Part shown: positions 1 to 64,000 of the stretch, in pieces
How the letters are laid out: each line of letters begins with the position of its first letter
Numbering within the stretch: position 1 is the stretch's first letter
DNA from: Candidatus Zambryskiibacteriota bacterium
GTDB taxonomy: Bacteria; Patescibacteriota; Minisyncoccia; Phycocordibacterales; WO2-35-19
Length of the DNA stretch: 64,000 nt
Assembly: GCA_043799105.1 (NCBI GenBank)
Contig: JAZDOB010000012.1
Span: forward strand, 1,620 to 65,619
Direction of reading: 5' to 3'
Position numbers and translations under genes: made by a program
Notes under the pieces: model-generated
The model's input: only the letters and a program-made list of their open reading frames with translations
The model's database searches: none
Told to the model about the DNA's origin: nothing

Positions 1-782
1 ATTTCGCCAATTTTTGCCCCCTTTAATCCGGCTTTTTCAATCAGCTCTCCGGCGTAAATTTTTTTGTTGTTTATTATTGGATTTATAAAATATGAACCGG
101 CATTTGGAATAATTTTTGGGTTCGGCAACTTGTTTCTTCTTATTTCTATGATGGCTTCTCGGATTTCTTTTAAAGTGGGGGAGTTATTGTTTTTTTGTTC
201 AAAATACTCTTCCACACCTTTGTATTTTGGCATCTTTGGTTTTTCTTTTGAAAGTTTGAGAGTAGTTAATATTACAATAAAACGATCTGGATATTTTTTA
301 AAAAAGCTATTTCTGTACCCAAACTGACATTCTTTTTTGTTTAGAAAAACGAACTCCTTTTTTGTTTTATCGTAAGCTTCAACATCTTCCAAACAATCAG
401 CAATTTCGGAGCCGTAAGCGCTAATGTTTTGAATTGGAGCAGCACCGCTTTTGCCGGGGATGGCCGAGAGGGCTTCAATACCCGACAAATTATTTTCCAC
501 GGAAATTTTCACAACATCATCCCATTTTTCTCCGCCCTCGATTTTTATCTGGTTGCCATTTATCTCGGTTCCTGCAGAATCCAAGATGGCTACCACGGCC
601 TTGACATAATCACGCAATATAATATTTGTGCCTTCTCCTATGACAATAAGGGGCAGACCTTCTTTTATCGCCAGATTATTTATTTCCAAAATCTCAGATC
701 TTGATTTTATTTTTGCTACGAAACTGGCTACTGCCGGAATAGCCAGGGAGTTGGGAACAGCTGATTCTCTATCCACAATCAT
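1..782 (-). CDS. murB: UDP-N-acetylenolpyruvoylglucosamine reductase MurB, C-terminus cut by window edge
   Basis: Absent from the ORF track because it runs off the left edge. My reverse-strand translation from ATG(782) gives MIVDRESAVPNSLAIPAVASF..LIVIGEGTNIIL..LSGIEALSAIPGKSGAAPIQNISAYGSEI..CQFGYRNSFFK, matching the MurB FAD-binding domain motifs. Plus-strand ORFs 64..704 are shadows of it. Confidence 0.85.
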   Translation of the reverse strand, partial: MIVDRESAVPNSLAIPAVASFVAKIKSRSEILEINNLAIKEGLPLIVIGEGTNIILRDYVKAVVAILDSAGTEINGNQIKIEGGEKWDDVVKISVENNLSGIEALSAIPGKSGAAPIQNISAYGSEIADCLEDVEAYDKTKKEFVFLNKKECQFGYRNSFFKKYPDRFIVILTTLKLSKEKPKMPKYKGVEEYFEQKNNNSPTLKEIREAIIEIRRNKLPNPKIIPNAGSYFINPIINNKKIYAGELIEKAGLKGAKIGE

Positions 783-792
783 ACTTTTATTA

Positions 793-810
793 TATATCAC
801 ATATGATATA
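793..810. promoter_or_regulatory. Perfect 7-4-7 inverted repeat TATATCA-cata-TGATATA in the 36-bp murB/murA divergent spacer; candidate operator overlapping -10-like hexamers on both strands
   Basis: Read directly from the sequence. TATAAT lies at 807..812 on the plus strand, and ATTATA at 789..794 reads as TATAAT on the minus strand. Each is about 6 nt from its ATG. Confidence 0.5.
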
Positions 811-818
811 ATTTATTT

Positions 819-2342
819 ATGAAAAGCGGGGATAACCAAAAAGCCATAGGAAGTTTCATCAAAAAACTTCGCGAAAAACGCTCTCTTACCCAAGAAGAGT
901 TGGCTGAGAGACTCAAAACATCTCAAAGCGCTATTGCCAGAATAGAAAGCGGAGGACAAAATTTGACTGCAGGAGAGTTGCTGAAAATAGGGGACGCTTT
1001 GGAGCATAAGATTGTTTCCCTTTCCGATTCGATAGATTTTAAAATTCATGGCGGCAAAAAACTAAAAGGGATGATTAAAACCAACGCCTCAAAAAATGGT
1101 GCAATGGGACTTTTGTGCGCCTCTCTTTTAAACAAAAGCACCACTATACTCTATGGCATACCGAGAATTGAAGAAGTAAACAGAATGCTGGAAATTTTTT
1201 CCGGTTTAGGAGTCAAATGCAGATGGCTGGAAAGACAGACTTTGGAAATTGTTCCTCCCCAAAAATTTAAAGCAGAGGGGCTAATTCACAATGCCGTGGC
1301 AAGCGTCAGATCAAGTCTGATGCTTATTCCTGCTGCCGTCCATAATCTTAAAAAATTTTCATTACTTCACACCGGTGGCTGTAAAATGGGCGAAAGAACG
1401 ATCGCCGCCCACCGTTATGCTCTTGAAAATTTTGGTATCTTTATGAAGACCCAGAGCAATAGATATATTATCTCCTCTAAGTCTCTTAAACCGGCAAACA
1501 TTGTTATGTATGAAGCGAGCGATACGGCAACAGAAAATGCAATTATGGCCGCAGCTCTGATACCGAGAATCACCAAAATATCCTTCGCTCCGCCCAACTA
1601 TCAGGTTCAGGAAGTCTGCTTTTTTCTTGAAAAATGCGGGGTAAAAATAGACGGTATAGGCACCACCACTCTCCTGATTCATGGTGTGAAGAAAATAAAC
1701 CAGAAAATTGAATATTACAATAGCGAAGATCCGATTGAGTCAATGATGTTTATAAGTGCCGCCATTACAACAGGTTCCAGACTAAAAATAGAGAGATGCC
1801 CCATTGATTTTTTGTCCCTAGAATTAATCAAGCTCAAAGCTATGGGTTTAAAGTATAAAATTTCAAAAGAATATCTTGCCTTAAACAAAAATACAAAACT
1901 CGCAGATATAACGATATTTCCTTCGAAGCTGAAAGCTCTACGAGACAAAATACATGCCCAGCCTTATCCGGGCATTAATTCTGACAACTTGCCGTTTTTT
2001 GTACCTATTGTGACTCAAGCCGAAGGCACCACTCTCATACACGACTGGATGTGGGAAAACAGAGCAATTTATTTCACCGAGTTAAATCGCCTCGGGGCAA
2101 ATATAACACTGGCTGATCCTCACCGCGTTTTCATAAACGGGCCGACAAATTTAAAACCGGCACAGGTGGTTTGTCCTCCGGCTCTACGGCCGGCCATGAT
2201 AATTCTCATTGCTATGCTTGCAGCTCCCGGTATTTCAATTTTAAGAAACGTCTATTCTATCAACCGTGGCTATGAAGATGTTGTTTCTCGTTTAAACAGC
2301 ATCGGTGCTTCTATTGAAAAAATAACGGATGTCCAAAATTGA
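819..2342 (+). CDS. murA: XRE-type HTH domain fused to UDP-N-acetylglucosamine 1-carboxyvinyltransferase (MurA)
   Basis: Residues 1-65 form a Cro/C1 HTH (IKKLREKRSLTQEELAERLKTSQSAIARIESG). The rest is a full MurA/EPSP-fold enzyme (KIHGGKKLKG..ASKNGAMGLL..; catalytic loop LHTGGCKMGERT retains the Cys). Confidence 0.9.
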   Translation: MKSGDNQKAIGSFIKKLREKRSLTQEELAERLKTSQSAIARIESGGQNLTAGELLKIGDALEHKIVSLSDSIDFKIHGGKKLKGMIKTNASKNGAMGLLCASLLNKSTTILYGIPRIEEVNRMLEIFSGLGVKCRWLERQTLEIVPPQKFKAEGLIHNAVASVRSSLMLIPAAVHNLKKFSLLHTGGCKMGERTIAAHRYALENFGIFMKTQSNRYIISSKSLKPANIVMYEASDTATENAIMAAALIPRITKISFAPPNYQVQEVCFFLEKCGVKIDGIGTTTLLIHGVKKINQKIEYYNSEDPIESMMFISAAITTGSRLKIERCPIDFLSLELIKLKAMGLKYKISKEYLALNKNTKLADITIFPSKLKALRDKIHAQPYPGINSDNLPFFVPIVTQAEGTTLIHDWMWENRAIYFTELNRLGANITLADPHRVFINGPTNLKPAQVVCPPALRPAMIILIAMLAAPGISILRNVYSINRGYEDVVSRLNSIGASIEKITDVQN

Positions 2343-2384
2343 TATTGCCCTCATTTTTTGGTATAAACAGGTCAGGAGGGTTCT

Positions 2385-2570
2385 ATGACAAACCATATCG
2401 ATCTCAGTAAAGTTGTTTTGGATTATTTTCTCGAGACTGGCACGCTGTATCCGGATGTTCTGAAGCTGGATGTTGGTGTGATTGAGGAACTCATCGACGC
2501 CATTCCGAGCGGACATCCTGGACTCATCGCTCAGTTGGTGGGGTATTTACAGAAAGAAGGAGTATGTTGA
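2385..2570 (+). CDS. small hypothetical protein (61 aa)
   Basis: AGGAGG lies 6 nt upstream of the ATG. It overlaps the next gene by 7 nt (coupled). No recognisable motif. Confidence 0.35.
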   Translation: MTNHIDLSKVVLDYFLETGTLYPDVLKLDVGVIEELIDAIPSGHPGLIAQLVGYLQKEGVC

Positions 2571-3307
2571 AATACAAAGAACATGTTTTTATGGATAGGC
2601 CGATACCGGACTTGTCTGATTTTAGATCAGACGAGTCTTTCTATCGGAATTATCCTATTTATCCAACCGACGAGGCGTGTGTAAAAGTAAACAACACGCT
2701 TCTGTGTCAGAGCTACTACTGGTATTATAATCCGAGACCAAAAGGAGCAATGGAACAGATCTTTCTGAGGAAAGAATTAATCTTCAGACTCATCAGAATC
2801 GACAAGGAACTCCGTCTTTTAGGTCTTCGTTTGTTGATTCAGGAGGGGTACCGACCCCTTTCTGTCCAGCGCTTTGTCCAGGAAGTTTCTGTATTTAAGG
2901 GGCTTAAGAAAGAAAATCCTGGCCTTACGGATGCAGAACTTCAAGAAAAAGTCAGGATGTTCGCTACTTCTGTTAATGGAGATTTTCGTCGGTATCCACC
3001 ACCTCACCTTACGGGTGGGGCTGTCGATTTGACCATTGTCTATGTGGAAAATGGCGAACAGGTTGATATGGGCAAGAAAGGGGGGTTGTATAACACGGCC
3101 TTTCCTGATGCTCTAGAAAGACAAAACCCGGGAGAGTTTGAGGGGGCGAAACGCTTCAGACGTCTTCTCTTCTGGCTTGCTTCTACAGAGCAGATGGCTA
3201 TGAATCCCACCGAATGGTGGCATCTTTCTTGGGAAGATCAGATGTGGGCGTGGGTCACCAAAGCGCCATTCGCGACATATGGTGTTGCGGAAAATTTTAT
3301 TCGGTGA
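2564..3307 (+). CDS. D-alanyl-D-alanine dipeptidase, VanX/DdpX-like (peptidase M15D)
   Basis: Carries the zinc/active-site signatures HLTGGAVDLT and EWWHLSW typical of VanX-family dipeptidases. AAGGAG Shine-Dalgarno upstream. Confidence 0.75.
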   Translation: MLKYKEHVFMDRPIPDLSDFRSDESFYRNYPIYPTDEACVKVNNTLLCQSYYWYYNPRPKGAMEQIFLRKELIFRLIRIDKELRLLGLRLLIQEGYRPLSVQRFVQEVSVFKGLKKENPGLTDAELQEKVRMFATSVNGDFRRYPPPHLTGGAVDLTIVYVENGEQVDMGKKGGLYNTAFPDALERQNPGEFEGAKRFRRLLFWLASTEQMAMNPTEWWHLSWEDQMWAWVTKAPFATYGVAENFIR

Positions 3308-3311
3308 CACA

Positions 3312-3350
3312 GGCGGGCTTCGAGTTGAAGCCCGCCATTTTGTTATTGTT
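3312..3350 (+). terminator. Rho-independent terminator
   Basis: A 10-bp GC stem ggcgggcttc/gaagcccgcc with a 5-nt loop is followed by attttgttattgtttt. Confidence 0.8.
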
Positions 3351-3355
3351 TTATT

Positions 3356-4759
3356 TTGCTGTATTATAAAAAAATGGAATTGAAAGATAAAAAAGTTTTG
3401 TTAATGGGACTAGGCTTGTTGGGTGGCGGTGTGGCTACTGCACGCTGGCTTGTAGAGCGGGGAGCCGTTTTGACCATAACAGACATGAAAGACGAAGAAT
3501 CGCTGAAACCTTCTATTGAAAAACTAAAAGAATACAAAAGTAAAATAAAATATATTCTTGGTAGACACGAAGAAAAAGATTTTTTGAATAACGATATTAT
3601 TGTTATAAATCCGGATGTTCCGGCGAACAACAAATTTGTTGAATTGGCGAGAAAAGCCGGTAAACAAATTGAAAACGAGCTTACTCTCTTTTATAAATTT
3701 TGTCCAAGCCGAAAAATTGTGGCAGTGACGGGTACTAGAGGAAAAACTACTACTGTAAATTGGATAGCTCACTTTCTTAAATCTGGGAATCCGAACACTT
3801 TAGTTATAGGCAACACACCAGAAAAGCCATTTTTGCAGGAGATAAAAAAATGCAATGCCGATACGCAAGTTGTTATAGAAGCGCCCTCTTTCCAATTAGA
3901 AATCTGTAGTGAATCTGAATTTGCTCCACATATTGCTGTCATCACAAATTTATACAGAGATCATATAAATAGGCACAAAAGCATGGAAGAATATGCAAAA
4001 GCCAAGAGCAATATTTTTAGACACCAAAAAGAAGATGATTTCCTTATTTTAGACAAAGAAAATGAGTGGACTAATTTTTTTCTGGCTCAAAAACCAAAAT
4101 CAAAAATACTGTTTTTTTCTGAAGAAAATTTAATCATAGATAAGAATGAATTTATAAAGCTTTGGGGAGAGCATAATTTGCAAAATTTTGCCACTTCTTC
4201 TTTGGTGGCTCTCACTTTAGGGATTTCTCCCGAGGAAATAAAAAAACAGATATCAAGTTTGCCTCAAATAAAATTCAGGCAGGAAAAAGTTTTTGAAAAT
4301 GAGAGATTGTCTATTTACAACGATACTACATCTACTTCTCCTGAAGCGCTAACTGCGGCCATGGAGAGATTTTTATCTGATGGGGAAAAGGCTGTTTTTA
4401 TCAGTGGTGGCACCGACAGAGAATTGGATTATAGGAAATGGGCTGAAACTGCCCAAAAACTCATTAAACCCGAGAATCTGATATTATTATCAGGCAGTGC
4501 CACGGAGAAAATGAAAAAAGAATTGGACGGGGATAGTTTCAATGAGTTCAACAGTCTTGAAGAATGTTTCAAAAAAGCTTTGGAAATTGTAAAAAAAGCC
4601 CCCACTTCGCTAAAGCTTCCCGCCCGAACGCTTCAGGCGGGCAGGCGCGGGGCAAGCAAGATCATTTTTTCACCCGGAGCAAAAAGCTTTGAAAAATTTA
4701 AAAACGAGTTTGACAGGGGTGAGCAGTTTAATTTACTAGTGAATAAATTATTGAAATGA
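3356..4759 (+). CDS. murD: UDP-N-acetylmuramoylalanine--D-glutamate ligase
   Basis: N-terminal Rossmann motif KKVLLMGLGLLGGG and the Mur-ligase P-loop VAVTGTRGKTTT. An alternative start is M7 at 3374. Carries an in-frame repeat insertion near 4600..4655 (APTSLKLPARTLQAGRRGAS). Confidence 0.9.
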   Translation: MLYYKKMELKDKKVLLMGLGLLGGGVATARWLVERGAVLTITDMKDEESLKPSIEKLKEYKSKIKYILGRHEEKDFLNNDIIVINPDVPANNKFVELARKAGKQIENELTLFYKFCPSRKIVAVTGTRGKTTTVNWIAHFLKSGNPNTLVIGNTPEKPFLQEIKKCNADTQVVIEAPSFQLEICSESEFAPHIAVITNLYRDHINRHKSMEEYAKAKSNIFRHQKEDDFLILDKENEWTNFFLAQKPKSKILFFSEENLIIDKNEFIKLWGEHNLQNFATSSLVALTLGISPEEIKKQISSLPQIKFRQEKVFENERLSIYNDTTSTSPEALTAAMERFLSDGEKAVFISGGTDRELDYRKWAETAQKLIKPENLILLSGSATEKMKKELDGDSFNEFNSLEECFKKALEIVKKAPTSLKLPARTLQAGRRGASKIIFSPGAKSFEKFKNEFDRGEQFNLLVNKLLK

Positions 4760-5589
4760 CAAACTATTGTTTTTTGAACGGAAAAATTTTGCCTCTTGAC
4801 GAGGCGAAGGTTGGAATAGAGGACATCGGCCTTCTGCGAGGCTATGGCATTTATGACGGGATAACAGTCGTCAATGGGAAAGTTTTTCATTTTGCCGACC
4901 ACTGGAATAGGTTTGTTTCCGGGGCTCACATGCTCAATCTGAACATTCCTATTACAGAAGAAAAAACCGAGAAAGTTATTAAAGAGATAGCCGAAAAAAG
5001 CGGGCTGAAAGAAAGAGCAAACATAAGGGTGATTTTGACGGGAGGAAAAACCGTAAATGGCATTGAATATGATTTTGAAACTCCGACATTTTATATTATT
5101 GCCGAAAAATGGGAGCCGCTCCCCGAAGATTTTTACAAAAATGGAGCCAAACTCATAACTTACAAACATGCGCGGGAAATGCCGGAAGTCAAGACAATAA
5201 ATTACGTCAAAGCTGTTAATTTGCAGAACTGGAGAAAAGACGAAAAAGCTGTGGAGATACTTTATACGTATGATGGAGAAGTCTTGGAGTGTGCCACATC
5301 CAATATTTTTGTTATCAAAAACAAGGTTTTAATAACCCCGACAGAAAATGTCTTATCCGGTATAACAAAAAAAGTGATATTAAAAATCGCAGAAGGGAAA
5401 TACCAAATAGAAGAAAGACCAATAAAAGAAGAGGAACTTAAAACAGCCGATGAAATCTTTATAACATCTTCTTTTAAAGATATTGTGCCGATTGTCAAAA
5501 TAGATGATTTTGAAGTGGCAAATGGCAAGGTTGGGTCGATTACAAAAGATTTGATGGGGGAGTTTGCAAAAGTTCTAAATATAGGTTAG
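4756..5589 (+). CDS. class IV aminotransferase (D-amino-acid / branched-chain aminotransferase family)
   Basis: Fold-type IV pattern: GLLRGYGIYDGI, ITGGK-like LTGGKT, KTINYVKAV and SNIFVIK. A 4-nt overlap with murD suggests a D-Glu supply role, which is inference. Confidence 0.75.
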   Translation: MTNYCFLNGKILPLDEAKVGIEDIGLLRGYGIYDGITVVNGKVFHFADHWNRFVSGAHMLNLNIPITEEKTEKVIKEIAEKSGLKERANIRVILTGGKTVNGIEYDFETPTFYIIAEKWEPLPEDFYKNGAKLITYKHAREMPEVKTINYVKAVNLQNWRKDEKAVEILYTYDGEVLECATSNIFVIKNKVLITPTENVLSGITKKVILKIAEGKYQIEERPIKEEELKTADEIFITSSFKDIVPIVKIDDFEVANGKVGSITKDLMGEFAKVLNIG

Positions 5590-5598
5590 GATAAGGCT

Positions 5599-5754
5599 AT
5601 GTCACAAGATCAACTAATAAGACTGGTAAATAAATCGACCGGAGAGGTCTATTTCACGCGCAAAAACAAGCGCAAAGTAGAACGCAAAATCGAACTCAAA
5701 AAATACTCCAAAAAACTCAGAAAAAGGGTGGTTTTCAAGGAAGCTAAAAAATAA
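5599..5754 (+). CDS. rpmG: 50S ribosomal protein L33
   Basis: A 51-aa ORF below the track cutoff. My translation is MSQDQLIRLVNKSTGEVYFTRKNKRKVERKIELKKYSKKLRKRVVFKEAKK, which matches the L33 consensus (..YxTxKNKRxxxxKLELKKYxPxLRKHVxxKExK). Confidence 0.85.
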   Translation: MSQDQLIRLVNKSTGEVYFTRKNKRKVERKIELKKYSKKLRKRVVFKEAKK

Positions 5755-5884
5755 AATAGCAAAATTGTCTGTTCGCTTAGCCGACGGATAAAATTCTGCT
5801 GAATTTTTCCTATACTCGGCCCAAGGCCTCCGTAAAGGCACGCTCACAGACAATTTTGCTATTTTCTGTTATATTGAAATTGTT

Positions 5885-5955
5885 GGGCCTATAGTTCAAT
5901 GGTAGAATGATCGTCTCCAAAACGATTGATCGAGGTTCAAATCCTCGTGGGCCCG
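5885..5955 (+). tRNA. trnW: tRNA-Trp (CCA)
   Basis: Cloverleaf folded by hand. Acceptor GGGCCUA/UGGGCCC, anticodon stem AUCGU/ACGAU, loop CUCCAAA, T-arm CGAGG-UUCAAAU-CCUCG. Confidence 0.9.
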
Positions 5956-6029
5956 CCTTCGGTACGCAGTAGCGTACCTTCGGCGTGGCGAAGCCCGCCA
6001 AGAAGGGACGCGAAGGCGACCTGAGTCGA

Positions 6030-6263
6030 ATGCACTACGTATATTCTCTAAAATGCAAAGATGGTTTTTATCTGGGTTGCACCAATGATTTAAAGGGTAG
6101 AATCAAAAGACATAAATCTGGACAAGTTAGCGCAACAAAAGAAAGATTACCAGTTGAATTAGATTTTTATATAGCACTAGAAAATGAATACAAAGCCTTC
6201 AATTTCGAAAAATATTTAAAATCTGGTTCAGGTAGATCTTTTATTAAGAAACATTTCACTTAA
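6030..6263 (+). CDS. GIY-YIG nuclease domain protein (UPF0213-like)
   Basis: MHYVYSLKCKDGFYLGCTNDLKGRIKRHKSG is a GIY..YIG motif plus the conserved R and H/K. I moved the start from 5985 because the extension lies in GC-rich repeat DNA abutting tRNA-Trp. Confidence 0.7.
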   Translation: MHYVYSLKCKDGFYLGCTNDLKGRIKRHKSGQVSATKERLPVELDFYIALENEYKAFNFEKYLKSGSGRSFIKKHFT

Positions 6264-6279
6264 TTTTTAAGATATAAAT

Positions 6280-6672
6280 ATGATAAAAGAAACACCAGAG
6301 CAACGTTCAGATAGAATACTCGGTCAACTATTGAGTAAGTACCCCAATACGAATGTCTTTGATATTGATGGACGGAAAGAGCATTTTGTTTGCGAATTAG
6401 AACCGACAAAAAATCATCCGGAATATGATCGGGCAATTGAGGTAATAATATCTAGTAAGCCACATAAACATTTGAAAACAACTCAAAATTACAAAATCCT
6501 TTCAGGAACACTTGAGTTGCATATAGGTGAAGAAATGATGATGCTAAAGATTGGAGATACATATACAATGGAACCAAATAATATTCATTGGGCAAAAAGT
6601 GACAATGAGTGCTGGGTAGAAATATATTCTAAACCGGGCTGGACCAAAGAAGATCACATCAATATGGATTAA
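6280..6672 (+). CDS. cupin domain protein
   Basis: Cupin motifs PHKHLKTTQNYKILSGTLEL and IGDTYTMEPNNIHW. Confidence 0.55.
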   Translation: MIKETPEQRSDRILGQLLSKYPNTNVFDIDGRKEHFVCELEPTKNHPEYDRAIEVIISSKPHKHLKTTQNYKILSGTLELHIGEEMMMLKIGDTYTMEPNNIHWAKSDNECWVEIYSKPGWTKEDHINMD

Positions 6673-6675
6673 ACT

Positions 6676-7653
6676 TTATAAAAATTTTCTCGCTTCTTTC
6701 TCTACCAAACCAATTCTTGGTGGTAGCCAAATAATACTTTTATCTTTTTTGAACCACGTCATCTGGCGTTTGGCGTATTGGTAAGTTTCAATTTGCATTC
6801 GTCTTATCATTTCCGGTTTTGATATTTTGTTTTGTAAGAATAGGGAAACAATCTTATATTCCAAACCGATTTCTGCCATCCTTTTCCAAGACAAGCCTTT
6901 TTTGTGCAAATTTTGAACTTCTTTCAGGAGTCCCATCTTAAACCACTTTTCTATTCTTTTATTTATTCTTGCTTTTAGTTTGTTTTCATCAAAAAAATAA
7001 CTCACCCCACCCTCTCTTACTACAAGAGAGGGTTTTCGGAGCCCCTTCCTTTTGTTGTAAGAGGAAGGGGTTGGGGATGGAGTTATCGGAGCGATTCCTA
7101 TCTTGCATACTTCATAATTCATACTTCTTGATTTAAATTTAGGTACCTTCCCGATGGCTTCGCATATCTCAATTGCCCTTATAAGCCGTCTCGGATTTTG
7201 TTTTTCAATCGTCTCTGCCCTCTCTGGATCTAGCTTTTTTAATATTTCGAAAAGTTCTCTCGTTGTTTTCTTTTCTAATTTCGCTCGCAGTTTGGGATTT
7301 GGTGGAACCTCGGGAATTTGCTTATCTCCCAAGAGTGCGTCAATGTAAAACCCCGTGCCCCCGCAGACAATCGGTAATTTTCCAGACTTAACAATTTCAG
7401 CGATCGCATAATTTGTTAAGTGCATAAAATCTGAGGCAGTAAATCTCTTCCGAGGGTCAGAAACATCAATCAAATGATGCTTAACTCCCTTCATTTCTTT
7501 TTTAGTAATTTTACCTGTGCCAATATCAAGTCCCTTATAAACTTGTCTTGAATCAGCCGAAATAATTTCCCCGTTATGTTTTTGAGCTAGCTTGACCGCC
7601 AGATCACTTTTACCGCTTGCGGTCGGTCCGAGGATTACAATTAGTTTTTGCAT
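6676..7653 (-). CDS. miaA: tRNA dimethylallyltransferase
   Basis: P-loop LGPTASGKSDLAV and SADSRQVYKGLDIGTGK. I moved the start to MQKLIVIL at 7653 because the track's N-terminal 23 aa overlap tRNA-Leu. Contains the in-frame repeat at 7001..7082. Confidence 0.9.
   Translation of the reverse strand: MQKLIVILGPTASGKSDLAVKLAQKHNGEIISADSRQVYKGLDIGTGKITKKEMKGVKHHLIDVSDPRKRFTASDFMHLTNYAIAEIVKSGKLPIVCGGTGFYIDALLGDKQIPEVPPNPKLRAKLEKKTTRELFEILKKLDPERAETIEKQNPRRLIRAIEICEAIGKVPKFKSRSMNYEVCKIGIAPITPSPTPSSYNKRKGLRKPSLVVREGGVSYFFDENKLKARINKRIEKWFKMGLLKEVQNLHKKGLSWKRMAEIGLEYKIVSLFLQNKISKPEMIRRMQIETYQYAKRQMTWFKKDKSIIWLPPRIGLVEKEARKFL
7001..7082. repeat. Family A palindromic element (two hairpins), in frame inside miaA
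   Basis: Outer arms ctcacccca / ttggggatggag. Inner hairpins ccctctctt..aagagaggg and ccccttcct..aggaagggg. Encodes PITPSPTPSSYNKRKGLRKPSLVVREGGVS. Confidence 0.75.
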
Positions 7654-7655
7654 TG

Positions 7656-7736
7656 TGCCGGAGGAGAGACTTGAACTCTCATGGGTTGCCCCACACGATT
7701 TTGAGTCGTGCATGTCTACCATTCCATCACTCCGGC
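7656..7736 (-). tRNA. trnL: tRNA-Leu (CAA)
   Basis: The reverse complement folds as GCCGGAG..D-arm..CACGA-CUCAAAA-UCGUG, a long variable arm UGGGGCAACCCAUG, and a T-arm AGAG-UUCAAGU-CUCU. It ends 2 nt before the miaA ATG. Confidence 0.9.
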
Positions 7737-7819
7737 TTCGATTAAAATATACCCTAAATATCCACCAAAATCAAAAGTTTTAGCTTTTATTTTTGGTCGT
7801 TGTGATGTAAAATACCACC

Positions 7820-8791
7820 ATGTCTAACACTTCAAATTTTTATCAAAACTCAATATTTTGGGTGGAGGTGGATAAAATAAAGCCAAACCCCTTTCAGCCA
7901 AGACGTGAATTTGACGAGGATTCTATGAAAGCTCTAGCAGACTCCATAAAGCAATATGGGGTTCTTCAAGCGCTTGTGGTCACTCGAAAGGAAATCATTA
8001 AAGACGACGGTCTGGCGGTGGAGTACGAACTGATTGCCGGTGAACGCCGCTTAAGAGCTTCCAAAATGGCAGGCCTTTCGCAAGTGCCGGTCATCATAAG
8101 GATGGGCGAAGGAGAGGAGACCAAAGACGACTTGATGAAATTAGAGTTGGCAATTATTGAAAATGTCCAAAGAGAAGATTTGAATCCGGTAGAAAGAGCT
8201 CGAGCTTTCAAAAAGTTGGCTGACCAGTTTGGTTTCAAGCATCATCAGATAGCTCAAAAAATAGGCAAGAGCAGAGTATATGTCACCAATTCTATGCGTA
8301 TTTTGGATTTACCGGAAGAGATGCTCACGGCTCTTTCGGAAGGAAAAATAAATGAAGGGCACACAAGACCTCTCCTCATGCTTATTGACAGGCCGGAAGA
8401 ACAGAAAGTTCTTTTTCAGGATATTATGTTGCGCAAAATGAACGTGCGCGATGCTGAGCTCGCGGCGCGCAAGATCGCGATTGAAAGAGTGAGGAAATTT
8501 AATGCTTCGATTGACCCGGAGATTTGTGCTTTGGAAGAAAAGTTTGCGGCAAGTCTTGGCACTCGGGTGAGAATTGAGAAAAAAGAAAATGGCGGCAAGC
8601 TCATGATTGAATTTTTTAGTAACGATGATTTGGAGGATATTTTGAAGATGCTGAATCAAAATCAAGAGGCGATTGATGACAGAACTCCGGAGGAAATAAA
8701 AAAAGCGGAGGATACTCCGATTCCCACCGATGCTGAAGCTATAGCAGGCAAGGAAGAAGATTTATATTCAATCAAAAATTTTTCAATATAA
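7820..8791 (+). CDS. parB: ParB/Spo0J chromosome partitioning protein
   Basis: IKPNPFQPRREFD, GVLQALVV and GERRLRASKMAGL form the ParB N-terminal box plus HTH. No parA in the window. Confidence 0.9.
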   Translation: MSNTSNFYQNSIFWVEVDKIKPNPFQPRREFDEDSMKALADSIKQYGVLQALVVTRKEIIKDDGLAVEYELIAGERRLRASKMAGLSQVPVIIRMGEGEETKDDLMKLELAIIENVQREDLNPVERARAFKKLADQFGFKHHQIAQKIGKSRVYVTNSMRILDLPEEMLTALSEGKINEGHTRPLLMLIDRPEEQKVLFQDIMLRKMNVRDAELAARKIAIERVRKFNASIDPEICALEEKFAASLGTRVRIEKKENGGKLMIEFFSNDDLEDILKMLNQNQEAIDDRTPEEIKKAEDTPIPTDAEAIAGKEEDLYSIKNFSI

Positions 8792-8801
8792 AGAAGTTAT
8801 C

Positions 8802-10193
8802 TTATCCTTTAATAAAATTTCTGATTTGTTTTCTGGCGAGACTGGTCTTAACCCACTCAAGCCATTTGCGTTTTGGGCGTGCATTTTTGCTGATGATAAT
8901 CTCTACAATCTCGTTTCCCTTAAGAACGTTGCCGATAGAACAGAGCTTGCCGTCTATTTTCGCTCCTGACATTTGATTGCCGATATCAGAATGTATGGCA
9001 TAAGCGAAATCAATCGCCGAAGAGCCGGCAGGTAAATCAACCACATCACCCAAGGGAGTGAAGACAAATATTCTTTCACTCAAAAAATCTTTTTTTATTT
9101 CGTTTATGGAATGGGGAAGCATGGCCTGTATCCAGGGGGCAACTTGCTTTTCATTTTTTTCTCCCGCCTTGTAGAGGGCGTGCGCGGCTATCCCGTATTC
9201 TGCCTCTTTGTGCATTTCCTCTGTACGTATCTGTATTTCCACTATACTGCCGTCTCCGGTGAAGACGGTGGTGTGCAGACTTTGATAGCCATTGAGCTTG
9301 GGGAAAGCTATATAATCTTTCATTCTCCCAGGAACTGGTTTCCAGGCGCCGTGGATTATACCGAGCGCTTTGTAGCAGTCTTCTGTTTTTTCCACAACAA
9401 GTCGCATTGCCAAAATATCAGCAATTTTTCCCACATCTTTCTTGTATTTTAGATATTTTTTGTAAAGACTGTACAAGTTTTTAACCCTGTAATCAGAACG
9501 AAAATTAGCAAAACCCGCTTTGACCAGTTCCTTCATCACAGATTTTCTGAATTTTTCCAGACTTTCTATTTTTTCATCATGGCTTCTCTGAAAAACAGAA
9601 GCCATTTCGTTATAACCCTCTTTGTCCACATATGGAAAAGAGAGATCTTCAAGTTCGTGAGAAAGTTTCCTTATGCCCAACCGATAGGCGATGGGCGCGT
9701 AAATTTCCAAAGTCTCTTTTGCTATCCTGTCTTGTTTTTCTTTGGGCACAAAAGAAAGAGTTTTGATGTTGTGCAATCTGTCGCAAAGCTTGACTATAAG
9801 CACCCGCAAGTCTTTGGAAGTGGCGAAAAGGAGTTTACGCAAAGATTCGTTGTGCCGGTCGGCGCCACGATATTTTATCGTTCCCAATTTTGTGACTCCT
9901 TCAACTATGAATGCAACTTCTTTGCCAAATTCTTTTTCCAAGACTTCAATCCCAATGTCAGTATCTTCCAATATATCATGCAAAAAAGCTGCGGCGACGG
10001 ATACAGCGTCCAAACCGAGTTCAGCGATGCTCCTAGCTGTCTCAAACGGGTGGACAAGATATGGCTCCCCACTGTTTCTTTTTTGTCCTTCGTGGGCTTT
10101 TTCCGCAAACTGGTACGCTTTTCTTACGAGATCTTTTTCTTCTCTACTGCTTTTTGTTAAAAGGTCTATTATTTTTTCTAAGTCTTCTTCCAT
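8802..10193 (-). CDS. RelA/SpoT homolog, (p)ppGpp synthetase/hydrolase with TGS domain
   Basis: HD motif LHDILEDT; synthetase motifs YRVKNLYSLYKK, GYQSLHTTV and EIQIRTEEMH; TGS segment IFVFTPLGDVVDLPAGSSAIDFAYAIH. Confidence 0.9.
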   Translation of the reverse strand: MEEDLEKIIDLLTKSSREEKDLVRKAYQFAEKAHEGQKRNSGEPYLVHPFETARSIAELGLDAVSVAAAFLHDILEDTDIGIEVLEKEFGKEVAFIVEGVTKLGTIKYRGADRHNESLRKLLFATSKDLRVLIVKLCDRLHNIKTLSFVPKEKQDRIAKETLEIYAPIAYRLGIRKLSHELEDLSFPYVDKEGYNEMASVFQRSHDEKIESLEKFRKSVMKELVKAGFANFRSDYRVKNLYSLYKKYLKYKKDVGKIADILAMRLVVEKTEDCYKALGIIHGAWKPVPGRMKDYIAFPKLNGYQSLHTTVFTGDGSIVEIQIRTEEMHKEAEYGIAAHALYKAGEKNEKQVAPWIQAMLPHSINEIKKDFLSERIFVFTPLGDVVDLPAGSSAIDFAYAIHSDIGNQMSGAKIDGKLCSIGNVLKGNEIVEIIISKNARPKRKWLEWVKTSLARKQIRNFIKG

Positions 10194-12511
10194 TTTCTTC
10201 TTCCCATTTTCTTCGGTTCTTTGAAAATTTCCAGAGCTCGTTCTAGAGTAATGTTATGCACGTCATCTTTTTTGAGAGAACGGAAATCTTTTTGGTGTAC
10301 GACATAAGGGCCGAATCTTCCTATATTTGCTGATATCATCTCTCCGCTTTCCGGGTGTTTCCCGAGTTCTCTAGGCAAGCTCAAATATTTAAGCGCCTCC
10401 TCCAGTGTCACAGATTTTGGATCTTTGTCTTTTGGTATGCTTGACCGCCTGGGTTTTTTATTTTTTTCGTCTTTCACGCCAAGCTGTACGTACGGCCCAA
10501 ATCTGCCGTCCATTATAAAGACGGGGAGGCCGGTCGCTTCGTCATTGCCTATCGCTTCGGCCTCTTTGATTTCACTACCGTCAAAATTTCTCATGCCTTT
10601 GCATTTGGGGAACTTTTCACAGCTCAAAAACTTTCCTCCCTTGCCGAGCTTGATTATCATATCAGCTCCGCAAATTGGACATTTGAATTTGGGATTGGCA
10701 TCTCCTAGATTGGTCAGTTTGGCTGTTTTCTCTTTTTCTTTTATTTCTTTGGAGAAAGGTTTATAAAATTCCCGCAAAGTCGGTTCGTATTCTCTTTCGC
10801 CGTCGGCAATTTGGTCCAGCTCGTTTTCCATTTCAGCGGTGAAGGTGTCGCTTATATATTTTTCAAAATTATTTTCCAAAAAAGTGGAGACGACATCACC
10901 AGTATCGGTGGGTTTGAGTGCTCTCCCGTCTTTTTCGACATAACCCCTTTCTATTATGGTACCGATAATTGAAGCGTAAGTAGAAGGCCTGCCAATGCCT
11001 CTTTTTTCCAGCTCTTTAATTAAACCAGCTTCACTGTATCTGCCTGGTGGCTGTGTCTGTTTTTCCTCGTTATTTAGATTAAGTAAAGAAAGTGGATCTT
11101 CGGCTTTGACCTTAGGAAGCAAGACGTCTTCTCCTTTTGCTTCCGGATCAGCCAAAAGCCACCCGCTTTTTACGACTCTTGAGCCGTTTGCGACAAAGTT
11201 TGGAAGCCCGGGAAATGTTGCTCCCTCATCGCGCTTCGCTGATTTTCTTTCAGAAAATATCGCTTCGGTATCAACATTTCCCGGGCTTTGGATATTGGTG
11301 ACGATTTTTGTCCTCATCATCTCAGCATCTTTCATTTGGCTGGCTACAGCTCTCTGCCAAATCAAACGATATAATCTTTTTTGGTCTTCAGTGTGTCCGA
11401 CGTTTTCTTTGTCAAAATGAGTTGGGCGAATAGCCTCGTGAGCCTCCTGTGCGTTTTTTGATTTAGTTTTGTAAGTGCGAAATTGGTGATTTTCAGCTCC
11501 AAATTTATTTGCCACTACCCCTTTTATTTGTCCGAGCGCTACTCCTGCCATATTTAAACTGTCAGTGCGCATATAAGTGATATGTCCGGCTTCATAAAGT
11601 TTTTGGGCCGTCATCATCGTCCGTTTAGGAGAAAACCCCAGTCTTGTTGAAGCTGCTTGTTGAAGAGTGGAGGTGGTGAATGGGGCGTAGGGTGCTCTTT
11701 TTGCACTTGTTTCCGTCACATCTTTTACAAACCACTTTCCGTTTTTTGCCGCCTCGTAAATTTCATCGGCTTCTTTTTTTGTTTTTGGCTCTTTCTCGCA
11801 AAAAGCAATGAAAGACGCTCCAGAAAAAGTTTCTCCCTCAGCGCGCTTCGCTGATTTTCTTTCAGAAAATATCGCTTCGGGAGAAACTTTTTCTTTTGTT
11901 AATTCTGCGCTGATTACATAAAAAGTTTCCGGCTTAAAAGCGCGGATTTCTCTTTCTTTCTCCATTAAAATACGCAGAGCGGGGGATTGTACTCTGCCTG
12001 CCGAAAGTCCGTACCTCACTTTTTTCCAAATCAGTCCCGACAAATCATAACCCACCAGTCTGTCCAAAACCCTCCTGGCTTCTTGCGCCTTCCTCAAATT
12101 TTGGTCAATGCTTCGCGGGTGCAGGAGTGCCTCTTCTATCGCTTCTTTTGTAATCTCATGATAAGTGACTCTTTTTACTTTGCCCGCCGAAGCTTTAGCG
12201 GAGGAGGGTTTGTCTTCTCTTATTATTTCGGCCAAATGCCAAGCGATAGCTTCACCTTCTCGGTCGGGGTCTGTCGCCAATATTATTTCGTCCGCTTTTT
12301 CCGCCAGTTTTTTTATTTCCGCCACCACTCTCTCTTTTCCTTTTGAAATTTCATAATGAGGAATAAAACCACCTTCTATGTCTATGGCTTTTTTGTTTGA
12401 TTTTGGCAAATCGCGCACGTGTCCGACAGACGCGACCACTTCGTAATCACTCCCAATATATTTGCCAATCGTCTTTGCTTTGGCGGGGGATTCTACAATT
12501 AATAATTTCAT
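10178..12511 (-). CDS. topA: DNA topoisomerase I
   Basis: Toprim MKLLIVESPAKAKTIGKY, active-site region GHITYMRTDS, and the C-terminal zinc ribbon CPICG..CEKFPKC. Carries three in-frame repeat insertions. Confidence 0.95.
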   Translation of the reverse strand: MKLLIVESPAKAKTIGKYIGSDYEVVASVGHVRDLPKSNKKAIDIEGGFIPHYEISKGKERVVAEIKKLAEKADEIILATDPDREGEAIAWHLAEIIREDKPSSAKASAGKVKRVTYHEITKEAIEEALLHPRSIDQNLRKAQEARRVLDRLVGYDLSGLIWKKVRYGLSAGRVQSPALRILMEKEREIRAFKPETFYVISAELTKEKVSPEAIFSERKSAKRAEGETFSGASFIAFCEKEPKTKKEADEIYEAAKNGKWFVKDVTETSAKRAPYAPFTTSTLQQAASTRLGFSPKRTMMTAQKLYEAGHITYMRTDSLNMAGVALGQIKGVVANKFGAENHQFRTYKTKSKNAQEAHEAIRPTHFDKENVGHTEDQKRLYRLIWQRAVASQMKDAEMMRTKIVTNIQSPGNVDTEAIFSERKSAKRDEGATFPGLPNFVANGSRVVKSGWLLADPEAKGEDVLLPKVKAEDPLSLLNLNNEEKQTQPPGRYSEAGLIKELEKRGIGRPSTYASIIGTIIERGYVEKDGRALKPTDTGDVVSTFLENNFEKYISDTFTAEMENELDQIADGEREYEPTLREFYKPFSKEIKEKEKTAKLTNLGDANPKFKCPICGADMIIKLGKGGKFLSCEKFPKCKGMRNFDGSEIKEAEAIGNDEATGLPVFIMDGRFGPYVQLGVKDEKNKKPRRSSIPKDKDPKSVTLEEALKYLSLPRELGKHPESGEMISANIGRFGPYVVHQKDFRSLKKDDVHNITLERALEIFKEPKKMGRRKWKKT
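11221..11268. repeat. 48-nt direct repeat copy 1 inside topA
   Basis: ctccctcatcgcgcttcgctgattttctttcagaaaatatcgcttcgg. Encodes EAIFSERKSAKRDEGATFPG on the minus strand. Confidence 0.9.
11833..11880. repeat. 48-nt direct repeat copy 2 inside topA
   Basis: Identical to copy 1 except for one base (ctccctcaGcgcg..). Encodes EAIFSERKSAKRAEGETFSG. Confidence 0.9.
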
Positions 12512-12594
12512 AACACGACACTAATTACGAATAAAACCGAATGACACGAATAAAGTAAGAATAAGTTATAAAAACAAAAAAAGCAAAAATAATG

Positions 12595-12638
12595 TAAAAA
12601 GGAAAAGGTCTAGACGTTGCAGTCAATGCGTCTAGACC
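12595..12638 (-). terminator. Rho-independent terminator (minus strand)
   Basis: Stem ggtctagacg/cgtctagacc. The plus-strand A-run aaaaaggaaaa gives a U-tract on the minus transcript. Confidence 0.7.
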
Positions 12639-12726
12639 CTTGAAACAGAGGCGCGGTTTCCCCATATGTGGCAGGAGTAACTGCGAGGTGAACTCATCTG
12701 TTATAAATATAACACGAGAGTTGAAA

Positions 12727-12954
12727 TCAAAGAATGTATTCTTTCCCGTGGCGATCGGTATATGCGACCCTTCCGTTTTTTAGGAACGCTCTCTCGTTCC
12801 TACGATTGCGCACAGGGGATCCGTCTGACCAGTGCAACCGGCCGCAAATTTTGCAGGGGTGGGCCAAATCAAAAGAATAACAACCCACCTGCAAGCCCAC
12901 TTTTGTTTCGGTATCAATGATACCTTTCCTGCAGCTATGATCACGGCACTTCAT
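12727..12954 (-). CDS. small Cys-rich hypothetical protein (about 75 aa)
   Basis: The start MKCRDHSC is preceded by AGGAGG 7 nt upstream. Cys pairs (C..C, CKIC) suggest a zinc ribbon. No family recognised. Confidence 0.45.
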   Translation of the reverse strand: MKCRDHSCRKGIIDTETKVGLQVGCYSFDLAHPCKICGRLHWSDGSPVRNRRNERAFLKNGRVAYTDRHGKEYIL

Positions 12955-13030
12955 TTTTTCTCCTCCTTTTTTGTGGTGAGCAAATTTTACCTGTTCATTA
13001 TTATGCACCAAAATAATTTCCTGTCAATTT

Positions 13031-13049
13031 GTCAAAGTCGGACTTTGAC
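13031..13049. repeat. Palindrome gtcaaagtcggactttgac (same core as the nifS insertion)
   Basis: Read directly. It shares the caaagtcggactttg core with 34000..34056. Confidence 0.7.
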
Positions 13050-13071
13050 ATCTGAGTGTGTGGTGTAATTT

Positions 13072-13140
13072 GTAAATAAAAACCGCCCCGGCAGTTTGCA
13101 TTGCATTTCTGCTTTGCAAACTGCCCAGGGCAGTCGGAAG
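13072..13140 (-). terminator. Candidate terminator (minus strand)
   Basis: Arms ggcagtttgca (13090..13100) and tgcaaactgcc (13125..13135), with a flanking A-run on the plus strand. Confidence 0.5.
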
Positions 13141-13143
13141 AAG

Positions 13144-13689
13144 TTACTTCAGTTGCAGATAATCGCCGGATTTTTTGAGAGTATACATGCCGGCTTTACG
13201 GGCCACGGCGTGCGTGAACCAGAATGTTTCCTTACGTTTTTTAATATCGTTTTCTAAGCCTTCCAGGCGCGAAAGAGATTCATTCACAAATTCACGACCT
13301 TCTGTTAATGATCTGGTACCCGGCAAGGACTTGAGTAGAAACTCCTTCTCGTTGCACGCCGTGTGAAAAGATTCGGATAATATCTTCAGAACAGAATTAA
13401 CCAATGGCTGATGGATTCTCTTTTCTTCCGGACGATAGGGGAACGGCAGTCCAAATATTTTTTCGTACTTCACACGAGTCGCCCCCGCGGCGGAACAACG
13501 ACCCAGACCAATAAACGACATTGACAACAGGAGCCCACCGAAGACTAATGACCACGGTCGTGGCTCTTCGGTACGGATGATTTGCATTATAGTAAACAGG
13601 AGTAACCCGCTTGATATTGCAATACCCAAAAATGCGGGCCAGACTTCTCTGTCCAAATATGCCATTAACTCGTTGAATTTCCGCAACAT
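13144..13689 (-). CDS. hypothetical membrane protein (2 predicted TM segments)
   Basis: AAGGAG Shine-Dalgarno. Hydrophobic segments WPAFLGIAISSGLLLFTIMQII and WSLVFGGLLLSMSFIGL. No family recognised. Confidence 0.5.
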   Translation of the reverse strand: MLRKFNELMAYLDREVWPAFLGIAISSGLLLFTIMQIIRTEEPRPWSLVFGGLLLSMSFIGLGRCSAAGATRVKYEKIFGLPFPYRPEEKRIHQPLVNSVLKILSESFHTACNEKEFLLKSLPGTRSLTEGREFVNESLSRLEGLENDIKKRKETFWFTHAVARKAGMYTLKKSGDYLQLK

Positions 13690-13807
13690 AACGTTTCTCC
13701 TTTTCAGTGAACTGTTTTTACCGCTGTTTATACGGTAGTGGTGGGATTGTTTTGCCCACCCTCTGATTACAAGTATAGCATATTACACAAGAAAAAGCAA
13801 GTATTTG

Positions 13808-14740
13808 TCAAGAAAGCCTTATTTCACCGAGGGTTTCTTTAATTAGGCCTTTGAGTTCCAAAAGGGAGAGGAGAGTTTGAGTTTCGGAGACGGGGATTTG
13901 ATGTTGAGAACTTGCCTGACGTAAGATTTCATCGCGAGGCAAGGGCTCTATCAAAAGTTTTATAATAAGCATTTCTCTTTCTGAGCAATTTTCATAATCA
14001 GTTTCATTTTTGCCGGAACCTTTTTTAGACGGCGAACCAAAATCCAATTTTCCAATTTTTAGAGCTTCTAAAATATCATCGGCGCTACGAATTGGTGTCG
14101 CTCCCAAGCGCAGGAGCATATGTGGCCCATCCGAATGTGGAGAAAATATGCTTCCCGGAATTGTGAGAACTTCGCGATTATACTCCGTCGCCAGTTTGGA
14201 AGTAATTAAAGTTCCAGATTTTAATTCCGCTTCTACAACCAGAATAGCGTGGCACATACCGGCCATTATTCTGTTCCGCCTGGGAAAACTAAAAAATACT
14301 TTTTTGGCCGCGGTGTCGTGCATAAGCAAAGACGCTTTTTGCTCTGGCTCCATTTCTGAAATCAGAGTGCCACCGCTCCCTACTATTTCTTCAGCGAGCA
14401 TAACGTGCGTCTGCGGGTGGAGGGCTTTGGGGTGGAGTCCGGATCCGGGAATGGCAATTGTTGATAGATTATTTTTAAGTGCTGCACGATGTGCAATGGA
14501 GTCAATACCCAAAGCAAGCCCGGACACTACTGTTATAGGATAGCCACTAAGTTCTCGTATCAAGTATTCAATTGCCTCTCTGCCGTAATTGGTGTATTTG
14601 CGGCTTCCAACCACGCACAAAAGTTTCCTTTCATAATCTGGTATTTGCCCTGCATAATATAATTGCTCGGGAGGATCATTTATCTCCTCCAAAAGAGGCG
14701 GCCAATCTTTCTTATTCAATTTTTTTATTTCATATTTCAT
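13808..14740 (-). CDS. dprA: DNA processing protein DprA (Smf)
   Basis: LLCVVGSRKYTNYGREAI..VVSGLALGIDSIAHRAAL..IAIPGSG is the DprA Rossmann core. Confidence 0.9.
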   Translation of the reverse strand: MKYEIKKLNKKDWPPLLEEINDPPEQLYYAGQIPDYERKLLCVVGSRKYTNYGREAIEYLIRELSGYPITVVSGLALGIDSIAHRAALKNNLSTIAIPGSGLHPKALHPQTHVMLAEEIVGSGGTLISEMEPEQKASLLMHDTAAKKVFFSFPRRNRIMAGMCHAILVVEAELKSGTLITSKLATEYNREVLTIPGSIFSPHSDGPHMLLRLGATPIRSADDILEALKIGKLDFGSPSKKGSGKNETDYENCSEREMLIIKLLIEPLPRDEILRQASSQHQIPVSETQTLLSLLELKGLIKETLGEIRLS

Positions 14741-14788
14741 TCACTTTTTTGAGTTCACATTTATTATAACATTTGATACTATCTAAAC

Positions 14789-16069
14789 ATGCTTGATATT
14801 AAATTTATAAGAGAAAATGCCGAGCTTGTGCAGGAAGGCGCCCAAAAAAAGCGGATTGATTTTGACGTTAAAAAACTTATTGAAGTTGATGACAAAAGAA
14901 AAACCCTAAGCCAAAACCTTGAGGAAAAGAGGGCTAAGCAAAACAAAGTGAGCGAGGAGGTGGCAAAAGCCGGACAAGCAGGCAATATGGCCGAAAAAGA
15001 CAAGCTCATAAAAGAAATGCAACCCCTGAAAGAAGAAATGCAAAAGTTGGAAGAAGAATTAAAAGAAGTGATGATAGAATGGCAAAAACTTATGATTTCT
15101 GTGCCAAATATTCCCGATATGTCGGTGCCGGAAGGAAAAGATGATGCGGATAATCTGGAGGTAAAACAATGGGGTAAGATTCCAAAATTTGATTTTGAGC
15201 CGAAAGATCACATTGAAATTATGGAAAGACTTGATTTGGCTGACTTTGAAACTGGCGCCAAAGTGGCGGGCTTCCGCGGATACTTTTTGAAAAACGAAGG
15301 GGCCGAACTTTGTTTTGCTTTGTGGCAATTAGTGGCTGATTTGTTCAGACAAAAACACGCGGAATATTCCATGATGCTCGTGCCCTCTTTGGTAAAAAGG
15401 GAGACGCTCATGGGTACCGGGTATTTGCCCCAAGGCGAGGATGATTTGTATAAAACTCAAGACGGAGACTTTTTAGCCGGTACGGCCGAGGTGGCCACCA
15501 TGAGTTATTTTGCCGACAAAGTTTTGGACAAAAAAGATTTTCCTATAAAAAAGTTGGCGCTTTCTCCGGCCTTCAGGAGAGAAGCGGGCAGTTATAGCAA
15601 AGATGTCAAAGGACTTTATAGAGTGCACGAGTTTATGAAATTTGAACAGGTGATTTTGTGCGAAGCTTCTCATGAAGAGAGTGTCAAATATCACGAGGAG
15701 TTGCTTTCAAACGCGGAAGAGATTTTGCAGGCGCTCAAATTACCTTATCGTGTAGTGGCAAGTTGCGGTGGCGATCTCGGTCTCGGTCAAGTCAAAAAAT
15801 ATGACATAGAAACCTGGATGCCATCCAAAAATAAATACGGCGAAACTCATTCTTGCTCATATTTTCACGATTTTCAAACTCGCAGGCTCAACATAAAATA
15901 TCGCGATGCCGATGGCAAATTGAGATTTGCCCATTCTTTAAACAACACCGCTCTGGCTACCCCGAGAGTTTTGATTCAAGTCTTGGAAAACAATCAGCAG
16001 GCGGACGGTTCCGTCATTATTCCAGAAGTGTTGAGACCTTATATGGGAAGGAAGGAAAAGATAGGATAA
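14789..16069 (+). CDS. serS: seryl-tRNA synthetase
   Basis: MLDIKFIREN plus a coiled-coil arm. Class II motifs FRREAGS, RVHEFMKFE and GLGQVKKYDIETWMP. Confidence 0.95.
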   Translation: MLDIKFIRENAELVQEGAQKKRIDFDVKKLIEVDDKRKTLSQNLEEKRAKQNKVSEEVAKAGQAGNMAEKDKLIKEMQPLKEEMQKLEEELKEVMIEWQKLMISVPNIPDMSVPEGKDDADNLEVKQWGKIPKFDFEPKDHIEIMERLDLADFETGAKVAGFRGYFLKNEGAELCFALWQLVADLFRQKHAEYSMMLVPSLVKRETLMGTGYLPQGEDDLYKTQDGDFLAGTAEVATMSYFADKVLDKKDFPIKKLALSPAFRREAGSYSKDVKGLYRVHEFMKFEQVILCEASHEESVKYHEELLSNAEEILQALKLPYRVVASCGGDLGLGQVKKYDIETWMPSKNKYGETHSCSYFHDFQTRRLNIKYRDADGKLRFAHSLNNTALATPRVLIQVLENNQQADGSVIIPEVLRPYMGRKEKIG

Positions 16070-16085
16070 AGATATCACCCCCTGT

Positions 16086-16901
16086 ATGGTTATGTATAAA
16101 AGCAAATATAAAAAAGCGTCTTCTAAGATTGCCAAGAGAAATAAAACCAGAAGATATGCCGGTTTATTTTTGAAAATAAGTGTACCGGTAATTTTTATTG
16201 TCGGTATAGTTTTTCTTTTGCGCTCCAATTTTTTACAAGTCAAGAGTTTTGAAGTTTTGGGGGCAAATAGCATATCGCAGGAAAGCATAAAAAACACCGC
16301 CTCCGCCTTTATCTCCGGCAACAAACTTTTATTCATACCACGCTCCGATATTTTATTTTTAAATAAAGACAAACTGGCAACGGCTTTGCTTTCAAATTTT
16401 ACGAGGATAGAAAAAGTGACAGTTAACAAAAATTTTTTTAGCAAAAATATCACTCTGTCGCTTACCGAAAGACAGGCCGATTTTTTGTGGTGTTCTCCGA
16501 CGGGTGAATGCTTCAATATGACCAAAGACGGGCTAGTTTTTGAAAAGTCCAACTTCGCTGAAGCTTCGTCGGACAAGATTTCCTTTAGGGGAAGTCTTGA
16601 AGGGAATCCGCTTATGAAAAATTTTGCCACTCCGGCGGAAATGCAAAATTATTTGAAGCTTCTCAAATTTTTTAAAGACGCCGGTTTTGAAATTAGTTCG
16701 GTAAATATTGAATCAGCTGATAAAGCTGTCGCCAGATCAAATGTGGGAGACATAATATTTAATCCAGGAGAAGCAGACCTCTCAATCCCCGCTCAAAACG
16801 CAATTCTTTTGATAAATGAAACAAGAAACAAAAACCCCTCCGCTCTTTTCAACTACATTGACGCCCGTTTTGGCAACAAAATGTTTTATAAGCTGTTATA
16901 A
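16086..16901 (+). CDS. ftsQ: FtsQ-like cell division protein (TM + POTRA)
   Basis: N-terminal TM segment followed by a POTRA-like stretch: LQVKSFEVLGANSISQESIKN..ITLSLTERQADFLWC. Confidence 0.6.
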   Translation: MVMYKSKYKKASSKIAKRNKTRRYAGLFLKISVPVIFIVGIVFLLRSNFLQVKSFEVLGANSISQESIKNTASAFISGNKLLFIPRSDILFLNKDKLATALLSNFTRIEKVTVNKNFFSKNITLSLTERQADFLWCSPTGECFNMTKDGLVFEKSNFAEASSDKISFRGSLEGNPLMKNFATPAEMQNYLKLLKFFKDAGFEISSVNIESADKAVARSNVGDIIFNPGEADLSIPAQNAILLINETRNKNPSALFNYIDARFGNKMFYKLL

Positions 16902-16908
16902 TAAAGGT

Positions 16909-17310
16909 ATGTCTGAAGTTTTTGAGAAAGAGCCGTTCTTTTTGGCTTATATAAAATGGCATTACGGTCAAGGACTGAGAGAGCTTTTTGGGGTGTCCGG
17001 CAATTTCCTGTGGTTTGTTGGTAACTTCTTCTCTTTTAAACTGCTTCTCAAAACTCTATTTGCGCCATGGAAAAGGCTAGGCGAGCACTACGAGGGTGGT
17101 TTTGATTTGGGCGCCTTTGCCTCCGTTTTGGTAGTGAACAGTCTTATGAGGGTAGTTGGTTTTGTCACTAAAACTTTGGTGCTTCTGGTTGGTTTGGTTT
17201 CTTATATTTTAGTATTGGTCTTTTCTTTCTTTGTTTTCATTATTTGGATTTTAGCTCCCGTAATAATTTTGGGTAGTTTGGTTTTGTCGGTTACATTTTT
17301 TGTTATATGA
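16909..17310 (+). CDS. hypothetical membrane protein
   Basis: I moved the start to MSEVFEKE because the track start overlaps ftsQ. C-terminal TM helices. Overlaps the next gene by 4 nt. Confidence 0.5.
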   Translation: MSEVFEKEPFFLAYIKWHYGQGLRELFGVSGNFLWFVGNFFSFKLLLKTLFAPWKRLGEHYEGGFDLGAFASVLVVNSLMRVVGFVTKTLVLLVGLVSYILVLVFSFFVFIIWILAPVIILGSLVLSVTFFVI

Positions 17311-19724
17311 CTTTCAAAAAACTTAAAGAAATATCACAACCTCATTTTTTTTGTCTCGGTCTAGACAGGTTTTTCCCCAAAACTTTACGCAGTATTTTGA
17401 GGAAGGGTTCAGCCATGGCTTCTCTTATAGCTTTCGCTTTTTCTTTTGATACTTTGCCACTTTATTTGGGGTTTGCGGACGGCTTGTTTTTCTTTTTCAT
17501 TTTTATCTATCTCGCACTTTCTTTTTTGGAATTTTTCTACAAATCAAACAAAAGCGATGGTCTTCAGGTTAGAATCAACGAAAAATTTTTGAATAAAAGT
17601 AAAAATATTGATTATGCTCTCTCTTGTATTTTATATGTGACCGATGAGATAGATGTCGCCAGAGCGTTTTTTGAAGCCAGTGTGGGAGTGGAAATTTTGA
17701 TGAGATCGGGCATTGCTCCTGCCGATTTGAAGCATTTTATCTATTCCGAAAGGACGTCTACCATAGCTTCTTCGTTAAATTTGGGAAATGACTCCTTTGA
17801 TTTGGTTCAATACGCTGGTATCGTCTACGACGCCGACAAATCTTTGCGGGCTTTTCTTTCTCAAAATTCCGTGAGTCGGGAAGAGTTTATGGGGACGGTA
17901 AATTGGGTTATGAATATGGAAAACCAAAAACTTCGCAAAGAACGATTTTGGAGCCGAGAAAATCTGGGAGCCATACCTTCCATCGGTACTAGCTGGTCAT
18001 ATGGAATGGCCTCCGACTTGGGCAAATATGGCATTCCTTTTGAAAATTCCGTCAATGTTTCTTCGCTTGATGTTGAAAACGGCTATCGCAAAAGGGAAGT
18101 GACAGCTTTGGAAGGCATCTTGGAAAGACAGGAAGAGGCTAACGTTATAATCATTGATGACAATGAAGCGGTGGCAAGAGATATCGTGGGGAGGTTCTTA
18201 AAAAAGATTAAATTGGGTATTGCCCCGCCTTCTTTGGAACATAAAAATATAATTGAATTGGACTGGAATGCTCTTTTGGCTTCTTACAAAAACAAAAGCG
18301 AGCTTGAGGGGGAACTTCTCAAGATTTTGAACCAATCGCTTTCGGCTGGCAATGTCGTTGTCTTCATAAGAGATTTGTCGGCACTTGTTTCAAACGTTAA
18401 AACTTTGGGGATCAATTTGCCGTCGCTTCTGTCTCCTTATCTTTCTTCCGGAGATCTGCCCATTATCGCTTCGGCTACCAATCCCGATTTTCATTTCTTC
18501 ATCGAAACCAGTCCGGCTCTTTTGGAAAAATTTGAGAGAATTATTCCTGACTCGGCCGGAGCGGAAGCGTCAATGGGAATTCTCTTGGAGCAAGTACCTT
18601 CTATGGAAAGACAGTATGGAATCTTATTTTCCTTTCCGGCTGTTTTGGCCCTGGCAAACAATGCTGACCGTTTTATTACTTATGGAGAAATGCCCGGTAA
18701 AGCTCTTGATATGCTCATAGAAATAGTGCCTTGGGCTACCAAAAGAAAGATAGCCATCTTAAAAGAGAATGACGTTTCAACTTTTGTGTCGGAAAAAACC
18801 GGCATTACTACCGGAGCCATCAAAGAGCAGGAAGCGAATAAAATAGAACACTTGGAGGAACTTCTTCATAAAAGAATAATCGGTCAAAACGAAGCAGTAA
18901 GTGGCATAGCCAACGCTATTAGAAGAGCGCGTTCCGGTATAAGCAACCCGAAACGACCACTTTCTTCCTTCCTGTTTATCGGTCCAACCGGAGTGGGTAA
19001 GACCGAAGTTTCTAAAACTTTGGCTGAAAGTTTTTTTGGTGATGAAAAAAAGATGATTCGTTTTGATATGTCCGAATATAACGGACCGGAAGCTATCGCG
19101 GAACTCATTGGAGATTTTGCTGAGAACAGAAGCGGTCTCTTGGCGAGCAAGGTTAGAGACAATCCTTACAGTGTTCTCCTTTTGGATGAATTTGAAAAAG
19201 CTGCGCCGGATGTTTTGGATTTGTTTTTGCAAATTTTAGACGAAGGTATTTTCACCGATGCCCTGGGTCACCAAGTGAGTTGTCGCAACCTGATAATTAT
19301 TGCCACCTCCAACGCGGGCAGTTCTATCATCTGGGAGATTGTAAAGTCGGGCAAGGAGCTTGCCAAATCAAAGAGTGTCATTATAGATGCCATTATCAGA
19401 GACAAAACCTTCCGGCCGGAGCTTTTGAATCGTTTTGACGGTGTCATACTCTTTCATCCTTTGATAAACAAAGAGCTTGAAGATATTGCAAAACTTGAAC
19501 TTGAAAAATTAGCAAAAAGACTCAAAGAGCAAAATGTTGAACTGGTCATAAACGAAGAGGTTATAAACTTTTTGGTGGAAAAGGGAAGCGACCCGCAATT
19601 TGGCGGTCGTTCCATAAACCGCGCCATTCAAGATAAAATTGAAAACATTATTGCCAGCAAGATTGTGAGTGGGGAAGCGGGGCCTGGCTCCAGAATTGAA
19701 ATCAAAAGGGAAGAATTAATGTGA
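17307..19724 (+). CDS. membrane-anchored Clp/Hsp100-family AAA+ ATPase with degenerate first nucleotide-binding domain
   Basis: The D2 module is intact (IIGQNEAVSGIANAIRRARSG..FLFIGPTGVGKTEVSK..VLLLDEFEKA). At the D1 position the Walker A site reads IIIDDNEAVARDIVGRF. N-terminal hydrophobic helices are present. Confidence 0.8.
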   Translation: MTFKKLKEISQPHFFCLGLDRFFPKTLRSILRKGSAMASLIAFAFSFDTLPLYLGFADGLFFFFIFIYLALSFLEFFYKSNKSDGLQVRINEKFLNKSKNIDYALSCILYVTDEIDVARAFFEASVGVEILMRSGIAPADLKHFIYSERTSTIASSLNLGNDSFDLVQYAGIVYDADKSLRAFLSQNSVSREEFMGTVNWVMNMENQKLRKERFWSRENLGAIPSIGTSWSYGMASDLGKYGIPFENSVNVSSLDVENGYRKREVTALEGILERQEEANVIIIDDNEAVARDIVGRFLKKIKLGIAPPSLEHKNIIELDWNALLASYKNKSELEGELLKILNQSLSAGNVVVFIRDLSALVSNVKTLGINLPSLLSPYLSSGDLPIIASATNPDFHFFIETSPALLEKFERIIPDSAGAEASMGILLEQVPSMERQYGILFSFPAVLALANNADRFITYGEMPGKALDMLIEIVPWATKRKIAILKENDVSTFVSEKTGITTGAIKEQEANKIEHLEELLHKRIIGQNEAVSGIANAIRRARSGISNPKRPLSSFLFIGPTGVGKTEVSKTLAESFFGDEKKMIRFDMSEYNGPEAIAELIGDFAENRSGLLASKVRDNPYSVLLLDEFEKAAPDVLDLFLQILDEGIFTDALGHQVSCRNLIIIATSNAGSSIIWEIVKSGKELAKSKSVIIDAIIRDKTFRPELLNRFDGVILFHPLINKELEDIAKLELEKLAKRLKEQNVELVINEEVINFLVEKGSDPQFGGRSINRAIQDKIENIIASKIVSGEAGPGSRIEIKREELM

Positions 19725-19742
19725 TAGAATGACGGGATGAAT

Positions 19743-19845
19743 CCCGTTAGAAGTCACGGAAATCAAAAGCGGGATTGTTTATAAGTTATCTAATGTGAGT
19801 AAGAAATTGCAAACTAGGGTAATGAGATTTCCTACTTCTAACGGG
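19743..19845 (+). promoter_or_regulatory. Leader inverted repeat cccgttagaagt ... acttctaacggg ending at the dus ATG
   Basis: 12-nt perfect arms at 19743..19754 and 19834..19845. An inner alternative pair aatcccg/cgggatt is present. Same motif as 47478..47538. Confidence 0.6.
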
Positions 19846-21048
19846 ATGAATTTTTGGGAAAAGATGAAACAACCCCTCGACTCCGCTCGGGGTAAACCGA
19901 TACTTTGTTTGGCGCCGATGGCCGATGTTACCGACGCGGCTTTCAGATTTATTATCGCTAAAGTGTCAAAAGAAAAGCCAGAGGCGGACTTTCTGGCCCC
20001 ATCTTCAAAGTCCGCCTTTGGCTTTTCTGACACTTATGTTACCTACACGGAATTTGTTTCAGCTGATGGATTGGTTTTAGCACCGGAAAAAGGCAGGAAA
20101 AAACTTTTAAAAGATTTGGAATATGACGAAATTGAGAGGCCAATAGTGGCGCAGTTTTTTACAAATAAACCGGAAATGATGGAAAAAGCAGCGGCTTTGG
20201 CAGTAGAACTAGGCTTTGACGGAGTAGATATAAATATGGGCTGTCCCGACAAGAGCATTGAAAAACAGGGTGCAGGCGCTACTCTTATGAAAAATCTGCC
20301 CCTAGCTCGCGAGCTTATCAAAGCCGCAAAGCTGGGGGCATCCCGCGGAGCTTTAGCGAAGTGGAGCAGTATAAGCAAAGCCATTCCGGTCTCTGTCAAA
20401 ACTCGGCTTGGTTATAACAAGGACGAACTTGAAACTTGGTTGCCGGAATTGCTAGCTGAAAATCCGGCAGCCATTATCATTCACGCTCGTACCCGCAAGG
20501 AAATGTCCAAGGTGCCAGCCAGATGGGAGAGGATAAAGAGAGCAGTTGAGATAAGAGACGAGATTCAGACCTCACCCCTTACCCCTCTCCTAGCCTTAGG
20601 AGAGGGGAACCATCGTTCATATCCCGATAATTCTGATTCCTCTCTTTTTCCCTCCCCTGATCAAGGGGAGGGCCACACGAAGTGGGGGGTGGGGTTCAGA
20701 ACTTTAATCATAGGCAACGGGGATGTTTTCAACGTTGAGGACGCAAGGAGAAAGTGCGAAGAAAGCGGAGCCGATGGAGCAATGCTTGGACGAGCGATTT
20801 TTGGCAACCCGTGGCTTTTTGCTGATTATGAACCGACTGCGGAGGAAAGATTAAGGGTTTTGATAGAACACACTAAATTATTTGAAGAAAAATTTGCTGT
20901 AATAAAAAATTTTGCTGTTATGAAAAAACATTTTAAGGAATATCTAAAAGATCCAGAGCTAAGAGATTTGCGCTATAAACTTATGAGAACCAAAAGTGCA
21001 AAAGAAGCGGAAGAAACGATTAAAAACTATTTTCAAGCTTATTCTTAA
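19846..21048 (+). CDS. dus: tRNA-dihydrouridine synthase
   Basis: LCLAPMADVTDAAFR, DGVDINMGCP and VSVKTRLG. I moved the start to MNFWEK because the track start lies inside the leader hairpin. Two in-frame repeat insertions. Confidence 0.85.
   Translation: MNFWEKMKQPLDSARGKPILCLAPMADVTDAAFRFIIAKVSKEKPEADFLAPSSKSAFGFSDTYVTYTEFVSADGLVLAPEKGRKKLLKDLEYDEIERPIVAQFFTNKPEMMEKAAALAVELGFDGVDINMGCPDKSIEKQGAGATLMKNLPLARELIKAAKLGASRGALAKWSSISKAIPVSVKTRLGYNKDELETWLPELLAENPAAIIIHARTRKEMSKVPARWERIKRAVEIRDEIQTSPLTPLLALGEGNHRSYPDNSDSSLFPSPDQGEGHTKWGVGFRTLIIGNGDVFNVEDARRKCEESGADGAMLGRAIFGNPWLFADYEPTAEERLRVLIEHTKLFEEKFAVIKNFAVMKKHFKEYLKDPELRDLRYKLMRTKSAKEAEETIKNYFQAYS
20569..20696. repeat. Family A palindromic element (two hairpins), in frame inside dus
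   Basis: Outer arms cctcacccc/ggggtgggg. Hairpins cccctctcc..ggagagggg and ccctcccct..aggggaggg. Encodes TSPLTPLLALGEGNHRSYPDNSDSSLFPSPDQGEGHTKWGVGF. Confidence 0.8.
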
Positions 21049-21580
21049 ACCATTCGAAACAGAGCAAAAGTTTATGTAATTTTGTGCCGATAAATAGCCA
21101 GATTAAACCAATCGCGTATCCAGCCAGCACATCCGAAAGATAGTGTACTCCCAGATATAGACGGCTTACTCCCACTAAGATAATCAGGGCGAAAAGAAAA
21201 ACCATAAAAGGTTTTTTGAGATAATGCCTGTCATGCTTCCAAATTATGTACAGAAAAAAACCGTACAAAGCCATAACCATAGTGGCACGACCGCTGGGGA
21301 AAGAGGATCCCGTCTCCAAATAAACGGCTTCGACAATAGGTCTGGCTCTATAAAAAACATGTTTGATTATGTAAGCCGTTGCGGCGCTGCCGCCAACCGT
21401 TACCAATAAAGGAAAAATTCTCGCAAGATGTTTGTGGAAATAAAAAGAAATCGCTGAAATAAAGGTTAATCCTCCTACCAACATGTAACTGCCGGAATAT
21501 GTAATCACCATCATAAAAAATGTAAGCCACTCCGCCCTGCTATTTACGAAAAAATTCAAGACGGTTTGATCTAAGGTCAT
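21020..21580 (-). CDS. PAP2-family phosphatase (undecaprenyl-diphosphatase-like)
   Basis: PAP2 motifs KHVFYRARP, PSGRAT and SRLYLGVHYLSDV. Multi-TM protein. Confidence 0.8.
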   Translation of the reverse strand: MTLDQTVLNFFVNSRAEWLTFFMMVITYSGSYMLVGGLTFISAISFYFHKHLARIFPLLVTVGGSAATAYIIKHVFYRARPIVEAVYLETGSSFPSGRATMVMALYGFFLYIIWKHDRHYLKKPFMVFLFALIILVGVSRLYLGVHYLSDVLAGYAIGLIWLFIGTKLHKLLLCFEWFKNKLENSF

Positions 21581-21605
21581 GGGAATAATTATATCATACC
21601 TTAAT

Positions 21606-21726
21606 AACCCACCCCTTTCCCCTCCCTTACCTTAAGGGAGGAGTATCTTACATTTAGTACTTACCATTTGACTCGGGTTGTAGTTACCCTCTCCTTAAAG
21701 TAAGGAGAGGGATAGGGAGAGGTTAG
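21606..21726. repeat. Family A palindromic element, intergenic
   Basis: Hairpins cctccctta-cc-ttaagggagg and ccctctcctta-aag-taaggagaggg. Structurally parallel to 32109..32231. Confidence 0.8.
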
Positions 21727-21748
21727 AGTATGCTAGTATAATAAAATT

Positions 21749-22480
21749 ATGGACGGCATAATGCGCTGTAGCAGATATTCTTTTGGGCCAAACCGCCTGC
21801 ATTATTGCGGGCCGGATGCCAACAAAGAATTGCACGATTTGATTGAAAGTGGAGAGAGTGATATTGGTTTATCTGTTTTGTTAAAACAATTCAAAACTCT
21901 TTTCCCTTATCTGCGATACATAGCCAAAGCAAATAATATTTCTGACCCTTTTGACGCGCGGGTGGTTGAAGCTTATTGGCTTGGCAATAGACTTTTGGAA
22001 AACATAGAAAGAAATACTCTATATAGTTTTTTGGTTGACGATCTAAAAGTTAAAGATAAACTGAAGAGCAAAGAGTTTTCTTGGCTGGAGGAGAAAATAA
22101 AGCAAGGAGCGGTGCCACATCATTCTTTTCATATATTAAATGTGTGGCTACAAGATGGTCACGGTGACGGTCTGGAAGCTCTGACGAGAATGGATGAATG
22201 TAGAATTTCCAGCGGGATAGTCACGGCCGTGAAAGGCCCTGAGATAATAGTTTCAACCGAGCCCCTCATATACACGGCTGGTAAATTTGCTCTCGGTGAG
22301 ACGGCCCAGAGAGCCCTAACGAGGCAACTAGAGGCCGAATACGATATAGAGCAGATAAAACCAGGCCAAATTGTCTCAATCCACTGGAGTGTGCCGTGCG
22401 AAGTCATCACTCAAAAACAGGCCGAAACTTTACGCAAATACACCCTAAAAAACATCGCTTTTGCCAATTTAACGATTTAA
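21749..22480 (+). CDS. conserved hypothetical protein with C-terminal HypC/HupF-like domain (inferred)
   Basis: The C-terminus ECRISSGIVTAV...IKPGQIVSIHWSVPCEVITQKQAETL parallels HypC (MCIGVPGQI...GQWVLVHVGFAMSVI). The roughly 150-aa N-terminal domain is unassigned. Confidence 0.45.
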   Translation: MDGIMRCSRYSFGPNRLHYCGPDANKELHDLIESGESDIGLSVLLKQFKTLFPYLRYIAKANNISDPFDARVVEAYWLGNRLLENIERNTLYSFLVDDLKVKDKLKSKEFSWLEEKIKQGAVPHHSFHILNVWLQDGHGDGLEALTRMDECRISSGIVTAVKGPEIIVSTEPLIYTAGKFALGETAQRALTRQLEAEYDIEQIKPGQIVSIHWSVPCEVITQKQAETLRKYTLKNIAFANLTI

Positions 22481-22489
22481 TAAAATAAA

Positions 22490-22861
22490 ATGAAAGTTTT
22501 TGTTTTTGGAAATGAGGATTTAAAGGGGGACAATTTGCCAATAAAAATTTTGCCCAGACTGCAAGATAAATTCCCGGAAATAAAATTTGAAATAAAAGAT
22601 CCAAATGAAGAATGGGAAGTTCCAGAAGAATTAATTATCTTGGACACAGTTGTTGGCATCAAAGATGTGAAAGTTTTTGATAATTTGGAAAAATTTTCAA
22701 AAACACCAAGAGTGGGAATGCATGATTTTGACGCTCTTACTAATCTTCGCTACTTGTGGAAGCTCGGCAAAATAAAAAAAATAAAAATTATAGGAGTACC
22801 AGCTGAAATGAACGAACCAGAAGCGGTTCAAAAAATAATTAAAACTTTAGAAAAACTCTAG
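22490..22861 (+). CDS. hydrogenase maturation endopeptidase (HycI/HoxW-like)
   Basis: MKVFVFGNEDLKGDN (GNxxxGDD-like), ILDTV Asp and GMHDF His match the three metal ligands of hydrogenase maturation proteases. Confidence 0.65.
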   Translation: MKVFVFGNEDLKGDNLPIKILPRLQDKFPEIKFEIKDPNEEWEVPEELIILDTVVGIKDVKVFDNLEKFSKTPRVGMHDFDALTNLRYLWKLGKIKKIKIIGVPAEMNEPEAVQKIIKTLEKL

Positions 22862-22886
22862 AGCGCCTCCTTTCGTCGGCGCCCTA

Positions 22887-23378
22887 CTAAATCCCCTCTC
22901 CTTTTTTTGTTTTTTTCCGCTCCTTCATCACTACTACTCGGCGATGGACCAAAACCTTCTCTCCAACCTTAAGTCCCCGGTGATATGAATTGGAACACGG
23001 AACAGATGATTCCTCGCCAAAAACTACAAAAACAATATTGTTGGTGATGAAATCAACTATGCCGACCCTCACCGCACACTCACTCTCGTGGCCGTGATGG
23101 TATCGCCAGGTCTTATAAACTGTCCCCGACGACCACTCTTTTTTCTCTTTCGCCTTGGACAACGCCAAATGGTTTCTTACTGCATTGGGAAAGTTTTTTC
23201 TCAAAAGAGAAATCTTCGGACTGGTCTTGTTTCGGAGATGTTTTTCCAAGACTTGGAAATCTTTCTCGCTGATTTTGTTAGCGAGCCGCAGGTCTTCCAT
23301 ACAAGGACCGGCAAAACGCAAAAAAAGCAGTAACCCGGACACATACTCTTCTCCGTTTATTTTTCTCGGCATAGACAA
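22887..23378 (-). CDS. hypothetical protein with C-terminal HypC-like domain (inferred), last gene of the hydrogenase operon
   Basis: ECAVRVGIVDFI...LKVGEKVLVHRRVVV follows the same pattern as 21749..22480 and HypC. Confidence 0.4.
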   Translation of the reverse strand: MSMPRKINGEEYVSGLLLFLRFAGPCMEDLRLANKISEKDFQVLEKHLRNKTSPKISLLRKNFPNAVRNHLALSKAKEKKEWSSGTVYKTWRYHHGHESECAVRVGIVDFITNNIVFVVFGEESSVPCSNSYHRGLKVGEKVLVHRRVVVMKERKKTKKGEGI

Positions 23379-23408
23379 GAGCTCCTTTCTTCCAATATAA
23401 CTATACCA

Positions 23409-24758
23409 CTATTCCTCTTTCCATTCAACCTTCAAAAAGTGCGAGGCGCAGGACATGCAGGGATCGTAAGCGCGAATGAACTTTTCAATTTCAAAGCCAA
23501 TCTTGGCTTTGTCCAGCGGCTTGTCCGGCATAGCTTTAGCGGCGTCGGAAGCTTTAGCGGAGTTGGACTTGTCAATTAACTGCTGTACCAACACACCGAT
23601 ATCTCTTTCTATGTTTATCTGATTTTGACCGGTAGGAACCACAACTTCTCCCGACTCTATTTTTCCATCTTTGCCGATAACAATTTTATGATAAAGAGTG
23701 CCGCGTGGCGCTTCGACTACTCCTATGCCGACGGCTCCTTCTTTTTCCTCTCCTTTTATAATTGGTTCGTGGGCAAATTTGTTGTTTGAAAGAATATCGA
23801 TAGACTCGTCTACGCTGTGCAATATTTCAATGGCCTGGGCCAGGTTGTTGTAATAAATATCGGTTGAAGGAAATAGGTTTAAGGCTTCTGTCGCTGATTC
23901 TTTTGTTTTTGAATGCAATTTATCTTTTGACAGATTTATGCGAGCCAGAGCGCCCACCATATAACCCTCGCCCTCGTATTTATATCCCATAGCTTCGGAA
24001 TACGGCACAACCGTGTTTTCAAGATGTGATTTAAAATCTTTTTCTTCGTATCTTTCGCCGGCGCTGGTCACTATGTTGCCGTTTATATAGCCAAAAATAT
24101 CATCCGGCGCCAATGCCATGTATTTTGTTTTTCTATCAAAATGGTCTGGAGCGTTTTTGAAAACTTCTATGAGGCGCAAGACGGCGGGTCTTATATTTTT
24201 TAATTTTTCTATTGCTTCATTTACACCGGCTTCATCTGGAAATTTAAGAAATCCGCCAATGACGGGAAAGGTGGCGTGAACACTTCGGCCGGCAATAAGA
24301 GTTGCCAAAAAGTTTCCTGCTGACTTTACTTCAAAACCATCGTGCAAAAGCTGGTGTTGAATCGGATCGCTTTCATCAAAATCAAGAAAAGCGTCTTTGC
24401 CAAAAATATCGGGCATTGAAAAAAGATAGAGATGAAGAGCATGATCACGGACCATAAGCCCGTGCATGACCAGAGCCCTTAATTTTTTTGTCTGTTCAGA
24501 CGGCTTGATGCCCAGGGCGTTTTCGCAAGCTTCAATACTGCACATAATGTGGGCGTTGGAGCATGTACCGCAAATGCGCGAAAGGTGAGCGGGGATAGAA
24601 TCAATATCTTTGCCTTTCATCGCTTCGGTGAAAAAACGTTTGTATTCGGTGATGGCAAACTTAACATCAGCGACTTTTCCATCAACCACTTTCAAATTTA
24701 ATGTGGCGTTGCCCTCAATTTTTGTAATGTGTTCTAAAGATAAATCAAAACTATGCAT
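23409..24758 (-). CDS. [NiFe]-hydrogenase large subunit (cytosolic group 3-like)
   Basis: N-terminal RICGTCSNAH (RxCGxCxxxH) and C-terminal DPCMSCASH, followed by a 9-aa tail for protease cleavage. Confidence 0.9.
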   Translation of the reverse strand: MHSFDLSLEHITKIEGNATLNLKVVDGKVADVKFAITEYKRFFTEAMKGKDIDSIPAHLSRICGTCSNAHIMCSIEACENALGIKPSEQTKKLRALVMHGLMVRDHALHLYLFSMPDIFGKDAFLDFDESDPIQHQLLHDGFEVKSAGNFLATLIAGRSVHATFPVIGGFLKFPDEAGVNEAIEKLKNIRPAVLRLIEVFKNAPDHFDRKTKYMALAPDDIFGYINGNIVTSAGERYEEKDFKSHLENTVVPYSEAMGYKYEGEGYMVGALARINLSKDKLHSKTKESATEALNLFPSTDIYYNNLAQAIEILHSVDESIDILSNNKFAHEPIIKGEEKEGAVGIGVVEAPRGTLYHKIVIGKDGKIESGEVVVPTGQNQINIERDIGVLVQQLIDKSNSAKASDAAKAMPDKPLDKAKIGFEIEKFIRAYDPCMSCASHFLKVEWKEE

Positions 24759-25233
24759 TTGAGCGTAATTCAGCTACTAATAAATTAACTTTTTCCAAAA
24801 ATACTTCTGGAGTCATAGGACAGCCGGGGATTTCCACGTCTACTTTTATAACATCGGAAACCTTTTTGACTTCAAGAAACATATTAAATTTGGCAACCAA
24901 AAAATCAACACTTTCTTTTTGCTCGGGAGTAAAAGTGTTGCGTTGAGCGGCTGGCAAGCCTGTAATAGCGCAAGCGCCCACAGCCACCACCTTTTTTGAA
25001 ATATTTCTTATTTCTTTTATTTTATTCTCTTGTTCCTGCGATGCCACTGCGCCTTCTATAAAAGCAATATCAAATTCATCAAAAGTATTTTTTGATTTTA
25101 AAACCCTGAAATGGCGAAAATCAAAAATCTTCTTCCATTCCTGCCAGTGGTCGTTCATAATCTCGGTCATCACTATCGTGTTGTCCTCACAACAACTAAA
25201 CGAAAACCACCCGATTTTGATTTTATTTTCCAT
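24751..25233 (-). CDS. [NiFe]-hydrogenase small subunit, minimal (proximal cluster only)
   Basis: The protein is 160 aa. Cys ligands FSCCEDN, GACAITG and PGCP fit the NuoB/HoxY-like 20-kDa family. Confidence 0.8.
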   Translation of the reverse strand: MENKIKIGWFSFSCCEDNTIVMTEIMNDHWQEWKKIFDFRHFRVLKSKNTFDEFDIAFIEGAVASQEQENKIKEIRNISKKVVAVGACAITGLPAAQRNTFTPEQKESVDFLVAKFNMFLEVKKVSDVIKVDVEIPGCPMTPEVFLEKVNLLVAELRSNA

Positions 25234-25255
25234 AAATCCAGTATATCACAGACGT

Positions 25256-25996
25256 TTATTTTAGAGTCCACCCACCGTCAACAACAATTACCTGACCGGT
25301 AATATAGTCTGATTGAGAAGAAGCAAGAAACACCACTGCGCTTGCTATGTCTTCTGGAAGACCGGCTCTTCCCCACGGGATTATTGTTGTCATCTGTTTT
25401 ATTGCTTCATCATTCATTCCTGCGCTTACTCCCGGTGTGTTTATAAGTCCTGGGGCTATGGCATTAACATTTATTTTTTTAGGCGCAAGCTCTAGAGCCA
25501 AAGCCCTGGTAAGCCCGTTTATTCCGCCTTTGGAAGCACAATAATGAGTCAAATTTTCAAAACCAATTAAGGAAGCTATGGAAGAGATAGTTACAATTTT
25601 GCTACCCTCCTTCATAATTTTAGCCGCTGCCTGTGAACAAAAGAAGACGCTTTTTAGATTAATATCAAGCACCTTGTCCCAATCAGATTCGGTGAGCTCC
25701 AAAAACGGTTTGAAGGGAAATATCCCTGCATTATTTACTAAAATATCCAATGCTCCGAACTTTTCTGTCGCCGTTTTGATAAGCGCGTCCACATCTTCTT
25801 TTTTTGAGACATCGCATTCTACTCCCACACATTTTGATTTTGTGAGTTCCTCTATTTCCCTGGCGGAATTTTCGTTTGCTGTCTTGTCCAGGTCGGCCAT
25901 GACCACATTGGCGCCCTCTTTGGCAAACGCTAACGCTATGCCGTACCCGATGCCTTTGGCTGCGCCCGTGACCACGGCTGTTTTATTTTTAAACAT
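25256..25996 (-). CDS. short-chain dehydrogenase/reductase (FabG-like)
   Basis: TGAAKGIGYG, NNAG and YCASKGG (YxxxK), plus PG..T. Confidence 0.85.
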   Translation of the reverse strand: MFKNKTAVVTGAAKGIGYGIALAFAKEGANVVMADLDKTANENSAREIEELTKSKCVGVECDVSKKEDVDALIKTATEKFGALDILVNNAGIFPFKPFLELTESDWDKVLDINLKSVFFCSQAAAKIMKEGSKIVTISSIASLIGFENLTHYCASKGGINGLTRALALELAPKKINVNAIAPGLINTPGVSAGMNDEAIKQMTTIIPWGRAGLPEDIASAVVFLASSQSDYITGQVIVVDGGWTLK

Positions 25997-26036
25997 AGTA
26001 CAAAAATAACTTATAATGCTATAATTATACTACTTT

Positions 26037-27482
26037 ATGAAAGATATATTCACTATAGGTGTGGGAGGGGCGGCGGGAGAGGGAGTCAAAAAGACCGGTA
26101 TTGATATTGGCAACTTTTTGAGTAGCTTGGGATTTCAGATTTATTTGTCTGTGGATTACCCATCGCTTATTCGTGGCGGGCACAATTTCGTCCGTTTAAC
26201 TGTCGGGGGTGAAAAAGTTTGGAATGATTATTCTAAACTTGATATTTTGGTTGCTTTAAACGAAGAAACCAAAGAGCTCCACAAAAACGAAATGAAAGAG
26301 AACGCTGTTGTACTTTCGGGGTTATCTACGGCTGAGGCCATAGAAAAGATAAAATCTGTTTTAAAAGAGAGAAATTTCGTGCCAGCCGACTCCGCCGAAG
26401 GCTCTGTCGTGCCAAAGAAGGAACTAATTGACGGAAATACGGCTTTTGCGAGAGGTCTGCAGGCGGCTGGGTTGGATTTTTATATTTCTTATCCAATGAC
26501 ACCGGCCACTTCCATTTTGCATTATTTGGCAAGCAAGCAAACCAAAGAAGGTTTGAAAGTCATACAGCCCGAAAACGAGATTGGTACTATCAATATGGCT
26601 CTTGGGGCGGTTTATGCCGGCAAGAGGGCGGCTGTCGGGACGGCGACCGGAGGGTTCGCTTTGATGCAAGAGGCGTTTAGTTTTGCCGGAATGGCCGAGC
26701 TCCCGCTCGTGGTGGCAGTAGCGCAGAGGCAGGCGCCGGCGACCGGGGTGCCGACACGCTCTTCCCAATCTGATTTGCGTTTTGCTATTCATGCTGGCCA
26801 TGGCGAATTTCCCCGGATTGTTTTGGCGCCCGGAGACCCGGAGGAAAGTTTCAAAACCGGAGCAGAGGCTCTCAATCTTGCCTGGAAGTTTAGAATACCA
26901 GTCATCGTCCTCATGGATAAAATTTTGTCTGAACATATGATGACGAGTAGCCTTGACGAAAGTTCTATTTCTGTGGAATTAAATAAAAGCATGATTTTCC
27001 CAAGTACACCGGACAAAGTGATAAAAGTGACGAGTTATGAGCACAGCGAGGATGGTATTACTACCGACAATGCAGAAGAAGTTAAAGAAGCATTTGACAA
27101 GAGATTTGCCAAAAATGATGAAATAGGAATGGAAATGCGAAGTAGAGAAACAGTTAAAATATTTGGCGACTCAACAAACGAAAACGCAGTTGTGTTTTTT
27201 GGTTCAACCAAAGGTCCAGTGTTGGAAGCGTCAAAATATTTTGATAAGCCGGCCAAACTCGTTCAGATAATTTGGCTTGAACCGTTTGATACTGAAAAAG
27301 TGAAAAAAGAATTAGAAAGTGCAAAAAACATAGTTTGCGTTGAAGGAAATCATGATGGCCAACTGGCATCATTGATAAGAGAAAGGACGGGAATTGAAAT
27401 TAAGGACAGAATTTTGAGATATGATTCATTGCCGTTTGATCCGACGGAATTAGCCAAACAAATAAACACATTATGGAAATAA
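26037..27482 (+). CDS. 2-oxoacid:ferredoxin oxidoreductase, fused gamma-alpha subunit
   Basis: The N-terminal gamma-like part is GVGGAAGEGVKKTG..YPSLIRGGHNFVRLTV..DILVALN. The alpha part follows: IDGNTAFARG..YPMTPATS. Confidence 0.85.
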   Translation: MKDIFTIGVGGAAGEGVKKTGIDIGNFLSSLGFQIYLSVDYPSLIRGGHNFVRLTVGGEKVWNDYSKLDILVALNEETKELHKNEMKENAVVLSGLSTAEAIEKIKSVLKERNFVPADSAEGSVVPKKELIDGNTAFARGLQAAGLDFYISYPMTPATSILHYLASKQTKEGLKVIQPENEIGTINMALGAVYAGKRAAVGTATGGFALMQEAFSFAGMAELPLVVAVAQRQAPATGVPTRSSQSDLRFAIHAGHGEFPRIVLAPGDPEESFKTGAEALNLAWKFRIPVIVLMDKILSEHMMTSSLDESSISVELNKSMIFPSTPDKVIKVTSYEHSEDGITTDNAEEVKEAFDKRFAKNDEIGMEMRSRETVKIFGDSTNENAVVFFGSTKGPVLEASKYFDKPAKLVQIIWLEPFDTEKVKKELESAKNIVCVEGNHDGQLASLIRERTGIEIKDRILRYDSLPFDPTELAKQINTLWK

Positions 27483-28279
27483 AAGATTTAGCTACAAAAG
27501 CAAAGATAACGTGGTGTCCGGGTTGTCCAAATTCGCAGATTTTGGTTTCTTTCAGAAAAACAATTACAGAGTTGGTAAACGAAGAAAAATTAAAACCTGA
27601 AAATCTGGTGGCTTTTGCCGGTATTGGCTGTCACGGCAAGATATCAGATTATCTGAATATAAACTCGTTTACTTCCCTTCACGGACGGCTCATTCCCGCT
27701 ATGACTGGCGCCAAATGCGCCAATCCGGCTTTGACTATTGTTGGTTTTTCGGGGGATGGGGATTCTCTGGATGAGGGTATCGAGCATTTAATTCACGCTG
27801 CCAAAAGAAATTCCGATATAAATCTTTTTATTCACGATAACCGTGTCTTTGCTTTAACCACAGGCCAGTTTAATGCCCTGAGCCCCAAGGGTTTTAAAAG
27901 CAAATCGGCTCCATTTGGGAGCGTTGAAGAACCGTTCAATCCTCTCCTTCTTATGCTTTCCGCTGGCGCCACTTTCGTGGCAAGAACATATGCCGGAGAT
28001 TTCGAAGGTACAAAAAAAATAATGCAGGCCGCTATAGCCCACAAGGGATTTTCGTTTGTAGATATTATCCAGCCGTGCATAACGTTTTTTGACACCAGAG
28101 ATTATTTTAAGGAGAGAATTTATTGGATAGATGAAAACTTTCCAAAGAATGATTTGAAAATGGCCATGGAAAAGGTCTCTGAAAAAACAAACGACCTGCC
28201 TGCGCAGACAGGAAAAGTTCCTCTTGGCATATTTTATCAAGTGGAAAAACCGACTTTTGAAGAAGAGTTATACAAATAA
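27473..28279 (+). CDS. 2-oxoacid:ferredoxin oxidoreductase beta subunit (TPP-binding)
   Basis: WCPGCPN, GIGCHGK and GDGDSLDEG..HDNRVFALTTGQ. Confidence 0.9.
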   Translation: MEIKDLATKAKITWCPGCPNSQILVSFRKTITELVNEEKLKPENLVAFAGIGCHGKISDYLNINSFTSLHGRLIPAMTGAKCANPALTIVGFSGDGDSLDEGIEHLIHAAKRNSDINLFIHDNRVFALTTGQFNALSPKGFKSKSAPFGSVEEPFNPLLLMLSAGATFVARTYAGDFEGTKKIMQAAIAHKGFSFVDIIQPCITFFDTRDYFKERIYWIDENFPKNDLKMAMEKVSEKTNDLPAQTGKVPLGIFYQVEKPTFEEELYK

Positions 28280-28281
28280 TT

Positions 28282-30321
28282 ATGGATTTAGAAAAATTTT
28301 TTAATCCAGAATCTATTGCGATAATAGGAGCGTCAAACGACAAAAATAAAATCGGCTATGCGCTGATGAAAAATCTGCTTGATGGGAAAAAAAGAAAAAT
28401 TTATCCCGTCACGCTTTCTGAGAAAGAAATATTAGAGATTCCCGCCTTTAAATCGATTTTGGATATTCCCGAGACGGTTGATCTGGCTCTCATTGCTGTC
28501 CGTGCCGATATTGTGTCGCAAGTTTTGACCGATTGCGGTAAAAAACAGATACCAAATGCCATCATCATTTCTTCCGGTTTTAAAGAAATCGGTTCTGCAG
28601 GGAAAGAGCTTGAAGAAAAAGTTGCCGATATTGCGCGAGAGCAAAACATTACACTTTTGGGCCCGAATTGTTTCGGTGTTATTGATACCAAAAACGATTT
28701 CAATGCTTCTTTTTCGGCTCAAAAGTCGCTTCCTTCCGGTAAAATTTCTTTTCTGTCCCAATCGGGGGCTTTGGGTTCTGCGCTTATAGATTGGGCTAAC
28801 GGCCAAGGGGTTGGTATTTCCAAATTTATAAGTTTGGGCAATGAAAGTTGTCTTACGGAGATTGAGTTTCTCGAATATTTGGAAAACGATCCGGACACAT
28901 CTGCGATTTTAATGTATCTTGAAAATGTAAAAAACGGACCAAAGTTTTTGGAGACCGTTGGTAGGATTACACCCAAAAAACCGATTGTCATCATAAAAGC
29001 GGGCATGGGTAGCCACGGAAATTTGGCCATTATGTCGCATACCGGCGCGCTTGCTCCGGAAGCCTCTGTGTTTATTGCAGCATGTAAACAAGCGGGAGCC
29101 GCAACAGTCTCATCCCTGCGGGCGTTTTTCCATCTGGTTAAAGTTTTGCCACAGGTGTTGGATGTGAGCACGCCGGTTCAGCGACTTATCATATTAACAA
29201 ATGGCGGCGGTCCCTCTGTCGTTGCGGCTGATCTTGTAGACCGCTCTCGCTCCCTCTCTTTGTCGGTCTTGAGCGAGGATATGAAAGAATCTTTGCGAAA
29301 AGTTTTGCCTCCTATGGCAGCGATTGGAAATCCGGTTGATATCATCGGTGATGCTTTGGCTGAGCGGTATGATAAGGCTTTGGAAATTTTATCCAGCGAT
29401 GAAAATACCGATGGAATTATAGTTATACTAACTCCGCAAATGATGACACAAGCCGAGGAGACGGCAAAAGTTTTGGCTAAATACAAAAATAAGAAAAAAA
29501 TATTTCCGATTTTCACCGGCGGTTCTTCAGTACAAGCCGGACGCGATGAACTTATTAAATCAGGAATGGCTTACTTCACCTTCCCGAGAGATGTCGTAGA
29601 GAGCTTGGATTATCTGGCAAAAGACATCCCCAAAATAAAATCACCATACGGGCATCACGGAGATTCAACAGAATCAGTATCAGAAAACGGGAAAATGATG
29701 GAGTTTTCAGGTGCGCTAAATTTGCTTTCCAAATATAATATTTCTGTCAGCGGGAAATTTGTAAAAGATAAAGATGAGTTGTACAACGTAGTTAATGAAT
29801 ATGATGGAAATGTTTTTGCCATGAAAATTATTTCTCCCGATATTGTTCATAAAACTGATAGTGGCGCGGTGGCTTTAAATATAAAAAATATAGAAGAGGC
29901 AAAGGAGGCGTGGGACAAAATGCGTGAAAAAAACAAAAAAGTAAATATCGAAGGTGTATTAGTCCAAAAAATGGAAAAGGGGAGAGAAATAATAATCGGC
30001 ATGAAGCGCAATATCACATTTGGCCCGACAATTTTGTTTGGACTGGGAGGCATTTTGGCCGAAGCAATCAAAGACACGGCGCTTCGCATCGCTCCATTCT
30101 CAAAAGAGGAAGCATTAAAAATGATGCAGGAAATAAAAGGTATTAAAATTTTGCAAGGTATGCGCGGCGAACCGTCAGTAAACTTTGATGCTCTCGCTGA
30201 CATTATTGTTAACCTTTCCCACCTCGCTCTCGAACATACAGAAATAAAAGAAATAGACCTCAACCCCGTTATCTGTTCTGAGAATTCCGCTACAATCGTA
30301 GATGCTAGAATAATGATTTAA
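28282..30321 (+). CDS. acetate--CoA ligase (ADP-forming), fused alpha-beta
   Basis: FFNPESIAIIGAS (CoA-binding), GPNCFGV and SQSGALG (phosphohistidine-loop region MSHTGAL), plus a C-terminal ATP-grasp domain. Confidence 0.85.
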   Translation: MDLEKFFNPESIAIIGASNDKNKIGYALMKNLLDGKKRKIYPVTLSEKEILEIPAFKSILDIPETVDLALIAVRADIVSQVLTDCGKKQIPNAIIISSGFKEIGSAGKELEEKVADIAREQNITLLGPNCFGVIDTKNDFNASFSAQKSLPSGKISFLSQSGALGSALIDWANGQGVGISKFISLGNESCLTEIEFLEYLENDPDTSAILMYLENVKNGPKFLETVGRITPKKPIVIIKAGMGSHGNLAIMSHTGALAPEASVFIAACKQAGAATVSSLRAFFHLVKVLPQVLDVSTPVQRLIILTNGGGPSVVAADLVDRSRSLSLSVLSEDMKESLRKVLPPMAAIGNPVDIIGDALAERYDKALEILSSDENTDGIIVILTPQMMTQAEETAKVLAKYKNKKKIFPIFTGGSSVQAGRDELIKSGMAYFTFPRDVVESLDYLAKDIPKIKSPYGHHGDSTESVSENGKMMEFSGALNLLSKYNISVSGKFVKDKDELYNVVNEYDGNVFAMKIISPDIVHKTDSGAVALNIKNIEEAKEAWDKMREKNKKVNIEGVLVQKMEKGREIIIGMKRNITFGPTILFGLGGILAEAIKDTALRIAPFSKEEALKMMQEIKGIKILQGMRGEPSVNFDALADIIVNLSHLALEHTEIKEIDLNPVICSENSATIVDARIMI

Positions 30322-31537
30322 GCTCGAAGTTTGGATCAGAAAGTTCTGATTCATGGCCCACGACTTTGAAATCAAGCTCAATGAGTTTGTTTATTGGTTG
30401 CAAATCTTGAGTACGGTTTATGAAAGTAGCGCCGATGATTTCGTTGTCCTTATCTACTATAATGCGAGCGAAAGAGCCAGATTCCGGCGAGCCCCTCCTT
30501 ATTACATTACAAGTTGGCTTACTACAAGCGTCTCCCGACACGGCGATATTCAATCCAAAACCAATTGATGAATAAAAAGAGACCATTTTAAACGGCTCGT
30601 GATTTCCCATCATATTTTTTGCTACAGTACGGCCTTGGGTTTGGGCATTAACCCAATTTCCAAGCTGAACTCTTTCGCCCAAAACCAAGTCATTAAACTC
30701 GGCCACATCTCCTGCCGCATAAATATCTGGAATGTTTGTTTCCAGATATTCATTTGCCAAAATTCCTCTGCCCGTTTCCACCCCAGCTTCTTTAATCCAA
30801 TCTAGATGACACTCAAGGCCGATGCCTATGAGCGCAAGCTGGCAGGGAATTTGTGTGCCGTCTTTCAAAATCACACCCTCAATATTTTCATTGCCAATAA
30901 TTTCTGAAACTTCACTTTCTCTTAAAATTTTTACCCCACCTTTTTCCATCGCCACCCCAATCATTTTTCCGGATTCTTCATCTAAAAGAGGATACCAGTA
31001 ATACGGCTCGCGCATGACGAGTGTCACTTCCAGCCCGGCCAGGCGCATCATTTCGCACATTTCAAAGCTTACAAATCCGGAGCCAATGGCTATTGCATGC
31101 TTGGCGCTTTTTACATTTTTTATCAATTCCTCTGCTTCTCTCAAATCTCGCAGGTAGCAGATGCCTTTTTTATCTGCTCCTGGAATGTTCCAACGCCCCG
31201 CTTCTCCCCCTGTGGCGAGCAAAAGTTTCTCATATTTTAAAATTTTTCCATCAGAAAGTTCTATTGTTTTATCTGCGCTGTTTAGTTTTTTAGCAAGAAC
31301 ATTTCCTATAAAATCTATTTTATTTTCTGTGTACCATTTCTCTTCACGGAGCCAGACACTATCAAAAGGTATTTTGCCCAAGAAAAAATTTGGCTTGGAG
31401 AGCATTATGCGGGAATACATTCGCGGCTCGTCGGAAACGATAGCGATACTCCCGTCTCTATCTTTTTGGCGTAAAGTCTCCGCGGCTGTTGTGCCAGCTA
31501 CCCCTCCGCCGATTATTAAGTATTTGTAACTGTCCAT
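30305..31537 (-). CDS. FAD/NAD(P)-dependent pyridine nucleotide-disulfide family oxidoreductase (ferredoxin/rubredoxin reductase-like)
   Basis: YLIIGGGVAGTTAAE, a second dinucleotide fold AIAIGSGFVSFE, and AAGDVAEF. Its ATG overlaps the ferredoxin stop. Confidence 0.75.
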   Translation of the reverse strand: MDSYKYLIIGGGVAGTTAAETLRQKDRDGSIAIVSDEPRMYSRIMLSKPNFFLGKIPFDSVWLREEKWYTENKIDFIGNVLAKKLNSADKTIELSDGKILKYEKLLLATGGEAGRWNIPGADKKGICYLRDLREAEELIKNVKSAKHAIAIGSGFVSFEMCEMMRLAGLEVTLVMREPYYWYPLLDEESGKMIGVAMEKGGVKILRESEVSEIIGNENIEGVILKDGTQIPCQLALIGIGLECHLDWIKEAGVETGRGILANEYLETNIPDIYAAGDVAEFNDLVLGERVQLGNWVNAQTQGRTVAKNMMGNHEPFKMVSFYSSIGFGLNIAVSGDACSKPTCNVIRRGSPESGSFARIIVDKDNEIIGATFINRTQDLQPINKLIELDFKVVGHESELSDPNFELKSLF

Positions 31538-31806
31538 TATTTTGGAAACACCTGCTTGCCTTCTTTATCAAACAAAAATATGGCTTTGGTTGGGCAAGAT
31601 TCGGCCGACATCATCAAAGTAGCATCATCCGCCGCGTTTGCGCCTGCGCTGGCGTTTGTAATAACCGCTTTATTTTCATTATCAAGCTCCCAAGTCTCTC
31701 CCGAAACGGCTATGCACGAAGCGGCGCCGATACATAAATCTCTATCAACAACTATCTTACTAATATTTGAACCTTCTTTATTGCGGGCATATTCTTTTGT
31801 TGCCAT
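31537..31806 (-). CDS. small ferredoxin, three-Cys type (probable [3Fe-4S]/[4Fe-4S])
   Basis: VDRDLCIGAASCIAV...ESCPTKAI gives CxxAxxC...CP, with the middle Cys replaced by Ala. Confidence 0.65.
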   Translation of the reverse strand: MATKEYARNKEGSNISKIVVDRDLCIGAASCIAVSGETWELDNENKAVITNASAGANAADDATLMMSAESCPTKAIFLFDKEGKQVFPK

Positions 31807-31812
31807 AATTTT

Positions 31813-31857
31813 AACCTCACCCCTTGCCCCTCTCCTAAATGCAGGAGAGGGGTTTGG
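31813..31857. repeat. Family A element, single-hairpin copy, intergenic
   Basis: aacctcacccc ttg cccctctcc taaatgca ggagagggg tttgg. Confidence 0.75.
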
Positions 31858-31868
31858 AAATAATTTTA

Positions 31869-32102
31869 TTAATTAATAACGACTTCTTTAACTTCCGGGA
31901 CTTCTTCTTTTATCATTCCTCCGAGCATTCCGCTAAACGTCTCATCTGCCATACCGCACCCAACGCAAGCCCCGCTTACTTTAAGTTTAACAATTTTATC
32001 TTTTATTTCCACCAAAGAAACATCACCTCCGTGCATTTGAATATACGGCCTCATCTTCTCTATAATTTTTTGTACTTTTTTTTGCATGTGAGAATTATAC
32101 AC
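31869..32102 (-). CDS. NifU C-terminal (Nfu-type) Fe-S cluster carrier
   Basis: IRPYIQMHGGDVSLVEI..GACVGCGM (CxxC). Confidence 0.8.
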   Translation of the reverse strand: MYNSHMQKKVQKIIEKMRPYIQMHGGDVSLVEIKDKIVKLKVSGACVGCGMADETFSGMLGGMIKEEVPEVKEVVIN

Positions 32103-32108
32103 TATTTT

Positions 32109-32231
32109 TCTAACCTTCTCCCTTCCTCTCCCTTACCTTAAGGGAGAGGTGACTGCATTCTGGAGTTCAACTGTTTAATAAATGTGTTGCGTGGTTCCCT
32201 CCTTAAAGTAAGGAGGGTTAGGGAGGTTAGA
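32109..32231. repeat. Family A palindromic element (two hairpins), intergenic
   Basis: Outer arms tctaaccttctccc / gggaggttaga. Hairpins ctcccttaccttaagggag and ccctccttaaagtaaggaggg. Confidence 0.85.
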
Positions 32232-32257
32232 AATCCTTATTTTTAAGTGTGTGATTT

Positions 32258-32917
32258 TCATTTCCCAAAATATTTTTCTTTATAAAATCTAATCAACTCT
32301 TCTACTTTAGGCAAACACTGCGGATAACCGATGCCGACTTTGGTGCGTTTTTGGACGGCGGCGAGAGTGGTGGCGCCTTCCAAGACGGCTTCTTCAATAT
32401 CGGCTTCTGTTGTGTTTGTGTTGGGATCCAAAATTTGAGCGCCGTCTACAACTATACGGCTGAATTGTTTTGTTTTTTTGAACCAGTCATTGAGGGCGGC
32501 TCGCAAAGCTTTGTCTCCCAAAACCGAGCAGTGGATTTTGCGATCAGGAAGTCCACCCAATCTTTTTATAATATCCTGCGGTTTTATCTGCAAGGCTTTG
32601 TCTATTTTCATACCGCCTTTTTCGGTGACCATAACGGAAAGCATAGAAGTAGAGGCGATAGCCGAAGCGCAACCAAATGTGCGCCATTTGAGTTCTTTTA
32701 TCTTGTCATTTTTTTTGTCTATTTTGAGCCACACCCTCATAACATCTCCGCAAGCGGGGGAACCGACAACTCCTTCACCGTCATATTTTGCTTTCCTCGG
32801 ATCTTCCAAAAGCAAATTTTTTGGTTTGAAAAAATGCTCACGCACTTGTTTTGTGTAAGCCCAAGAATCGCCGGTGTATTTATTAACGATGTCTGGTTTT
32901 TTATTTTGTTTTTTCAT
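32258..32917 (-). CDS. nifU: NifU/IscU-type Fe-S scaffold with BFD-like [2Fe-2S] domain
   Basis: GSPACGDVMRVWL, FGCASAIASTS and KIHCSVLG are the three scaffold Cys. A C-terminal BFD-like segment is present. Confidence 0.85.
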   Translation of the reverse strand: MKKQNKKPDIVNKYTGDSWAYTKQVREHFFKPKNLLLEDPRKAKYDGEGVVGSPACGDVMRVWLKIDKKNDKIKELKWRTFGCASAIASTSMLSVMVTEKGGMKIDKALQIKPQDIIKRLGGLPDRKIHCSVLGDKALRAALNDWFKKTKQFSRIVVDGAQILDPNTNTTEADIEEAVLEGATTLAAVQKRTKVGIGYPQCLPKVEELIRFYKEKYFGK

Positions 32918-34314
32918 TTTTTTGCTTGTCTCGCCGTAGCTTTTAGCGAAGGCGGATTATTTTTTCTTAAAAAGTGTAGCGTTTGTCCACCGACGAAGGC
33001 TCGCGGATCTGAAATTTTCTTTCTCTGGTTTAGACTGACATCGAGAGGCGAAATGTTTCTTAATATTTGGACGACTTTTGGTAAATGTTTAAGAACATAT
33101 TTTATATCTTGAATCGTGTTTTCTCTGCCAAGAGTGAAGCGAATACTGCCGTGAATATGTTCGTATGGACGACCGAGAGCCGTGAGGATATATGATGGCT
33201 CTAAACTTTGTGAATTGCAGGCGGAGCCGGTGGAGACCATTATACCAAGTTCGTCGAGATAAAGAAGCATCGCTTCGCCTTCAACATCTAAAATTGATAC
33301 GTTCAAAAAGCCGGGCAGGCGTTTATCGGGATGGCCGTTCAAGACGATTTTGGGTATGGATTTGAAAATTCCTTTTTCAAGAGTGTCGCGCATTTTTTTA
33401 ATCCGTGCCGATTCTTTTTTGCTTTCTTTACGGATGAGTTCTAGAGCTTTGGCGAAACCGACGATGCCGGGGACGTTTTCGGTACCGCTTCGCAGGTTGC
33501 CCTGTTGACCACCGCCAAAAATAATGGGGGAGATTTTTGTCCCTCTTTTTACATAAAGAGCGCCAACACCTTTTGGTCCGTAAATTTTGTGGGACGAAAT
33601 GGTCATCATATCCACACCAAGCTTGTTCATATCAATATCCATATATCCGGCGACTTGGCTGGCATCAGTATGGAAGTAGGGGACCTCACCCCAACCCCTC
33701 TCCTTGGCAAGGAGAGGGGCAAGGGGAGAGGACTTCTTAAATTCCTTGATTATTTTTGAAATTTCAGAAATTGGCTGGATAGTGCCGGTTTCGCTGTCGG
33801 CGTAAGTTATGGAAACTAGAATTGTTTTTTCGTTCAATTCTTTTTTGAATTCGTCCAAATCGATTAATCCATTTTTGCGGACTGGTAATTTTACAATTTC
33901 AAAACCCCGCCCGACCGAGTCATTCGGGCAGGCTTCTTTTTCCAAAACATCACAAACGGCCAAGATGCCCTTGTGCTCTATTTGTGACACGATTATTTTG
34001 GAAGCCAAAGTCGGACTTTGAACTGCCCCGGTCCCAAAAGTCCGACTTTGGCTTCCCCGGGCAACACCAAAAATGGCTAAATTGTCAGCTTCTGTTGCTG
34101 AACCGGTATAAAATATTTCATCGGGCCGGCAATTTAGAATTCCAGCTATTGTCTGGGAGGATTTGTCTATAGCATCTTTGGCTCTTCTGCTTAAACTATA
34201 CAAATTTGACGGGTTACCAAACTCTTTTTTGAAATACGGCAACATAACGGAAAAAACTCTCGGGTCAAGAGCTGTTGTGCCAGCGTGGTCAAGATAAATT
34301 CGTCTTTTGGACAT
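32914..34314 (-). CDS. nifS: cysteine desulfurase (NifS/IscS) with three in-frame repeat insertions
   Basis: IYLDHAGTT, SQIEHKG, SSHKIYGPKG (PLP Lys) and SGSACNS (active Cys). Confidence 0.9.
   Translation of the reverse strand: MSKRRIYLDHAGTTALDPRVFSVMLPYFKKEFGNPSNLYSLSRRAKDAIDKSSQTIAGILNCRPDEIFYTGSATEADNLAIFGVARGSQSRTFGTGAVQSPTLASKIIVSQIEHKGILAVCDVLEKEACPNDSVGRGFEIVKLPVRKNGLIDLDEFKKELNEKTILVSITYADSETGTIQPISEISKIIKEFKKSSPLAPLLAKERGWGEVPYFHTDASQVAGYMDIDMNKLGVDMMTISSHKIYGPKGVGALYVKRGTKISPIIFGGGQQGNLRSGTENVPGIVGFAKALELIRKESKKESARIKKMRDTLEKGIFKSIPKIVLNGHPDKRLPGFLNVSILDVEGEAMLLYLDELGIMVSTGSACNSQSLEPSYILTALGRPYEHIHGSIRFTLGRENTIQDIKYVLKHLPKVVQILRNISPLDVSLNQRKKISDPRAFVGGQTLHFLRKNNPPSLKATARQAKK
33684..33731. 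repeat. Family A element, single hairpin, 48 nt in frame inside nifS
   Basis: cctcacccc aa cccctctcc ttggcaa ggagagggg caa ggggagagg. Encodes SSPLAPLLAKERGWGEV on the minus strand. Confidence 0.8.
34000..34056. repeat. 57-nt perfect palindrome (20-bp arms) in frame inside nifS
   Basis: ggaagccaaagtcggacttt-gaactgccccggtccca-aaagtccgactttggcttcc. At 19 codons it encodes GSQSRTFGTGAVQSPTLAS. Confidence 0.9.
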
Positions 34315-34476
34315 GCATAAACTTTAACACATCGGGCAGAAATTTCTCTAGACAAAAAGTCATAATTATGGTAGCACTATGACGAAATAGATTTTTGAGA
34401 AATACGGCCAAAAGCCGTCATATTCATTGTTTTTTCACGGTTTCTGTCAATTAAGATAAAAGGGGGAAAGAAAAAA

Positions 34477-36636
34477 ATGAGAATCGCAATTGCGATGCTT
34501 ATTGCTTTTGTGCTTTTTCCGGTCTTTGCCGAAGCGAGCATACATTTGTCTCCCTGCGTTCTCCACAACTACAAAGTAGTGGATGGGGATACGTTGTGGG
34601 ACATTGCGGGACGTGAGTTGGGTAATCCCAATTCTTACCCCGAGATTGCAAAGGCAAGCAATATCACCGATCCTGACCTGATTTATGTCGGTCAGACGAT
34701 TACCATCCCATGCTTTATCTTGCCAGCTTTGAAAGACAAGTTGGCGGAAGTAATTCCACCCGAAATCAAGTCGCTCCAGATTGAATCGCTTCCGGTTGAA
34801 ATGAATCCGGAACCATCGCCAGTTGAAACTCTGCAAATTGAGTTTCTGGCCATTGATATTCCATCATCTCAATATTCCAATGGGAATGTTTGGGATTTGT
34901 CAGCGCGAGATTCATTAGTTGAGTCGAAAGTTGAGTCGAATTCAGAAACCACCATTCCCATTGCTCCTATAAAACGGAGTGCCGATGTTCTAAACCAAAA
35001 GAAAGGAAGTGTCATGAACATTATGCGAGTACCATTTAAGGCCTTTATATGGCCGGTCAAGAATTACAGAAAGGCACTCGCATACGCGAGTGTCATCGTC
35101 AGCTTTTTGCCCATACCGCAGGCCAAAGTGGTTGCAGTCGGGGCGTCTATCGTTCTCGCGGCCACATCCTCGTCGGCGGCAGGACGGGAATTCATTCTTC
35201 AGTCTTCGGTTTCGGAAACCAAGACGACGACCATCAGCCGTACGGAAATTGAACAAGCGGGGAAAACTCCATACCTGCGATACACTTTGCCGGAGGGGGA
35301 GTTAGACTTCGTTTCCAATTCCATATTCCAACAGCCGTTGTTCTCTGAGCAAAAAGCAAACATTGAAAAGATGCCGAGAGATCTGGCATCGAGCCTTGGT
35401 CTTGCTGATGCCTATGTGTGGAACGAAATCCCCGGTAAATCAGCGGTGAAAGTTCGTCTCTCGGACAAAGCCGTAGTGATTTTTACACAAGATCAGCGTG
35501 GCGCTATGGTCCCGCTATATTTGGCAGATTGTCAATATGAAGGAAAACCATGGGCCAATCGGCTTAAGCTGGTGGCAACACCGCCTCCTCCGCAACAGCC
35601 TCAGCAGATGCAGAGTAACGCTCAGGCATCCGCGCAACAGCAAGTGATTGTGCCACCGGCGCCAATCACTAATAATATGAACATTCCGCCGTTTCCGGCG
35701 ACGATCAACTTGAATCTCAATGGTTTGCCACAACAGCCGGTAATACCGACTGAAACAACGCAGCATATCATTTATGAGACGAAGGAGACTTTTGCCGACA
35801 AAGTGAAAAAAATCGGCACCGGAGTTGGTGTCGGTCTCCTCGGATCTGCTGCGCAGACGGCGGCCATAAGATTCCCAAACGCCATGAGAGATACGGCGCG
35901 CATTAATGCTGATGGCATGGTGGAAGTGGCGAATATAAATGCAGCTACAGCGCAACAAGTTGCCACGACCCAAGCAGTTTCTGCTCAACAGGTTGCTAGC
36001 ACAGTTGCCCAGGGTTTGGTTGATGCGGCCAAGAACCGCGTGCCGGATCGGGTTGACATAAACAACACGGGAGTGAACAATCCGGTAAATACAGTGAGCC
36101 CCACTATCAATCCCAATATTAGTCCGACCATAAGTCCGATTAATACGGTGAGTCCTACCATCAGTCCGACCAATACCAACACAGTCAGTCCTTCTATCGT
36201 CGCTCAGGGTGGACAGGGCGGGCAAGGAGGCCAAGGTGGACAGGGTGGAGAGACCGGCCCCGTTAATGTCACTGCAAATGGTGGCTCAGTTAATAACTCT
36301 GGCAACTCTTCCTCATCCTCGTCATCTAACTCCAAGGCTGAAGGAGGAAACTCAAACGCCTTTGCAAATTCCAACTCAAATTCGTCTTCCTCTGCGAAGA
36401 ACGAAACAAATGTTGACGTCAACAACGCCAACATTAACGTCAACAAAAATGACAACACCAACAATAATTCCAATTCCGTAAAAAACGAGAACAAGCCTCC
36501 AAGTCCTCCACCAGACAAGAAGGATGACCATGGTGGGGACAAGGATAAAAAAGATGACAACAAAGGCGGAGACAAGGATAAAGATAAGGACAAGGAATGT
36601 CCTCCCACTGTCCCGCCACCAATGAAGAAGAAGTAG
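34477..36636 (+). CDS. secreted LysM-domain protein with long low-complexity C-terminal region
   Basis: Signal-like MRIAIAMLIAFVLFPVFAEA. LysM segment YKVVDGDTLWDIAG..LIYVGQTITIP. Also contains P/Q-rich, (V/I)SPTI(S/N)P, GGQ x5, S/N-rich and D/K-rich tracts. Confidence 0.75.
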   Translation: MRIAIAMLIAFVLFPVFAEASIHLSPCVLHNYKVVDGDTLWDIAGRELGNPNSYPEIAKASNITDPDLIYVGQTITIPCFILPALKDKLAEVIPPEIKSLQIESLPVEMNPEPSPVETLQIEFLAIDIPSSQYSNGNVWDLSARDSLVESKVESNSETTIPIAPIKRSADVLNQKKGSVMNIMRVPFKAFIWPVKNYRKALAYASVIVSFLPIPQAKVVAVGASIVLAATSSSAAGREFILQSSVSETKTTTISRTEIEQAGKTPYLRYTLPEGELDFVSNSIFQQPLFSEQKANIEKMPRDLASSLGLADAYVWNEIPGKSAVKVRLSDKAVVIFTQDQRGAMVPLYLADCQYEGKPWANRLKLVATPPPPQQPQQMQSNAQASAQQQVIVPPAPITNNMNIPPFPATINLNLNGLPQQPVIPTETTQHIIYETKETFADKVKKIGTGVGVGLLGSAAQTAAIRFPNAMRDTARINADGMVEVANINAATAQQVATTQAVSAQQVASTVAQGLVDAAKNRVPDRVDINNTGVNNPVNTVSPTINPNISPTISPINTVSPTISPTNTNTVSPSIVAQGGQGGQGGQGGQGGETGPVNVTANGGSVNNSGNSSSSSSSNSKAEGGNSNAFANSNSNSSSSAKNETNVDVNNANINVNKNDNTNNNSNSVKNENKPPSPPPDKKDDHGGDKDKKDDNKGGDKDKDKDKECPPTVPPPMKKK

Positions 36637-36659
36637 CTTCTTCTTTCAACAGCTCTTTC

Positions 36660-36699
36660 GGCCCCGCATCGCGCATAGCGTGGTGCGGGGCCATTTTTT
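36660..36699 (+). terminator. Rho-independent terminator
   Basis: Stem ggccccgca/tgcggggcc followed by atttttta. Confidence 0.8.
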
Positions 36700-36723
36700 A
36701 TACAGACGTTTTCAAAAATAGAT

Positions 36724-36888
36724 TTATCCCAAAAATCCGAGTGCTTTGTAGACCAAAAATGCCGGCCAGACTATGGCCTTGAGAAGTCCGAGTATTCCAA
36801 CCCAAAAACTGTCTGCGTGCTGGATATAAAATATAACCGCGCCGACGAATCCCAAACCATATATAGCTCCTGTGGTGCCTTTACACAT
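36724..36888 (-). CDS. small membrane protein (54 aa)
   Basis: Below the track cutoff. My translation is MCKGTTGAIYGLGFVGAVIFYIQHADSFWVGILGLLKAIVWPAFLVYKALGFLG, with two hydrophobic helices. Confidence 0.45.
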   Translation of the reverse strand: MCKGTTGAIYGLGFVGAVIFYIQHADSFWVGILGLLKAIVWPAFLVYKALGFLG

Positions 36889-36941
36889 ATATTTAAATTA
36901 AATTATAAGCTCACATATATTATCGCTACCATTTCAAAATA

Positions 36942-36969
36942 TTGCAACAAGCCAAATTTTTGCTACAAT
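36942..36969 (+). promoter_or_regulatory. sigma70-like promoter for tRNA-Asn (TTGCAA-16-TGcTACAAT)
   Basis: The -35 box is at 36942..36947 and the extended -10 at 36961..36969, about 30 nt upstream of the tRNA 5' end. Confidence 0.55.
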
Positions 36970-36999
36970 GCTAATGTTCTTTAGACAAAAGAATAATAT

Positions 37000-37347
37000 T
37001 CCGGAGTAGCTCAGCGGTAGAGCGGCCGCCTGTATCGGTTAATGCAGCTTCCCAAAGAAATTTGGGATGAAAAACGAGGTGAATTCGGGGGAACCCAAAC
37101 TTTAAAAAGTGGGCAATCCCGAGCCAAGTCCAGCACCACTTTTGATTTTTAAAATTAGAAGTTAAAAGTGGTGCTGGGAAGGTGTAGAGACTATCCTTAA
37201 CGGAGTAGGACGTGATTGCGAAGCAATTTTACGTTCGAAGCCCCTCGCCCCTAAATCGAAAGACATGGGGATGATATAGTCCATGCTTCTAGTAATAGGA
37301 GATTAAATGTAAGCGGTTGGTCGTAGGTTCGATCCCTACCTCCGGAG
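37000..37347 (+). tRNA. trnN: tRNA-Asn (GUU) interrupted by a group I intron
   Basis: Exons 37000..37033 and 37310..37347 join to UCCGGAGUAGCUCAGCGGUAGAGCGGCCGCCUGU|UAAGCGGUUGGUCGUAGGUUCGAUCCCUACCUCCGGAG. This is a 72-nt cloverleaf with anticodon loop CUGUUAA. Confidence 0.85.
37034..37309 (+). ncRNA. group I intron (IC3-like), 276 nt, no ORF
   Basis: P1 pairs exon CUGU plus intron AU with AUGCAG (37042..37047), with U-G at the splice site. The intron ends in G. The core strings GUGAAUUCGGGGGAACCCAAAC, CCCGAGCCAAGUCC and GGGAAGGUGUAGAGACUAUCC match the Azoarcus and Anabaena tRNA introns as I recall them. Confidence 0.8.
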
Positions 37348-37377
37348 CTTAGTGATGATTTTAAGATAAAATCTTAG

Positions 37378-37407
37378 GCCGTCAGCAATGACGGCTTTTG
37401 ATTTTTT
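37378..37407 (+). terminator. Rho-independent terminator after tRNA-Asn
   Basis: Stem gccgtca/tgacggc followed by ttttgatttttt. Confidence 0.75.
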
Positions 37408-37534
37408 GACTGAAAAAATTTTGAGTTGAGGGAGAAATTCCAACCTGCGGAGCTGACTTGACATAAGTATTCTATTATGCTATCTTGTAAATAGTAGTTT
37501 TTTGTTCAACTTCTAAAAATAGGAGGAAAATCGA

Positions 37535-37936
37535 ATGCCTATCTGTAAAGAATGCAATGATACGGGTGTAATCGAAACCGGCAACAACGATATCCCCTGC
37601 ATATGCGTTGCGGGTGATACGGCATCATTCAATGTTGCGGGTGAAGGGTTATTGACCGGAGCACAAATCAAGAGTCGTGATGCTCTGCCCCAAATGCCTA
37701 CCATGTTCGGCAATCGCCGTGAGAATGATGTTGACTTTGAATGGGACAACGAAAGTGGTTGTTGGTGGAGTATTAATGAACAACAAGAAGTAAAAGTAAT
37801 TCCGCCAGCATCACCGAATGAATCCCAAGAGTGGACAATTCTGGTCGTTGAGACGGGTGAAGGATTCAGTTTTTCTGGTCATCGGGCGGAAAAAAGAGCA
37901 TTCGGAGCCGCTACTGTGTTTGCAAAGTCAAAATAG
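37535..37936 (+). CDS. hypothetical protein (133 aa), N-terminal Cys cluster
   Basis: AGGAGG Shine-Dalgarno. MPICKECNDTGVIETGNNDIPCICV. No family recognised. Confidence 0.5.
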   Translation: MPICKECNDTGVIETGNNDIPCICVAGDTASFNVAGEGLLTGAQIKSRDALPQMPTMFGNRRENDVDFEWDNESGCWWSINEQQEVKVIPPASPNESQEWTILVVETGEGFSFSGHRAEKRAFGAATVFAKSK

Positions 37937-37957
37937 TTGAGCAACACAAAATTAAAA

Positions 37958-37985
37958 GCCGCCCTTTCGGAGGGCGGCTCTTTTA
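37958..37985 (+). terminator. Rho-independent terminator
   Basis: Stem gccgccct/agggcggc with loop ttcgg, followed by tcttttat. Confidence 0.8.
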
Positions 37986-38160
37986 TATCAAATTAGTTCT
38001 GAAGTGAAAGATTTGAAAACAGATCTAAAATCCCATTTTTCTCAATTTCTTTTTTAATTGCAATATCCAGTTCAAAGTTCTCCTCTTTCGTCAAGACTAC
38101 AGCGGGACAAAGTAAATTTGTGTATAATAGGGAGCAGAGTTGTGTGATATAATTTCAAAT

Positions 38161-38526
38161 ATGGAAATCACAATTTTTTTGGCAAGATTTTGGGGAAGTC
38201 TTTTTATGATTCTTGGCGCTATGTCTGTTGGCGCGAAGTTACTGGGGAGAATCATTGAGTATACCGAGGACAGGACTATCACCATATCTACCGGTTATAT
38301 CACTTTTCTTTTGGGATTAATTACTGTAGTTTTGCATAACATCTGGGTTTGGGATTGGAGAATCGCCATCACTATTTTGGGTTGGGTCACCTTATTTAAA
38401 GGGATTGAAAAAATCGGGTTTCCTGATCGTGTTAACAAAAAAGCCCAGATGTTTAAAGGCGGGCAGGTGCTATGGGGCGTTGTTATTTTCCTCATCGGTG
38501 CCTGGTTTTTTTGGATGGGATATTAA
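38161..38526 (+). CDS. hypothetical membrane protein (4 predicted TM segments)
   Basis: The ATG at 38161 lies 7 nt after TATAAT (38148..38153). The track start at 38140 is a TTG. Hydrophobic throughout. Confidence 0.55.
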   Translation: MEITIFLARFWGSLFMILGAMSVGAKLLGRIIEYTEDRTITISTGYITFLLGLITVVLHNIWVWDWRIAITILGWVTLFKGIEKIGFPDRVNKKAQMFKGGQVLWGVVIFLIGAWFFWMGY

Positions 38527-38653
38527 GTAAAACGGGTTCTAAATTTATCTGACCACAGATCTAAAATCTCACTAAACTGAAGCTCTTGTTTAATCTTGGT
38601 CCAGTTTAAAGTTCTAAACTTATGTACAATAGGGAGCCAACATTTTTAGTAGT

Positions 38654-38998
38654 ATGAATATTTCAAGGACAAAATTCGTCATTCTCTTCATCGTTTCCGG
38701 GTTCGCTTTTCTTTTTATTACTACCTCACTTTTGGGATCAACAGGTCCCCGCGGCTTTCCTAAACCCCCCGACTCTGTCCTCAGAACTGGTGGTGACTCG
38801 CCAATGGCCTGGAAGAGTGCTGTGTCCACAATTATATTACCTATCAAAATTGTCTTGATAGGACCTGTGTCGCCCCCCATTGAATACATGAGGCAAGACG
38901 ATCCGCCACCCCCGTTTATTGCTATCATTCTTGCTTTCTATTGGACTATTCTTGCCTCAATTATTCATTATCTCCTCATTAAATTAAAACACTCCTAA
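38654..38998 (+). CDS. hypothetical membrane protein
   Basis: TM helices at the N- and C-termini. The upstream region duplicates that of the preceding gene. Confidence 0.5.
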   Translation: MNISRTKFVILFIVSGFAFLFITTSLLGSTGPRGFPKPPDSVLRTGGDSPMAWKSAVSTIILPIKIVLIGPVSPPIEYMRQDDPPPPFIAIILAFYWTILASIIHYLLIKLKHS

Positions 38999-39095
38999 CT
39001 GGCCATCATCAAAGAAATTCCGGAAGACCGTGTATGTGACTGCTTTGCCAAATCCGAGCGCGCCGTGATTTCATAAACTATGATAGTATTGTCAT

Positions 39096-39983
39096 ATGAA
39101 AGAAAAAAACCATAGAAACGAAAAACGAAATATTATTATCGTGGCTATAATTGCGGCCTTGAGTATAGGTGGCGGGGGTTATCTTTATTACAAAACAGCA
39201 AAAAACATAATTCAAAATAAGGAAGATCTGGAAAGTACAAAAATAGAACTTACTAATACCAAATTGGCGTTGACTCAATCGGAAGAAAAAGTAAAAGATT
39301 TAAGCAATCGTTTGGGAACCGAGGTATACAAGAACTCTCTCTTTAGCGGACAAATAAATGAAATAATCGGTACAGTTGGCAAGCTGGATAAATTATCCAA
39401 GACCGACAAGGAACTTTTGCAGAAATATTCAAAAATATATTTTTTGAACGAAAATTATGTGCCGGAATCGCTCACTGTGATTCCTGCAGAGTTTGTTTAT
39501 GAAAAAGACAAAGAGTTGCAGATCCACACCAAAGTTTTACCGTTTCTTGAGGATCTTCTCAAAGCCGCAAGAAACGCCGGAATGGATTTAAAAATAATCT
39601 CGGCTTACCGTTCGTTTGGAGAACAGAGTGTCTTGAAGGGCGCTTATACGGTAAATTATGGTAGTGATGCCAATACGTTTTCGGCTGACCAGGGTTATTC
39701 GGAACATCAATTAGGCACGACAATTGATTTTACCACTGCTTCTGTCGGGGCGACTTTCTCCGGATTTTCCAAGACGAAAGAATACGAATGGTTGCTCCAG
39801 AATGCTTACAAATACGGATTTACAATTTCCTATCCCAAAGAAAATACATATTACCAGTTTGAACCGTGGCATTGGCGTTTCGTGGGCAGAAGCCTGGCTG
39901 ACCAGCTTCACACAGAAGGACAATATTTTTACGATTTGGATCAGAGGACGATAGACACATACCTGATTAATATTTTTGATTAG
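39096..39983 (+). CDS. D-alanyl-D-alanine carboxypeptidase, VanY-like (peptidase M15B)
   Basis: N-terminal TM segment. SAYRSFGEQ, SEHQLGTTIDF and EPWHWRFVG. Confidence 0.8.
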   Translation: MKEKNHRNEKRNIIIVAIIAALSIGGGGYLYYKTAKNIIQNKEDLESTKIELTNTKLALTQSEEKVKDLSNRLGTEVYKNSLFSGQINEIIGTVGKLDKLSKTDKELLQKYSKIYFLNENYVPESLTVIPAEFVYEKDKELQIHTKVLPFLEDLLKAARNAGMDLKIISAYRSFGEQSVLKGAYTVNYGSDANTFSADQGYSEHQLGTTIDFTTASVGATFSGFSKTKEYEWLLQNAYKYGFTISYPKENTYYQFEPWHWRFVGRSLADQLHTEGQYFYDLDQRTIDTYLINIFD

Positions 39984-40016
39984 TCTGTTTATTATTAACT
40001 CATAAATCTTAAAGAT

Positions 40017-40415
40017 ATGAGGACAAACATAAAGGCAACCGGTATCACACTTACTGCGTCTATAACCGATTATATTGAAAAGAAAATAAATATGCTGGAA
40101 AAGTTTTTCCGGGGGGAAGAAGTTTTGGTAAACGTGGAAGTGGGCAGGACGACAAGACATCATAAATCGGGAGATATTTTTAGAGCTGAGATCCGCATTA
40201 CCTCCGGCGGGGAGGAATATTATTCAGTGGTGGAAACGGAGGACCTTTATGCGGCTATTGATGAAGTCAAAGATGAAATAGTACACGAACTGACATCAAA
40301 AAGAAAAAAAGCTTTTCATCTTTTCAGACGCGGAGGAGCTCAGATAAAAAACTTATTGAAAGGAATAGCGAATGTGGGGGATAGGGGATGGAAAAGATTT
40401 AAGAACAGGAAATAA
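40017..40415 (+). CDS. hpf: ribosome hibernation promoting factor / RaiA family
   Basis: MRTNIKATGITLTASITDYIEKKI..VNVEVGR..FRAEIRI. Confidence 0.8.
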   Translation: MRTNIKATGITLTASITDYIEKKINMLEKFFRGEEVLVNVEVGRTTRHHKSGDIFRAEIRITSGGEEYYSVVETEDLYAAIDEVKDEIVHELTSKRKKAFHLFRRGGAQIKNLLKGIANVGDRGWKRFKNRK

Positions 40416-40418
40416 ATC

Positions 40419-41435
40419 TTATTTTTGTCCTCTCAGAAAATCGTCAAAAGACATTGCTCTTTTGCCCTCGGGAATTACTCTTAATATTTTTAGCTCATTA
40501 TTTTCTGTGGTGGCGTCTGTGATTATGATGCGTTTTTGTTCTGAACCGCCTCCGCTTTGCTTCGGCGTGTCGAGGAAAAAATAAGCGGTTGGCCATTCTT
40601 CAAATGCTTTTATTTTGAGAAGATTTTGGCGAGCATTTTTTCCTAAATCATTCAAATCTATTTGAAGTTCTCCATCTTCTTTTTCAACTTTTTTACAATA
40701 TGTCGCTTTGCTCTCGTCTTGCATTATGGGGTCAATCGCGCCCTGCATCCACTCGGGCAGAATATGGGCAAAAAGCTGTGCACCCTCAATTGCCAAAAAT
40801 TTCTCTAATTCCTTCCTGCTCATAACCTCATCCCCGGCCCTTCCCCTAGGCGCAGGGGAAGGGAGAGGGACATTAGAATTGTCACTGTGTGAAGTATGTT
40901 TCCCCTCTCCTGCATCTACTCGCCCGGCGTAGCCTTGGCGAAGCGGGGGGAGAGGGGTAAGGGGTGAGGTTTGGACAACAACCGGCCCCGTGTCCATAGT
41001 TTCCTCGATTTGCATAATGGTCACGCCCACTTCTTTTTCATCGTTTAAAATCTGGCTCTGAATGGGGGAGGCCCCGCGGTATTTGGGCAGGAGGGAAGGA
41101 TGAATATTTAAAGTTTTATGTTTGGGGATTTCGAAAATTTCTTTTGGAATTATTTTGCCGTAAGAAGCAACCAAAAAAAGGTCGTAGCTTGCAGCTTGTA
41201 GCTTGGAAATCAGATCCACATTATTTTTTAAAGATATTGGATCAAGAATCTCAATTTTATTTTCTTGTGCCCAGATTTTCACCGGAGTAGGCGTCAGTAC
41301 CAACTTTCGGCCCTTAGGTTTGTCGAGAGTGGTTACAATAAGGGAAGGTAAAATATTATGGATTTTTAATTCATCCAAAACATAAACGCTAAATTCCGAA
41401 CTTCCAAAAAATACCCAGTTTGCTTTATTTGTCAT
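40419..41435 (-). CDS. fmt: methionyl-tRNA formyltransferase with in-frame repeat insertion
   Basis: VFFGSSEFSV, LVASYGKIIP, LNIHPSLLPKYRGASPIQ and METGPV-like MDTGPVV. Confidence 0.9.
   Translation of the reverse strand: MTNKANWVFFGSSEFSVYVLDELKIHNILPSLIVTTLDKPKGRKLVLTPTPVKIWAQENKIEILDPISLKNNVDLISKLQAASYDLFLVASYGKIIPKEIFEIPKHKTLNIHPSLLPKYRGASPIQSQILNDEKEVGVTIMQIEETMDTGPVVVQTSPLTPLPPLRQGYAGRVDAGEGKHTSHSDNSNVPLPSPAPRGRAGDEVMSRKELEKFLAIEGAQLFAHILPEWMQGAIDPIMQDESKATYCKKVEKEDGELQIDLNDLGKNARQNLLKIKAFEEWPTAYFFLDTPKQSGGGSEQKRIIITDATTENNELKILRVIPEGKRAMSFDDFLRGQK
40824..40971. repeat. Family A palindromic element (two hairpins, nested family B core), in frame inside fmt
   Basis: Outer arms aacctcatcccc / ggggtgaggtt. 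Encodes SPLTPLPPLRQGYAGRVDAGEGKHTSHSDNSNVPLPSPAPRGRAGDEV. Confidence 0.8.
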
Positions 41436-42009
41436 TTTGATTTTTTTCTTCCGGTACCATTTCTCTCAAATCTGTCGCTTTGTCGGTGAAAAGAATGCCA
41501 TTTAGATGGTCCACTTCATGCTGAAAAGCTTGGGAAAGCAAGCCGGAACCGCCCATGGTGAAAGGTTTGCCGTTTTCGTCGTAGGCTCTGACGAGTGTTT
41601 TTTGTGCTCTTTTAACTCTGCCATAAAGCCAACGCACCGAGAGGCACCCCTCATCGGTTGTCATTTTTTGTTTTGAAGTTTTGAGTATTTCCGGATTTAT
41701 GAAAACCATATCTTTGTAATCGGGTTTTTCTTTTGCAAATTCTTCCAGATTTTCTCTTTTGGATTTTTTACTTTTTACTTTTTCTTCGTCCATTATTTCA
41801 AATATTTTTTTTGAAACTACAAAAATGCGCAGATTTTCTCCGATTTGCGGAGCGGCGATAGCCACGCCATCTTCTTGATTATCCAAAGCCTTTATCATTC
41901 TTCTTATGATAGTTTCAATCTTTCTGCCGTTGATTTCTTCAATGGCTACGGGCTTGGCTATTTTCCTCAAAACCTTATTCTCCTTTTGCACTATTCCATT
42001 TTTGTCCAT
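41425..42009 (-). CDS. def: peptide deformylase
   Basis: GVAIAAPQIG, EGCLSV and QHEVDHLNG. Carries a Lys/Glu-rich internal insertion. Confidence 0.9.
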   Translation of the reverse strand: MDKNGIVQKENKVLRKIAKPVAIEEINGRKIETIIRRMIKALDNQEDGVAIAAPQIGENLRIFVVSKKIFEIMDEEKVKSKKSKRENLEEFAKEKPDYKDMVFINPEILKTSKQKMTTDEGCLSVRWLYGRVKRAQKTLVRAYDENGKPFTMGGSGLLSQAFQHEVDHLNGILFTDKATDLREMVPEEKNQNDK

Positions 42010-42050
42010 ATTCTCATTCTACAACATAATTATCATTTAATCTATCAAAA

Positions 42051-43940
42051 TTACAGCAAGTTATCGGGGTCAACCTTAATTTCGAAATGAGGTGGAAGGG
42101 ATTTTAAGATTGCCCAAAGTCCAACATTAGGCCAGTCGTTTTTTGGAAGTTTAATAACTGCGTTTACAGCGGATTGCTCGCCACGTTTTTCATGAACCGA
42201 ATTAAATATGGTCGGATTGTAATCTTTAAAAATTTTCTTAAGATTTTCGATTTCTCTGACTACAAAATTTCTGGTACCTCTTGTTGTAATCTTTATAAAA
42301 ATACCAAAAGGCGGATAACCCAAAGCCCGACGGTCCTCCAATTCTTTTTTATAAAATTCCGCCAAGTTGCCGGAGACCGCAAATTCTATGGTCGAGTCTT
42401 TGGGATTACGAGTTTGTATCAAAAATCTTTCTTTGGCCATGCTTTTGGTTTGCAAAATGAGACGGAATATCTTTTCTCTGATACGAAAGTCGGGAATGGA
42501 AAAGAGAGAATCAAAAGAAGAAATGGCGGTGGAGGCCACTTTTTTATAAAGATAGGGGAAAGCCATATCAGTGCCCAAAAGCACTGCCCCTCGAGTCTCA
42601 TAAAAATTTTCAGAAACTGCCAGAGCCTTGATACTGGTTGGAATAATATCTTTATGAATTTCAAAGAGATTTATATTTGGAATATTTTTTTTGATTTCCT
42701 CGGCCACGCGATCAATGCCCGAGCCAAAAGCGGCTAATTTCCAACTGCCACAGTTTTGGCAGACTTCGGCAGCGTCCCGCGTCTCTCCGCATTGATGGCA
42801 TTTGAAAGCCCCTCCATCTCTGGTTTTATAGAGAACCATAGGAGATGAGCAATTATTGCATTTAACTTGTTCTCCGCAATCTCGGCAAACTGTTACTGAA
42901 GAAAGACCTTTCCTGGCAGCAAAAATAAACATATTGGAGCCTTTTTCTACTGTGGTTTTTATTAAATCCAACAATTCTGGTGAAAGAGTATTGAACTCTT
43001 TCACTTTTTTTGAGTTTTCTTTCAAATCTACTACAGTCGTTTTAATTTCCGATGGCAATCTCCACTTGACACTTTCAAATTCGGTGATTTCTCCCTGTTT
43101 GTATCTGTGCAAAGTCTCTGTTCTTAAAAAAGCGTCTCCAATTACTATGCGGATATTTTTTTTGCTGGCTAATGTTTCCGCAAAAAATCTTGAATCTATA
43201 AAAGGTCGTGATAAAGTTTTCCAACCCCCTTCGTTTTCTTTGTCTATAATGATGGTGCCAAAATCATTTCTGGGTAGAAACAGCCATCTGGTTGTAGCGA
43301 TAATGAGTACCGGATGCGAAGTCTGACAGACCTTTTTCCATTCTTTATTTAAATCTTTCTTGCTCATTTCGTTGTGGAACGTATAGACAAATGATTCTAT
43401 GCCACGCGAAAGTTTCGTTTTGGCCCGTCTCACATCTTCATTTTGGGGCAGACAAATAAAGACCGATTTTTTTCGGGCAAACTCTTCTCTTACAAGTGAT
43501 TTGTAAATAGCCAGTCTTTCTTCGTCCGGCGCCTGCAAAACAGAGACGCCAAAGGGCACCTTCAAACTGTCTCGGTTCCAGAAGGTGCCTTTTGACATCA
43601 TATTTGGATTTTCTAAAACAAGAGCCGGGATTAGTTGAGACAACACACCGCCGGAAGTCGTAGCAAAATATTCTGCGGTTGTTTTCACTGCTTCTAAAAA
43701 TTCTTTTTGCAAAAAAGGTTTGCTCGTCACCGCAGAGATTTTTTTAAGCTGAAAATTTGCTGATTTTATTTCAGATTTTGCTTCGCTCGCGTCTCTGCTT
43801 TCCAGTACCAACGCTGATATACTTTTGCTTCTTATATTTATTTTGAGCAGAGAACCGGGCTCCAAATATTTAGGGCCGAAATAGGACAGGGACTCCTTAT
43901 TCAACCCCTTCGAAAATGGCAGACAATCAATTATAAACAT
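42051..43940 (-). CDS. priA: primosomal protein N' (PriA) homolog with degenerate helicase motifs
   Basis: N-terminal MFIIDCLPF..; Cys-rich region CRDCGEQVKCNNCSSPMVLY..CHQCG..CQNCGS. Where GVTGSGKT and DEEHD are expected it reads LQAPDEERL and IIDKENEG. Confidence 0.75.
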   Translation of the reverse strand: MFIIDCLPFSKGLNKESLSYFGPKYLEPGSLLKINIRSKSISALVLESRDASEAKSEIKSANFQLKKISAVTSKPFLQKEFLEAVKTTAEYFATTSGGVLSQLIPALVLENPNMMSKGTFWNRDSLKVPFGVSVLQAPDEERLAIYKSLVREEFARKKSVFICLPQNEDVRRAKTKLSRGIESFVYTFHNEMSKKDLNKEWKKVCQTSHPVLIIATTRWLFLPRNDFGTIIIDKENEGGWKTLSRPFIDSRFFAETLASKKNIRIVIGDAFLRTETLHRYKQGEITEFESVKWRLPSEIKTTVVDLKENSKKVKEFNTLSPELLDLIKTTVEKGSNMFIFAARKGLSSVTVCRDCGEQVKCNNCSSPMVLYKTRDGGAFKCHQCGETRDAAEVCQNCGSWKLAAFGSGIDRVAEEIKKNIPNINLFEIHKDIIPTSIKALAVSENFYETRGAVLLGTDMAFPYLYKKVASTAISSFDSLFSIPDFRIREKIFRLILQTKSMAKERFLIQTRNPKDSTIEFAVSGNLAEFYKKELEDRRALGYPPFGIFIKITTRGTRNFVVREIENLKKIFKDYNPTIFNSVHEKRGEQSAVNAVIKLPKNDWPNVGLWAILKSLPPHFEIKVDPDNLL

Positions 43941-44006
43941 ACAAAGATTGTGGCAGAGATTTGAGTAAAGCTCAAGATTGCTGAAAGGGAAAGGAGCTTG
44001 TAGTAT

Positions 44007-45026
44007 TTGGGTATGACATTTTTTTCTAAAAAGCTAGGCATTGATTTGGGCACAGCCAATACCTTGGTTTTCGTGCCGGGCAGAGGGATAGTTTTAAACG
44101 AGCCCTCCGTGGTTGCTATTTCTCTTGAAGACAATAGAATTCTGGCGGTGGGCACCGAAGCCAAAACTATGATAGGGAGGACCCCGGAAGCTATTGTGGC
44201 TTACAGACCGATGAAAGACGGAGTAATTGCAGATTATAAAGTAACGGAAGCCATGCTTTCTTACTATATGAAAAAAGCTTTGGGCGGTTGGAGTTTTATA
44301 AAACCGGAAGTACTAATTAGTGTGCCGGCCGGAGTGACTTCTACCGAAAGACGAGCAGTGATAGAAGCTGCGATTAAAGCTGGAGCCAAAAATGCTTATG
44401 TGATCAAAGAACCAATCTTGGCAGCTATCGGTGCCGGTATCCCTATTTATGAAGCCAAGGGGCATATGATAGCCGATATCGGCGGAGGCACTACCGATGT
44501 GGCAGTCATTTCTTTGGGGGGTATCGTCTCGGCCATTTCGGTCAAATGTGCCGGCAACAAGATTGATGAAAGTATTATTGATTACATAAAAAAAACTTTT
44601 AATTTGGCGATTGGAGATAAAACGGCCGAAGATATAAAAATAAAAATAGGATCAGCCTTGCCCATAGATGAAGAACTTTCTCTGTTCATAAAGGGTCGAG
44701 ATTTAATTTCCGGTTTGCCGAGGTCGGTTGAAATTAAAACCAATGAAATAGTGAAGGCCATTTCCCGGGAATTACGGGAAATAATAAAAGCTATCAAAGA
44801 TGTCTTGCAGGAAACTCCACCCGAGCTTGCCGCGGATATCATAGATTACGGCATTATTATGACTGGCGGGACTTCCGCTTTGCGTAATCTTCCGGAGTTG
44901 ATTTTTAGAAGGATTGGAGTAAAAGCTATTATGGCAGAGGATCCTCTTTATTGTGTCGCCAAAGGCACCGGCATCGCTTTGGAACATCTGGGCGCTTATA
45001 AGAGAACCATAATTGCCAAAAGATAA
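44007..45026 (+). CDS. mreB: rod shape-determining protein MreB (paralog 1)
   Basis: LGIDLGTANTLVFV, VISVPAGVTSTERRA and IADIGGGTTDVAVISLGG. Confidence 0.9.
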   Translation: MGMTFFSKKLGIDLGTANTLVFVPGRGIVLNEPSVVAISLEDNRILAVGTEAKTMIGRTPEAIVAYRPMKDGVIADYKVTEAMLSYYMKKALGGWSFIKPEVLISVPAGVTSTERRAVIEAAIKAGAKNAYVIKEPILAAIGAGIPIYEAKGHMIADIGGGTTDVAVISLGGIVSAISVKCAGNKIDESIIDYIKKTFNLAIGDKTAEDIKIKIGSALPIDEELSLFIKGRDLISGLPRSVEIKTNEIVKAISRELREIIKAIKDVLQETPPELAADIIDYGIIMTGGTSALRNLPELIFRRIGVKAIMAEDPLYCVAKGTGIALEHLGAYKRTIIAKR

Positions 45027-45027
45027 A

Positions 45028-45690
45028 ATGCATACAGAAAAATTGCATCACGCCAATGTCATAGCGGGAGACGACTGCCGAAATTTTGTTTTTGAAATTT
45101 TAGAAAAAAATTTAAATTTTGACGTTAACGCCAACCCGGATTTTTTGCTTTTAGAAAGCCCATTTTTTGGTATTGATGATGTGCGGAATTTTGAAAAATG
45201 GGTTATATGCAAGCCACTTCTTGGTAAAGTAAAAGTTTCCCTCATAATCGTAAAATCGATCACTCACGAAGCACAAAATGCTCTGCTCAAAGTTCTGGAA
45301 GAACCGCCTTTGGGGACTTACATTTTTATAAATCTGGAGAGTCTAGGCGGGGTTTTACCGACTTTTATTTCAAGAGTGAGGATCTTGGAGTTACCAAAGC
45401 CGGTAAAAAGCGTCTTTGAGACGCCCCAATCCCCAAAGACACCCTTTACCAGCGAAGCGGAAAAATTTTTGTTTTCAAAAATAAAAGAAAAATTTGCTCT
45501 TATTCGTTCTCTTGCAAAGAAAGAAGACAAAAATGAGATAAAAGAGCTGATTAAAAATCTGGAAGAAATTGCTTACCAAAATAATTTTGAGCCGAGAAAT
45601 ATGAAAGATATATTGACTGCCAAAATTTTTGCCAGCACTCGCGGCTCATCACCAAAAATGCTTTTAGAGTGGCTTTCGTGTGTGCTATAA
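45028..45690 (+). CDS. holB: DNA polymerase III delta' subunit-like (HolB)
   Basis: NALLKVLEEPP and TFISRVRILEL. The ATG at 45028 follows the mreB stop; the track start is a TTG. Confidence 0.6.
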   Translation: MHTEKLHHANVIAGDDCRNFVFEILEKNLNFDVNANPDFLLLESPFFGIDDVRNFEKWVICKPLLGKVKVSLIIVKSITHEAQNALLKVLEEPPLGTYIFINLESLGGVLPTFISRVRILELPKPVKSVFETPQSPKTPFTSEAEKFLFSKIKEKFALIRSLAKKEDKNEIKELIKNLEEIAYQNNFEPRNMKDILTAKIFASTRGSSPKMLLEWLSCVL

Positions 45691-45720
45691 TGGTTCGACA
45701 AGCTCACCATAAATAAACCC

Positions 45721-46269
45721 ATGTTTGATTTTTTGGAATTAAAAACAAAAAGCAAAGAGATAGAAAACTGGCTTTCAAAAGAGCTTTCGGTCATTCGCAC
45801 AGGCAGAGCCACCCCGACTATTCTTGATTTCGTGCAAGTGGAAGCTTACGGGTCAAGAATGACAATAAAAGAACTCGCCAATATCGTTGTAGAAGACGCA
45901 AAAACCGTGAGAGTGGAGCCGTGGGATGCAAGCGTCGGTAAGAGTATTGAAAAAGCGATAGACTCTTCTAATCTGGGACTTTCGGTGGCTCCGTTTGAAA
46001 AAGGTTTGCGGATTATTTTTCCCGAGCTTACCGCGGAGAGGAGAGAGCAATTTATAAAAGTGGTCAAAGCCAAGCTGGAGGAAGGTAGAGTCTCATTGCG
46101 AAGTTTGCGCGACAAAACGGGAAAAGCGATTGACGAAAAAGAGAAAACAGGAGGGATGGGCGAGGACGAAAAGTTTAGATTTAAAGAAGAGATGCAAAAA
46201 ATGATAGACCAGAGTGGCAAAAAACTTGAAGAATTAGCAGAGAGAAAAGAAGCGGAAATAAAGTCCTAA
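45721..46269 (+). CDS. frr: ribosome recycling factor
   Basis: LSVIRTGRATPTILD, PFEKGLRIIFPELTAERR. Confidence 0.9.
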   Translation: MFDFLELKTKSKEIENWLSKELSVIRTGRATPTILDFVQVEAYGSRMTIKELANIVVEDAKTVRVEPWDASVGKSIEKAIDSSNLGLSVAPFEKGLRIIFPELTAERREQFIKVVKAKLEEGRVSLRSLRDKTGKAIDEKEKTGGMGEDEKFRFKEEMQKMIDQSGKKLEELAERKEAEIKS

Positions 46270-46280
46270 ACTTATAGCAG

Positions 46281-47429
46281 ATGACAATTTTAATTTTCTT
46301 AATTGTTTTGGGGATACTTGTTTTTGTTCACGAGCTTGGGCATTTTTTGGCAGCCAAAAAAGCGGGAGTGCAAGTAAATGAATTTGGTTTTGGCTATCCA
46401 CCGAGGGCCTTGGTGCTCGGCAAAAGATGGGGCACTTTGTTTAGTTTAAACTGGATTCCTTTTGGCGGTTTTGTAAAAATTTTTGGTGAGGATTATGAGG
46501 ATCAAGTGGCGGCAACAGATGATTCCTTACACTCCCAAGATGCTTCGCATATCTCGCTTCAGGAACATCTGCTGCCGCCACAAAAATCATTCATCCAAGT
46601 CTCCAAAAAATGGCAGGCGGGGATACTTGTCGCTGGGGTTGCTTTCAATGTTATTTTTGCTTGGCTTCTTTTTTCTTTGGGTTTTATGATCGGTTTGCCA
46701 ACGCCGGTGGAAAATGATTTTGGCGGTGTTGTTGAAAACCCCGCTCTTACGATAACGGGACTTCTGGCGGATTCACCAGCTCAAAAGATCGGTTTAAAGA
46801 CGGGTGATAAAATAAAAAGTATATCTCTAGAAAACGGCAAAGTGTTACAAAAACTGATTCCTGAAGAAGTATCAAATTTCGTAAACAATTCTTCTGGATA
46901 TATTTTGGTGGAAGTGGACAGGGGCGGAAAAATTTTAGATTTTAATATTACGCCAGAAACAGGTTTGGAAAAAGATAGAAAAATAATCGGCATAAATATG
47001 GACATGGTAGGCACACTTTATTTACCAATACACAAAGCCATTTATGAAGGTGGTCGAACCACTTTTGAAATAACCTATCTGACAGTCGGAGGAATTGCAA
47101 ATTTAATCAAGGATGCGGTCAGGGGCAAAGCGGATATTTCTCAAGTGGCTGGCCCAGTAGGGATCGTCGGTTTGGTGGGAGACGCTTCGCGTCTTGGCTT
47201 CGCTTATCTCCTCACGTTCACTGCTCTTATTTCTATAAACTTGGCCATTATAAATCTTATACCGTTTCCCGCTCTTGATGGCGGTCGCATACTTTTCGTA
47301 GCAATTGAAGGAATTACTAAGAGAAAAATAAATCCAAAAGTGGCTGGTACTTTGAATACAATCGGTTTCGCTCTCCTTATCGCCGTTATGCTCATCGTCA
47401 CCTACCGCGACATTTTGAAGTTGTTCTAG
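46281..47429 (+). CDS. rseP: RIP metalloprotease RseP (site-2 protease, M50)
   Basis: HELGHFLAAK, a PDZ-like middle region, and NLIPFPALDGG. Confidence 0.9.
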   Translation: MTILIFLIVLGILVFVHELGHFLAAKKAGVQVNEFGFGYPPRALVLGKRWGTLFSLNWIPFGGFVKIFGEDYEDQVAATDDSLHSQDASHISLQEHLLPPQKSFIQVSKKWQAGILVAGVAFNVIFAWLLFSLGFMIGLPTPVENDFGGVVENPALTITGLLADSPAQKIGLKTGDKIKSISLENGKVLQKLIPEEVSNFVNNSSGYILVEVDRGGKILDFNITPETGLEKDRKIIGINMDMVGTLYLPIHKAIYEGGRTTFEITYLTVGGIANLIKDAVRGKADISQVAGPVGIVGLVGDASRLGFAYLLTFTALISINLAIINLIPFPALDGGRILFVAIEGITKRKINPKVAGTLNTIGFALLIAVMLIVTYRDILKLF

Positions 47430-47477
47430 CGGAATTTTGCTCAAATTCAAAATTTGGGATATCATAAAAGCATGAGT

Positions 47478-47538
47478 CCCGTTAGAAATTTACGGGATTC
47501 AAGGTGAAGCAATAAGTTTATTATTTATTTCTAACGGG
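47478..47538 (+). promoter_or_regulatory. Leader inverted repeat cccgttagaaat ... atttctaacggg ending at the proS ATG
   Basis: 12-nt perfect arms at 47478..47489 and 47527..47538. The inner cgggatt..ataagttta is shared with 19743..19845. Confidence 0.6.
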
Positions 47539-48780
47539 ATGAGACAATCGCAGCTTTTTACAAGAACGAGGAAAGAGGCACCAGCTGATGAGACAGCAAA
47601 AAACGCGCAGCTATTGGTGCGTGCCGGATATATTCATAAAGAAATGGCCGGGGTGTATTCATATCTGCCGCTTGGCTTGCGCGTGATAAAAAAGATTGAG
47701 GATATTATCAGGGAAGAAATGGACGCTATCGGAGGCATAGAGATGAAAACATCCGTGCTTCAAAACAAAGAGGTATGGGAAAAATCGAACAGATGGGATA
47801 ACAGTGCCGTGGATACTTGGTTTAAAACAAAATTAAAAAATGGCGGAGAAGTCGGCTTATCATTTACCAACGAAGAGGCCTATTCGAATATTTTAAAACA
47901 GTACATAAATTCTTATAAAGATCTGCCCGTTTTCCCCTATGATTTCAAAGAGATTTTCAGAAACGAAGCGAGGAGCAAATCAGGAGTCATAAGAGGAAGG
48001 GAGTTTTACTGGAAAGCGTTATATTCTTTCACTAAAGATGAAACGGAACACAACGCTTTTTATGAAAAAGCGAAGATTGCGTACCAGAACATTTTCAAAA
48101 GGGCTGGCATTGGCGATTTAACATATCTGACATTTGCCTCGGGAGAGACTTTTTCAAAATTCTCGCACGAATTCCAGACTTTGACGGAAGCCGGAGAAGA
48201 CACGGTCTATGTTGATGAAAAGAGGGGCTTGGCGGTGAACAAAGAGGTCTATAACGACGAGGTTATTGAAAGCTTGGGACTAAAAAAAGAAGATCTTGTA
48301 GAAAAGACAGCTGTTGAAGTCGGCAACATTTTTACTCTCGGGACCAAGTTTTCCGAGCCATTTGATCTGAAATATAAAAATGAGAAGGGAGAAGATAAAC
48401 TGGTTTTCATGGGTTCTTACGGTATCGGTCTGGGACGGCTTATGGGTACAATCATAGAGGTTATGTCTGATGATAAGGGCATCGTCTGGCCCGAAACTGT
48501 GGCGCCATTTAAATTTCATCTTATAGAGATTCCAGGAGATAAATCAGAGGTGAAAGAAATGGCAGATAAAATTTACAAAAAAATAGGCGAGAATGATGTC
48601 TTATATGACGATCGGGATTTAAGAGCGGGAGAAAAATTTGCCGATGCTGACTTACTTGGTATGCCTTATCAAATTGTCGTGAGTGAAAAAAATATAGCCT
48701 CTGGAAGATTAGAATTAAAGAACAGAAAAACGGGCGAAGTAAAGATGATTTCAGAGGACGAACTTCAAAATTTGTGCTAG
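47539..48780 (+). CDS. proS: prolyl-tRNA synthetase, short bacterial form without INS editing domain
   Basis: MRQSQLFTRTRKE..LLVRAGYI, FRNEARSKSGVIRGREF, and a C-terminal anticodon-binding domain. Confidence 0.85.
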   Translation: MRQSQLFTRTRKEAPADETAKNAQLLVRAGYIHKEMAGVYSYLPLGLRVIKKIEDIIREEMDAIGGIEMKTSVLQNKEVWEKSNRWDNSAVDTWFKTKLKNGGEVGLSFTNEEAYSNILKQYINSYKDLPVFPYDFKEIFRNEARSKSGVIRGREFYWKALYSFTKDETEHNAFYEKAKIAYQNIFKRAGIGDLTYLTFASGETFSKFSHEFQTLTEAGEDTVYVDEKRGLAVNKEVYNDEVIESLGLKKEDLVEKTAVEVGNIFTLGTKFSEPFDLKYKNEKGEDKLVFMGSYGIGLGRLMGTIIEVMSDDKGIVWPETVAPFKFHLIEIPGDKSEVKEMADKIYKKIGENDVLYDDRDLRAGEKFADADLLGMPYQIVVSEKNIASGRLELKNRKTGEVKMISEDELQNLC

Positions 48781-48789
48781 ATTATCCAT

Positions 48790-49857
48790 ATGTTCAAAGA
48801 AAAATGGGAGGAATGGATGCGTATTTTGCGCAATGATATAGGCATTGATTTGGGGACAGCCAATATGCTGGTCTATGTTCGTGGCAAAGGGATTGTGCTA
48901 AACGAGCCCTCGGTGGTCGCGGTAAATCAAAAAACGGGGCAAGTTGTAGCCGTCGGAACAGAAGCAAAAAATATGATTGGCCGGACGCCACCACATATTG
49001 TTGCGGTACGGCCCATTGTTGACGGAGTGATTTCTGATTTTGAAGTGACGGAAGAAATGCTTCACTATCTTTTAAATAAAGCTCAAACTGTATCAAAAAA
49101 GATTTTAGGGCCGAGAGTGGTGGTGGGAGTACCTTCCGGCATCACTAATGTGGAAACCAGAGCAGTTCGAGATGCTACCAAAAATGCCGGAGCCAGTGAA
49201 GTACACATAATTGAAGAACCTATGGCAGCTGCAATCGGAATGCATTTACCCATAGAAGAACCGCTTGGCAATATGGTTATTGATATAGGGGGAGGCACAG
49301 CGGATATTGCCGTTATTTCTTTGGGTGGAGTCGTAAGTTCCAAAAATATACGTATAGCCGGGGATAAATTAAACAACGATATCGCTTCCTATATAAGAAG
49401 TGAATTCAAAATAGTGATTGGAGACAAAACTGCCGAAGATATAAAAATATCCATCTGCTCCCTTTTGCCGGAAGAAAATCTCATTGAGACTCAAGCCAGA
49501 GGTCGGGATCTTATCACCGGATTGCCGAGAGAAGTGGCGGTTACCGATTCTGACGTGAGAGATGCCGTATCGCACTCTATTGAAAGATTGGTGGAGGCCA
49601 CTAAAGAAGTATTGGAAATTACCCCGCCGGAAATACTCTCCGACATTATGCATCGTGGTATCCATTTAGCTGGCGGTGGAGCCCTTATGAAAGGATTTGC
49701 CAAGGTTTTGGAGAGAGAAATAAAAATGCCTGTTTACATTGCCGATGACCCCCTGACTTGTGTGGTTCGTGGCACCGGTATCATTTTGGAAAAGCTCGGA
49801 CAATTTAAAGATATATTAATTGCTGACGAAAATGACATTTCAAATAAAACACACTAA
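48790..49857 (+). CDS. mreB: rod shape-determining protein MreB (paralog 2, heads the mreBCD-mrdA operon)
   Basis: IGIDLGTANMLVYV, VVGVPSGITNVETRA and VIDIGGGTADIAVISLGG. An alternative start is at 48817. Confidence 0.9.
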   Translation: MFKEKWEEWMRILRNDIGIDLGTANMLVYVRGKGIVLNEPSVVAVNQKTGQVVAVGTEAKNMIGRTPPHIVAVRPIVDGVISDFEVTEEMLHYLLNKAQTVSKKILGPRVVVGVPSGITNVETRAVRDATKNAGASEVHIIEEPMAAAIGMHLPIEEPLGNMVIDIGGGTADIAVISLGGVVSSKNIRIAGDKLNNDIASYIRSEFKIVIGDKTAEDIKISICSLLPEENLIETQARGRDLITGLPREVAVTDSDVRDAVSHSIERLVEATKEVLEITPPEILSDIMHRGIHLAGGGALMKGFAKVLEREIKMPVYIADDPLTCVVRGTGIILEKLGQFKDILIADENDISNKTH

Positions 49858-50638
49858 ACCAAACTTGTTTGGTAGAAGTTTTTTTAAAATACTTTTGATA
49901 TCTTTGTCGGTTTTGGTATTGGTTTTGGTATTTAATTTTTCCATTTCGGCCCGCTCTTTGGTGTCTGATATATTTTCCATTTTTTTTAGGAGTGGAGATT
50001 ATCTTTATCAAAATATCGGCCAAGTGCCAAAGTTTTTTTCTGACAAGAATAATCTCATAAAAGAAAATAAAAATCTTTCGGATGAAATAGAAAAAAAACG
50101 TCTTAATTTGATTGATTATGAATCGATAAAATATGAAAATCAAAAATTACGGGAGACGCTTGGAATAAAATCAACACAAAACATTATTACGGCCTCTATT
50201 ATTGCCAGATCGCCCCAAATACCCCTGGACTCTCTTTTTTTAGACAAGGGAATCAATGACGGTCTAAATAAAGGGGATTTAGTGTTGGTTGGAGAAAGAA
50301 TTTTGGTTGGTAAAATTGTTGAATCTTTCAAAAACAAATCAACTGTAGCTCTCAATTCTTTTGCCGGTGCGATTTCTTACGGATTTGTAGCGAGGACCAA
50401 CGAGCCTCTGGAGATTAAGGGGGTGGGTGGGGGCAGTCTGGAAGCTAAAGTTCCAATCGATTTTGATATTGTAATCGGGGACAAATTGATGATTTCCGGT
50501 TCATTTACTTACCTGGCGGCTGTTGTTGGTGTGATAGAAGAAGACCGTTCGTCTGGTTTCAAAAATATTTTGATGTCTTTGCCGGTTGATGTCTCGAAGA
50601 CCAGTATGGTTTTTATAGAACCCCAAATCAATGAATAG
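49832..50638 (+). CDS. mreC: rod shape-determining protein MreC
   Basis: TM segment, coiled coil (ENKNLSDEIEKK..ENQKLRE), then beta-rich LVLVGERILVGKIVE. Position is after mreB. Confidence 0.75.
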   Translation: MTFQIKHTKPNLFGRSFFKILLISLSVLVLVLVFNFSISARSLVSDIFSIFFRSGDYLYQNIGQVPKFFSDKNNLIKENKNLSDEIEKKRLNLIDYESIKYENQKLRETLGIKSTQNIITASIIARSPQIPLDSLFLDKGINDGLNKGDLVLVGERILVGKIVESFKNKSTVALNSFAGAISYGFVARTNEPLEIKGVGGGSLEAKVPIDFDIVIGDKLMISGSFTYLAAVVGVIEEDRSSGFKNILMSLPVDVSKTSMVFIEPQINE

Positions 50639-50891
50639 AACCTTATTTTTTTTGGTTACGGTTCTTCTCCCGATCATTTTTGGTTGGTGGCTTTTTATCC
50701 CAATGGCTCTGCTTTTCGTTTATCTCGCCAAATTGCCGTATGAAATTATTTTGGCCGGTTTTATTCTGGACATGGTTTATTATTTTGGAGACGGTTTTTT
50801 CGCGAAACATTTGCTGACTTTATTTTCTCTTCTTCTTATTATTGCGGCTTTCTTTTTGAGCAAAAGGATTCATTGGCGTAAAATTATATAA
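50631..50891 (+). CDS. mreD: MreD-like small membrane protein
   Basis: An 86-aa polytopic protein located between mreC and mrdA. Confidence 0.55.
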   Translation: MNRTLFFLVTVLLPIIFGWWLFIPMALLFVYLAKLPYEIILAGFILDMVYYFGDGFFAKHLLTLFSLLLIIAAFFLSKRIHWRKII

Positions 50892-50895
50892 AAAT

Positions 50896-52611
50896 ATGAT
50901 TGGAATTTTTAAGAGGATTCTGCATAAATGGAAAAAAAGAAGTTATAAGGATATAGATCCTGACGAGATTTTTCTTGATTCAAAAAATTTACCGGATTTC
51001 GACATCTATCAATTTGAGGGCCGTTTGGAAAAGCCGATTTCTTCCAAAGTTTTTTCTATTTTTGGCTTGCTCTGTCTTTTGGCGGTCGTTGTCTTCTTGG
51101 TCAAGTTTGGATCTTTGCAAATCGTTCACGGGTCTTTTTATAAAGACAAAAGCGAAAATAATAAATTGAAACAAATTTTAATAATAGCTCCGAGAGGTAC
51201 AATCTATAGTAGAGATGGGATACAATTGGCCTGGAATCAAAAATCGGATAACAGGGAAGACTTTCCATTGCGTAAATATATAGAAGCTCCCGGCTTTGGA
51301 AATCTTTTGGGATTTGTAAAATATCCAGCCAAAGATAAATCCGGCTTTTATTACGAAGAAGAATTTTTACCTAAAGATGGCGCTGAACTTTATCTAAATG
51401 AAATACTTTTTGGTGAAAATGGTCTGAAACTTATAGAAATTTCGGTAAACGGAGAAGTAATTTCCCAAAGTGCTATAGAACCACCTCGAAACGGCGAAAA
51501 AGCCGTTCTTTCGGTTGACAGTCGGGTGCAGGAAAAATTTTTCGATACGATTAAAGACCTTTCCGGTTCGGTGGGTTTTGGGGGCGGAGCCGGAGCGATT
51601 ATGGATGTTAATTCCGGAGAAATATTAGCCATGGTGAGTTTCCCGGAATATAGTTCGGAAGTTATGACCGAAGGTGATGACATCCAGAAAATAGAAAGTT
51701 ATTACAATGATACAAATAATCCCTTTTTAAACAGAGTCACATCTGGGCTCTATACCCCAGGCTCGATAGTTAAGCCGTTTTTAGCTTTTGCCGCTCTGGA
51801 AGAAAAAGTCATCACTCCGGAGAAAGAAATCATAAGCACCGGCAAAATAGAAATACCCAACCCCTATGATCCAGACAATCCCTCGGTGTTTAAAGACTGG
51901 AAAGCTCACGGAGCGGTGGATATGAGGAAAGCTATCTCTGTTTCTTCGGATGTTTATTTTTACGAAATAGGCGGTGGTTTTGGAAACCAAAAGGGTCTGG
52001 GCATTGAAAATATAAAAAAATATTTGGAGATGTTCGGCTTCACAAAAAAAACCGGCCTTGATACCTCAAAGGAGGCCACCGGAATAATTCCTGACCCAAA
52101 ATGGAAAGAAAAAACTTTTGACGGAGAAATATGGCGTCTTGGAGATACTTATAATACCGCTATCGGTCAATATGGTATGCAGGTTACACCCATTCAGATG
52201 GTTGTCGCGACAGCGGCTTTAGCCAATGGAGGCAAGCTGGTGGCTCCGTCTATTTTGTTTACTTCTACAAGCACTGTCGCGTCCGGCACAAAAATAAAAG
52301 GCGACCCCGAAAGTTTCCGGGTGGTGAGAGAAGGAATGCGACAGGGTGTGGCTGAAGGCGGTACCGCCACCGGTTTAAATTCTCCGGACGTGGAAGTGGC
52401 CGGTAAAACGGGTACAGCAGAACTTGGTTCACGAAAGCAGTTTGTTAATTCCTGGGTCATCGGATTCTTTCCTTTTGAAAAACCCAAATATGCTTTTGCT
52501 GTCGTGATGGAAAGGGGTCCGTCTACCAATCTCATTGGTGCCACTTACGTTATGCGCCAGCTTCTTGATTGGATGGCAGTAAATACTCCCGAATATTTGG
52601 AGAATGAATAA
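50896..52611 (+). CDS. mrdA: penicillin-binding protein 2 (class B transpeptidase)
   Basis: SxxK (GSIVKP), SSD (SVSSDVY) and KTGT (AGKTGTAE). Confidence 0.9.
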   Translation: MIGIFKRILHKWKKRSYKDIDPDEIFLDSKNLPDFDIYQFEGRLEKPISSKVFSIFGLLCLLAVVVFLVKFGSLQIVHGSFYKDKSENNKLKQILIIAPRGTIYSRDGIQLAWNQKSDNREDFPLRKYIEAPGFGNLLGFVKYPAKDKSGFYYEEEFLPKDGAELYLNEILFGENGLKLIEISVNGEVISQSAIEPPRNGEKAVLSVDSRVQEKFFDTIKDLSGSVGFGGGAGAIMDVNSGEILAMVSFPEYSSEVMTEGDDIQKIESYYNDTNNPFLNRVTSGLYTPGSIVKPFLAFAALEEKVITPEKEIISTGKIEIPNPYDPDNPSVFKDWKAHGAVDMRKAISVSSDVYFYEIGGGFGNQKGLGIENIKKYLEMFGFTKKTGLDTSKEATGIIPDPKWKEKTFDGEIWRLGDTYNTAIGQYGMQVTPIQMVVATAALANGGKLVAPSILFTSTSTVASGTKIKGDPESFRVVREGMRQGVAEGGTATGLNSPDVEVAGKTGTAELGSRKQFVNSWVIGFFPFEKPKYAFAVVMERGPSTNLIGATYVMRQLLDWMAVNTPEYLENE

Positions 52612-52638
52612 ATGATTTTTGTGCATATTGAAGTATTT

Positions 52639-52670
52639 TTAACAAATTAAGCGATCGCTAAATTTGTTAA
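52639..52670. repeat. 32-nt palindrome ttaacaaatt-aagcgatcgcta-aatttgttaa upstream of 52699 gene
   Basis: 10-bp perfect arms around a GCGATCGC core. A second inverted repeat, TATCAC-atta-GTGATA, follows at 52672..52687. Confidence 0.8.
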
Positions 52671-52698
52671 CTATCACATTAGTGATATTATTTAATCT

Positions 52699-53199
52699 AT
52701 GAGTTTGGTAATGGAAATATTGGAAAGCCTTTGGAATACACACCTTTACTACAAAGGGGTTAAAGTAAATTTGCTTGGGGTGCCGGTGCTTTGGGAAGAC
52801 AAAAAGGATTGTTCAAAAAATTCATTTAAAAGCACACTCTCAAGATTAAAAAGCAAAGGATTTATAGAAATAAAATCAGGTAAATGGTTTTTGACAAAAG
52901 CGGGAAAAGAATATTTTGAAAATAAGAGAAGACTCTCAACAAAATTTGCCTCTTCTTTTCCACTCAATTCTCCCAAAAATCTCTTGCTGATGTTTGACAT
53001 CCCGGAATCTAAAAAAGCCGAGAGGGAATGGTTAAGATGGCACTTGCGCGAATTTCAATATTTTATGATTCAAAAAAGCGTGTGGGTTGGACCAAGCCCG
53101 TTACCCAAAAAGTTTAAAGATCACGCGAAAAATATCGGTTTAAACGATTTTATAAAAACTTTCAAGTTGGCAAAACCTTACGGAATTATTAAAAGTTAA
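52699..53199 (+). CDS. winged-helix + PaaX-C/Cas2-like fold regulator (inferred)
   Basis: The N-terminus STLSRLKSKGFIEIKSGKWFLTKAGKEYF looks like a wHTH wing. The C-terminus LLLMFDIPESKKAEREWLRWHLREFQYFMIQKSVWVGP fits the PaaX C-terminal / Cas2-like pattern. Confidence 0.5.
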   Translation: MSLVMEILESLWNTHLYYKGVKVNLLGVPVLWEDKKDCSKNSFKSTLSRLKSKGFIEIKSGKWFLTKAGKEYFENKRRLSTKFASSFPLNSPKNLLLMFDIPESKKAEREWLRWHLREFQYFMIQKSVWVGPSPLPKKFKDHAKNIGLNDFIKTFKLAKPYGIIKS

Positions 53200-53228
53200 C
53201 AAATTTAGCGATCGCTGGATTTGTTAAC
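53195..53228. repeat. Second copy of the palindrome gttaacaaat-ttagcgatcgctgg-atttgttaac, overlapping the stop codon
   Basis: 10-bp perfect arms and the same GCGATCGC core. Together with 52639..52670 it brackets the gene. Confidence 0.8.
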
Positions 53229-53328
53229 CACTGGAAATTGATTTTTGGAGATTGCTTAATATTTTTATATAAAAACAGAAACTCGCCAAGGTAGATTTCT
53301 GCTCGGGCGGGGACATATTCGAACAAAT

Positions 53329-53493
53329 TTATTTCTTTGTAACCTTCTTGAGGATTTCGTAAATTGTTGAAAGAAAGAAAAACACAGTACTCAATACTGC
53401 TACCAATCCTGCGCCGTTTCCAGAGAGCGAAATGGTAGCGAGACCAGCCAGCAAACTTGCACCCATTAGAAAAACAAAAATAGTTTTTGTCAC
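53329..53493 (-). CDS. possible small membrane protein (54 aa, GTG start)
   Basis: GGAGA lies 5 nt upstream of the GTG. Translation: VTKTIFVFLMGASLLAGLATISLSGNGAGLVAVLSTVFFFLSTIYEILKKVTKK. Confidence 0.3.
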   Translation of the reverse strand: MTKTIFVFLMGASLLAGLATISLSGNGAGLVAVLSTVFFFLSTIYEILKKVTKK

Positions 53494-53562
53494 GGCCGTC
53501 TCCTTACGGTTAGTTTCTTAGTAAATTATAGCAAATACACAGATTTTGTCAAGTGTGGTGAG

Positions 53563-54873
53563 ATGGATATATTAAGATACAATAATAAAGTGAAATCTAT
53601 CTTAAAAAATATTTTGGCGGGGGTGTTGGGGTGGCAAGTGAGACAATTTAGGAAGAAAAATAATTTCAAAATTATTGGAGTGGTAGGAAGTATTGGTAAG
53701 ACCAGTACAAAACTGGCCATTGCCCAAGTTCTGGAAGGAAATATTAAAACCAGATACCAAAAGGGCAATTATAATGATATTGTCAGCGTGCCTCTCGTAT
53801 TTTTTGGCCAGGAAATGCCATCGCTTTGGAACATCTTTTCGTGGCTTAAAATTATTTTTCAGAACGAAATACAAATTTATTCAAGATATCCTTTTGACGT
53901 CGTGGTAGTAGAACTTGGCACTGACGCGCCGGGTCAGATAAGCCAATTTAGAAAATATCTGCATCTGAATGTGGCGGTTTTGACTGCCGTTACGCCCGAA
54001 CATATGGAATTTTTTAGCAGTATTGAGAATGTGGCAGAAGAAGAATGGTCGGTGAGTTTCTTCAGTGATATTGTTTTTGCCAACAAAGATTTGTGCAGAG
54101 TTGTGCCGGAAAACATTGACCACCGAAAAATAGTTTTTTATGGAATGGATTTTGGCTCAGCTTACAAGATAGAAAACGTCTTAAGAACCAAAAACGGATT
54201 TTCCTTTGATATTTCTCATAAAGGCGAAAGAATAATAAAAGTTTCGCATAACGCCTTTTCCGAAGTGCAATTGTATTCCATTGATGCGGCTGTTGCTCTG
54301 GCTAAGAAATTTAAAATTTCCAATGAGGGGATAGAAAAAGCTTTAGGTGGGATTAAAAGTTTTGCGGGCAGAATGCAAAAAATTAGAGGCATTAAAAACT
54401 CTTTAATTATTGATGATACTTACAACGCCAGTCCGGAAGCGGTTAAATTGGCCCTAAATAGTTTATATGCGCAGCCAGCTACCCAGAGGATCGCTATTTT
54501 GGGTATGATGAACGAGCTTGGCGACACATCAAAAGAAGAGCATGAAAAAATAGGCAAGCATTGCAATTCCAAGTTTTTGGATCTGGTAGTAACGGTGGGC
54601 AAAGACGCAAATTTATTTTTAGCTTCAACCGCAAGGGGAAACGGGTGCGAGGTTTATGAAGCCAAAAATTCGGTTGACGCCGGCAATTTCGTGGCTGGAA
54701 AAATCCTGCCTGCGCAAGCGGGGAAAGAAGGAGCTGTTGTTTTGGCCAAAGGTTCTCAAAATGGGGTTTTTGTAGAGGAGGCATTAAAGCCCCTGCTTAA
54801 AGACCAATCGGACATTTCAAAACTCGTTCGTCAAGATAAATATTGGATGAACAAAAAACATTTGACTTTTTGA
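53563..54873 (+). CDS. murF: UDP-N-acetylmuramoyl-tripeptide--D-alanyl-D-alanine ligase
   Basis: IGVVGSIGKTSTK, ELGTDAPGQI and IDDTYNASPEA. Confidence 0.85.
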   Translation: MDILRYNNKVKSILKNILAGVLGWQVRQFRKKNNFKIIGVVGSIGKTSTKLAIAQVLEGNIKTRYQKGNYNDIVSVPLVFFGQEMPSLWNIFSWLKIIFQNEIQIYSRYPFDVVVVELGTDAPGQISQFRKYLHLNVAVLTAVTPEHMEFFSSIENVAEEEWSVSFFSDIVFANKDLCRVVPENIDHRKIVFYGMDFGSAYKIENVLRTKNGFSFDISHKGERIIKVSHNAFSEVQLYSIDAAVALAKKFKISNEGIEKALGGIKSFAGRMQKIRGIKNSLIIDDTYNASPEAVKLALNSLYAQPATQRIAILGMMNELGDTSKEEHEKIGKHCNSKFLDLVVTVGKDANLFLASTARGNGCEVYEAKNSVDAGNFVAGKILPAQAGKEGAVVLAKGSQNGVFVEEALKPLLKDQSDISKLVRQDKYWMNKKHLTF

Positions 54874-54897
54874 TAGATTCACATACAATAGTCCCTT

Positions 54898-55362
54898 ATG
54901 GAAGAAAAAGAATATCTAACAAAAGATAAATATAAAACCCTTTCGGAGGAGTTGGATTATCTCAAAAAAACCAAGCGTAGAGAAGTCGCCGAACAATTGG
55001 AATACGCCAAATCTTTGGGTGATCTTTCTGAAAATGCCGAATATCACGAAGCTCGAGATATGCAGGGGGTGGTAGAAGACCGGATTCAAAAATTAGAATT
55101 TATTCTGAAGAATGCCATTATTGTCTCTTCTCACGGCACGGAAACGGTGGTTGTCGGTTCGGTGGTGACGGTAACCAAAAGTGGAGATAGAAATGAGAGA
55201 GTTTATACTATCGTGGGAGGCGAAGAATCGGATCTTTCCTCCGGCAAAATCTCCATACACTCTCCATTCGGCGAAGCTATTGTCGGCAAGAAAAAAAATG
55301 ACTCTTTCACTTACAATGCACCTTCCGGCCCTATCACATACAAAATAATTAGTATAAAATAG
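54898..55362 (+). CDS. greA: transcription elongation factor GreA
   Basis: LGDLSENAEYHEARD, followed by the C-terminal FKBP-like domain. Confidence 0.9.
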   Translation: MEEKEYLTKDKYKTLSEELDYLKKTKRREVAEQLEYAKSLGDLSENAEYHEARDMQGVVEDRIQKLEFILKNAIIVSSHGTETVVVGSVVTVTKSGDRNERVYTIVGGEESDLSSGKISIHSPFGEAIVGKKKNDSFTYNAPSGPITYKIISIK

Positions 55363-55366
55363 AAGC

Positions 55367-56824
55367 ATGGCTTCTTTGGAAGAAATTCGTGTCGCCAGAT
55401 TAAAAAAACTAAGCGCCCTCAAAGAAGCGGGCGTTGATCCGTATCCTGCCAAAACGGGGAGGAATTTTGAAATTAGTGAACTAATAAAAGAATTTGAAAA
55501 TCTCCAGAAAGAAAACAAACTGATAACAGTCGTCGGCCGAGTGATGGCTCTGCGTACGCAGGGAGCAATCGCCTTTGCTGACATTTTTGACGGTACGAGC
55601 AAATTTCAAATTCTTCTTAAAAAAGGGGAGGGTGTCAAAGACCAAGATTTTGATTTATTCATAGAAACGGTAGATATCGGAGATTTCATAGAAACGACAG
55701 GCACTCTTTTCGTTACCAAAAGAGAAGAAAAAACACTCCAAGTTTCCGATTGGAAAATGCTGGCTAAAAGCTTACGGCCTTTGCCTGAAAAGTGGCACGG
55801 CTTACAGGATTTGGAAGAGCGATATCGCCGGCGATATCTGGATTTTTTAATGAACGAAGAATTGAGGGATTTGATAATCAAAAAATCAAAATTTTGGGAT
55901 ATTATTCGAATTTTTTTCAAAGAGAGAGGCTTTTTGGAAGTAGAAACGCCAACACTGGAAATAACTACCGGCGGAGCCGAAGCTCGACCGTTTAAAACTC
56001 ATCACAATGACTTTGATTTGGATATGTATCTTAGAATTTCAGTTGGCGAACTGTGGCAAAAGAGACTTATGGCGGGAGGTTTCCCCAAGACTTTTGAAAT
56101 AGGCAGGATTTATAGAAATGAGGGTAGTTCCCCGGAGCATCTGCAGGAGTTTACCAACCTGGAATTTTACTGGAGCTATGCCGACTACAAAGATGGTATG
56201 AATTTGGTTAAAGAATTGTATAAAAATATAGCAGAAAGCGTTTTTGGCAGGACCAAATTTGAATATAACGGGCATACTTTTGATTTGGCCGATGAATGGA
56301 AGGAGGTTGATTACACGGAAGAAATAAAAAAGCAAACAGGTATAGATATTGAAAAAGCAAGCGAAAAGGAAATGAAAGAAAAACTGCAGGAACTCAAAAT
56401 AACTTATCAGGGAGAGAATAAGGAACGTCTCATTGACACTCTTTGGAAATACTGCAGGAAAAATATTTCAGGTCCGACTTTTGTGGTAAATCATCCTGCC
56501 ATTGTCGCTCCGCTCGCTAAAAAAATCCCAGGAAAGGATATCACTCAAATGTTCCAGCCTATTATTGCTGGCAGTGAAATGGGCCGGGGTTATTCTGAAC
56601 TTAATGATCCGATTGATCAGCAAAAAAGATTTGAAGAACAGGGAAAGTTTTTGGAAGCCGGAGACGAAGAGGCCATGATGCCAGATTTGGAATTTATTGA
56701 AATGCTTGAGCACGGTATGCCGCCGACTTGCGGATTTGGATTCGGCGAACGCCTCTTCGCGATTTTGGCCGGCAAACCTGTCCGCGAACTCCAAACCTTC
56801 CCCCTCATGCGTCCGAGGGAATAA
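55367..56824 (+). CDS. lysS: lysyl-tRNA synthetase, class II
   Basis: OB-fold VVGRVMALRTQGAIAFADI. Motifs FLEVETP, RIYRNEG and GFGFGERL. Confidence 0.95.
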   Translation: MASLEEIRVARLKKLSALKEAGVDPYPAKTGRNFEISELIKEFENLQKENKLITVVGRVMALRTQGAIAFADIFDGTSKFQILLKKGEGVKDQDFDLFIETVDIGDFIETTGTLFVTKREEKTLQVSDWKMLAKSLRPLPEKWHGLQDLEERYRRRYLDFLMNEELRDLIIKKSKFWDIIRIFFKERGFLEVETPTLEITTGGAEARPFKTHHNDFDLDMYLRISVGELWQKRLMAGGFPKTFEIGRIYRNEGSSPEHLQEFTNLEFYWSYADYKDGMNLVKELYKNIAESVFGRTKFEYNGHTFDLADEWKEVDYTEEIKKQTGIDIEKASEKEMKEKLQELKITYQGENKERLIDTLWKYCRKNISGPTFVVNHPAIVAPLAKKIPGKDITQMFQPIIAGSEMGRGYSELNDPIDQQKRFEEQGKFLEAGDEEAMMPDLEFIEMLEHGMPPTCGFGFGERLFAILAGKPVRELQTFPLMRPRE

Positions 56825-56908
56825 ACCCTCAAAATAAACATTAAAATAGTTCCCGTTAGGCGGGATTTTTAGTTATCCACTTATCCACAGGGGAGAGTGG
56901 TAGACGAG

Positions 56909-56960
56909 TATAATGAGGTGGTGTAAGATGGAACCAAGTGGGAAAAAGTGGATAACACAC
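56909..56960 (+). promoter_or_regulatory. mraZ promoter (-10 TATAAT 56909..56914) followed by four about 10-nt-phased GTGG/ATGG boxes (candidate MraZ operator)
   Basis: The sequence reads gaGGTGGtgta aGATGGaacc aAGTGGgaaa aAGTGGataa, immediately upstream of the mraZ ATG. Confidence 0.5.
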
Positions 56961-56965
56961 TCGTC

Positions 56966-57403
56966 ATGCTCATAGGAGAATATACACACACCATAGATGA
57001 TAAAAACAGAGTTTCTCTGCCGTCCAAATTTAGGTCTCTTATGGGCAAGAAGATTGTGATTACCCCCGGGTTGGACCAGTGTCTATTTGCCTTCACCATC
57101 AAAGAATGGGAAAAAATTGCGGGCAAGTTGTCGGAAAACGCATCGATACTTTCTGCCGATATGCGAAGTTTTACAAGGTATATGTTTGGGGGAGCGAGTG
57201 AAGTTGAAGTAGATAACATCGGACGAGTTTTGGTTCCGGATTTCCTGCGGGAACGCGCCAGTCTCAAAACCAAAGTGGTTTTGATTGGGGTGCAGAACCG
57301 ATTGGAAATATGGAACGAAAAATCGTGGACCGATTACAAGAGACAAGTAGAGAAACAAGCCGATGGCCTGGCCGAAAAATTATCAGGCCTAGGCATAATG
57401 TAA
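56966..57403 (+). CDS. mraZ: transcriptional regulator MraZ
   Basis: MLIGEYTHTIDDKNRVSLPSKFR and a second SpoVT/AbrB repeat, DNIGRVLVPDFLR. Confidence 0.9.
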   Translation: MLIGEYTHTIDDKNRVSLPSKFRSLMGKKIVITPGLDQCLFAFTIKEWEKIAGKLSENASILSADMRSFTRYMFGGASEVEVDNIGRVLVPDFLRERASLKTKVVLIGVQNRLEIWNEKSWTDYKRQVEKQADGLAEKLSGLGIM

Positions 57404-58309
57404 ATGGCTCACGCAAGTGTTCTTTTAAAAGAAGTAATAGAGAGTCTTGATTTCCAAAACGGAGACGTTTATTTGGACGCGACCATTGGTAGTGGCGGGC
57501 ATATGGAGGAGATTTGGAAAAAGATGAAAGATACAGTCACACTTTGTGGCATTGATGCGGACGAAATGTCTGTTTCTATCGCCAGAGAGAAGCTGGATCT
57601 TTCGGGGGCCAAAGCCAAACTTTTGGTACTTAATTTCAGAAACATTGATGAAGCTCCGGAAATATTTAGCATCAAAAATCCGACCAAAATTCTTTTTGAT
57701 CTCGGTTGGAGTACCGACCAATTTGATGAGGGGGGTAGAGGTTTCAGTTTCCAAAAGGATGAACCGCTCATCATGACTTTCAGACAAAAGGTGGGAGAAG
57801 AAGATACGACGGCTTATGATGCCATCAATCGGTGGAGTGAAGAAAATCTGGCGGATGTAATTTATGGATACGGAGAAGAAAAATATGCCAGAAGGATTGC
57901 TGAAGCTATCGTGGAAAAGAGAAAAGAAAAAGCCATTGAGACATCGCGAGAATTGGCAGAAATTGTTAAAGGTGCTGTGCCGATATTTTACCGCTTTGGT
58001 CATATTCATCCGGCCACCAAAACCTTCCAAGCTATCAGGATAGCGGTCAATGATGAGCTTCGAGCACTTAAAGAGGGTTTAGAAAATGGATTTAAGATTT
58101 TAGAAGAAGGAGGAAGAATGGCAATAATTTCATTTCATAGTTTAGAAGACAGAATAGTTAAAAGATTTTTCAAATTGCAAATAGCTGAAAATCGAGGAGA
58201 ACTTATAAATAAAAAGCCAATCACACCCAGTGAGGAAGAAATAAGCAAAAACCCAAGATCGAGAAGCGCCAAACTAAGAGTAATAAAAAAGGTTAAAAAA
58301 TATGACTAA
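57404..58309 (+). CDS. rsmH: 16S rRNA (cytosine1402-N4)-methyltransferase
   Basis: HASVLLKEV, DATIGSGGH, DLGWSTDQFD and SFHSLEDRIVK. Confidence 0.95.
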   Translation: MAHASVLLKEVIESLDFQNGDVYLDATIGSGGHMEEIWKKMKDTVTLCGIDADEMSVSIAREKLDLSGAKAKLLVLNFRNIDEAPEIFSIKNPTKILFDLGWSTDQFDEGGRGFSFQKDEPLIMTFRQKVGEEDTTAYDAINRWSEENLADVIYGYGEEKYARRIAEAIVEKRKEKAIETSRELAEIVKGAVPIFYRFGHIHPATKTFQAIRIAVNDELRALKEGLENGFKILEEGGRMAIISFHSLEDRIVKRFFKLQIAENRGELINKKPITPSEEEISKNPRSRSAKLRVIKKVKKYD

Positions 58310-58628
58310 TTTCATAAAACAAAAAACCAAAACCCTAGTAATGCATAAGGCCACCAATTATATTTTTATGACTCTCATTTTTGCAGTCGCTATCTCTTAT
58401 GTATATTTTGCCAATATAGCCGTACACGCTCTCACTGTTCTGGAAAAAACCAGGCAACATATGCAATCATTAAGCGTGGAGGTGAGTGAAATGGAATCAA
58501 AGAGATTGGCTATCGAAAATAATTTCAGCACCGAAAAAGTTCTGAGCTTGGGTTTTACGGAAGTAACCGCTCCGATTTTTATATTAAAAAATTCCGTAAA
58601 AACTACCCTTTCCTTTAAAATAGATTAA
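58302..58628 (+). CDS. ftsL: FtsL-like small bitopic membrane protein
   Basis: Single TM segment plus a coiled coil, located between rsmH and ftsI. Confidence 0.5.
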   Translation: MTNFIKQKTKTLVMHKATNYIFMTLIFAVAISYVYFANIAVHALTVLEKTRQHMQSLSVEVSEMESKRLAIENNFSTEKVLSLGFTEVTAPIFILKNSVKTTLSFKID

Positions 58629-58637
58629 AATAAGCAA

Positions 58638-60359
58638 ATGATTGGCAGGATTCGTCTCATATCCGTTATCATAATCGTGATGGCGCTCGTTACGTCTGTT
58701 CGTTTGTATTTTGTACAGATAGTGCACGGGGAATCTTTTGCTTCCGATGCCGAGAGACAAAATATAAACGAAAATACCACGCTTTATGATAGAGGAGAAA
58801 TTTATTTTGAAAGCAAAGCCGGAGAAATTATACCAGCGGCTATTTCCCGGTCTGGTTTTACTGTTGCCATAAATCCGAAAATTATAAAAGATCCGGAGGA
58901 AATTTATAAAAACTTGAGCCAAGTTTTGGTTTTGGACAAAGAGACATTCATAGCCAAAGCCTCAAAAAAAGATGATCCCTATGAAGAAATCGCGGAACAT
59001 CTTAATGCTGAAACTGCCGACAAAATAAAAGCCCTTAATATTTATGGTGTTAACATATCTACCGACAAATGGCGGTTTTATCCTGGGGGCAGACTAGCTT
59101 CCAATGTTATAGGTTTTGTGGCTTATAGCGGTAATGAACTGGCCGGCCGTTACGGGCTTGAAAGATATTATGAAGATATTCTAAAAAAGGATCCCTCAAA
59201 AGCTTATAACAATTTTTTCGCCGAATTTTTTTCAAATGTTAAGGAATCTCTGAATGAATATCCGCAAGAAGAGGGCAACATCATCACCTCTATCGAACCG
59301 TCAACACAACTTTTCCTTGAGAATGAACTTAAAAATGTCAGAGAAAAATGGGGAAGTGACCAGGCCGGAGGAATTATAATAAATCCAATGAACGGAGAAA
59401 TTATTGCTATGGCTTGGAATCCTTCTTTTGACCTCAATAATTTTAAGGAAAGTGGCGTTAATTTCTTTAACAATCCTCTTGTGGAAAATAGGTATGAGAT
59501 GGGCTCCATTATAAAATCTTTGACTATGGCTTCAGGCATTGATTCGGGCGTAGTCTCGGCTGCCAGCACCTACTATGATGCCGGATTTTTGGTTTTGAAT
59601 AATAAGCGTATCTCAAATTATGACAATAAAGGAAGAGGCACAGTCAATATGCAAGAAGTCTTAAATCAATCTCTAAACACCGGCGCCGCTTATGTGGCTA
59701 TGAAAATGGGCAACGAAAAATTTTCGGAATATATGAAAAATTTTAACGTTGGCACTGAGACCGGTATTGATCTGCCAAATGAGGGGCTTGGTCTTATAAG
59801 CAATTTGGACAGCAAGAGAGACATTGAAATTGCTACCGCTTCCTATGGACAGGGTGTTGCTTTTACCCCCATTGCCACCGTTAGGGCGCTTTCCGCTTTG
59901 GCTAACGGCGGAACACTTATCACTCCCCACGTAGTCAAAAAGATAGAATATCAAAATGGTCTCTCAAAAAAAATATCTTTTGCTCCGGAAAAACAGGTAA
60001 TAAAAAAAGAAACTTCGGAAGAAATTACTAGAATGCTTGTTAATGTTGTCGACAAAGCTTTGCGCGGAGGTACGGCCAAAGTTCCAGGGTTTAGTGTCGC
60101 GGCAAAAACAGGTACTGCCCAAATGACGAACGAAGGCACAGCCGGTTATGTGGAAGGGAAGTACCTGCATTCTTTCTTCGGCTACTTTCCCGCCTACAAC
60201 CCGAAGTTTTTGGTTTTTCTCTTTCATATTTATCCCAAAAATGTCCGCTATGCTTCCGAAACTTTGACCGACCCCTTCCTTGATATCACAAAATTTCTCA
60301 TAAACTACTACCAGATCCCTCCCGACAGGCCGGAAGATACTCTAACCAAAACTCAATAA
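58638..60359 (+). CDS. ftsI: penicillin-binding protein (FtsI/PBP3-like class B transpeptidase)
   Basis: SxxK (GSIIKS), SxN (QSLNTG) and KTGT (AAKTGTAQ). Confidence 0.9.
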   Translation: MIGRIRLISVIIIVMALVTSVRLYFVQIVHGESFASDAERQNINENTTLYDRGEIYFESKAGEIIPAAISRSGFTVAINPKIIKDPEEIYKNLSQVLVLDKETFIAKASKKDDPYEEIAEHLNAETADKIKALNIYGVNISTDKWRFYPGGRLASNVIGFVAYSGNELAGRYGLERYYEDILKKDPSKAYNNFFAEFFSNVKESLNEYPQEEGNIITSIEPSTQLFLENELKNVREKWGSDQAGGIIINPMNGEIIAMAWNPSFDLNNFKESGVNFFNNPLVENRYEMGSIIKSLTMASGIDSGVVSAASTYYDAGFLVLNNKRISNYDNKGRGTVNMQEVLNQSLNTGAAYVAMKMGNEKFSEYMKNFNVGTETGIDLPNEGLGLISNLDSKRDIEIATASYGQGVAFTPIATVRALSALANGGTLITPHVVKKIEYQNGLSKKISFAPEKQVIKKETSEEITRMLVNVVDKALRGGTAKVPGFSVAAKTGTAQMTNEGTAGYVEGKYLHSFFGYFPAYNPKFLVFLFHIYPKNVRYASETLTDPFLDITKFLINYYQIPPDRPEDTLTKTQ

Positions 60360-60412
60360 TTTGTGTTATATTTTATTTGCAAGGCTTGCCACGCGGAGCT
60401 TTAGCGAAGTAT

Positions 60413-60484
60413 GGCCTCATCGTCTAGCGGCTAGGACATTGCCTTCTCAAGGCAAGAACCGGGGTTCGATTCCCCGTGAGGTCA
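60413..60484 (+). tRNA. trnE: tRNA-Glu (CUC)
   Basis: GGCCUCA..GUCU-AGCGGCUA-GGAC..UUGCC-UUCUCAA-GGCAA..CGGGG-UUCGAUU-CCCCG-UGAGGUC-A. Confidence 0.9.
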
Positions 60485-60491
60485 CATTTTC

Positions 60492-60519
60492 TTGACAATT
60501 TTTGCTACTCTGCTATACT
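60492..60519 (+). promoter_or_regulatory. near-consensus sigma70 promoter TTGACA-16-TGcTATACT
   Basis: The -35 box is at 60492..60497 and the -10 at 60514..60519, directly after tRNA-Glu. Confidence 0.65.
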
Positions 60520-60525
60520 AAACTT

Positions 60526-60708
60526 TGTAGTAAAGAGCGAGCAGTTCTCCGGCTGGATGGCGTTGAATTATGAACAACCGGAGAGGCTTAGGCTTAAAAC
60601 CCACTCGGCGATGCCGAGAGTTGGGTCCCTCTAATGAGGAGGCCGAAGATGAAAGCTTGCTCTCGGGCCCGCCTGTTGCCAGTGTGCGCAGGTGGGCCCT
60701 TTTGTTTT
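60526..60708 (+). ncRNA. candidate structured small RNA, class unassigned
   Basis: A locally GC-rich stretch between the strong promoter and a terminator (gggcccgcctg..caggtgggccc plus ttttgttttt). Four or five hand-foldable hairpins. Only start-poor overlapping ORFs on both strands. Confidence 0.45.
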
Positions 60709-60807
60709 TACATTTCGCTATACACACTTCCTATTTCATTTCAAAAAATATCGTTGTACAATTCGGGCAAGGTCGTTTTATAAACATTAAAAATTAATTA
60801 TAATTTT

Positions 60808-61017
60808 ATGCAAAAAGTAGCACATTGGCTCCTTATAATCGGAGGTCTCAACTGGCTTTTGTTTGCTCTTTTGAGCAAAGATATTTTTGGGCTCTTGGGT
60901 ATGGATATGGGAGGTTGGTTGCCACGCATAGTCTATATCCTTGTCGGTCTTTCAGCCCTTTTGGCCTTGAAACCAAAATCTTCCGCTCCTATCGCTCCTT
61001 CTGCTCCTCAGATGTAA
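60808..61017 (+). CDS. DUF378-family small membrane protein
   Basis: VAHWLLIIGGLNWLLFAL...IVYILVGLSAL is the typical DUF378 pattern. Confidence 0.7.
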   Translation: MQKVAHWLLIIGGLNWLLFALLSKDIFGLLGMDMGGWLPRIVYILVGLSALLALKPKSSAPIAPSAPQM

Positions 61018-61045
61018 GAAAAAAATCGGATTCTAACTCCCCAAA

Positions 61046-61072
61046 CCCCGCTTAATTTAAGCGGGGATTTTT
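61046..61072 (+). terminator. Rho-independent terminator
   Basis: ccccgcttaa-t-ttaagcgggg followed by attttt. Confidence 0.75.
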
Positions 61073-61135
61073 GGAGTACTTTGCACACTATTTTTTAAAA
61101 ACAAAAAAGCACTTTGATGATTTCTGTCAAATTAT

Positions 61136-61246
61136 TCTAACTCCCTAAATCCCTCTCAACCTAAGAGGGAATTTGTGGAAAAATGCTAATGCATTTTTCT
61201 TCCTTGAACCCCCCCTTAAATTAAGGGAGGGTTCGGGAGAGTTAGG
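61136..61246. repeat. Family A palindromic element (two hairpins), overlaps the 3' end of the DUF559 gene
   Basis: tctaactccctaaat-ccctctcaacctaagaggg-aatttgtgg ... cccccccttaaattaagggaggg-ttcgggagagttagg. Confidence 0.8.
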
Positions 61247-61605
61247 TTATTTATTTCTAACCTGATTTTTTCCAGCATCACTTCTGTATTATTCATCACT
61301 TCACTATTCCAAAACCTAATAATTTTGATATTTGAAGCCTGCAAAATTCTTTCTCTGTCTTTGTCATAGAGCATTGTTTCTTTTTCTATATGTTGACTTC
61401 CGTCAAGTTCAATCCCGAGCCTTATTTTTGGGCAATAAAAATCCAAAATATAACCGCTAACGCCATATTGGCGAAAAAATTTTAATCCGTGAAATTCTTT
61501 ATTGCGAAGAAATAGCCATAATTTTTCTTCAGCTTCGGTCTGTTTGGCTCTTAGTTCCTTTCTGCGTCCTTTAAGTGTTTTGTTGTTGAATATGAATTTA
61601 TTCAC
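61216..61605 (-). CDS. DUF559 (Vsr-like, PD-(D/E)XK superfamily) endonuclease domain protein
   Basis: EEKLWLFLRNKEFHGLKFFRQYGVSGYILDFYCPKIRLGIELDGSQH..DKDRERIL..IKIIRFWNSEV. Confidence 0.8.
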   Translation of the reverse strand: MNKFIFNNKTLKGRRKELRAKQTEAEEKLWLFLRNKEFHGLKFFRQYGVSGYILDFYCPKIRLGIELDGSQHIEKETMLYDKDRERILQASNIKIIRFWNSEVMNNTEVMLEKIRLEINNLTLPNPPLI

Positions 61606-61653
61606 GAAAAGATTATAACTCGTTTTTTACTAAAAAAGATAGGCGTAGCCTAT

Positions 61654-61696
61654 CCACAAATTCCCCCTTAACTTAAGGGGGATTTAGGGGGTTATG
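61654..61696. repeat. Family A half-element, inverted copy of 61136..61178
   Basis: ccacaaatt-cccccttaacttaaggggg-atttagggggttat is the reverse complement of the left half-element, with matching flanks. Confidence 0.8.
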
Positions 61697-61714
61697 TTAT
61701 AATTAAGAGTAAAT

Positions 61715-64000
61715 ATGGAATACAAATTTCCACTGCCTAAAGAGCCATTCAAAAACCCCGAAGATGAAATAACTCATCTGCGTAAATTGATAGCCCAAAA
61801 AGAAAAAGATTTAGAGAATATAGGCCTGAAAAGAGAATCTCTGACGCCGGCCAAAGAAACTTTGGCGCAGTACAAAACTGTTCCCACAGCTTCCACCCTT
61901 CACCCCGAATATGAAGTAAAAAAGGAGGAGATAGAACAAATAGCCATCAAACTTTCTCCCGAAGAACATGACGAGCAAATAAGTGAACTGGTCAGTTTGG
62001 CCAAAGAAAAAGGCATAAAAAACGCCCTTGCTGTTGTTGAAAAAATGGCTAATTTCCACATCACCGATGATTTCCATCGTTTTGTGGCCGAATATTTGAA
62101 AGAGGGTTTTACCATTCCCGGAATCAATGTAAAAGAAAAAATTTCCAAGGGTTTAAATATGTCTTTATATGAAATTTTGATACCGGAAGAAAATGACAAA
62201 GAGGGTGTCAAGAATACTTTGGAGGAAGTTATTTCCGGTATGGAGCAATTTTATGCCGGCATGCTCTCTATTTCCGACACCGGCAAAGCGGAAGAAAACT
62301 GGATGTCTCTGGAAATAGCCAATGCCAATTTTTCCCAAGAAATAATTTTCTATGTGGCGGTGCCGATTCTTAGAAAAAATCTTTTTGAGAAGCAAATTCT
62401 TTCTGTTTTTCATAATGCCAAAATTACCGAAAAACCGGACGATTACAACATTTTCAATGAGACGGGGGTGACTGCTGGCGTTTTTGCCTCCTTTACAAAA
62501 AATCCTATTTATCCTCTGAAAACTTATGAAAGTTTTGTTCACGATCCACTCAACGCCATTCTCTCTTCTTTTTCAAAAGTAAACAGGGACGGAGAGGGGG
62601 CGGCCATCCAGCTTATTTGGTCACCGGCAGGGGATAAGTATGTCAAAAAATACAAAGGAGCTCTAGATAAAATAAAAAAAGGCATTCCGCTCAAAGAGGC
62701 CATAGATATTCCAGATAGTGTTCCCGGAGAAATCATACATACTTTCAAGGATTTGTTTTCATCATCCCCAAAGCCCAAAGAAGAAGAGAGGGATAAAAAA
62801 CCAGAACCTATCGACGAAAACGCAGTATCAGAAATAACCAAGAAAATAGGAGCGCCTATCGTAAAATGCAACTTGCGTCTTTTGGCTTCTTCGGGCACCA
62901 AAGAAGAAGCGGAGGAGATATTGAGCAGTCTTAAATCCAGCTTCAATCAATTTGACAATACTCTGGGCAACGCTTTTAAATGGGAAAAGGCCGAAAAGGG
63001 CAATCTGCGAAATCTGGTTAAGAATTTCAGTTTTCGTGTTTATGACGACGGCTCCGCTCTGCCTATGAATTTGCGAGAGGTTACGAGTATTATGCATTTC
63101 CATACCAAAGCCTTGAGCGCTTCCGAAGGCCTGCGTCAATCAAGGAGCGCTACTGCTCCGGCTCCGCTTGATATAAGCAAAGAAGGAATATTGCTCGGCA
63201 TAAATAACCATCGTAATATCCCGACTGAAATAAGAATGGCCGAACTTGATCGCCTGAGACACTTTTATTGTGTGGGCCAGACCGGCACGGGCAAAACCAC
63301 TTTGCTCAAAGAAATGATCATTCAGGATATGCAAATGGGCCACGGTGTTTGCATGATTGATCCGCATGGCTCCGATTTGCAAGATGTCATAGCCAATGTT
63401 CCGCCAGAAAGATTTGACGACGTGATTTATTTTGATCCGGCTTATACAGCTCGGCCGATGGCCCTCAATATGCTTGAATTTGATGAAAATTTCCCCGAGC
63501 AGAAAACTTTTGTGGTCAATGAACTTTTTAGTATTTTCCAGAAACTTTACGGCGCCATACCGGAATCAATGGGTCCTGCTTTTGAACAATATTTCAGGAA
63601 TTCCGCTCTTTTGGTGATGGAAGATCCCGCCTCCGGCAATACTTTGGTGGATATGTCGCGCGTTCTTTCCGACAAAACTTACAGAGATTTCAAAATAACC
63701 AGGTGTAAAAATCCTCTGGTCAAACAATTTTGGGTTAATGCTGAGAAGACCACCGGCGAACAGGGGCTCGCTAACTACGTCCAATACGTCACCAACAAAT
63801 TTGATGTCTTCCTGGCAAATGATGTCATGCGGCCCGTCATTGCTCAGGAAAAATCTTCTTTCAATTTCCGCGACATTATGGATAACAAAAAAATACTTCT
63901 TGTTAATCTTTCCAAAGGCAGGTTGGGAGATATAAATGCCAACTTAATCGGACTTATCTTGGTAGGCAAGATTCTTATAGCCGCTCTCTCGCGAGTAGAT
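61715..64000 (+). CDS. large FtsK/HerA-superfamily ATPase, TraD/VirD4-like type IV coupling protein candidate; continues past window end
   Basis: Absent from the ORF track because it has no stop. My translation is open for 762 codons: MEYKFPLPKEPF...RHFYCVGQTGTGKTTLLKEMI..VCMIDPHGSDL..ILLVNLSKGRLG. This gives a Walker A plus an IDPHG motif after a roughly 480-aa N-terminal domain. Confidence 0.6.
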   Translation, partial: MEYKFPLPKEPFKNPEDEITHLRKLIAQKEKDLENIGLKRESLTPAKETLAQYKTVPTASTLHPEYEVKKEEIEQIAIKLSPEEHDEQISELVSLAKEKGIKNALAVVEKMANFHITDDFHRFVAEYLKEGFTIPGINVKEKISKGLNMSLYEILIPEENDKEGVKNTLEEVISGMEQFYAGMLSISDTGKAEENWMSLEIANANFSQEIIFYVAVPILRKNLFEKQILSVFHNAKITEKPDDYNIFNETGVTAGVFASFTKNPIYPLKTYESFVHDPLNAILSSFSKVNRDGEGAAIQLIWSPAGDKYVKKYKGALDKIKKGIPLKEAIDIPDSVPGEIIHTFKDLFSSSPKPKEEERDKKPEPIDENAVSEITKKIGAPIVKCNLRLLASSGTKEEAEEILSSLKSSFNQFDNTLGNAFKWEKAEKGNLRNLVKNFSFRVYDDGSALPMNLREVTSIMHFHTKALSASEGLRQSRSATAPAPLDISKEGILLGINNHRNIPTEIRMAELDRLRHFYCVGQTGTGKTTLLKEMIIQDMQMGHGVCMIDPHGSDLQDVIANVPPERFDDVIYFDPAYTARPMALNMLEFDENFPEQKTFVVNELFSIFQKLYGAIPESMGPAFEQYFRNSALLVMEDPASGNTLVDMSRVLSDKTYRDFKITRCKNPLVKQFWVNAEKTTGEQGLANYVQYVTNKFDVFLANDVMRPVIAQEKSSFNFRDIMDNKKILLVNLSKGRLGDINANLIGLILVGKILIAALSRVD

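What the first reader, a model, noticed from the sequence alone, without database searches (positions are those of the whole stretch)
819..2342. XRE-family HTH domain fused to the N-terminus of MurA
The first roughly 65 residues are a textbook Cro/C1 HTH (SLTQEELAERLKTSQSAIARIESGGQNL). They run without a stop or frameshift into a complete MurA with the catalytic Cys loop (GGCKMGERT) and the Lys of the KNG/KNA motif. The canonical MurA I know of has no DNA-binding domain. The fusion would put the first committed step of peptidoglycan synthesis and a transcription factor in one polypeptide, so it could be a substrate-sensing autoregulator or a moonlighting enzyme. The gene sits in a mur cluster (murB, this gene, VanX-like, murD, aminotransferase).
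Basis: partly seen in the sequence, partly recalled or inferred. Interest (0 to 1): 0.55.

Follow-up and report, generated by a model that had tools for sequence, protein, structure and literature searches.

The report
MurA enzyme fused to its repressor
The only MurA (first committed enzyme of cell-wall synthesis) of this tiny Patescibacteria genome carries a phage-repressor-type DNA-binding head, and a matching 18-bp palindrome lies on its own promoter and on other early cell-wall genes in relatives, so the enzyme very probably controls transcription of its own pathway.

Summary
ORF 819-2342 encodes 507 aa: an XRE-type HTH (Pfam HTH_3, E 2.9e-12), a roughly 10-residue flexible linker, and a complete MurA with its catalytic residues. 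It is the only MurA homologue in the 543-kb genome.

The fusion is not an assembly artefact. The same architecture occurs in over 100 protein clusters and in all 82 related fused loci I read. These span Zambryskibacteria-like Paceibacteria, Saccharibacteria, Uhrbacteria and the cultured actinomycete Nonomuraea.

An 18-bp palindrome (window 793-810, TATATCA-N4-TGATATA) overlaps the -10 elements of the divergent murB-murC and HTH-murA promoters. It is the only such site in the genome. It lies upstream of 62 of 62 fused orthologues and of none of 27 HTH-less ones. In 8 of 8 independent comparisons it is absent wherever the HTH is absent. In other genomes it also precedes murC, murB, mreB and a PBP-like gene.

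Best reading: a dimeric "trigger enzyme" that represses early peptidoglycan genes. DNA binding, repression and ligand control are all inferred, not shown.

I found no paper describing this. The scan has found the same fusion before on other DNA: at least 58 notes in at least 57 genomes, with the same conclusion.

The parts
819..2342 (+). HTH-murA ORF, 507 aa (P0001); the sole MurA homologue of the genome
846..1004 (+). XRE/Cro-C1 HTH domain (residues 10-62). Four helices at 4-20, 25-32, 36-43 and 51-60. The recognition helix is residues 36-43 (nt 924-947). Polar residues Q25, Q36, S37, R41, E43, G45, Q47 and N48 are invariant.
1005..1034 (+). Linker (residues 63-72). Low pLDDT; 31% mean identity among orthologues.
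1035..2324 (+). MurA (enolpyruvyl transferase) domain of the divergent 'class A' clade. K92, N93, C188, R193, D389, R415, R457 and R483 are invariant. Ala455 stands at the position of E. coli Asp369.
793..810 (.). 18-bp palindrome TATATCAcATATGATATA (7-nt arms, 100% complementary, 4-nt spacer). It is the putative operator and the only site with 2 or fewer mismatches in the 543-kb genome.
804..812 (+). Extended -10 TGaTATAAT ending 6 nt before ATG819 (leaderless-type promoter). It overlaps the right half-site.
   Evidence: read directly from the sequence; no -35 was found by the scan
789..794 (-). TATAAT on the minus strand, 6 nt before the murB ATG at 782. It overlaps the left edge of the palindrome.
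3..782 (-). murB, divergent from HTH-murA. It is followed by murC beyond the window start (G000:C19:1379-147).
2564..5589 (+). Downstream co-oriented genes: M15 D-Ala-D-Ala dipeptidase (2564-3307), murD (3356-4759) and class IV aminotransferase (4756-5589).

Best explanation
The gene encodes the cell's housekeeping MurA (UDP-GlcNAc enolpyruvyl transferase), permanently tethered by a short flexible linker to an XRE/Cro-type DNA-binding head.

Proposed mechanism:
- Two copies, held together through the MurA bodies, place their two heads on the two half-sites of the 18-bp palindrome TATATCA-N4-TGATATA.
- That palindrome overlaps the -10 elements of the back-to-back, leaderless-type promoters of murB-murC (minus strand) and of HTH-murA-dipeptidase-murD-aminotransferase (plus strand).
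- Binding would occlude RNA polymerase, so MurA protein level would feed back on transcription of the early peptidoglycan genes.
- In relatives where murC, murB, mreB or a PBP-like gene lie elsewhere, they carry their own copy of the site.

Shown here: the fusion, its conservation, sole-copy status, intact catalytic residues, the palindrome, its uniqueness in the genome and its co-inheritance with the HTH.

Inferred: DNA binding, dimerisation, repression rather than activation, and any modulation by UDP-GlcNAc, PEP or UDP-MurNAc.
For: 1. Both domains are significant, and this is the only PF00275 match in the genome. murB, murC and murD are present.

2. The HTH is nearly as conserved as the enzyme: 58% against 63% mean identity, with the linker at 31%. 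dN/dS is 0.025 for the HTH in the one close pair that was not saturated. The invariant HTH residues are the polar ones on and around the recognition helix.

3. A palindrome with 4 or fewer mismatches lies within 200 nt upstream in 62 of 62 fused loci (57 have 2 or fewer). None of 27 HTH-less class-A loci has a site with 2 or fewer mismatches. On the MurA-domain tree, 8 of 8 independent fused/unfused pairs differ in the same direction (sign test p = 0.008).

4. There is one site in the own genome. The exact pattern occurs in about 36 of about 60 fused genomes of the order, against about 10 of about 141 others (my hand tally). The reversed-pattern control matched 2 of 201 genomes.

5. Extra sites lie 8-10 nt before the ATG of murC in three genomes and of murB in a Saccharimonadia genome. 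Others lie upstream of PF00144 PBP-like genes in two genomes, and between mreB and HTH-murA in at least five loci confirmed by Pfam or by the MreB N-terminal motif; most other fused loci have a divergent upstream ORF of about that size.

6. In other classes the palindrome fills the spacer and -10 of a one-way TTGACA promoter. It is absent where the recognition helix has diverged (L126, L141).

7. A Nonomuraea orthologue (47% identical) in roughly 70% GC DNA keeps ATCTCA-N4-TGAGAT ending 12 nt before its ATG.

8. The nearest solved HTH domains are dimeric DNA binders: R-M controller proteins, HipB and a designed DNA-binding protein.

9. The homodimer prediction scored 0.65 against a best control of 0.00. 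That mark was reached by 20 of 30 proteins solved as pairs and by 1 of 23 solved as single chains. The runs agree in at least 93% of contacts, and partner pLDDT is at least 87. The interface lies in the MurA body. This supports dimerisation but does not show it.
Against: - No experiment shows DNA binding.
- The right half-site is itself an extended -10 (TGnTATAAT) and the left half mirrors it. In divergent loci the palindrome could therefore be explained partly as two opposed promoters.
- Studied MurA enzymes are regarded as monomers (my recollection, not checked here).
- The HTH was lost at least 8 times within the clade, so it is dispensable.
- A few fused loci lack a good site (L139, L142).
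- One genome (G118) has 20 copies of the palindrome, some between convergent genes. That does not fit a simple operator.
- The Ser/Thr change before the invariant Gln matches the operator T:A / G:C variants, but this rests on only 2 changes on the tree and has no statistical weight.
Confidence: 0.72

Rival explanations
1. The HTH is a protein-protein module like the XRE-type head of RodZ. It would dock MurA onto MreB or the elongasome rather than onto DNA.
For: mreB is the divergent neighbour of HTH-murA in at least five loci checked. No RodZ-like protein passes the Pfam cut-off in this 88%-complete genome. HTH_25, the RodZ-type family, gives a weak hit (E 0.0067).
Against: HTH_25 scores 16.7 bits, below its cut-off of 24.6, while HTH_3 scores 46.9. 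No RodZ appears among the solved relatives at E <= 0.01. This reading does not explain a palindrome that is gained and lost together with the HTH. In the window's own genome mreB lies 43 kb away and has no such site.
Confidence: 0.07
2. The palindrome is only a pair of opposed extended -10 promoter elements, or is bound by another factor. The fused HTH would then be vestigial or would bind some other DNA.
For: Each half-site reads TGnTATA(A/C)T, a textbook extended -10. 49 of 59 fused loci have a divergent upstream gene.
Against: - 10 of 59 loci have a co-directional upstream gene yet keep the full dyad.
- In other classes the left half-site lies inside the spacer of a one-way TTGACA promoter.
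- The site occurs only once in the genome although the genome must have many promoters.
- HTH-less sister genes lack it.
- The HTH is under purifying selection, with invariant recognition-helix residues.
Confidence: 0.1
3. The MurA domain is no longer an enzyme. It would be only a ligand-sensing effector domain of a transcription factor, as in BzdR, where a shikimate-kinase-derived domain lost its activity.
For: The clade is divergent: it scores below the TIGR01072 equivalog cut-off. Ala replaces the residue aligned with E. coli Asp369. BzdR sets the precedent (PMC3602430).
Against: This is the only MurA homologue in this genome, and fused genomes of the order have one match as a rule, although murB, murC and murD are present. 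Cys188, Lys92, Arg193, Asp389 and Arg483 are invariant in 74 sequences. HTH-less members of the same clade are likewise the single MurA match in their genomes.
Confidence: 0.05
4. The fusion is an assembly or gene-calling artefact: two genes joined by a missed stop or frameshift, or translation that begins only at the MurA domain.
For: None found. A few 440-aa homologues without an HTH exist.
Against: The same continuous frame occurs in over 100 independent clusters and in 82 loci from separate assemblies, including complete single-contig genomes and cultured Nonomuraea. No conserved internal Met stands at the domain boundary. The HTH-less forms are separate lineages on the tree.
Confidence: 0.01

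Closest known systems
BirA of E. coli (biotin-protein ligase and bio-operon repressor), and the other 'trigger enzymes' with an attached DNA-binding domain (PutA, NadR)
   Same: One polypeptide is both an active enzyme of a pathway and the repressor of that pathway's genes. It binds as a dimer to an inverted repeat that overlaps divergent promoters. (This is from my knowledge of these systems; they were not tested here.)
   Different: The DNA-binding fold differs (XRE/Cro type here, winged HTH in BirA), and so do the enzyme and the pathway. For BirA the corepressor and its effect on dimerisation are known. Here any ligand control is unknown.
BzdR of Azoarcus sp. CIB (XRE-type HTH, linker, shikimate-kinase-derived effector domain; PMC3602430)
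   Same: It has the same N-terminal HTH family (the NCBIfam BzdR-type model NF006015 hits residues 8-71, E 3.9e-6) and the same order: HTH, linker, then an enzyme-fold C-terminal domain.
   Different: The BzdR enzyme-derived domain lost catalysis and only binds the effector. Here the domain keeps all catalytic residues checked except the Asp369 position and is the cell's only MurA. It therefore resembles the still-bifunctional intermediate that the paper built artificially.
Phage 434/P22-type repressors and R-M controller (C) proteins: small XRE-family autoregulators
   Same: The HTH has the T-(S/T)-Q-S...E-x-G-x-Q-N signature. The target is a 14-18-bp dyad with half-site centres about one helical turn apart, placed on the gene's own promoter. 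The nearest solved sequences include C.Esp1396I, C.BclI and HipB.
   Different: Those proteins dimerise through the HTH domain or a small C-terminal extension. Here a 430-residue enzyme follows the HTH, and the predicted dimer contact lies in that enzyme.
Canonical MurA (E. coli / Enterobacter cloacae; PDB 1uae, 1ejc and others)
   Same: The fold and catalytic residues match: Lys22/Asn23, the Cys115 loop, Arg120, Asp305, Arg331, Arg371 and Arg397 all align.
   Different: Sequence identity is low. There is an insertion of about 8 residues, and the motifs read CPPALRP and LIHDW. Ala stands at the Asp369 position. An N-terminal HTH is present. It scores below the TIGR01072 equivalog cut-off.

Membership tests
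MurA (UDP-N-acetylglucosamine 1-carboxyvinyltransferase) | EPSP-synthase/MurA fold detected by family models | tested here: met
   PF00275 E 4.7e-47. NF006873 scores 315 bits, above its cut-off of 297. All top PDB matches are MurA. The AF2 model has pLDDT 90.3.
MurA (UDP-N-acetylglucosamine 1-carboxyvinyltransferase) | Passes the curated equivalog model TIGR01072 | tested here: not met
   303.2 bits against a cut-off of 392.7. This is a divergent clade, about 30% identical to the canonical MurA of sister genomes.
MurA (UDP-N-acetylglucosamine 1-carboxyvinyltransferase) | Catalytic residues: Lys22, Cys115 loop, Arg120, Asp305, Arg397 (E. coli numbering) | tested here: met
   K92, C188, R193, D389 and R483 are invariant in 74 fused sequences.
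MurA (UDP-N-acetylglucosamine 1-carboxyvinyltransferase) | Asp369 of the D-L-R motif | tested here: not met
   It aligns with the invariant Ala455 (CPPALRP). Canonical class B relatives keep D-[IL]-R. The consequence is unknown.
MurA (UDP-N-acetylglucosamine 1-carboxyvinyltransferase) | Serves as the pathway's enzyme: sole copy in a genome that holds the later Mur steps | tested here: met
   One PF00275 match in G000. murB, murC and murD are present.
MurA (UDP-N-acetylglucosamine 1-carboxyvinyltransferase) | Enolpyruvyl transfer activity | not testable with these tools
   Needs an enzyme assay or a complementation test.
XRE/Cro-C1 family transcription factors | HTH_3 domain above the family threshold, with a helical-bundle fold | tested here: met
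   46.9 bits against a cut-off of 23. Four confident helices are predicted.
XRE/Cro-C1 family transcription factors | Palindromic site in the gene's own promoter, co-inherited with the HTH | tested here: met
XRE/Cro-C1 family transcription factors | Dimer formation | tested here: inconclusive
   This is a prediction only: score 0.65 against a best control of 0.00. The mark was reached by 20 of 30 proteins solved as pairs and by 1 of 23 solved as single chains. Contact agreement is at least 93% and pLDDT at least 87.
XRE/Cro-C1 family transcription factors | Sequence-specific DNA binding | not testable with these tools
   Needs EMSA, footprinting or ChIP.
Trigger enzymes (bifunctional enzyme-repressors) | Catalytic and DNA-binding domains in one chain, with target sites on genes of the same pathway | tested here: met
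   For the architecture. Sites occur at murA, murB, murC, mreB and a PBP-like gene.
Trigger enzymes (bifunctional enzyme-repressors) | DNA binding switched by substrate or product | not testable with these tools
   Needs binding assays with and without UDP-GlcNAc, PEP and UDP-MurNAc.
RodZ-type HTH (MreB-binding) | HTH_25 above threshold, followed by a transmembrane segment | tested here: not met
   HTH_25 scores 16.7 bits against a cut-off of 24.6. The HTH is followed directly by MurA, with no membrane segment.

The most novel reading that the evidence does not exclude
The fusion is a flux sensor. The predicted dimer contact lies on MurA surfaces next to the Cys loop and near the substrate-binding region (residues 192-200, 229-233, 374-385, 408-410, 432-436). 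Occupancy by UDP-GlcNAc/PEP, or by the feedback ligand UDP-MurNAc, would then shift the protein between an enzyme-active form and a DNA-binding dimer. This would give genome-reduced Patescibacteria a one-protein homeostat for the peptidoglycan precursor genes and mreB, a direct metabolite-to-transcription link at the committed step of wall synthesis.
Probability: 0.25. Interest if true: 0.8.

Novelty: new variant of a known kind. Interest (0 to 1): 0.62.

Why it matters
Transcriptional control of the committed step of peptidoglycan synthesis is poorly understood. In studied bacteria MurA is controlled mainly by proteolysis or by feedback inhibition (my recollection, not checked here). A 2026 review of peptidoglycan regulation lists no such fusion.

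Here one protein would be both the enzyme and the regulator of murA, murB, murC and often mreB. It occurs across a large part of the Patescibacteria, including Saccharibacteria, in genomes of well under 2 Mb.

The operator and regulon are defined well enough to test at once in vitro. A cultured actinomycete genus (Nonomuraea) carries an orthologue. The system is also a natural example of the enzyme-plus-DNA-binding-domain stage proposed for the origin of regulators such as BzdR.

Tried and rejected
- Simple sigma-70 scan of 600-1000: it found no -35/-10 pair in the 36-bp spacer. The promoter reading therefore rests on the extended -10 read by eye.
- Co-variation of the residue before the invariant Gln (Ser or Thr) with operator position 5/14 (T:A or G:C): 25 and 21 concordant cases, but only 2 changes on the tree, so there is no statistical weight.
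- Stand-alone HTH in genomes whose MurA lost the head: there are only weak XRE matches (best 51% identity over 56 residues in G176), and none in G005 or G178. There is no evidence for a split gene.
- Site with 3 mismatches in the own genome at C6:908: it lies between a PemK toxin gene and an unknown ORF. I treated it as chance.
- One-mismatch sites in Saccharimonadia genomes next to AAA_18, thioredoxin-reductase-like, tRNA-synthetase and EngA genes: I treated them as chance or unclear. Only the murB site fits the pattern.
- RodZ search in the own genome: the best hit is an ordinary XRE ORF cut by a contig end.
- Literature: four searches and one review gave no description of an HTH-MurA fusion.
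- The search of protein representatives with residues 1-110: it mostly returned contig-truncated fragments. Its main use was to lead to the Nonomuraea cluster.

Full report
**1. Observation**

ORF 819-2342 (+) is open and gives 507 aa.
- Pfam finds HTH_3 at residues 14-61 (E 2.9e-12) and EPSP_synthase at 77-491 (E 4.7e-47).
- NCBIfam places the C-terminal part in the MurA subfamily NF006873 (315 bits, cut-off 297). It falls below the strict equivalog TIGR01072 (303 against 392.7).
- All top solved relatives are MurA. NikO follows far behind.
- The genome is 543 kb in 32 contigs and 88% complete. It holds one PF00275 match only, and that is this gene.
- The neighbours are murB (divergent), an M15 dipeptidase, murD and a class IV aminotransferase.
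- murC follows murB just outside the window.

**2. Not an artefact, and widespread**

A protein search returned over 100 clusters of about 505 aa at 65-90% identity. They have the same two Pfam domains and bear names such as Candidatus Zambryskibacteria, Parcubacteria and Patescibacteria.

Whole-genome searches gave two MurA types in the window's order.
- 'Class A' is at least 50% identical to this protein. Most members are fused; some lack the HTH.
- 'Class B' is canonical, about 30% identical and never fused.
- Each genome has one MurA as a rule.

Class A occurs in 42 of 401 sampled genomes of the class and in 68 of 401 of the phylum, about 45 of them fused.

Source names on exact matches include Candidatus Microsaccharimonas, Saccharibacteria, Uhrbacteria and Nomurabacteria.

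A 90%-identity cluster of 246 sequences comes from cultured Nonomuraea (Actinomycetota). Its representative is 47% identical over the full length. It has the same recognition helix and the same class-A motifs, and it lies next to a phage-type integrase.

**3. The palindrome**

Nine bases before the ATG lies TATATCA-N4-TGATATA (793-810). The arms are 7 nt and 100% complementary. Its right half is part of TGaTATAAT (804-812), which ends 6 nt before ATG819. On the other strand, TATAAT (794-789) ends 6 nt before the murB ATG at 782 (sequence).

I oriented 89 class-A loci.
- All 62 fused loci carry the 18-mer TATAKCATATATGMTATA within 200 nt upstream with 4 or fewer mismatches. 57 of them have 2 or fewer.
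- None of the 27 HTH-less loci has a site with 2 or fewer mismatches.
- The gap between the site and the ATG clusters at 8-12 nt and at 29-36 nt.

In the window's own genome the site is unique at 2 or fewer mismatches. Matches at 4 mismatches are no more frequent than in shuffled sequence.

Across 201 genomes of the order, the exact half-site pattern occurs in 46 genomes. By my hand tally, these are about 36 of about 60 fused genomes and about 10 of about 141 others. The 10 others mostly have off-consensus centres. The reversed-pattern control matched 2 genomes.

**4. Phylogenetic control**

I built a tree of the MurA domain alone: 89 class A and 6 class B sequences, with a quick IQ-TREE search.
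- Class A is one clade (100*).
- The basal branches are unfused.
- HTH-less rows are nested many times among fused ones. Well-supported branches force at least 8 changes.

The heads, the linker position and the operator are all homologous. One gain followed by repeated loss is therefore the simplest history. The root rests on class B, and the direction of change is inferred.

Among independent fused/unfused pairs on starred branches, the operator goes with the HTH in 8 of 8 (p = 0.008).

**5. Regulon**

- In the own genome one site serves the murB-murC and HTH-murA-...-murD units.
- In three genomes of the order a second site lies 8-10 nt before the ATG of a MurC-type ligase.
- In two genomes a second site lies upstream of a PF00144 PBP-like gene.
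- In more distant fused loci the divergent neighbour across the site is mreB. Four loci were confirmed by Pfam, and several more show the MreB N-terminal motif.
- In a Saccharimonadia genome a separate site lies 10 nt before murB.
- 10 of 59 fused loci have a co-directional upstream gene yet keep the full dyad.
- In other classes the dyad fills the spacer and -10 of a one-way TTGACA promoter. It is missing where the recognition helix has diverged.
- The Nonomuraea gene keeps ATCTCA-N4-TGAGAT, ending 12 nt before its ATG, in GC-rich DNA. The chance expectation is 0.04 per locus.

These points argue against the palindrome being merely two opposed promoters. In divergent loci, however, it certainly doubles as -10 elements.

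**6. The protein**

- In 74 fused sequences the invariant HTH positions are R18, Q25, Q36, S37, R41, E43, G45, Q47, N48 and L61. These are mainly polar residues on and after the recognition helix.
- The catalytic residues K92, N93, C188, R193, D389, R415, R457 and R483 are also invariant.
- The position aligned with E. coli Asp369 is an invariant Ala in class A.
- Mean identity is 58% in the HTH, 31% in the linker and 63% in MurA. Most dS values were saturated. One pair gave dN/dS of 0.025 for the HTH and 0.040 for MurA.
- The AlphaFold2 model has pLDDT 90.3 and pTM 0.83. It shows four helices, a low-confidence linker (residues 61-70) and a MurA body.
- The nearest solved HTH sequences are dimeric DNA binders. 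No RodZ appears among them.

A two-copy prediction scored 0.65 against a best control of 0.00.
- That mark was reached by 20 of 30 proteins solved as pairs and by 1 of 23 solved as single chains.
- The runs agree in at least 93% of contacts, and pLDDT is at least 87.
- The symmetric interface lies in the MurA body, including the class-A-specific residues W410 and H435 and the insertion at 374-385. It does not involve the HTH.

This supports dimerisation but does not show it.

**7. Mechanism**

I propose that a MurA-mediated dimer places two heads on half-sites whose centres are about 11 bp apart. This would occlude both -10 elements, so that the level of MurA protein represses murA, murB and murC, and elsewhere mreB.

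Repression is inferred from the position of the site. Ligand control is speculation, by analogy with BirA. That analogy is from my own knowledge and was not tested.

**8. Comparison and novelty**

The closest known systems are:
- the trigger enzymes BirA, PutA and NadR;
- within the XRE family, BzdR, whose enzyme-derived domain has lost its activity (PMC3602430).

XRE regulators typically autoregulate through palindromes in their own promoters (PMC12565409).

Four literature searches and a 2026 review of peptidoglycan regulation gave no mention of an HTH-MurA fusion. Public databases annotate these proteins simply as MurA or as 'helix-turn-helix domain-containing protein'.

The scan itself has noted the same fusion at least 58 times in at least 57 genomes. 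Earlier follow-ups reached the same reading. The actinomycete lead came from them, and I checked it here.

Noticed in passing
L104-L109 and L010 (genome G118, same order): This genome holds 20 identical copies of TATATCATATATGATATA. Their flanks extend the dyad with A-runs and T-runs, and some copies lie between convergent genes. This could be a REP-like spread of the operator sequence or a greatly enlarged regulon.
   Followed up: partly
window 1035-2324; loci L117-L122: Within one order, genomes carry either a divergent 'class A' MurA or a canonical 'class B' MurA about 30% identical to it, but not both as a rule. Class A has Ala at the E. coli Asp369 position, the motif CPPALRP, the motif LIHDW and an insertion of about 8 residues. 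This patchy pattern suggests replacement by transfer.
   Followed up: partly
L153:3971-5530 (Nonomuraea sp. NEAU-A123 contig): A class-A HTH-MurA in a cultured actinomycete lies next to a phage-type integrase. It has a GC-adapted dyad (CATCTCATATGTGAGATA) ending 12 nt before the ATG and overlapping the end of the upstream gene. It is probably a horizontally acquired extra MurA.
   Followed up: partly
window 44028-44996 and 48832-49806: The window holds two mreB paralogues. Neither has the palindrome upstream. No RodZ-like protein passes the Pfam threshold in the genome.
   Followed up: partly
window 779-822: The whole 36-bp murB/HTH-murA spacer, together with both start codons, is quasi-symmetric: 17-nt arms at 779-795 and 806-822, 76% complementary. 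The two ATGs are mirror images about the dyad.
   Followed up: no
window 2385-3307: A 61-aa ORF overlaps the start of the M15 D-Ala-D-Ala dipeptidase gene, between murA and murD.
   Followed up: no
L071 (genome G005): An HTH-less MurA, sister to a fused one, retains a remnant with 3 mismatches (TATATTTCATATGCTATA) 29 nt upstream. The promoter half is kept and the left half-site has decayed.
   Followed up: no

Follow-up and report, generated by a model that had tools for sequence, protein, structure and literature searches.

Palindromic repeats in the window

The window, i.e. the whole stretch of DNA that was analysed, covers 64 kb of a contig of Candidatus Zambryskibacteria (Patescibacteria, CPR), which agrees with the CPR-like host proposed in an earlier, sequence-only reading. 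It carries one family of composite palindromes with a conserved hairpin architecture, present at 10 loci of 41-150 nt each (17 half-units in all), four of which lie in frame within housekeeping genes. These loci, a nested palindrome of a different family and the sole DUF559 gene of the window are listed below, with the strand where one is assigned.

6998..7085: composite palindrome with two hairpins, in frame in miaA (host ORF 6676-7722, minus strand); encodes ITPSPTPSSYNKRKGLRKPSLVVREGGVSY
20569..20697: composite palindrome in frame in dus (host ORF 19795-21048, plus strand); encodes TSPLTPLLALGEGNHRSYPDNSDSSLFPSPDQGEGHTKWGVGF
21605..21728: composite palindrome in the intergenic stretch that separates a PAP2 gene (21020-21580, minus strand) from a DUF6390 gene (21749-22480, plus strand)
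31813..31853, plus strand: single intergenic half-unit (outer arm and one hairpin), downstream of a ferredoxin gene
32109..32232: composite palindrome in an intergenic stretch, upstream of a NifU_N gene (32258-32917, minus strand)
33684..33735: short form with a single 11-bp hairpin between two arms, in frame in a cysteine desulfurase gene, iscS/nifS (host ORF 32914-34314, minus strand); encodes KSSPLAPLLAKERGWGEV
40824..40973: composite palindrome in frame in fmt (host ORF 40419-41435, minus strand); encodes TSPLTPLPPLRQGYAGRVDAGEGKHTSHSDNSNVPLPSPAPRGRAGDEV
40919..40948, minus strand: nested 30-nt palindrome of a different family, in the loop of a hairpin of the fmt element; adds 10 codons
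61032..61075, plus strand: half-unit, arm TCTAACTCCCC and hairpin CCCCGCTT..AAGCGGGG; brackets the DUF559 unit on the left
61135..61248: composite palindrome; the DUF559 gene takes its final 11 codons and its stop codon from the right half
61216..61605, minus strand: DUF559 gene (129 aa), encoding a predicted Vsr-like PD-(D/E)XK endonuclease
61655..61698, minus strand: half-unit, hairpin TCCCCCTT..AAGGGGGA and arm GGGGGTTA; right bracket of the DUF559 unit

All eight copies located by the sequence-only reading were found where it had placed them, with the arms and hairpins that it had described, and its total of at least nine becomes ten loci with the additional half-units at 61032-61075 and 61655-61698.

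The composite elements consist of a C-rich outer arm, a pyrimidine/purine hairpin and a variable centre, followed by the mirror image. The half-unit comprises the C-rich arm of ~10-12 nt (CCTCACCCC or TAACYYCCC; in the window the variants are (T)AACCTCACCCC and TCTAACYYCCC), a spacer of 2-4 nt and a hairpin of 7-11 bp, whose 5' arm is pyrimidine and whose 3' arm is purine. It is found both singly (31813, 61032, 61655) and as inverted pairs. Hairpin architecture and pairing are constant, while stem sequences differ. Arm and stem together appear to provide four G-tracts on one strand.

Perfect hairpins with a pyrimidine arm (stem of at least 7, loop of at most 14) number 13 distinct examples in the window; 100 dinucleotide shuffles gave 0.19 on average and never more than 2. 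Likewise, with at most one mismatch, CCCCTCTCC occurs 28 times (8.9 expected) and CCTCACCCC 17 times (6.5 expected). No hairpin accompanies the matches to the TCTAACYYC arm at 35298 and 36325, and both are chance matches. When six copies were folded as single-stranded DNA, they adopted a common shape, in which an outer stem closes one or two hairpins; the z-scores ranged from -4.6 to -5.6 (-5.6 for the miaA copy) and none of 200 shuffles was equally stable. The outer arms are predicted to pair in every full copy.

At least four further small palindrome families are inserted in frame in the window, in topA, dus, nifS, fmt, a PriA-like gene and an M50 protease gene. The nested 30-nt palindrome (40919..40948) is missing from the otherwise collinear element of another contig (L005), and no clear target duplication was seen at this insertion. 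Elsewhere in the window, a group I intron is located at 37044-37302.

Inserts in housekeeping genes and their orthologues

The four host ORFs are intact and carry the domains expected from the gene assignments made earlier: IPPT (miaA), Dus, Aminotran_5 (cysteine desulfurase) and Formyl_trans_N/C (fmt). Compared with solved homologues, the inserts add ~27 residues in MiaA (PDB 2qgn), ~49 in Dus, ~13-18 in the cysteine desulfurase and ~42 in Fmt (query 157-213 versus 156-171 of 4iqf).

At all four positions the solved homologues have short segments and close orthologues vary, which fits the surface-loop siting suggested earlier. The AlphaFold model of the cysteine desulfurase agrees with it: its inserts fall between core secondary-structure elements and are modelled with reduced confidence (AF2 pLDDT ~50, 65 and 74 at three inserts, versus >90 in most of the core), the one encoded by 33684..33735 being located between the helix 182-195 and the strand 213-217.

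The full-length intergenic copies contain stops in all six frames (e.g. 6/6 for 21605..21728), whereas in the copies within genes the frame that is used is open. Together with the frame that is always kept, this constitutes a signature of selection on translation. Judging from the intact frames, the inserted segments are presumably translated and not removed.

Alignment of the host proteins to orthologues lacking the inserts showed that the sites are empty in distant and in many close orthologues. Among 120 Paceibacteria Fmt homologues, 16 residues is the commonest length of the flanked segment and 46 carry at least 8 extra residues, all at one loop. Many of these inserts differ from each other and many are typical element translations (SPLTPLL, PSPDQGEG, GWGEV). 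The same pattern was found for the NifS loop (at least 8 extra residues in 42 of 120), where the element at 33684..33735 is missing in most orthologues and present in one of them (P0126). In a Nomurabacteria Dus protein (L067), the site occupied in the window is empty and another one, empty in the window, is filled.

The copies resemble each other across loci and genomes. The dus copy of the window shares 89% identity with an fmt copy of another genome (L002) over its whole length, including the centre, and 83% with the fmt copy of the window itself. This similarity between loci points to descent from shared element copies and not to evolution in place. A deletion derivative was also recognised (L004), in which only ACCTC and GGGTGGGGTT are left and which falls short of L002 by exactly 99 nt, the proteins being 90% identical.

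The presence and absence of the inserts thus support the view, put forward in the sequence-only reading, that they behave as mobile DNA like the Rickettsia palindromic elements (RPE) and not as ancestral loops. Some of the inserts are old, as exemplified by the fmt insert, which is common to at least four species and in frame. No site was found that was both cleanly empty and marked by an unambiguous target-site duplication; possible flanking direct repeats occur in two of seven copies (TTCAG at dus, TTAT at 61135-61248) and none at the other five.

The half-unit in other genomes and the DUF559 gene

The half-unit is special neither to this Zambryskibacteria genome nor to CPR. Scans with one exact 18-base pattern detected it in numerous phyla of bacteria as well as in viral contigs, in at least 120 stretches in each of two collections, abundance and taxonomic range being lower bounds. 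The reversed-sequence control gave three viral-contig stretches against at least 120. Of the matches listed, 138 of 149 and 160 of 169 have a hairpin that closes, and tandem arrays of elements also occur.

The 61216-61605 product matches Pfam PF04480 (E = 3e-32), NCBIfam DUF559 and PDB 3hrl (E = 4e-17), and has matches at E <= 1e-3 in ~22,000 cluster representatives (50% identity clusters). No other nuclease- or transposase-like gene was found in the window, whose 64 kb contain no Y1_Tnp, DDE or other transposase among their ORFs. The right-hand half-unit lies 50 nt upstream of the start codon of the DUF559 gene, and the bracketed unit spans 61032-61698.

The physical association between half-unit and DUF559 gene is tight. 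At the pattern-derived loci and in the window, a half-unit is located no more than 153 nt from each of the six strong DUF559 hits, all of which have half-units on both sides. In a reciprocal test, 80 DUF559 loci were retrieved from unrelated metagenomes by protein similarity alone; half-unit-type hairpins were present within 250 nt of the gene in 73 of them (on both sides in 47), and their density was 5.0 per kb near the gene versus 0.22 per kb further away (23-fold). DUF559 proteins also bear N- and C-terminal extensions that are element translations, and LeuRS, HsdM, HsdR and type IIG enzymes contain DUF559 units in frame.

The nearest upstream half-unit is of the R type at 29 loci and of the L type at 11. 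Owing to this mixed polarity, the DUF559 gene is more often flanked by the elements than enclosed by their arms, an arrangement that fits an associated gene, as in RAYT/REPIN systems, and equally a gene that prefers sites beside repeats. Among the matches listed, a DUF559 gene adjoins only ~3% of those to the pattern.

DUF559 genes have independently been reported as enriched among predicted inversion targets, i.e. flanked by inverted repeats (PMC9881135), and the VSR/DUF559 clade includes a proven homing endonuclease (PMC3424549). No description of a partnership between DUF559 and palindromes was found in the searchable literature.

Nature and probable mobility of the repeats

Based on these observations, we suggest that the palindromes are probably hairpin-forming, non-autonomous mobile repeats, similar to REPINs and MITEs, which survive in genes where they are tolerated, with DUF559 as a candidate partner. 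That the Vsr-like nuclease is the enzyme acting in trans on the repeats is a narrower proposal, to which we give a little less than even credence.

According to this narrower proposal, the DUF559 nuclease might nick or cleave extruded hairpins or arms, leading to copying or homing-like spread. In the broader scheme, copies would insert, or be copied, genome-wide and, in a tightly packed genome, many would land in genes. The survivors would be those with a length that is a multiple of three bases, without a stop in the host frame and in a tolerant surface loop, and would be translated as Pro/Ser/Leu/Gly/Glu-rich linkers. They would later decay by point changes and palindrome-mediated internal deletions, and the same permissive loops would be hit again and again in related lineages.

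The closest behavioural parallel is offered by RPE (Ogata et al. 2000, 2002, as cited in PMC10969869). In the passages of that source dealing with them, RPE are described as palindromic repeats of ~100-150 bp, present in many copies and in frame in unrelated housekeeping genes, encoding a recurrent peptide at sites tolerated by the protein fold, without an internal transposase and in a reduced host genome; all of these features recur here. Unlike RPE, the window family has C-rich arms and Y/R hairpins of a different sequence, short one-hairpin forms and single half-units, a half-unit common to many phyla and viral contigs, and a physical link to a DUF559 nuclease gene, and several unrelated palindrome families occur together in the same genes. 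As the host is a Patescibacterium, we claim RPE-like behaviour and not membership of the RPE family.

With REP/REPIN-RAYT systems (PMC3337134, PMC3733652) the repeats share short imperfect palindromes, single or as inverted doublets around a spacer, an associated gene flanked by inverted repeats, and many non-coding copies dependent on few protein-coding ones. On the other hand, the arms lack the GTAG/CGTC head tetranucleotide, the flanked gene is a predicted PD-(D/E)XK Vsr-like nuclease and not a Y1 (HUH) transposase, the copies in the window are also found inside genes and not only extragenically, and the family spans phyla and viral contigs.

Bacterial MITEs overlapping ORFs (ERIC, QMITE1 of Coxiella, Anabaena MITEs; PMC10969869, PMC5896051) are similarly small and non-autonomous, with terminal inverted repeats and occasional in-frame fusions to host genes. 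The repeats differ from them in that no cognate IS with a DDE transposase is present in the window (the sole coding unit with the same ends carries DUF559) and in that in-frame copies in core genes are far more frequent here. They may also differ in target-site duplications, of which no consistent one was seen.

Finally, Vsr/EDxHD-type PD-(D/E)XK homing endonucleases such as I-Bth0305I (PDB 3r3p) have been grouped with DUF559 (PMC3424549). The two belong to the same nuclease clade and are selfish genes that invade conserved host genes and leave the host function intact. In contrast to these endonucleases, the DUF559 unit is located outside introns and inteins, being part of a host protein or stand-alone, and is bracketed by hairpin repeats that also multiply without the gene.

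It is less likely, though worth serious consideration, that the repeats are moved by another enzyme encoded outside the window (e.g. a RAYT-like HUH transposase, a DDE transposase, or host replication/repair acting on hairpins), DUF559 being an independent selfish or defence gene that inserts preferentially beside the palindromes or is stabilised by them. The mixed half-unit polarity and the distance of most copies from any DUF559 gene are consistent with this, only 64 kb of the genome was covered, and an rve integrase is encoded on the contig of a relative (L001). Moreover, QMITE2/REP elements are known insertion targets of IS1111 (PMC5896051), so repeats can attract other mobile genes. What argues for DUF559 instead is the occurrence of hairpins within 250 nt of 73 of 80 such genes in unrelated metagenomes, with the 23-fold local enrichment; in addition, no transposase family lies beside the repeats in the window and the GTAG/CGTC tag of RAYT-dependent REPs is missing.

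We find it improbable that the palindromes are host-functional structures under selection, for instance as stabilisers or terminators of mRNA, as signals for recombination or replication, as G-rich/C-rich four-tract motifs or as flexible peptide linkers. Such roles would accord with pairing that is conserved although stem sequences vary, with the fmt insert kept in frame in at least four species and with the four G-tracts apparently formed by arm and stem, but not with copies that are missing from many close orthologues and differ between them, decay by internal deletion, occupy unrelated genes and intergenic sites in no consistent position relative to genes, and appear in viral contigs and tandem arrays.

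The idea that the segments are ancestral low-complexity loops, or intron- or intein-like sequences that are removed, can be dismissed almost entirely, for although the group I intron at 37044-37302 indicates that self-splicing RNA occurs in this genome, the segments are missing in distant and many close orthologues, match no Rfam family at the gathering threshold, are as short as 52 nt (too short for an intron core), lack intein motifs and always keep the frame, stops in every frame being confined to full-length copies outside genes.

Until now, palindromic selfish DNA read in frame was a curiosity, seen chiefly in Rickettsia, and we know of no enzyme that mobilises it. RPE-like behaviour is now seen at high density in an unrelated lineage with ultra-small genomes and, as the repeat can be tied to a concrete candidate enzyme, the mechanism becomes testable. 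The range of the half-unit, the other in-frame palindrome families, the DUF559 link and the age of some inserts go beyond the sequence-only reading. In practical terms, the inserts lengthen and break up the alignments of marker proteins of CPR, and annotation pipelines take the element-coded peptides (SPLTPLL.., GEG.., GWGEV) for protein sequence.

In a wider suggestion, to which we give somewhat less than even credence, DUF559, a very large family, might be the nuclease of a class of mobile, REPIN-like palindromes that spans phyla and has so far gone unrecognised. Both the gene and derivatives without it would spread through bacteria and phages. The elements might settle in frame in essential genes without an intron or intein and, in streamlined CPR genomes, be a main source of protein-length variation. 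If true, this would give a role to one of the larger domains of unknown function, and would account for DUF559 genes being flagged as inversion targets and for DUF559 domains within restriction-modification enzymes and aminoacyl-tRNA synthetases.

Architecture of the composite palindromes

The sequence-only reading had listed eight copies of a palindromic family in the window, and inspection of the sequence showed all of them to be there as described. Two single half-units were additionally found:
61032-61075, single half-unit
61655-61698, single half-unit

Every copy of this main family resolves into one or two half-units, each consisting of an outer arm rich in C, (T)AACCTCACCCC or TCTAACYYCCC, followed after 2-4 bases by a 7-11 bp hairpin with an all-pyrimidine 5' arm and an all-purine 3' arm. 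In a full element, a centre of 38-47 nt separates the left half-unit from a right one that mirrors it; the nifS copy is shorter, with a single hairpin between two arms. The stems vary among copies (CCCTCTCT, CCCCTTCC, CCCCTCTCC, CCCTCCCCT, CCTCCCTT, TCCCCCTT and others), and every 3' arm exactly complements its own 5' arm, i.e. pairing is conserved, while sequence is not.

Aligning the 17 half-units with MAFFT put their structures out of register; hairpins were therefore scanned for directly and compared with shuffled sequence. This revealed 13 distinct perfect short-loop hairpins with pyrimidine arms in the window, versus 0.19 expected (maximum 2) from dinucleotide shuffles; main-family arm and stem words also exceeded expectation. 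Six copies share the same single-stranded-DNA fold (z-scores -4.6 to -5.6). At gathering thresholds, the elements gave no match to any Rfam family. An attC-like reading of TCTAAC...GTTAGA was dropped, since arms in general follow the consensus CCTCACCCC and the copies show no cassette arrangement. The LysM-protein gene contains two arm matches, at 35298 and 36325, which are devoid of hairpins and were considered chance occurrences.

The window covers nearly all of a 66.6-kb contig from a MAG of Candidatus Zambryskibacteria (Patescibacteria, CPR); the encoded fmt and cysteine desulfurase proteins show 100% identity to NCBI entries under this name. The GC content of the window is 41% and its genes, among which no transposase was found, have housekeeping and fermentative functions. 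Two other features were observed:
37044-37302, plus strand, full-length match to the group I intron family RF00028 of Rfam (62 bits), within a stretch without ORFs (approx. 36640-37530) where ARAGORN found no tRNA
819-2342, plus strand, EPSP-synthase/MurA-type enzyme fused to an N-terminal HTH_3 (XRE-type) domain

In-frame copies in housekeeping genes

Four main-family copies lie within genes.

Main-family copies within genes, with residues added at the insert site relative to a solved homologue
6998-7085, miaA (ORF 6676-7722, minus strand), approx. 27 residues
20569-20697, dus (ORF 19795-21048, plus strand), approx. 49 residues
33684-33735, iscS/nifS-type cysteine desulfurase (ORF 32914-34314, minus strand), approx. 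13-18 residues
40824-40973, fmt (ORF 40419-41435, minus strand), approx. 42 residues

All four ORFs are intact and give full-length Pfam family matches. The genic copies contain no stop in the host reading frame; the intergenic full-length copies (21605, 32109 and 61135) have stops in all six frames, many of them contributed by TTAA-containing loops. The peptides encoded by the elements start alike (TSPLTPLL, SSPLAPLL, TSPLTPLP, ITPSPTPS), and the junction peptides predicted from the sequence are VVQTSPLTPL in fmt and KKSSPLAPLLAK in the desulfurase. In an AlphaFold2 model of the desulfurase (mean pLDDT 83), the main-family insert (residues 196-212) is placed between helix 182-195 and strand 213-217, and two other inserts (91-103 and 128-137) are likewise placed between core elements, with pLDDT values at the three inserts of approx. 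74, 50 and 65 versus >90 across most of the core. As regards miaA, a tRNA gene (7656-7736, minus strand) overlaps the first ~22 codons of the mechanically called ORF, and the true start is probably the Met at MQKLIVILGPTASGKS.

These segments are insertions rather than ancestral loops. The sequence-only reading had favoured insertion, and this is borne out by loop polymorphism in fmt and the desulfurase, by reciprocal sites in Dus, and by identity across genes. The 120 fmt homologues compared usually have a short loop (QKKIGVENWPLGRKELEK), and 46 of them have at least 8 extra residues there; the inserts are often distinct from each other and often resemble translated elements (SPLTPLLDLGEGKH.., PSPDQGEGGRRPGGV, PNPSPSQGEGQGTEGTWGEV, FARRGVGGEV). 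The desulfurase loop follows the same pattern (at least 8 extra residues in 42/120). The fmt insert is common to four related genomes, where a codon-level alignment shows it to be in frame but remodelled. Among the related contigs, L002 carries a complete two-hairpin element, L005 one resembling that of the window, and in L003 the second hairpin alone remains. In L004, whose protein is 90% identical to that of L002, the element is reduced to ACCTC and GGGTGGGGTT, two arm remnants left by an exact 99-nt internal deletion.

The Dus of a Nomurabacteria locus (L067) has no insert at the site used in the window. The window Dus, in turn, is empty after GNPWLF, a position at which the Nomurabacteria protein bears an element of its own (TSPPTPLLDKERGAKGEVR). 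Furthermore, the window dus element shares 89% identity with the L002 fmt element, the centre being part of the comparison, and 83% with the window fmt element; the centre that they have in common encodes G(K/N)H..S.DNS in dus and fmt alike. This identity across genes and genomes indicates that the copies descend from a common mobile sequence. An unambiguous clean empty site with a target duplication was sought at fmt, nifS and dus, and none was found.

Other small in-frame palindromes co-occur in the genes that host the main family, and further palindromes lie elsewhere in the window.

Other palindromes in the window
19971-20028, dus, in frame, AAGCCAAAGTCGGACTTT..AAAGTCCGACTTTGGCTT palindrome with a 14-17 nt loop
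34000-34056, cysteine desulfurase, in frame, AAGCCAAAGTCGGACTTT..AAAGTCCGACTTTGGCTT palindrome with a 14-17 nt loop
43545-43599, PriA-like gene, in frame, AAGCCAAAGTCGGACTTT..AAAGTCCGACTTTGGCTT palindrome with a 14-17 nt loop
11204-11288 and 11822-11894, topA, minus strand, 73-85-nt palindrome present twice in the same frame
40919-40948, 32925-32958, 20340-20365 and 40539-40568, small family of the GTAGCYTTRGCGAAG type
33915-33935, cysteine desulfurase, in frame, GCCCGAccgagtcatTCGGGC / GCCCGA..TCGGGC mini-palindrome encoding ACPNDSVGR
46506-46581, M50 protease gene, in frame, palindromic 24-residue insert (L004: 4752-4820)

The desulfurase AAGCCAAAGTCGGACTTT/AAAGTCCGACTTTGGCTT copy adds approx. 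12 residues in comparison with PDB 9wep, and most orthologues are without it. Both topA palindromes, situated in the topoisomerase I core, encode (P/T)EAIFSERKSAKR(A/D)EG at sites which are variable regions in solved TopA structures. The GTAGCYTTRGCGAAG-type insert at 40919-40948 (30 nt, 10 codons) lies nested within the fmt element, in its hairpin loop, and the collinear L005 element lacks it; other copies of this type form the desulfurase C-terminal tail and an extra loop in Dus. A copy related to GCCCGAccgagtcatTCGGGC is present in the S30AE/HPF gene of the relative L003 (11152-11178). The stems of the M50 protease insert differ between the window and L004, with pairing kept, and the same site in L003 (4032-4052) holds a remnant of the main-family arm (AGGGGTGAGGTT, PARGEVS). 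Across 13 syntenic genes, compared between the window and as many as four related contigs, such palindromes make up several of the indel blocks that span at least 5 residues.

Distribution of the half-unit and its association with DUF559 genes

One representative genome per species was scanned with the pattern CCTCACCCC N(2-3) CCCCTCTCC, which fixes the arm and the 5' half of the stem and leaves the 3' half free. At least 120 stretches match, and the matches listed include Chloroflexota, Bacteroidota, Planctomycetota, Acidobacteriota, Cyanobacteria, Armatimonadota, Nomurabacteria and Pseudomonadota (Xanthomonas and Pseudomonas among the latter). The same pattern matches at least 120 stretches of viral contigs, versus only 3 viral stretches for a reversed-sequence control of the same composition. 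A complementary 3' stem occurs within 70 nt downstream in 93-95% of the matches listed, and in Hymenobacter, Dehalococcoidia, Dongia and Chloroflexales some loci contain the whole element, with both hairpins and with outer arms that match. Occurrence of the half-unit is not restricted to the CPR. Because spurious long ORFs abound in GC-rich genomes, the share of matches in ORFs of at least 150 aa was uninformative there; genic placement was judged from AT-rich cases and identified host proteins only. Tandem half-unit arrays were also observed:
L179 1763-2858, viral contig, 72-75-nt period, at least 14 copies
L014 1-140, Polyangiales contig, 36-nt period

The window contains a single gene for a DUF559 protein:
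61216-61605, minus strand, DUF559 gene (Pfam PF04480, E = 3e-32)

Its product also matches the solved endonuclease-like structure 3hrl (E = 4e-17). The half-units at 61032 and 61655 bracket this gene, and its last 11 codons come from the composite element 61135-61248. Among the pattern-derived loci listed, strong DUF559 matches were found in L013, L031, L041, L042 and L120, all of them no more than 153 nt from the pattern match and with half-units on both sides.

In a reciprocal test, 80 metagenomic DUF559 loci were fetched by protein similarity alone, using a three-sequence alignment as the query (a six-sequence one was too divergent). A pyrimidine-arm hairpin lies within 250 nt of the gene in 73 of the 80 loci, and on both sides of it in 47; hairpin density is 5.0 per kb near DUF559 versus 0.22 per kb elsewhere on the same contigs. 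Arms of the expected kind adjoin these hairpins in mixed polarity, the order hairpin-arm-gene-arm-hairpin being commoner than arm-hairpin-gene-hairpin-arm. The ends of DUF559 proteins are often translations of the element (PPSPLLTQEGG.., PLSLRERVRVRA.., TLTPALSLRERG). Moreover, complete DUF559 domains flanked by element peptides lie in frame inside LeuRS (Cytophagales), HsdM, HsdR, restriction-modification enzymes of type IIG and a fusion protein resembling EPSP synthase, with neither intron nor intein:
L031 5682-8000; loci L305, L309, L290 and L120; proteins P0266 and P0343, in-frame DUF559 domains within host proteins

The family is large: matches number approx. 22,000 50%-identity clusters at E <= 1e-3, of which 8,423 reach E <= 1e-10. 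The closest DUF559 relatives come from Hainich groundwater metagenomes. DUF559 has been grouped with Vsr and the homing endonuclease I-Bth0305I (PMC3424549). Predicted inversion targets have been reported to be enriched in DUF559 genes (PMC9881135), which would be explained by the flanking inverted repeats.

Relation to known repeats and possible mode of spread

The main family behaves in the same way as Rickettsia palindromic elements (PMC10969869), as the sequence-only reading had proposed; membership is not claimed, because host and sequence differ. For one Rickettsia enzyme bearing an RPE, the enzymatic properties of forms with and without the insert have been compared. The REP/REPIN-RAYT systems share its architecture (half-units, inverted doublets and an associated gene flanked by repeats), but their defining GTAG/CGTC head is absent from the main family and their defining Y1 transposase is absent here. 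The agreement with classical MITEs is partial: terminal inverted repeats are present, the target duplications sought were ambiguous, and no parent IS was found. Literature searches with sequence strings of the elements gave no match, and none of the papers found combined CPR with MITE or REP terms or linked DUF559/Vsr-like nucleases to palindromic repeats; as coverage was incomplete, this does not prove novelty.

Based on their association, DUF559 might be the enzyme acting on the repeats, which we consider slightly less likely than not. As the main alternative, DUF559 would be a selfish gene of its own, which prefers the repeats as landing sites. The palindromes themselves are very probably selfish, non-autonomous repeats, and the copies within genes the survivors of selection for reading frame and loop position.

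Follow-up and report, generated by a model that had tools for sequence, protein, structure and literature searches.

Ferredoxin and flavoprotein genes as candidate electron partners of a two-subunit hyd2-type [NiFe] hydrogenase in a Patescibacteria genome

On the minus strand of the window (the whole 64,000-nt stretch analyzed here, from a 543-kb, 88% complete Patescibacteria (CPR) MAG), the gene for a short-chain dehydrogenase (SDR) is followed by genes for the small and the large subunit of a [NiFe] hydrogenase, which raises the question of where such a dimer exchanges its electrons. Close homologs of the hydrogenase carry the names Patescibacteria, Paceibacterota or Zambryskibacteria. A first-pass annotation, made from the sequence alone, described these three genes and the next ORF as a tightly spaced string, and all four ORFs are found where it placed them, with 22 nt between the SDR and small subunit genes, an 8-nt overlap of the two subunit genes, and about 30 nt before the next ORF (Table 1). 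It also stressed the SDR as the only redox partner at hand, and left open whether the electron path is unconventional or the partners are encoded elsewhere. The explanation that we consider best, and hold with moderate confidence, is that the dimer is a cytoplasmic, group 3b-related enzyme of the hyd2 clade that is served by an FAD reductase and a three-cysteine ferredoxin, with the SDR as an accessory.

Table 1. Genes of the hydrogenase region of the window and the matches on which their assignments are based.
Feature	Coordinates	Strand	Match
DUF6390 protein, 243 aa	21749..22480	+	PF19927 E 1e-54
Putative diverged hydrogenase maturation endopeptidase, 123 aa	22490..22861	+	PF01750 HycI E 0.005, below cut-off
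163-aa ORF, HypC-like fold	23378..22887	-	AlphaFold model and Foldseek; no Pfam/NCBIfam match
Large subunit, 449 aa, [NiFe]-hydrogenase, hyd2 type	24758..23409	-	NiFeSe_Hases PF00374 E 4e-30
Small subunit, 160 aa, truncated, hyd2 type	25233..24751	-	Oxidored_q6 PF01058 E 7e-21
SDR, 246 aa, NAD(P)-dependent classical short-chain dehydrogenase	25996..25256	-	adh_short_C2 E 7e-80
Whole OFOR/ACD cassette	26037..30321	+	
2-oxoacid:ferredoxin oxidoreductase (OFOR) alpha	26037-27482	+	POR_N, TIGR03710 among cassette matches
OFOR beta	27473-28279	+	TPP_enzyme_C/PFO_beta_C, NF008820 among cassette matches
ADP-forming acetyl-CoA synthetase (ACD)	28282-30321	+	TIGR02717 among cassette matches
FAD-dependent NAD(P)H:ferredoxin reductase, 410 aa	31537..30305	-	Pyr_redox_2 E 2e-54 and Reductase_C
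Small mono-cluster ferredoxin, 89 aa, 3-Cys	31806..31537	-	Fer4_15/Fer4_13
NifS/NifU pair	32258..34314	-	
NifU-like scaffold	32917..32258	-	NifU_N and Fer2_BFD
Class-V aminotransferase/cysteine desulfurase	34314..32914	-	Aminotran_5

The large subunit matches PF00374 with 105.6 bits (cut-off 25.8) and has both the L1 motif (RICGTCSNAH, residues 61–70) and the L2 motif (DPCMSCASH, residues 432–440) intact, in agreement with the metal-binding patterns RxCGxCxxxH and DPCxxCxxH; L2 is followed by a short conserved tail, FLKVEWKEE. Across 19 orthologs with 47–81% identity the four metal-binding Cys residues, the EAPRG motif and at least 100 other columns are invariant, and the homologs in the class sample fall into two identity classes, 46–75% and 29–39%. 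The best NCBIfam matches are the sulfhydrogenase models HydA/ShyA (NF040832/NF040828), at 229/227 bits, which does not reach the group 3b equivalog level (cut-offs 880/700), and the nearest solved structures belong to group 3b as well (5yxy: 201 bits, 9nez: 195 bits; Mvh 147 and Hox 96). The small subunit has exactly four Cys residues (C14, C15, C88 and C138) and aligns to residues 1–155 of Pyrococcus furiosus HydD (261–266 aa), the C-terminal cluster domain being missing. C14, C88 and C138 are invariant, while C15 is present in 17 of the 19 orthologs and replaced by the arrangement CDEGC in the other two; the first two cluster ligands form a tandem CC motif. As the first-pass annotation had supposed, this protein would suffice for the proximal cluster alone: from its four Cys residues and the alignment to HydD we predict that it holds only the proximal [4Fe-4S] site. 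The shortness is typical of its kind, with a median ORF length of 167 aa over 75 loci.

For both subunits the top-scoring relatives are those of the group 3b HydABGD enzymes of P. furiosus and Thermococcus kodakarensis (9nez, 9e15, 5yxy), which like the enzyme of the window are cytoplasmic and presumed to be NAD(P)-linked. However, those enzymes have a small subunit of ~260 aa with three clusters and a CxxC first cluster motif, whereas here HydB and HydG are not found, the ~100-aa C-terminal domain with the medial and distal clusters is absent, and the motif is CC. Group 3b-related hydrogenases of ultra-small Patescibacteria were published in 2020 as hyd2, with a consistently truncated small subunit (mean 164 aa) and without beta and gamma subunits, and their electron partners and function were left open (Jaffe et al., BMC Biol 18:69, PMC7304191). 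Because a large subunit nearest to group 3b but below the equivalog level, a short single-cluster small subunit without adjacent beta/gamma subunits, and homologs in CPR genomes match the published traits, the enzyme of the window fits, as a trait-based assignment, a genuine minimal [NiFe] hydrogenase of the CPR hyd2 clade. The likeness to the published hyd2, as given in the available text of that article, extends to the CPR host, the diverged 3b-related large subunit, the small-subunit length and a neighborhood with a hypC-like family, a PF07992 FAD protein and a small Fe-S protein. There is essentially no difference, except that in the sub-lineage of the window the ferredoxin/reductase genes are set apart from those of the dimer by the OFOR/ACD genes and the SDR. 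A two-subunit form of this hydrogenase has been described before, which goes part of the way toward a case that the first-pass annotation had named as refuting its reading. With 556 hyd2 loci confirmed in species-representative genomes, the clade is widespread.

A genome search for homologs of hydB, hydG and hoxEFU, which the first-pass annotation had recommended, agrees with its view that the dimer lacks partners of the HydBG, HoxEFU, MvhD and FrhB types: the HoxF, HydB and HydG families were not found in the source genome at its 88% completeness. The HoxF/NuoF family (PF01512) was not found there or in four relatives, a search for HydB (PF17179, Fer4_22) at E <= 0.01 yielded nothing in the source genome, G001, G152, G146 or G091, and MvhD (PF02662) was not found in any of the five genomes. 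The HydG family (PF10418, DHODB_Fe-S_bind) was not found in the source genome and reached only a chance-level 13.5 bits in G001; as a positive control, the same search detected it 3 kb upstream of a hyd1 large subunit in the CPR genome G250. The short small subunit recalls HoxY (189 aa) of the group 3d enzyme HoxEFUYH (5xf9), in which a separate flavoprotein diaphorase likewise links H2 to NAD(P), but the large subunit is far more distant from that group (96 bits), PF01512 was not found, and the flavoprotein encoded here has the glutathione-reductase fold and uses FAD, unlike the FMN enzymes of the NuoF type.

This flavoprotein is the reductase that, together with the ferredoxin, is encoded about 5–6 kb upstream of the hydrogenase genes on the same strand. 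Its nearest solved structures are ferredoxin and rubredoxin reductases (3fg2, 3lxd, BphA4, putidaredoxin reductase), and it also resembles PadH, which in an OFOR-type enzyme is the FAD subunit linked to NAD. In the ferredoxin, C25, C31 and C71 (CxxAxxC...CP) are invariant among nine orthologs, and its cluster is probably [3Fe-4S]. The first-pass annotation had recorded both genes and assigned them to another operon; both are indeed present, but they are the conserved partners: where relatives have the two genes, these mostly share an operon with the hydrogenase. Among 80 species-representative hyd2 loci, 25 have the reductase gene immediately upstream of that for the small subunit, in the same orientation, and 10 more have it on the same strand at a distance of 5–7 kb upstream; in nine of these 10, as in the window, OFOR/ACD genes intervene. 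A first sample of 18 loci had the reductase directly upstream of the small-large pair on the same strand in nine, with gaps of 0–15 nt in five to six, and the ferredoxin preceded it wherever the contig extended far enough. Of the 251 class genomes, 16 encode a reductase ortholog with at least 46% identity, and 14 of these 16 carry hyd2. Finally, 14 protein clusters of 570–629 aa have the reductase N-terminally fused to a hyd2-type small subunit, and because of these fusions we place the reductase on the enzyme. One of them, P0125, shares 55% identity with the full-length reductase of the window and 74% with the small subunit, and the gene order there is ferredoxin, fused reductase and small subunit, large subunit; small subunits of the hyd2 type also occur fused to two further families of NAD(P)H flavoproteins. 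The association has exceptions, as neither gene was found within 7 kb at 16 of about 67 assessable hyd2 loci, and no close ortholog of the reductase was found in three divergent hyd2 genomes. The sole other ferredoxin of the genome adjoins a B12-radical-SAM gene in a glycosyltransferase cluster, and the gene order NifS-NifU-ferredoxin-reductase recurs in L047, L058, L059 and L060. Synteny, co-occurrence and fusions favor partners encoded elsewhere, the second of the two options raised at the outset, and the electron partners of the hydrogenase are most likely the upstream ferredoxin and FAD reductase, not the SDR.

Reductases and small ferredoxins of the same families form the class I P450 and ring-dioxygenase chains (putidaredoxin reductase/putidaredoxin, BphA4/BphA3), and PadH of phenylglyoxylate:NAD+ oxidoreductase is a precedent for a flavoprotein of such type linking an Fe-S enzyme to NAD, although the end partner here would be a hydrogenase rather than an oxygenase or an OFOR. 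In the path that we propose, the exposed proximal [4Fe-4S] cluster would trade electrons with the flavoprotein and the ferredoxin, which would take the place of HydB/HydG or of the HoxEFU diaphorase and couple H2/H+ to NAD(P)H/NAD(P)+; gene identities, synteny, co-occurrence, natural fusions and the missing canonical families are what the sequences show, and the path itself and the catalytic direction are inferred. In the lineage of the window OFOR and ACD genes would have been inserted between reductase and hydrogenase. The same OFOR/ACD cassette, which in the window lies between the reductase and the SDR/hydrogenase genes, is found in the sub-clade of the window (L001, L003, L005, L039, L057, L058, L060, L061 and about 20 of the 80 loci). 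Consisting of two subunits, neither of which is a ferredoxin, the OFOR of the cassette depends on a soluble one. The OFOR would convert a 2-oxoacid to acyl-CoA, CO2 and reduced ferredoxin, the ACD would convert acyl-CoA to the acid with formation of ATP, and the electrons would leave as H2 or exchange with NAD(P)H via the reductase. Alternatively, the OFOR-reduced ferredoxin could be re-oxidized directly at the proximal cluster to yield H2, the reductase being a separate, unbound ferredoxin:NAD(P)+ oxidoreductase. The head-to-head arrangement of OFOR/ACD and the hydrogenase operon in this sub-clade speaks for such a route, as do the need of the OFOR for a soluble ferredoxin and the fact that the three-Cys ferredoxin is the only one linked to the island; we nevertheless regard it as unlikely, given the fusions of reductase and small subunit in 14 clusters and the lack of a nearby OFOR at most hyd2 loci with the order ferredoxin-reductase-small-large. 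A ferredoxin of the [3Fe-4S] type is, moreover, usually too high in potential to support H2 evolution on its own.

The SDR is a classical member of its family (VTGAAKGIG, which fits the cofactor motif TGxxxGxG, NNAG and S..YCASK are seen, with the catalytic set Ser-Tyr-Lys), with a subfamily match to glucose-1-dehydrogenase (NF005559, 268 bits, cut-off 215). Not only in the window but also in L060, L061 and the P0177 contig, an SDR gene precedes the small subunit gene in the same orientation at a distance of 20–80 nt, these orthologs sharing 69–86% identity; the same slot of the P0006 contig holds an SDR of 246 aa, followed by a transposase before the small subunit. The emphasis that the first-pass annotation put on the SDR as redox partner is not supported, as this arrangement is confined to a narrow sub-lineage: an upstream, co-oriented SDR is found in none of the 80 species-representative hyd2 loci, nor in the slot in the close relatives L001, L003, L005, L039, L057 and L058, and in L070 an SDR adjoins the hydrogenase but is divergently oriented. 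Elsewhere the slot holds an IS200-type transposase or unrelated genes. Direct electron transfer between the small subunit and the SDR, the latter standing in for a diaphorase, is the unconventional path considered initially; the co-orientation, the 22-nt gap and the retention in a few related loci are the evidence for it. We find this hardly credible, as a classical Rossmann-fold hydride-transfer enzyme has neither a flavin nor an Fe-S site, no SDR fusion to the small subunit was found among the protein clusters in which three flavoprotein families are so fused, and the SDR is missing from nearly all hyd2 loci; the genome of the window also encodes the conserved ferredoxin and reductase. We regard the SDR gene as an accessory specific to the lineage, not a core partner of the hydrogenase; its product would at most draw on the same NAD(P)H pool and not take up electrons from the Fe-S cluster. 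Its retention in at least four related loci suggests that a functional link of some kind may exist. No terminator-like site was found between the SDR and small subunit genes in the window, and co-transcription with the hydrogenase is probable. Metabolic coupling, in which a sugar or alcohol is oxidized and the resulting NAD(P)H feeds H2 formation via reductase and hydrogenase, would explain recruitment in the sub-lineage and is compatible with the ferredoxin/reductase scheme that we prefer. Other dehydrogenases that occur at this place speak for it: L049 has an acyl-CoA dehydrogenase, L041 a protein of the DHO_dh family between the small and large subunit genes, and L061 a 2-hydroxyacid dehydrogenase adjoining the SDR. 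With the slot so often free of an SDR or otherwise filled, however, we consider this coupling rather unlikely.

Maturation of the active site may be a second peculiarity of the clade. Neither HypD, HypE nor the HypF zinc finger was detected in any of 18 hyd2 genomes (17 of the class sample and G001; most of those covered are 94–100% complete), HypC was present in two of the 18, and HypA was not found in any of five genomes, so that the canonical set of HypC, HypD, HypE and HypF was found in none of the 18. From this one could argue that the protein cannot make a Ni-Fe(CN)2CO site and is a relic or serves other metal chemistry. The invariance of the metal-binding Cys residues, the EAPRG motif and at least 100 other columns in 19 orthologs, the spread of the clade over 556 loci and the conservation of a putative endopeptidase and HypC-fold proteins alongside make this quite improbable. 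The endopeptidase-like gene, convergent with the large subunit gene and adjoining it in nearly all loci with enough flank, matches PF01750 weakly in the window (17.2 bits, cut-off 23); 10 of 17 family members match HycI singly (E 2e-4 at best), which is the only family to recur. FGN..D14, D52 and H78-D79 are invariant, to be compared with the three metal ligands (acidic, Asp, His) of HycI/HybD endopeptidases, and the family profile has no PDB sequence match.

The first-pass annotation had called the ORF downstream of the large subunit HypC-like, which holds at the level of the fold, although there is no PF01455 match. Its AF2 model (pLDDT 83) has an N-terminal five-helix domain and a C-terminal five-stranded barrel, for which the four best Foldseek PDB matches are all HypC (3vyt, 3vys, 3vyr, 2z1c; rmsd 1.2–1.9 A, target TM 0.64–0.91, E about 0.01). 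In HypC the initiator Met is followed directly by a Cys, but the Cys at the start of this barrel is internal (residue 99, or 96 in the 160-aa version that was modeled) and is not kept in L003. By tblastn, homologs occur in three of the first 18 loci and about 11 of the 80. The 161–163-aa protein is probably a short paralog of DUF6390, with which it aligns collinearly (hhalign E 7e-4, probability 27%). DUF6390 itself, whose gene is likewise conserved next to the hydrogenase, is present in 42 of the 251 class genomes, 40 of which carry a hydrogenase, and in none of the nine HypD carriers. Its C-terminal third is HypC-like, as judged from a weak PF01455 match inside the G091 ortholog, and its poor model (pLDDT 63) has HypC (2z1c_B, E 4e-3) as the best PDB fold match. 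We tentatively propose, as a possible though doubtful generalization, that hyd2 is a distinct unclassified [NiFe] subgroup, in which a ferredoxin-reductase-type diaphorase with a three-Cys ferredoxin would dock on a single-cluster, tandem-Cys small subunit and the active site would be assembled without HypDEF, helped by the putative endopeptidase, DUF6390 and HypC-fold proteins, and in relatives also an EamA permease. Such assembly, if true, would be an undescribed maturation route; the available text of PMC7304191 contains no mention of reductase-small subunit fusions, HypDEF absence or DUF6390.

The hydrogenase genes lie in a host genome of 543 kb (32 contigs, 88% complete), and the four open reading frames of their minus-strand string were found exactly where the first-pass annotation had placed them. 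The tight spacing that it reported was also recovered: 22 nt between the genes of the short-chain dehydrogenase (SDR) and the small subunit, an 8-nt overlap between those of the two subunits, and ~30 nt between the large subunit and the last frame. Scans of 22400-32200 returned 21 promoter-like sites versus 19.2 expected and 13 terminator-like sites versus 10.5 expected, i.e. chance level in both cases, and are uninformative on operon structure.

Open reading frames of the hydrogenase string (window coordinates)
Feature	Position	Strand	Description
SDR	25996..25256	-	246 aa; adh_short_C2 E 7e-80; TGxxxGIG, NNAG and S/YxxxK motifs; classical SDR
Small subunit	25233..24751	-	160 aa; Oxidored_q6; exactly four Cys: 14, 15, 88, 138
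[NiFe] large subunit	24758..23409	-	449 aa; RICGTCSNAH and DPCMSCASH
Last ORF of string	23378..22887	-	163-aa protein; no HypC family match

Group 3b sulfhydrogenase proteins are the best-scoring relatives of both subunits, yet far under the curated cut-offs, and the nearest solved structures are the group 3b enzymes of T. kodakarensis and P. furiosus. The large subunit has its closest homologues, at 67-88% identity, in metagenomes and in MAGs that bear the names Patescibacteria, Paceibacterota, Zambryskibacteria or Vogelbacteria. The small subunit matches only the first 155 residues of the group 3b HydD (261-266 aa), and thus the domain with the medial and distal clusters is missing. Whereas the first ligands of group 3 small subunits form a CxxC motif, the window protein has a tandem CC (residues 14-15, the first two ligands of the proximal cluster), as does NuoB of complex I; this CC is kept in 17 of 19 orthologues, and the two most divergent ones have CDEGC. 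A hybrid group-3/group-4 origin, considered on account of the NuoB-like motif, was rejected because, for each of the two subunits, the top-scoring proteins are those of group 3. For the group-3b-related hyd2 clade of CPR bacteria, Jaffe et al. 2020 (PMC7304191) report a small subunit that is consistently shortened (mean 164 aa), no beta or gamma subunits, a hypC-like family nearby and, near a subset, a PF07992 FAD protein and a small Fe-S protein; there the function of hyd2 "remains uncertain". The window enzyme matches this description exactly and, judging from its sequence, is a further member of this clade, i.e. of an enzyme type that has already been published. Among 251 genomes of the same class, large-subunit matches split in two, with 17 genomes at 46-75% identity (hyd2) and ~48 at 29-39% (hyd1-like). 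Residues ~397-415 of the window large subunit (23500-23570) form a low-complexity, lineage-specific insertion, SNSAKASDAAKAMPDKPL, in a variable loop that closely precedes the L2 motif; it overlaps in position with a short DNA repeat, has a shorter form in the related loci L003 and L005, and is missing from most orthologues.

The claim that no diaphorase or Fe-S subunits accompany the dimer was borne out by genome searches: HoxF/NuoF (PF01512), HydB (PF17179) and MvhD (PF02662) had no match in the window's own genome or in four relatives, and HydG (PF10418) had none in the own genome and just a chance-level match in the relative G001. As a positive control, the PF10418 search did pick up the gamma subunit that another CPR genome encodes 3 kb upstream of its hyd1 large subunit. 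The alternative that the partners are encoded elsewhere is supported by synteny, co-occurrence and fusions, and can now be made specific, with the FAD reductase (30305-31537) and the three-Cys ferredoxin (31537-31806) of the window as the candidates. Window proteins were mapped by tblastn on 18 hyd2 loci and then on 80 species-representative loci. The two subunit genes are neighbours in nearly all of these loci, with an intervening gene in a few; in genome G091 (L041, L088) a gene for a DHO_dh-family flavoprotein lies between the two (L041 8276-9391). In nine of the initial 18 loci the reductase gene stands directly upstream of the dimer in the same orientation, and the ferredoxin comes before it wherever the contig extends far enough; five to six of these nine have overlaps or gaps of no more than 15 nt. 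The reductase is placed in this way in 25 of the 80 loci. Another ten have it on the same strand but 5-7 kb away on the upstream side, and in nine of the ten, as in the window, a cassette of 2-oxoacid:ferredoxin oxidoreductase (OFOR) and acetyl-CoA synthetase intervenes. Five further loci have the ferredoxin/reductase pair 4-5 kb downstream; neither gene was seen within 7 kb in 16, and the flanks of the remaining loci are too short. At an identity of 46% or more, orthologues of the reductase are present in 16 of the 251 genomes, and 14 of these 16 also have hyd2; paralogues of lower identity (at most 43%) are scattered across other genomes.

By family the reductase is a ferredoxin/rubredoxin reductase (nearest structures 3fg2, 3lxd, BphA4 and putidaredoxin reductase; best NCBIfam match PadH), and the ferredoxin has three invariant Cys in the pattern CxxAxxC...CP. 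Predictions of a complex of the large subunit, the small subunit and the ferredoxin scored 0.18, 0.66 and 0.17 in separate runs against a mark of 0.32, and give no answer either way. The only other ferredoxin of the genome is a mono-cluster protein of 74 aa with four Cys (G000 contig C8, 19872-20096; L056 6873-7097), encoded directly 3' of a B12-binding radical SAM gene within a glycosyltransferase cluster. In the window, genes for a NifS-like cysteine desulfurase and a NifU scaffold (32258-34314) precede the ferredoxin on the same strand; since this order recurs in L047, L058, L059 and L060, it suggests that genes for Fe-S assembly move together with those of the hydrogenase partners.

Natural fusions provide the strongest evidence, pointing to an NAD(P)H-type flavoprotein that would sit on the truncated small subunit. 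When longer relatives of this subunit were sought, 14 clusters of 570-629 aa emerged in which Pyr_redox_2 and Reductase_C are joined to Oxidored_q6. One of these, P0125, is 55% identical to the window reductase over all 410 residues and 74% to the window small subunit, and its gene order is NifS-NifU-NifU-Fd-[reductase::small]-large, with DUF6390 downstream. Other fusions to a hyd2-type small subunit comprise five clusters with an FNR-like flavoprotein (FAD_binding_6 and NAD_binding_1) and eight with a thioredoxin-reductase-like one (P0141-P0153 together), and three small::large forms. One thioredoxin-reductase-like fusion bears an Aenigmarchaeota (archaeal) source name; the single-chain small::large forms are P0131, P0154 and P0155.

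No SDR::small-subunit fusion was found among these longer relatives, as against the flavoprotein fusions, and not one of the 80 species-representative loci has the SDR before the small subunit in the same orientation; hence the proposal that the SDR stands in for a diaphorase is not supported. L070, one of the 80, has the SDR adjacent to the small subunit but divergent. That the SDR is unique to the window, as it seemed from the first 18 loci, was ruled out by a search with the SDR itself: in L060, L061 and the P0177 contig an orthologue (69-86% identity) precedes the small-subunit gene in the same orientation at a distance of 20-80 nt, and the P0006 contig has a 246-aa SDR in the same slot, followed by an IS200-type transposase and then the small subunit. 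In addition, nine of the SDR matches are on contigs equal in length to those of hyd2 large-subunit matches. This recurrence in a narrow sub-lineage changes our reading of the gene from incidental to lineage-specific accessory. The SDR is missing from the slot in the close relatives L001, L003, L005, L039, L057 and L058, and the slot itself varies, being empty or occupied by a transposase, by unrelated genes or, directly 5' of the small subunit in genome G009 (L049 6774-8630), by an acyl-CoA dehydrogenase. An IS200/IS605-type Y1 transposase (217 aa) has inserted right before the small subunit in several close relatives (L003 6842-7495, L005 6823-7476 and the P0006 contig), which marks an insertion hot spot. 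Given its narrow distribution and the variable slot, the SDR is best regarded as a lineage-specific accessory gene, possibly linked to the hydrogenase through the NAD(P)H pool; a direct role in electron transfer is very unlikely.

From the gene identities, synteny, co-occurrence and fusions observed here, we infer an electron path and its direction. H2/H+ would be handled at the Ni-Fe site, and electrons would leave by the lone proximal cluster, move to the FAD reductase and three-Cys ferredoxin and finally reach NAD(P)+. The two-subunit OFOR requires a soluble ferredoxin; in the window's lineage this enzyme, together with the ADP-forming acyl-CoA synthetase, would turn the island into a compact unit that converts a 2-oxoacid to acid, CO2, ATP and H2 (or NAD(P)H). 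This proposal would give a widespread predicted enzyme a concrete wiring (H2 <-> proximal cluster <-> FAD reductase/three-Cys ferredoxin <-> NAD(P)H) adjoining an ATP-yielding 2-oxoacid-to-acid module, and it bears on the redox balance of ultra-small symbiotic bacteria and on their part in groundwater hydrogen cycling.

More surprising is the consistent absence of HypD, HypE and HypF from the hyd2 genomes searched; if the enzyme is active, assembly of its [NiFe] cofactor would take a new route. Of the 251 genomes nine gave a HypD match, every one a hyd1-type carrier; the 17 hyd2 genomes among the 251 gave none, and neither did G001. HypE and the HypF zinc finger were found in none of 18 hyd2 genomes, HypC was found in two of the 18, and HypA was not found in any of five genomes searched. 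About 39 of the ~48 hyd1-type carriers (29-39% identity) likewise have no HypD, and therefore the missing Hyp machinery is not confined to hyd2.

In the window the enzyme is flanked (21749-23378) by a diverged HycI-like protease, DUF6390 and the HypC-fold protein. Of these, the 123-aa HycI-like protein is kept beside the enzyme; ten of its 17 orthologues match the HycI protease family alone, and D14, D52 and H78 are invariant. DUF6390, also kept beside the enzyme, occurs in 42 of the 251 genomes, of which 40 carry a hydrogenase, and never together with HypD (40 hydrogenase carriers with DUF6390, nine genomes with HypD). Literature searches on DUF6390, and on CPR together with hypD, found no paper in the collection searched. 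PDB sequence-profile searches with the P0004 family, DUF6390 and the 123-aa family gave no meaningful matches, and for these three only fold comparison and sub-threshold Pfam matches were informative. The model of the 163-aa protein (pLDDT 83) has a C-terminal five-strand barrel whose four best PDB matches are all HypC structures; as the family match is lacking, the label "HypC-like" given to it earlier stands for the fold only, not for family membership. The AF2 model of DUF6390 is poor (pLDDT 63), and just the C-terminal barrel could be used; in fold comparison this barrel, too, matches HypC best. The two proteins align collinearly but weakly (E 7e-4, probability 27%), and the DUF6390 orthologue of G091 contains a weak HypC-family match.
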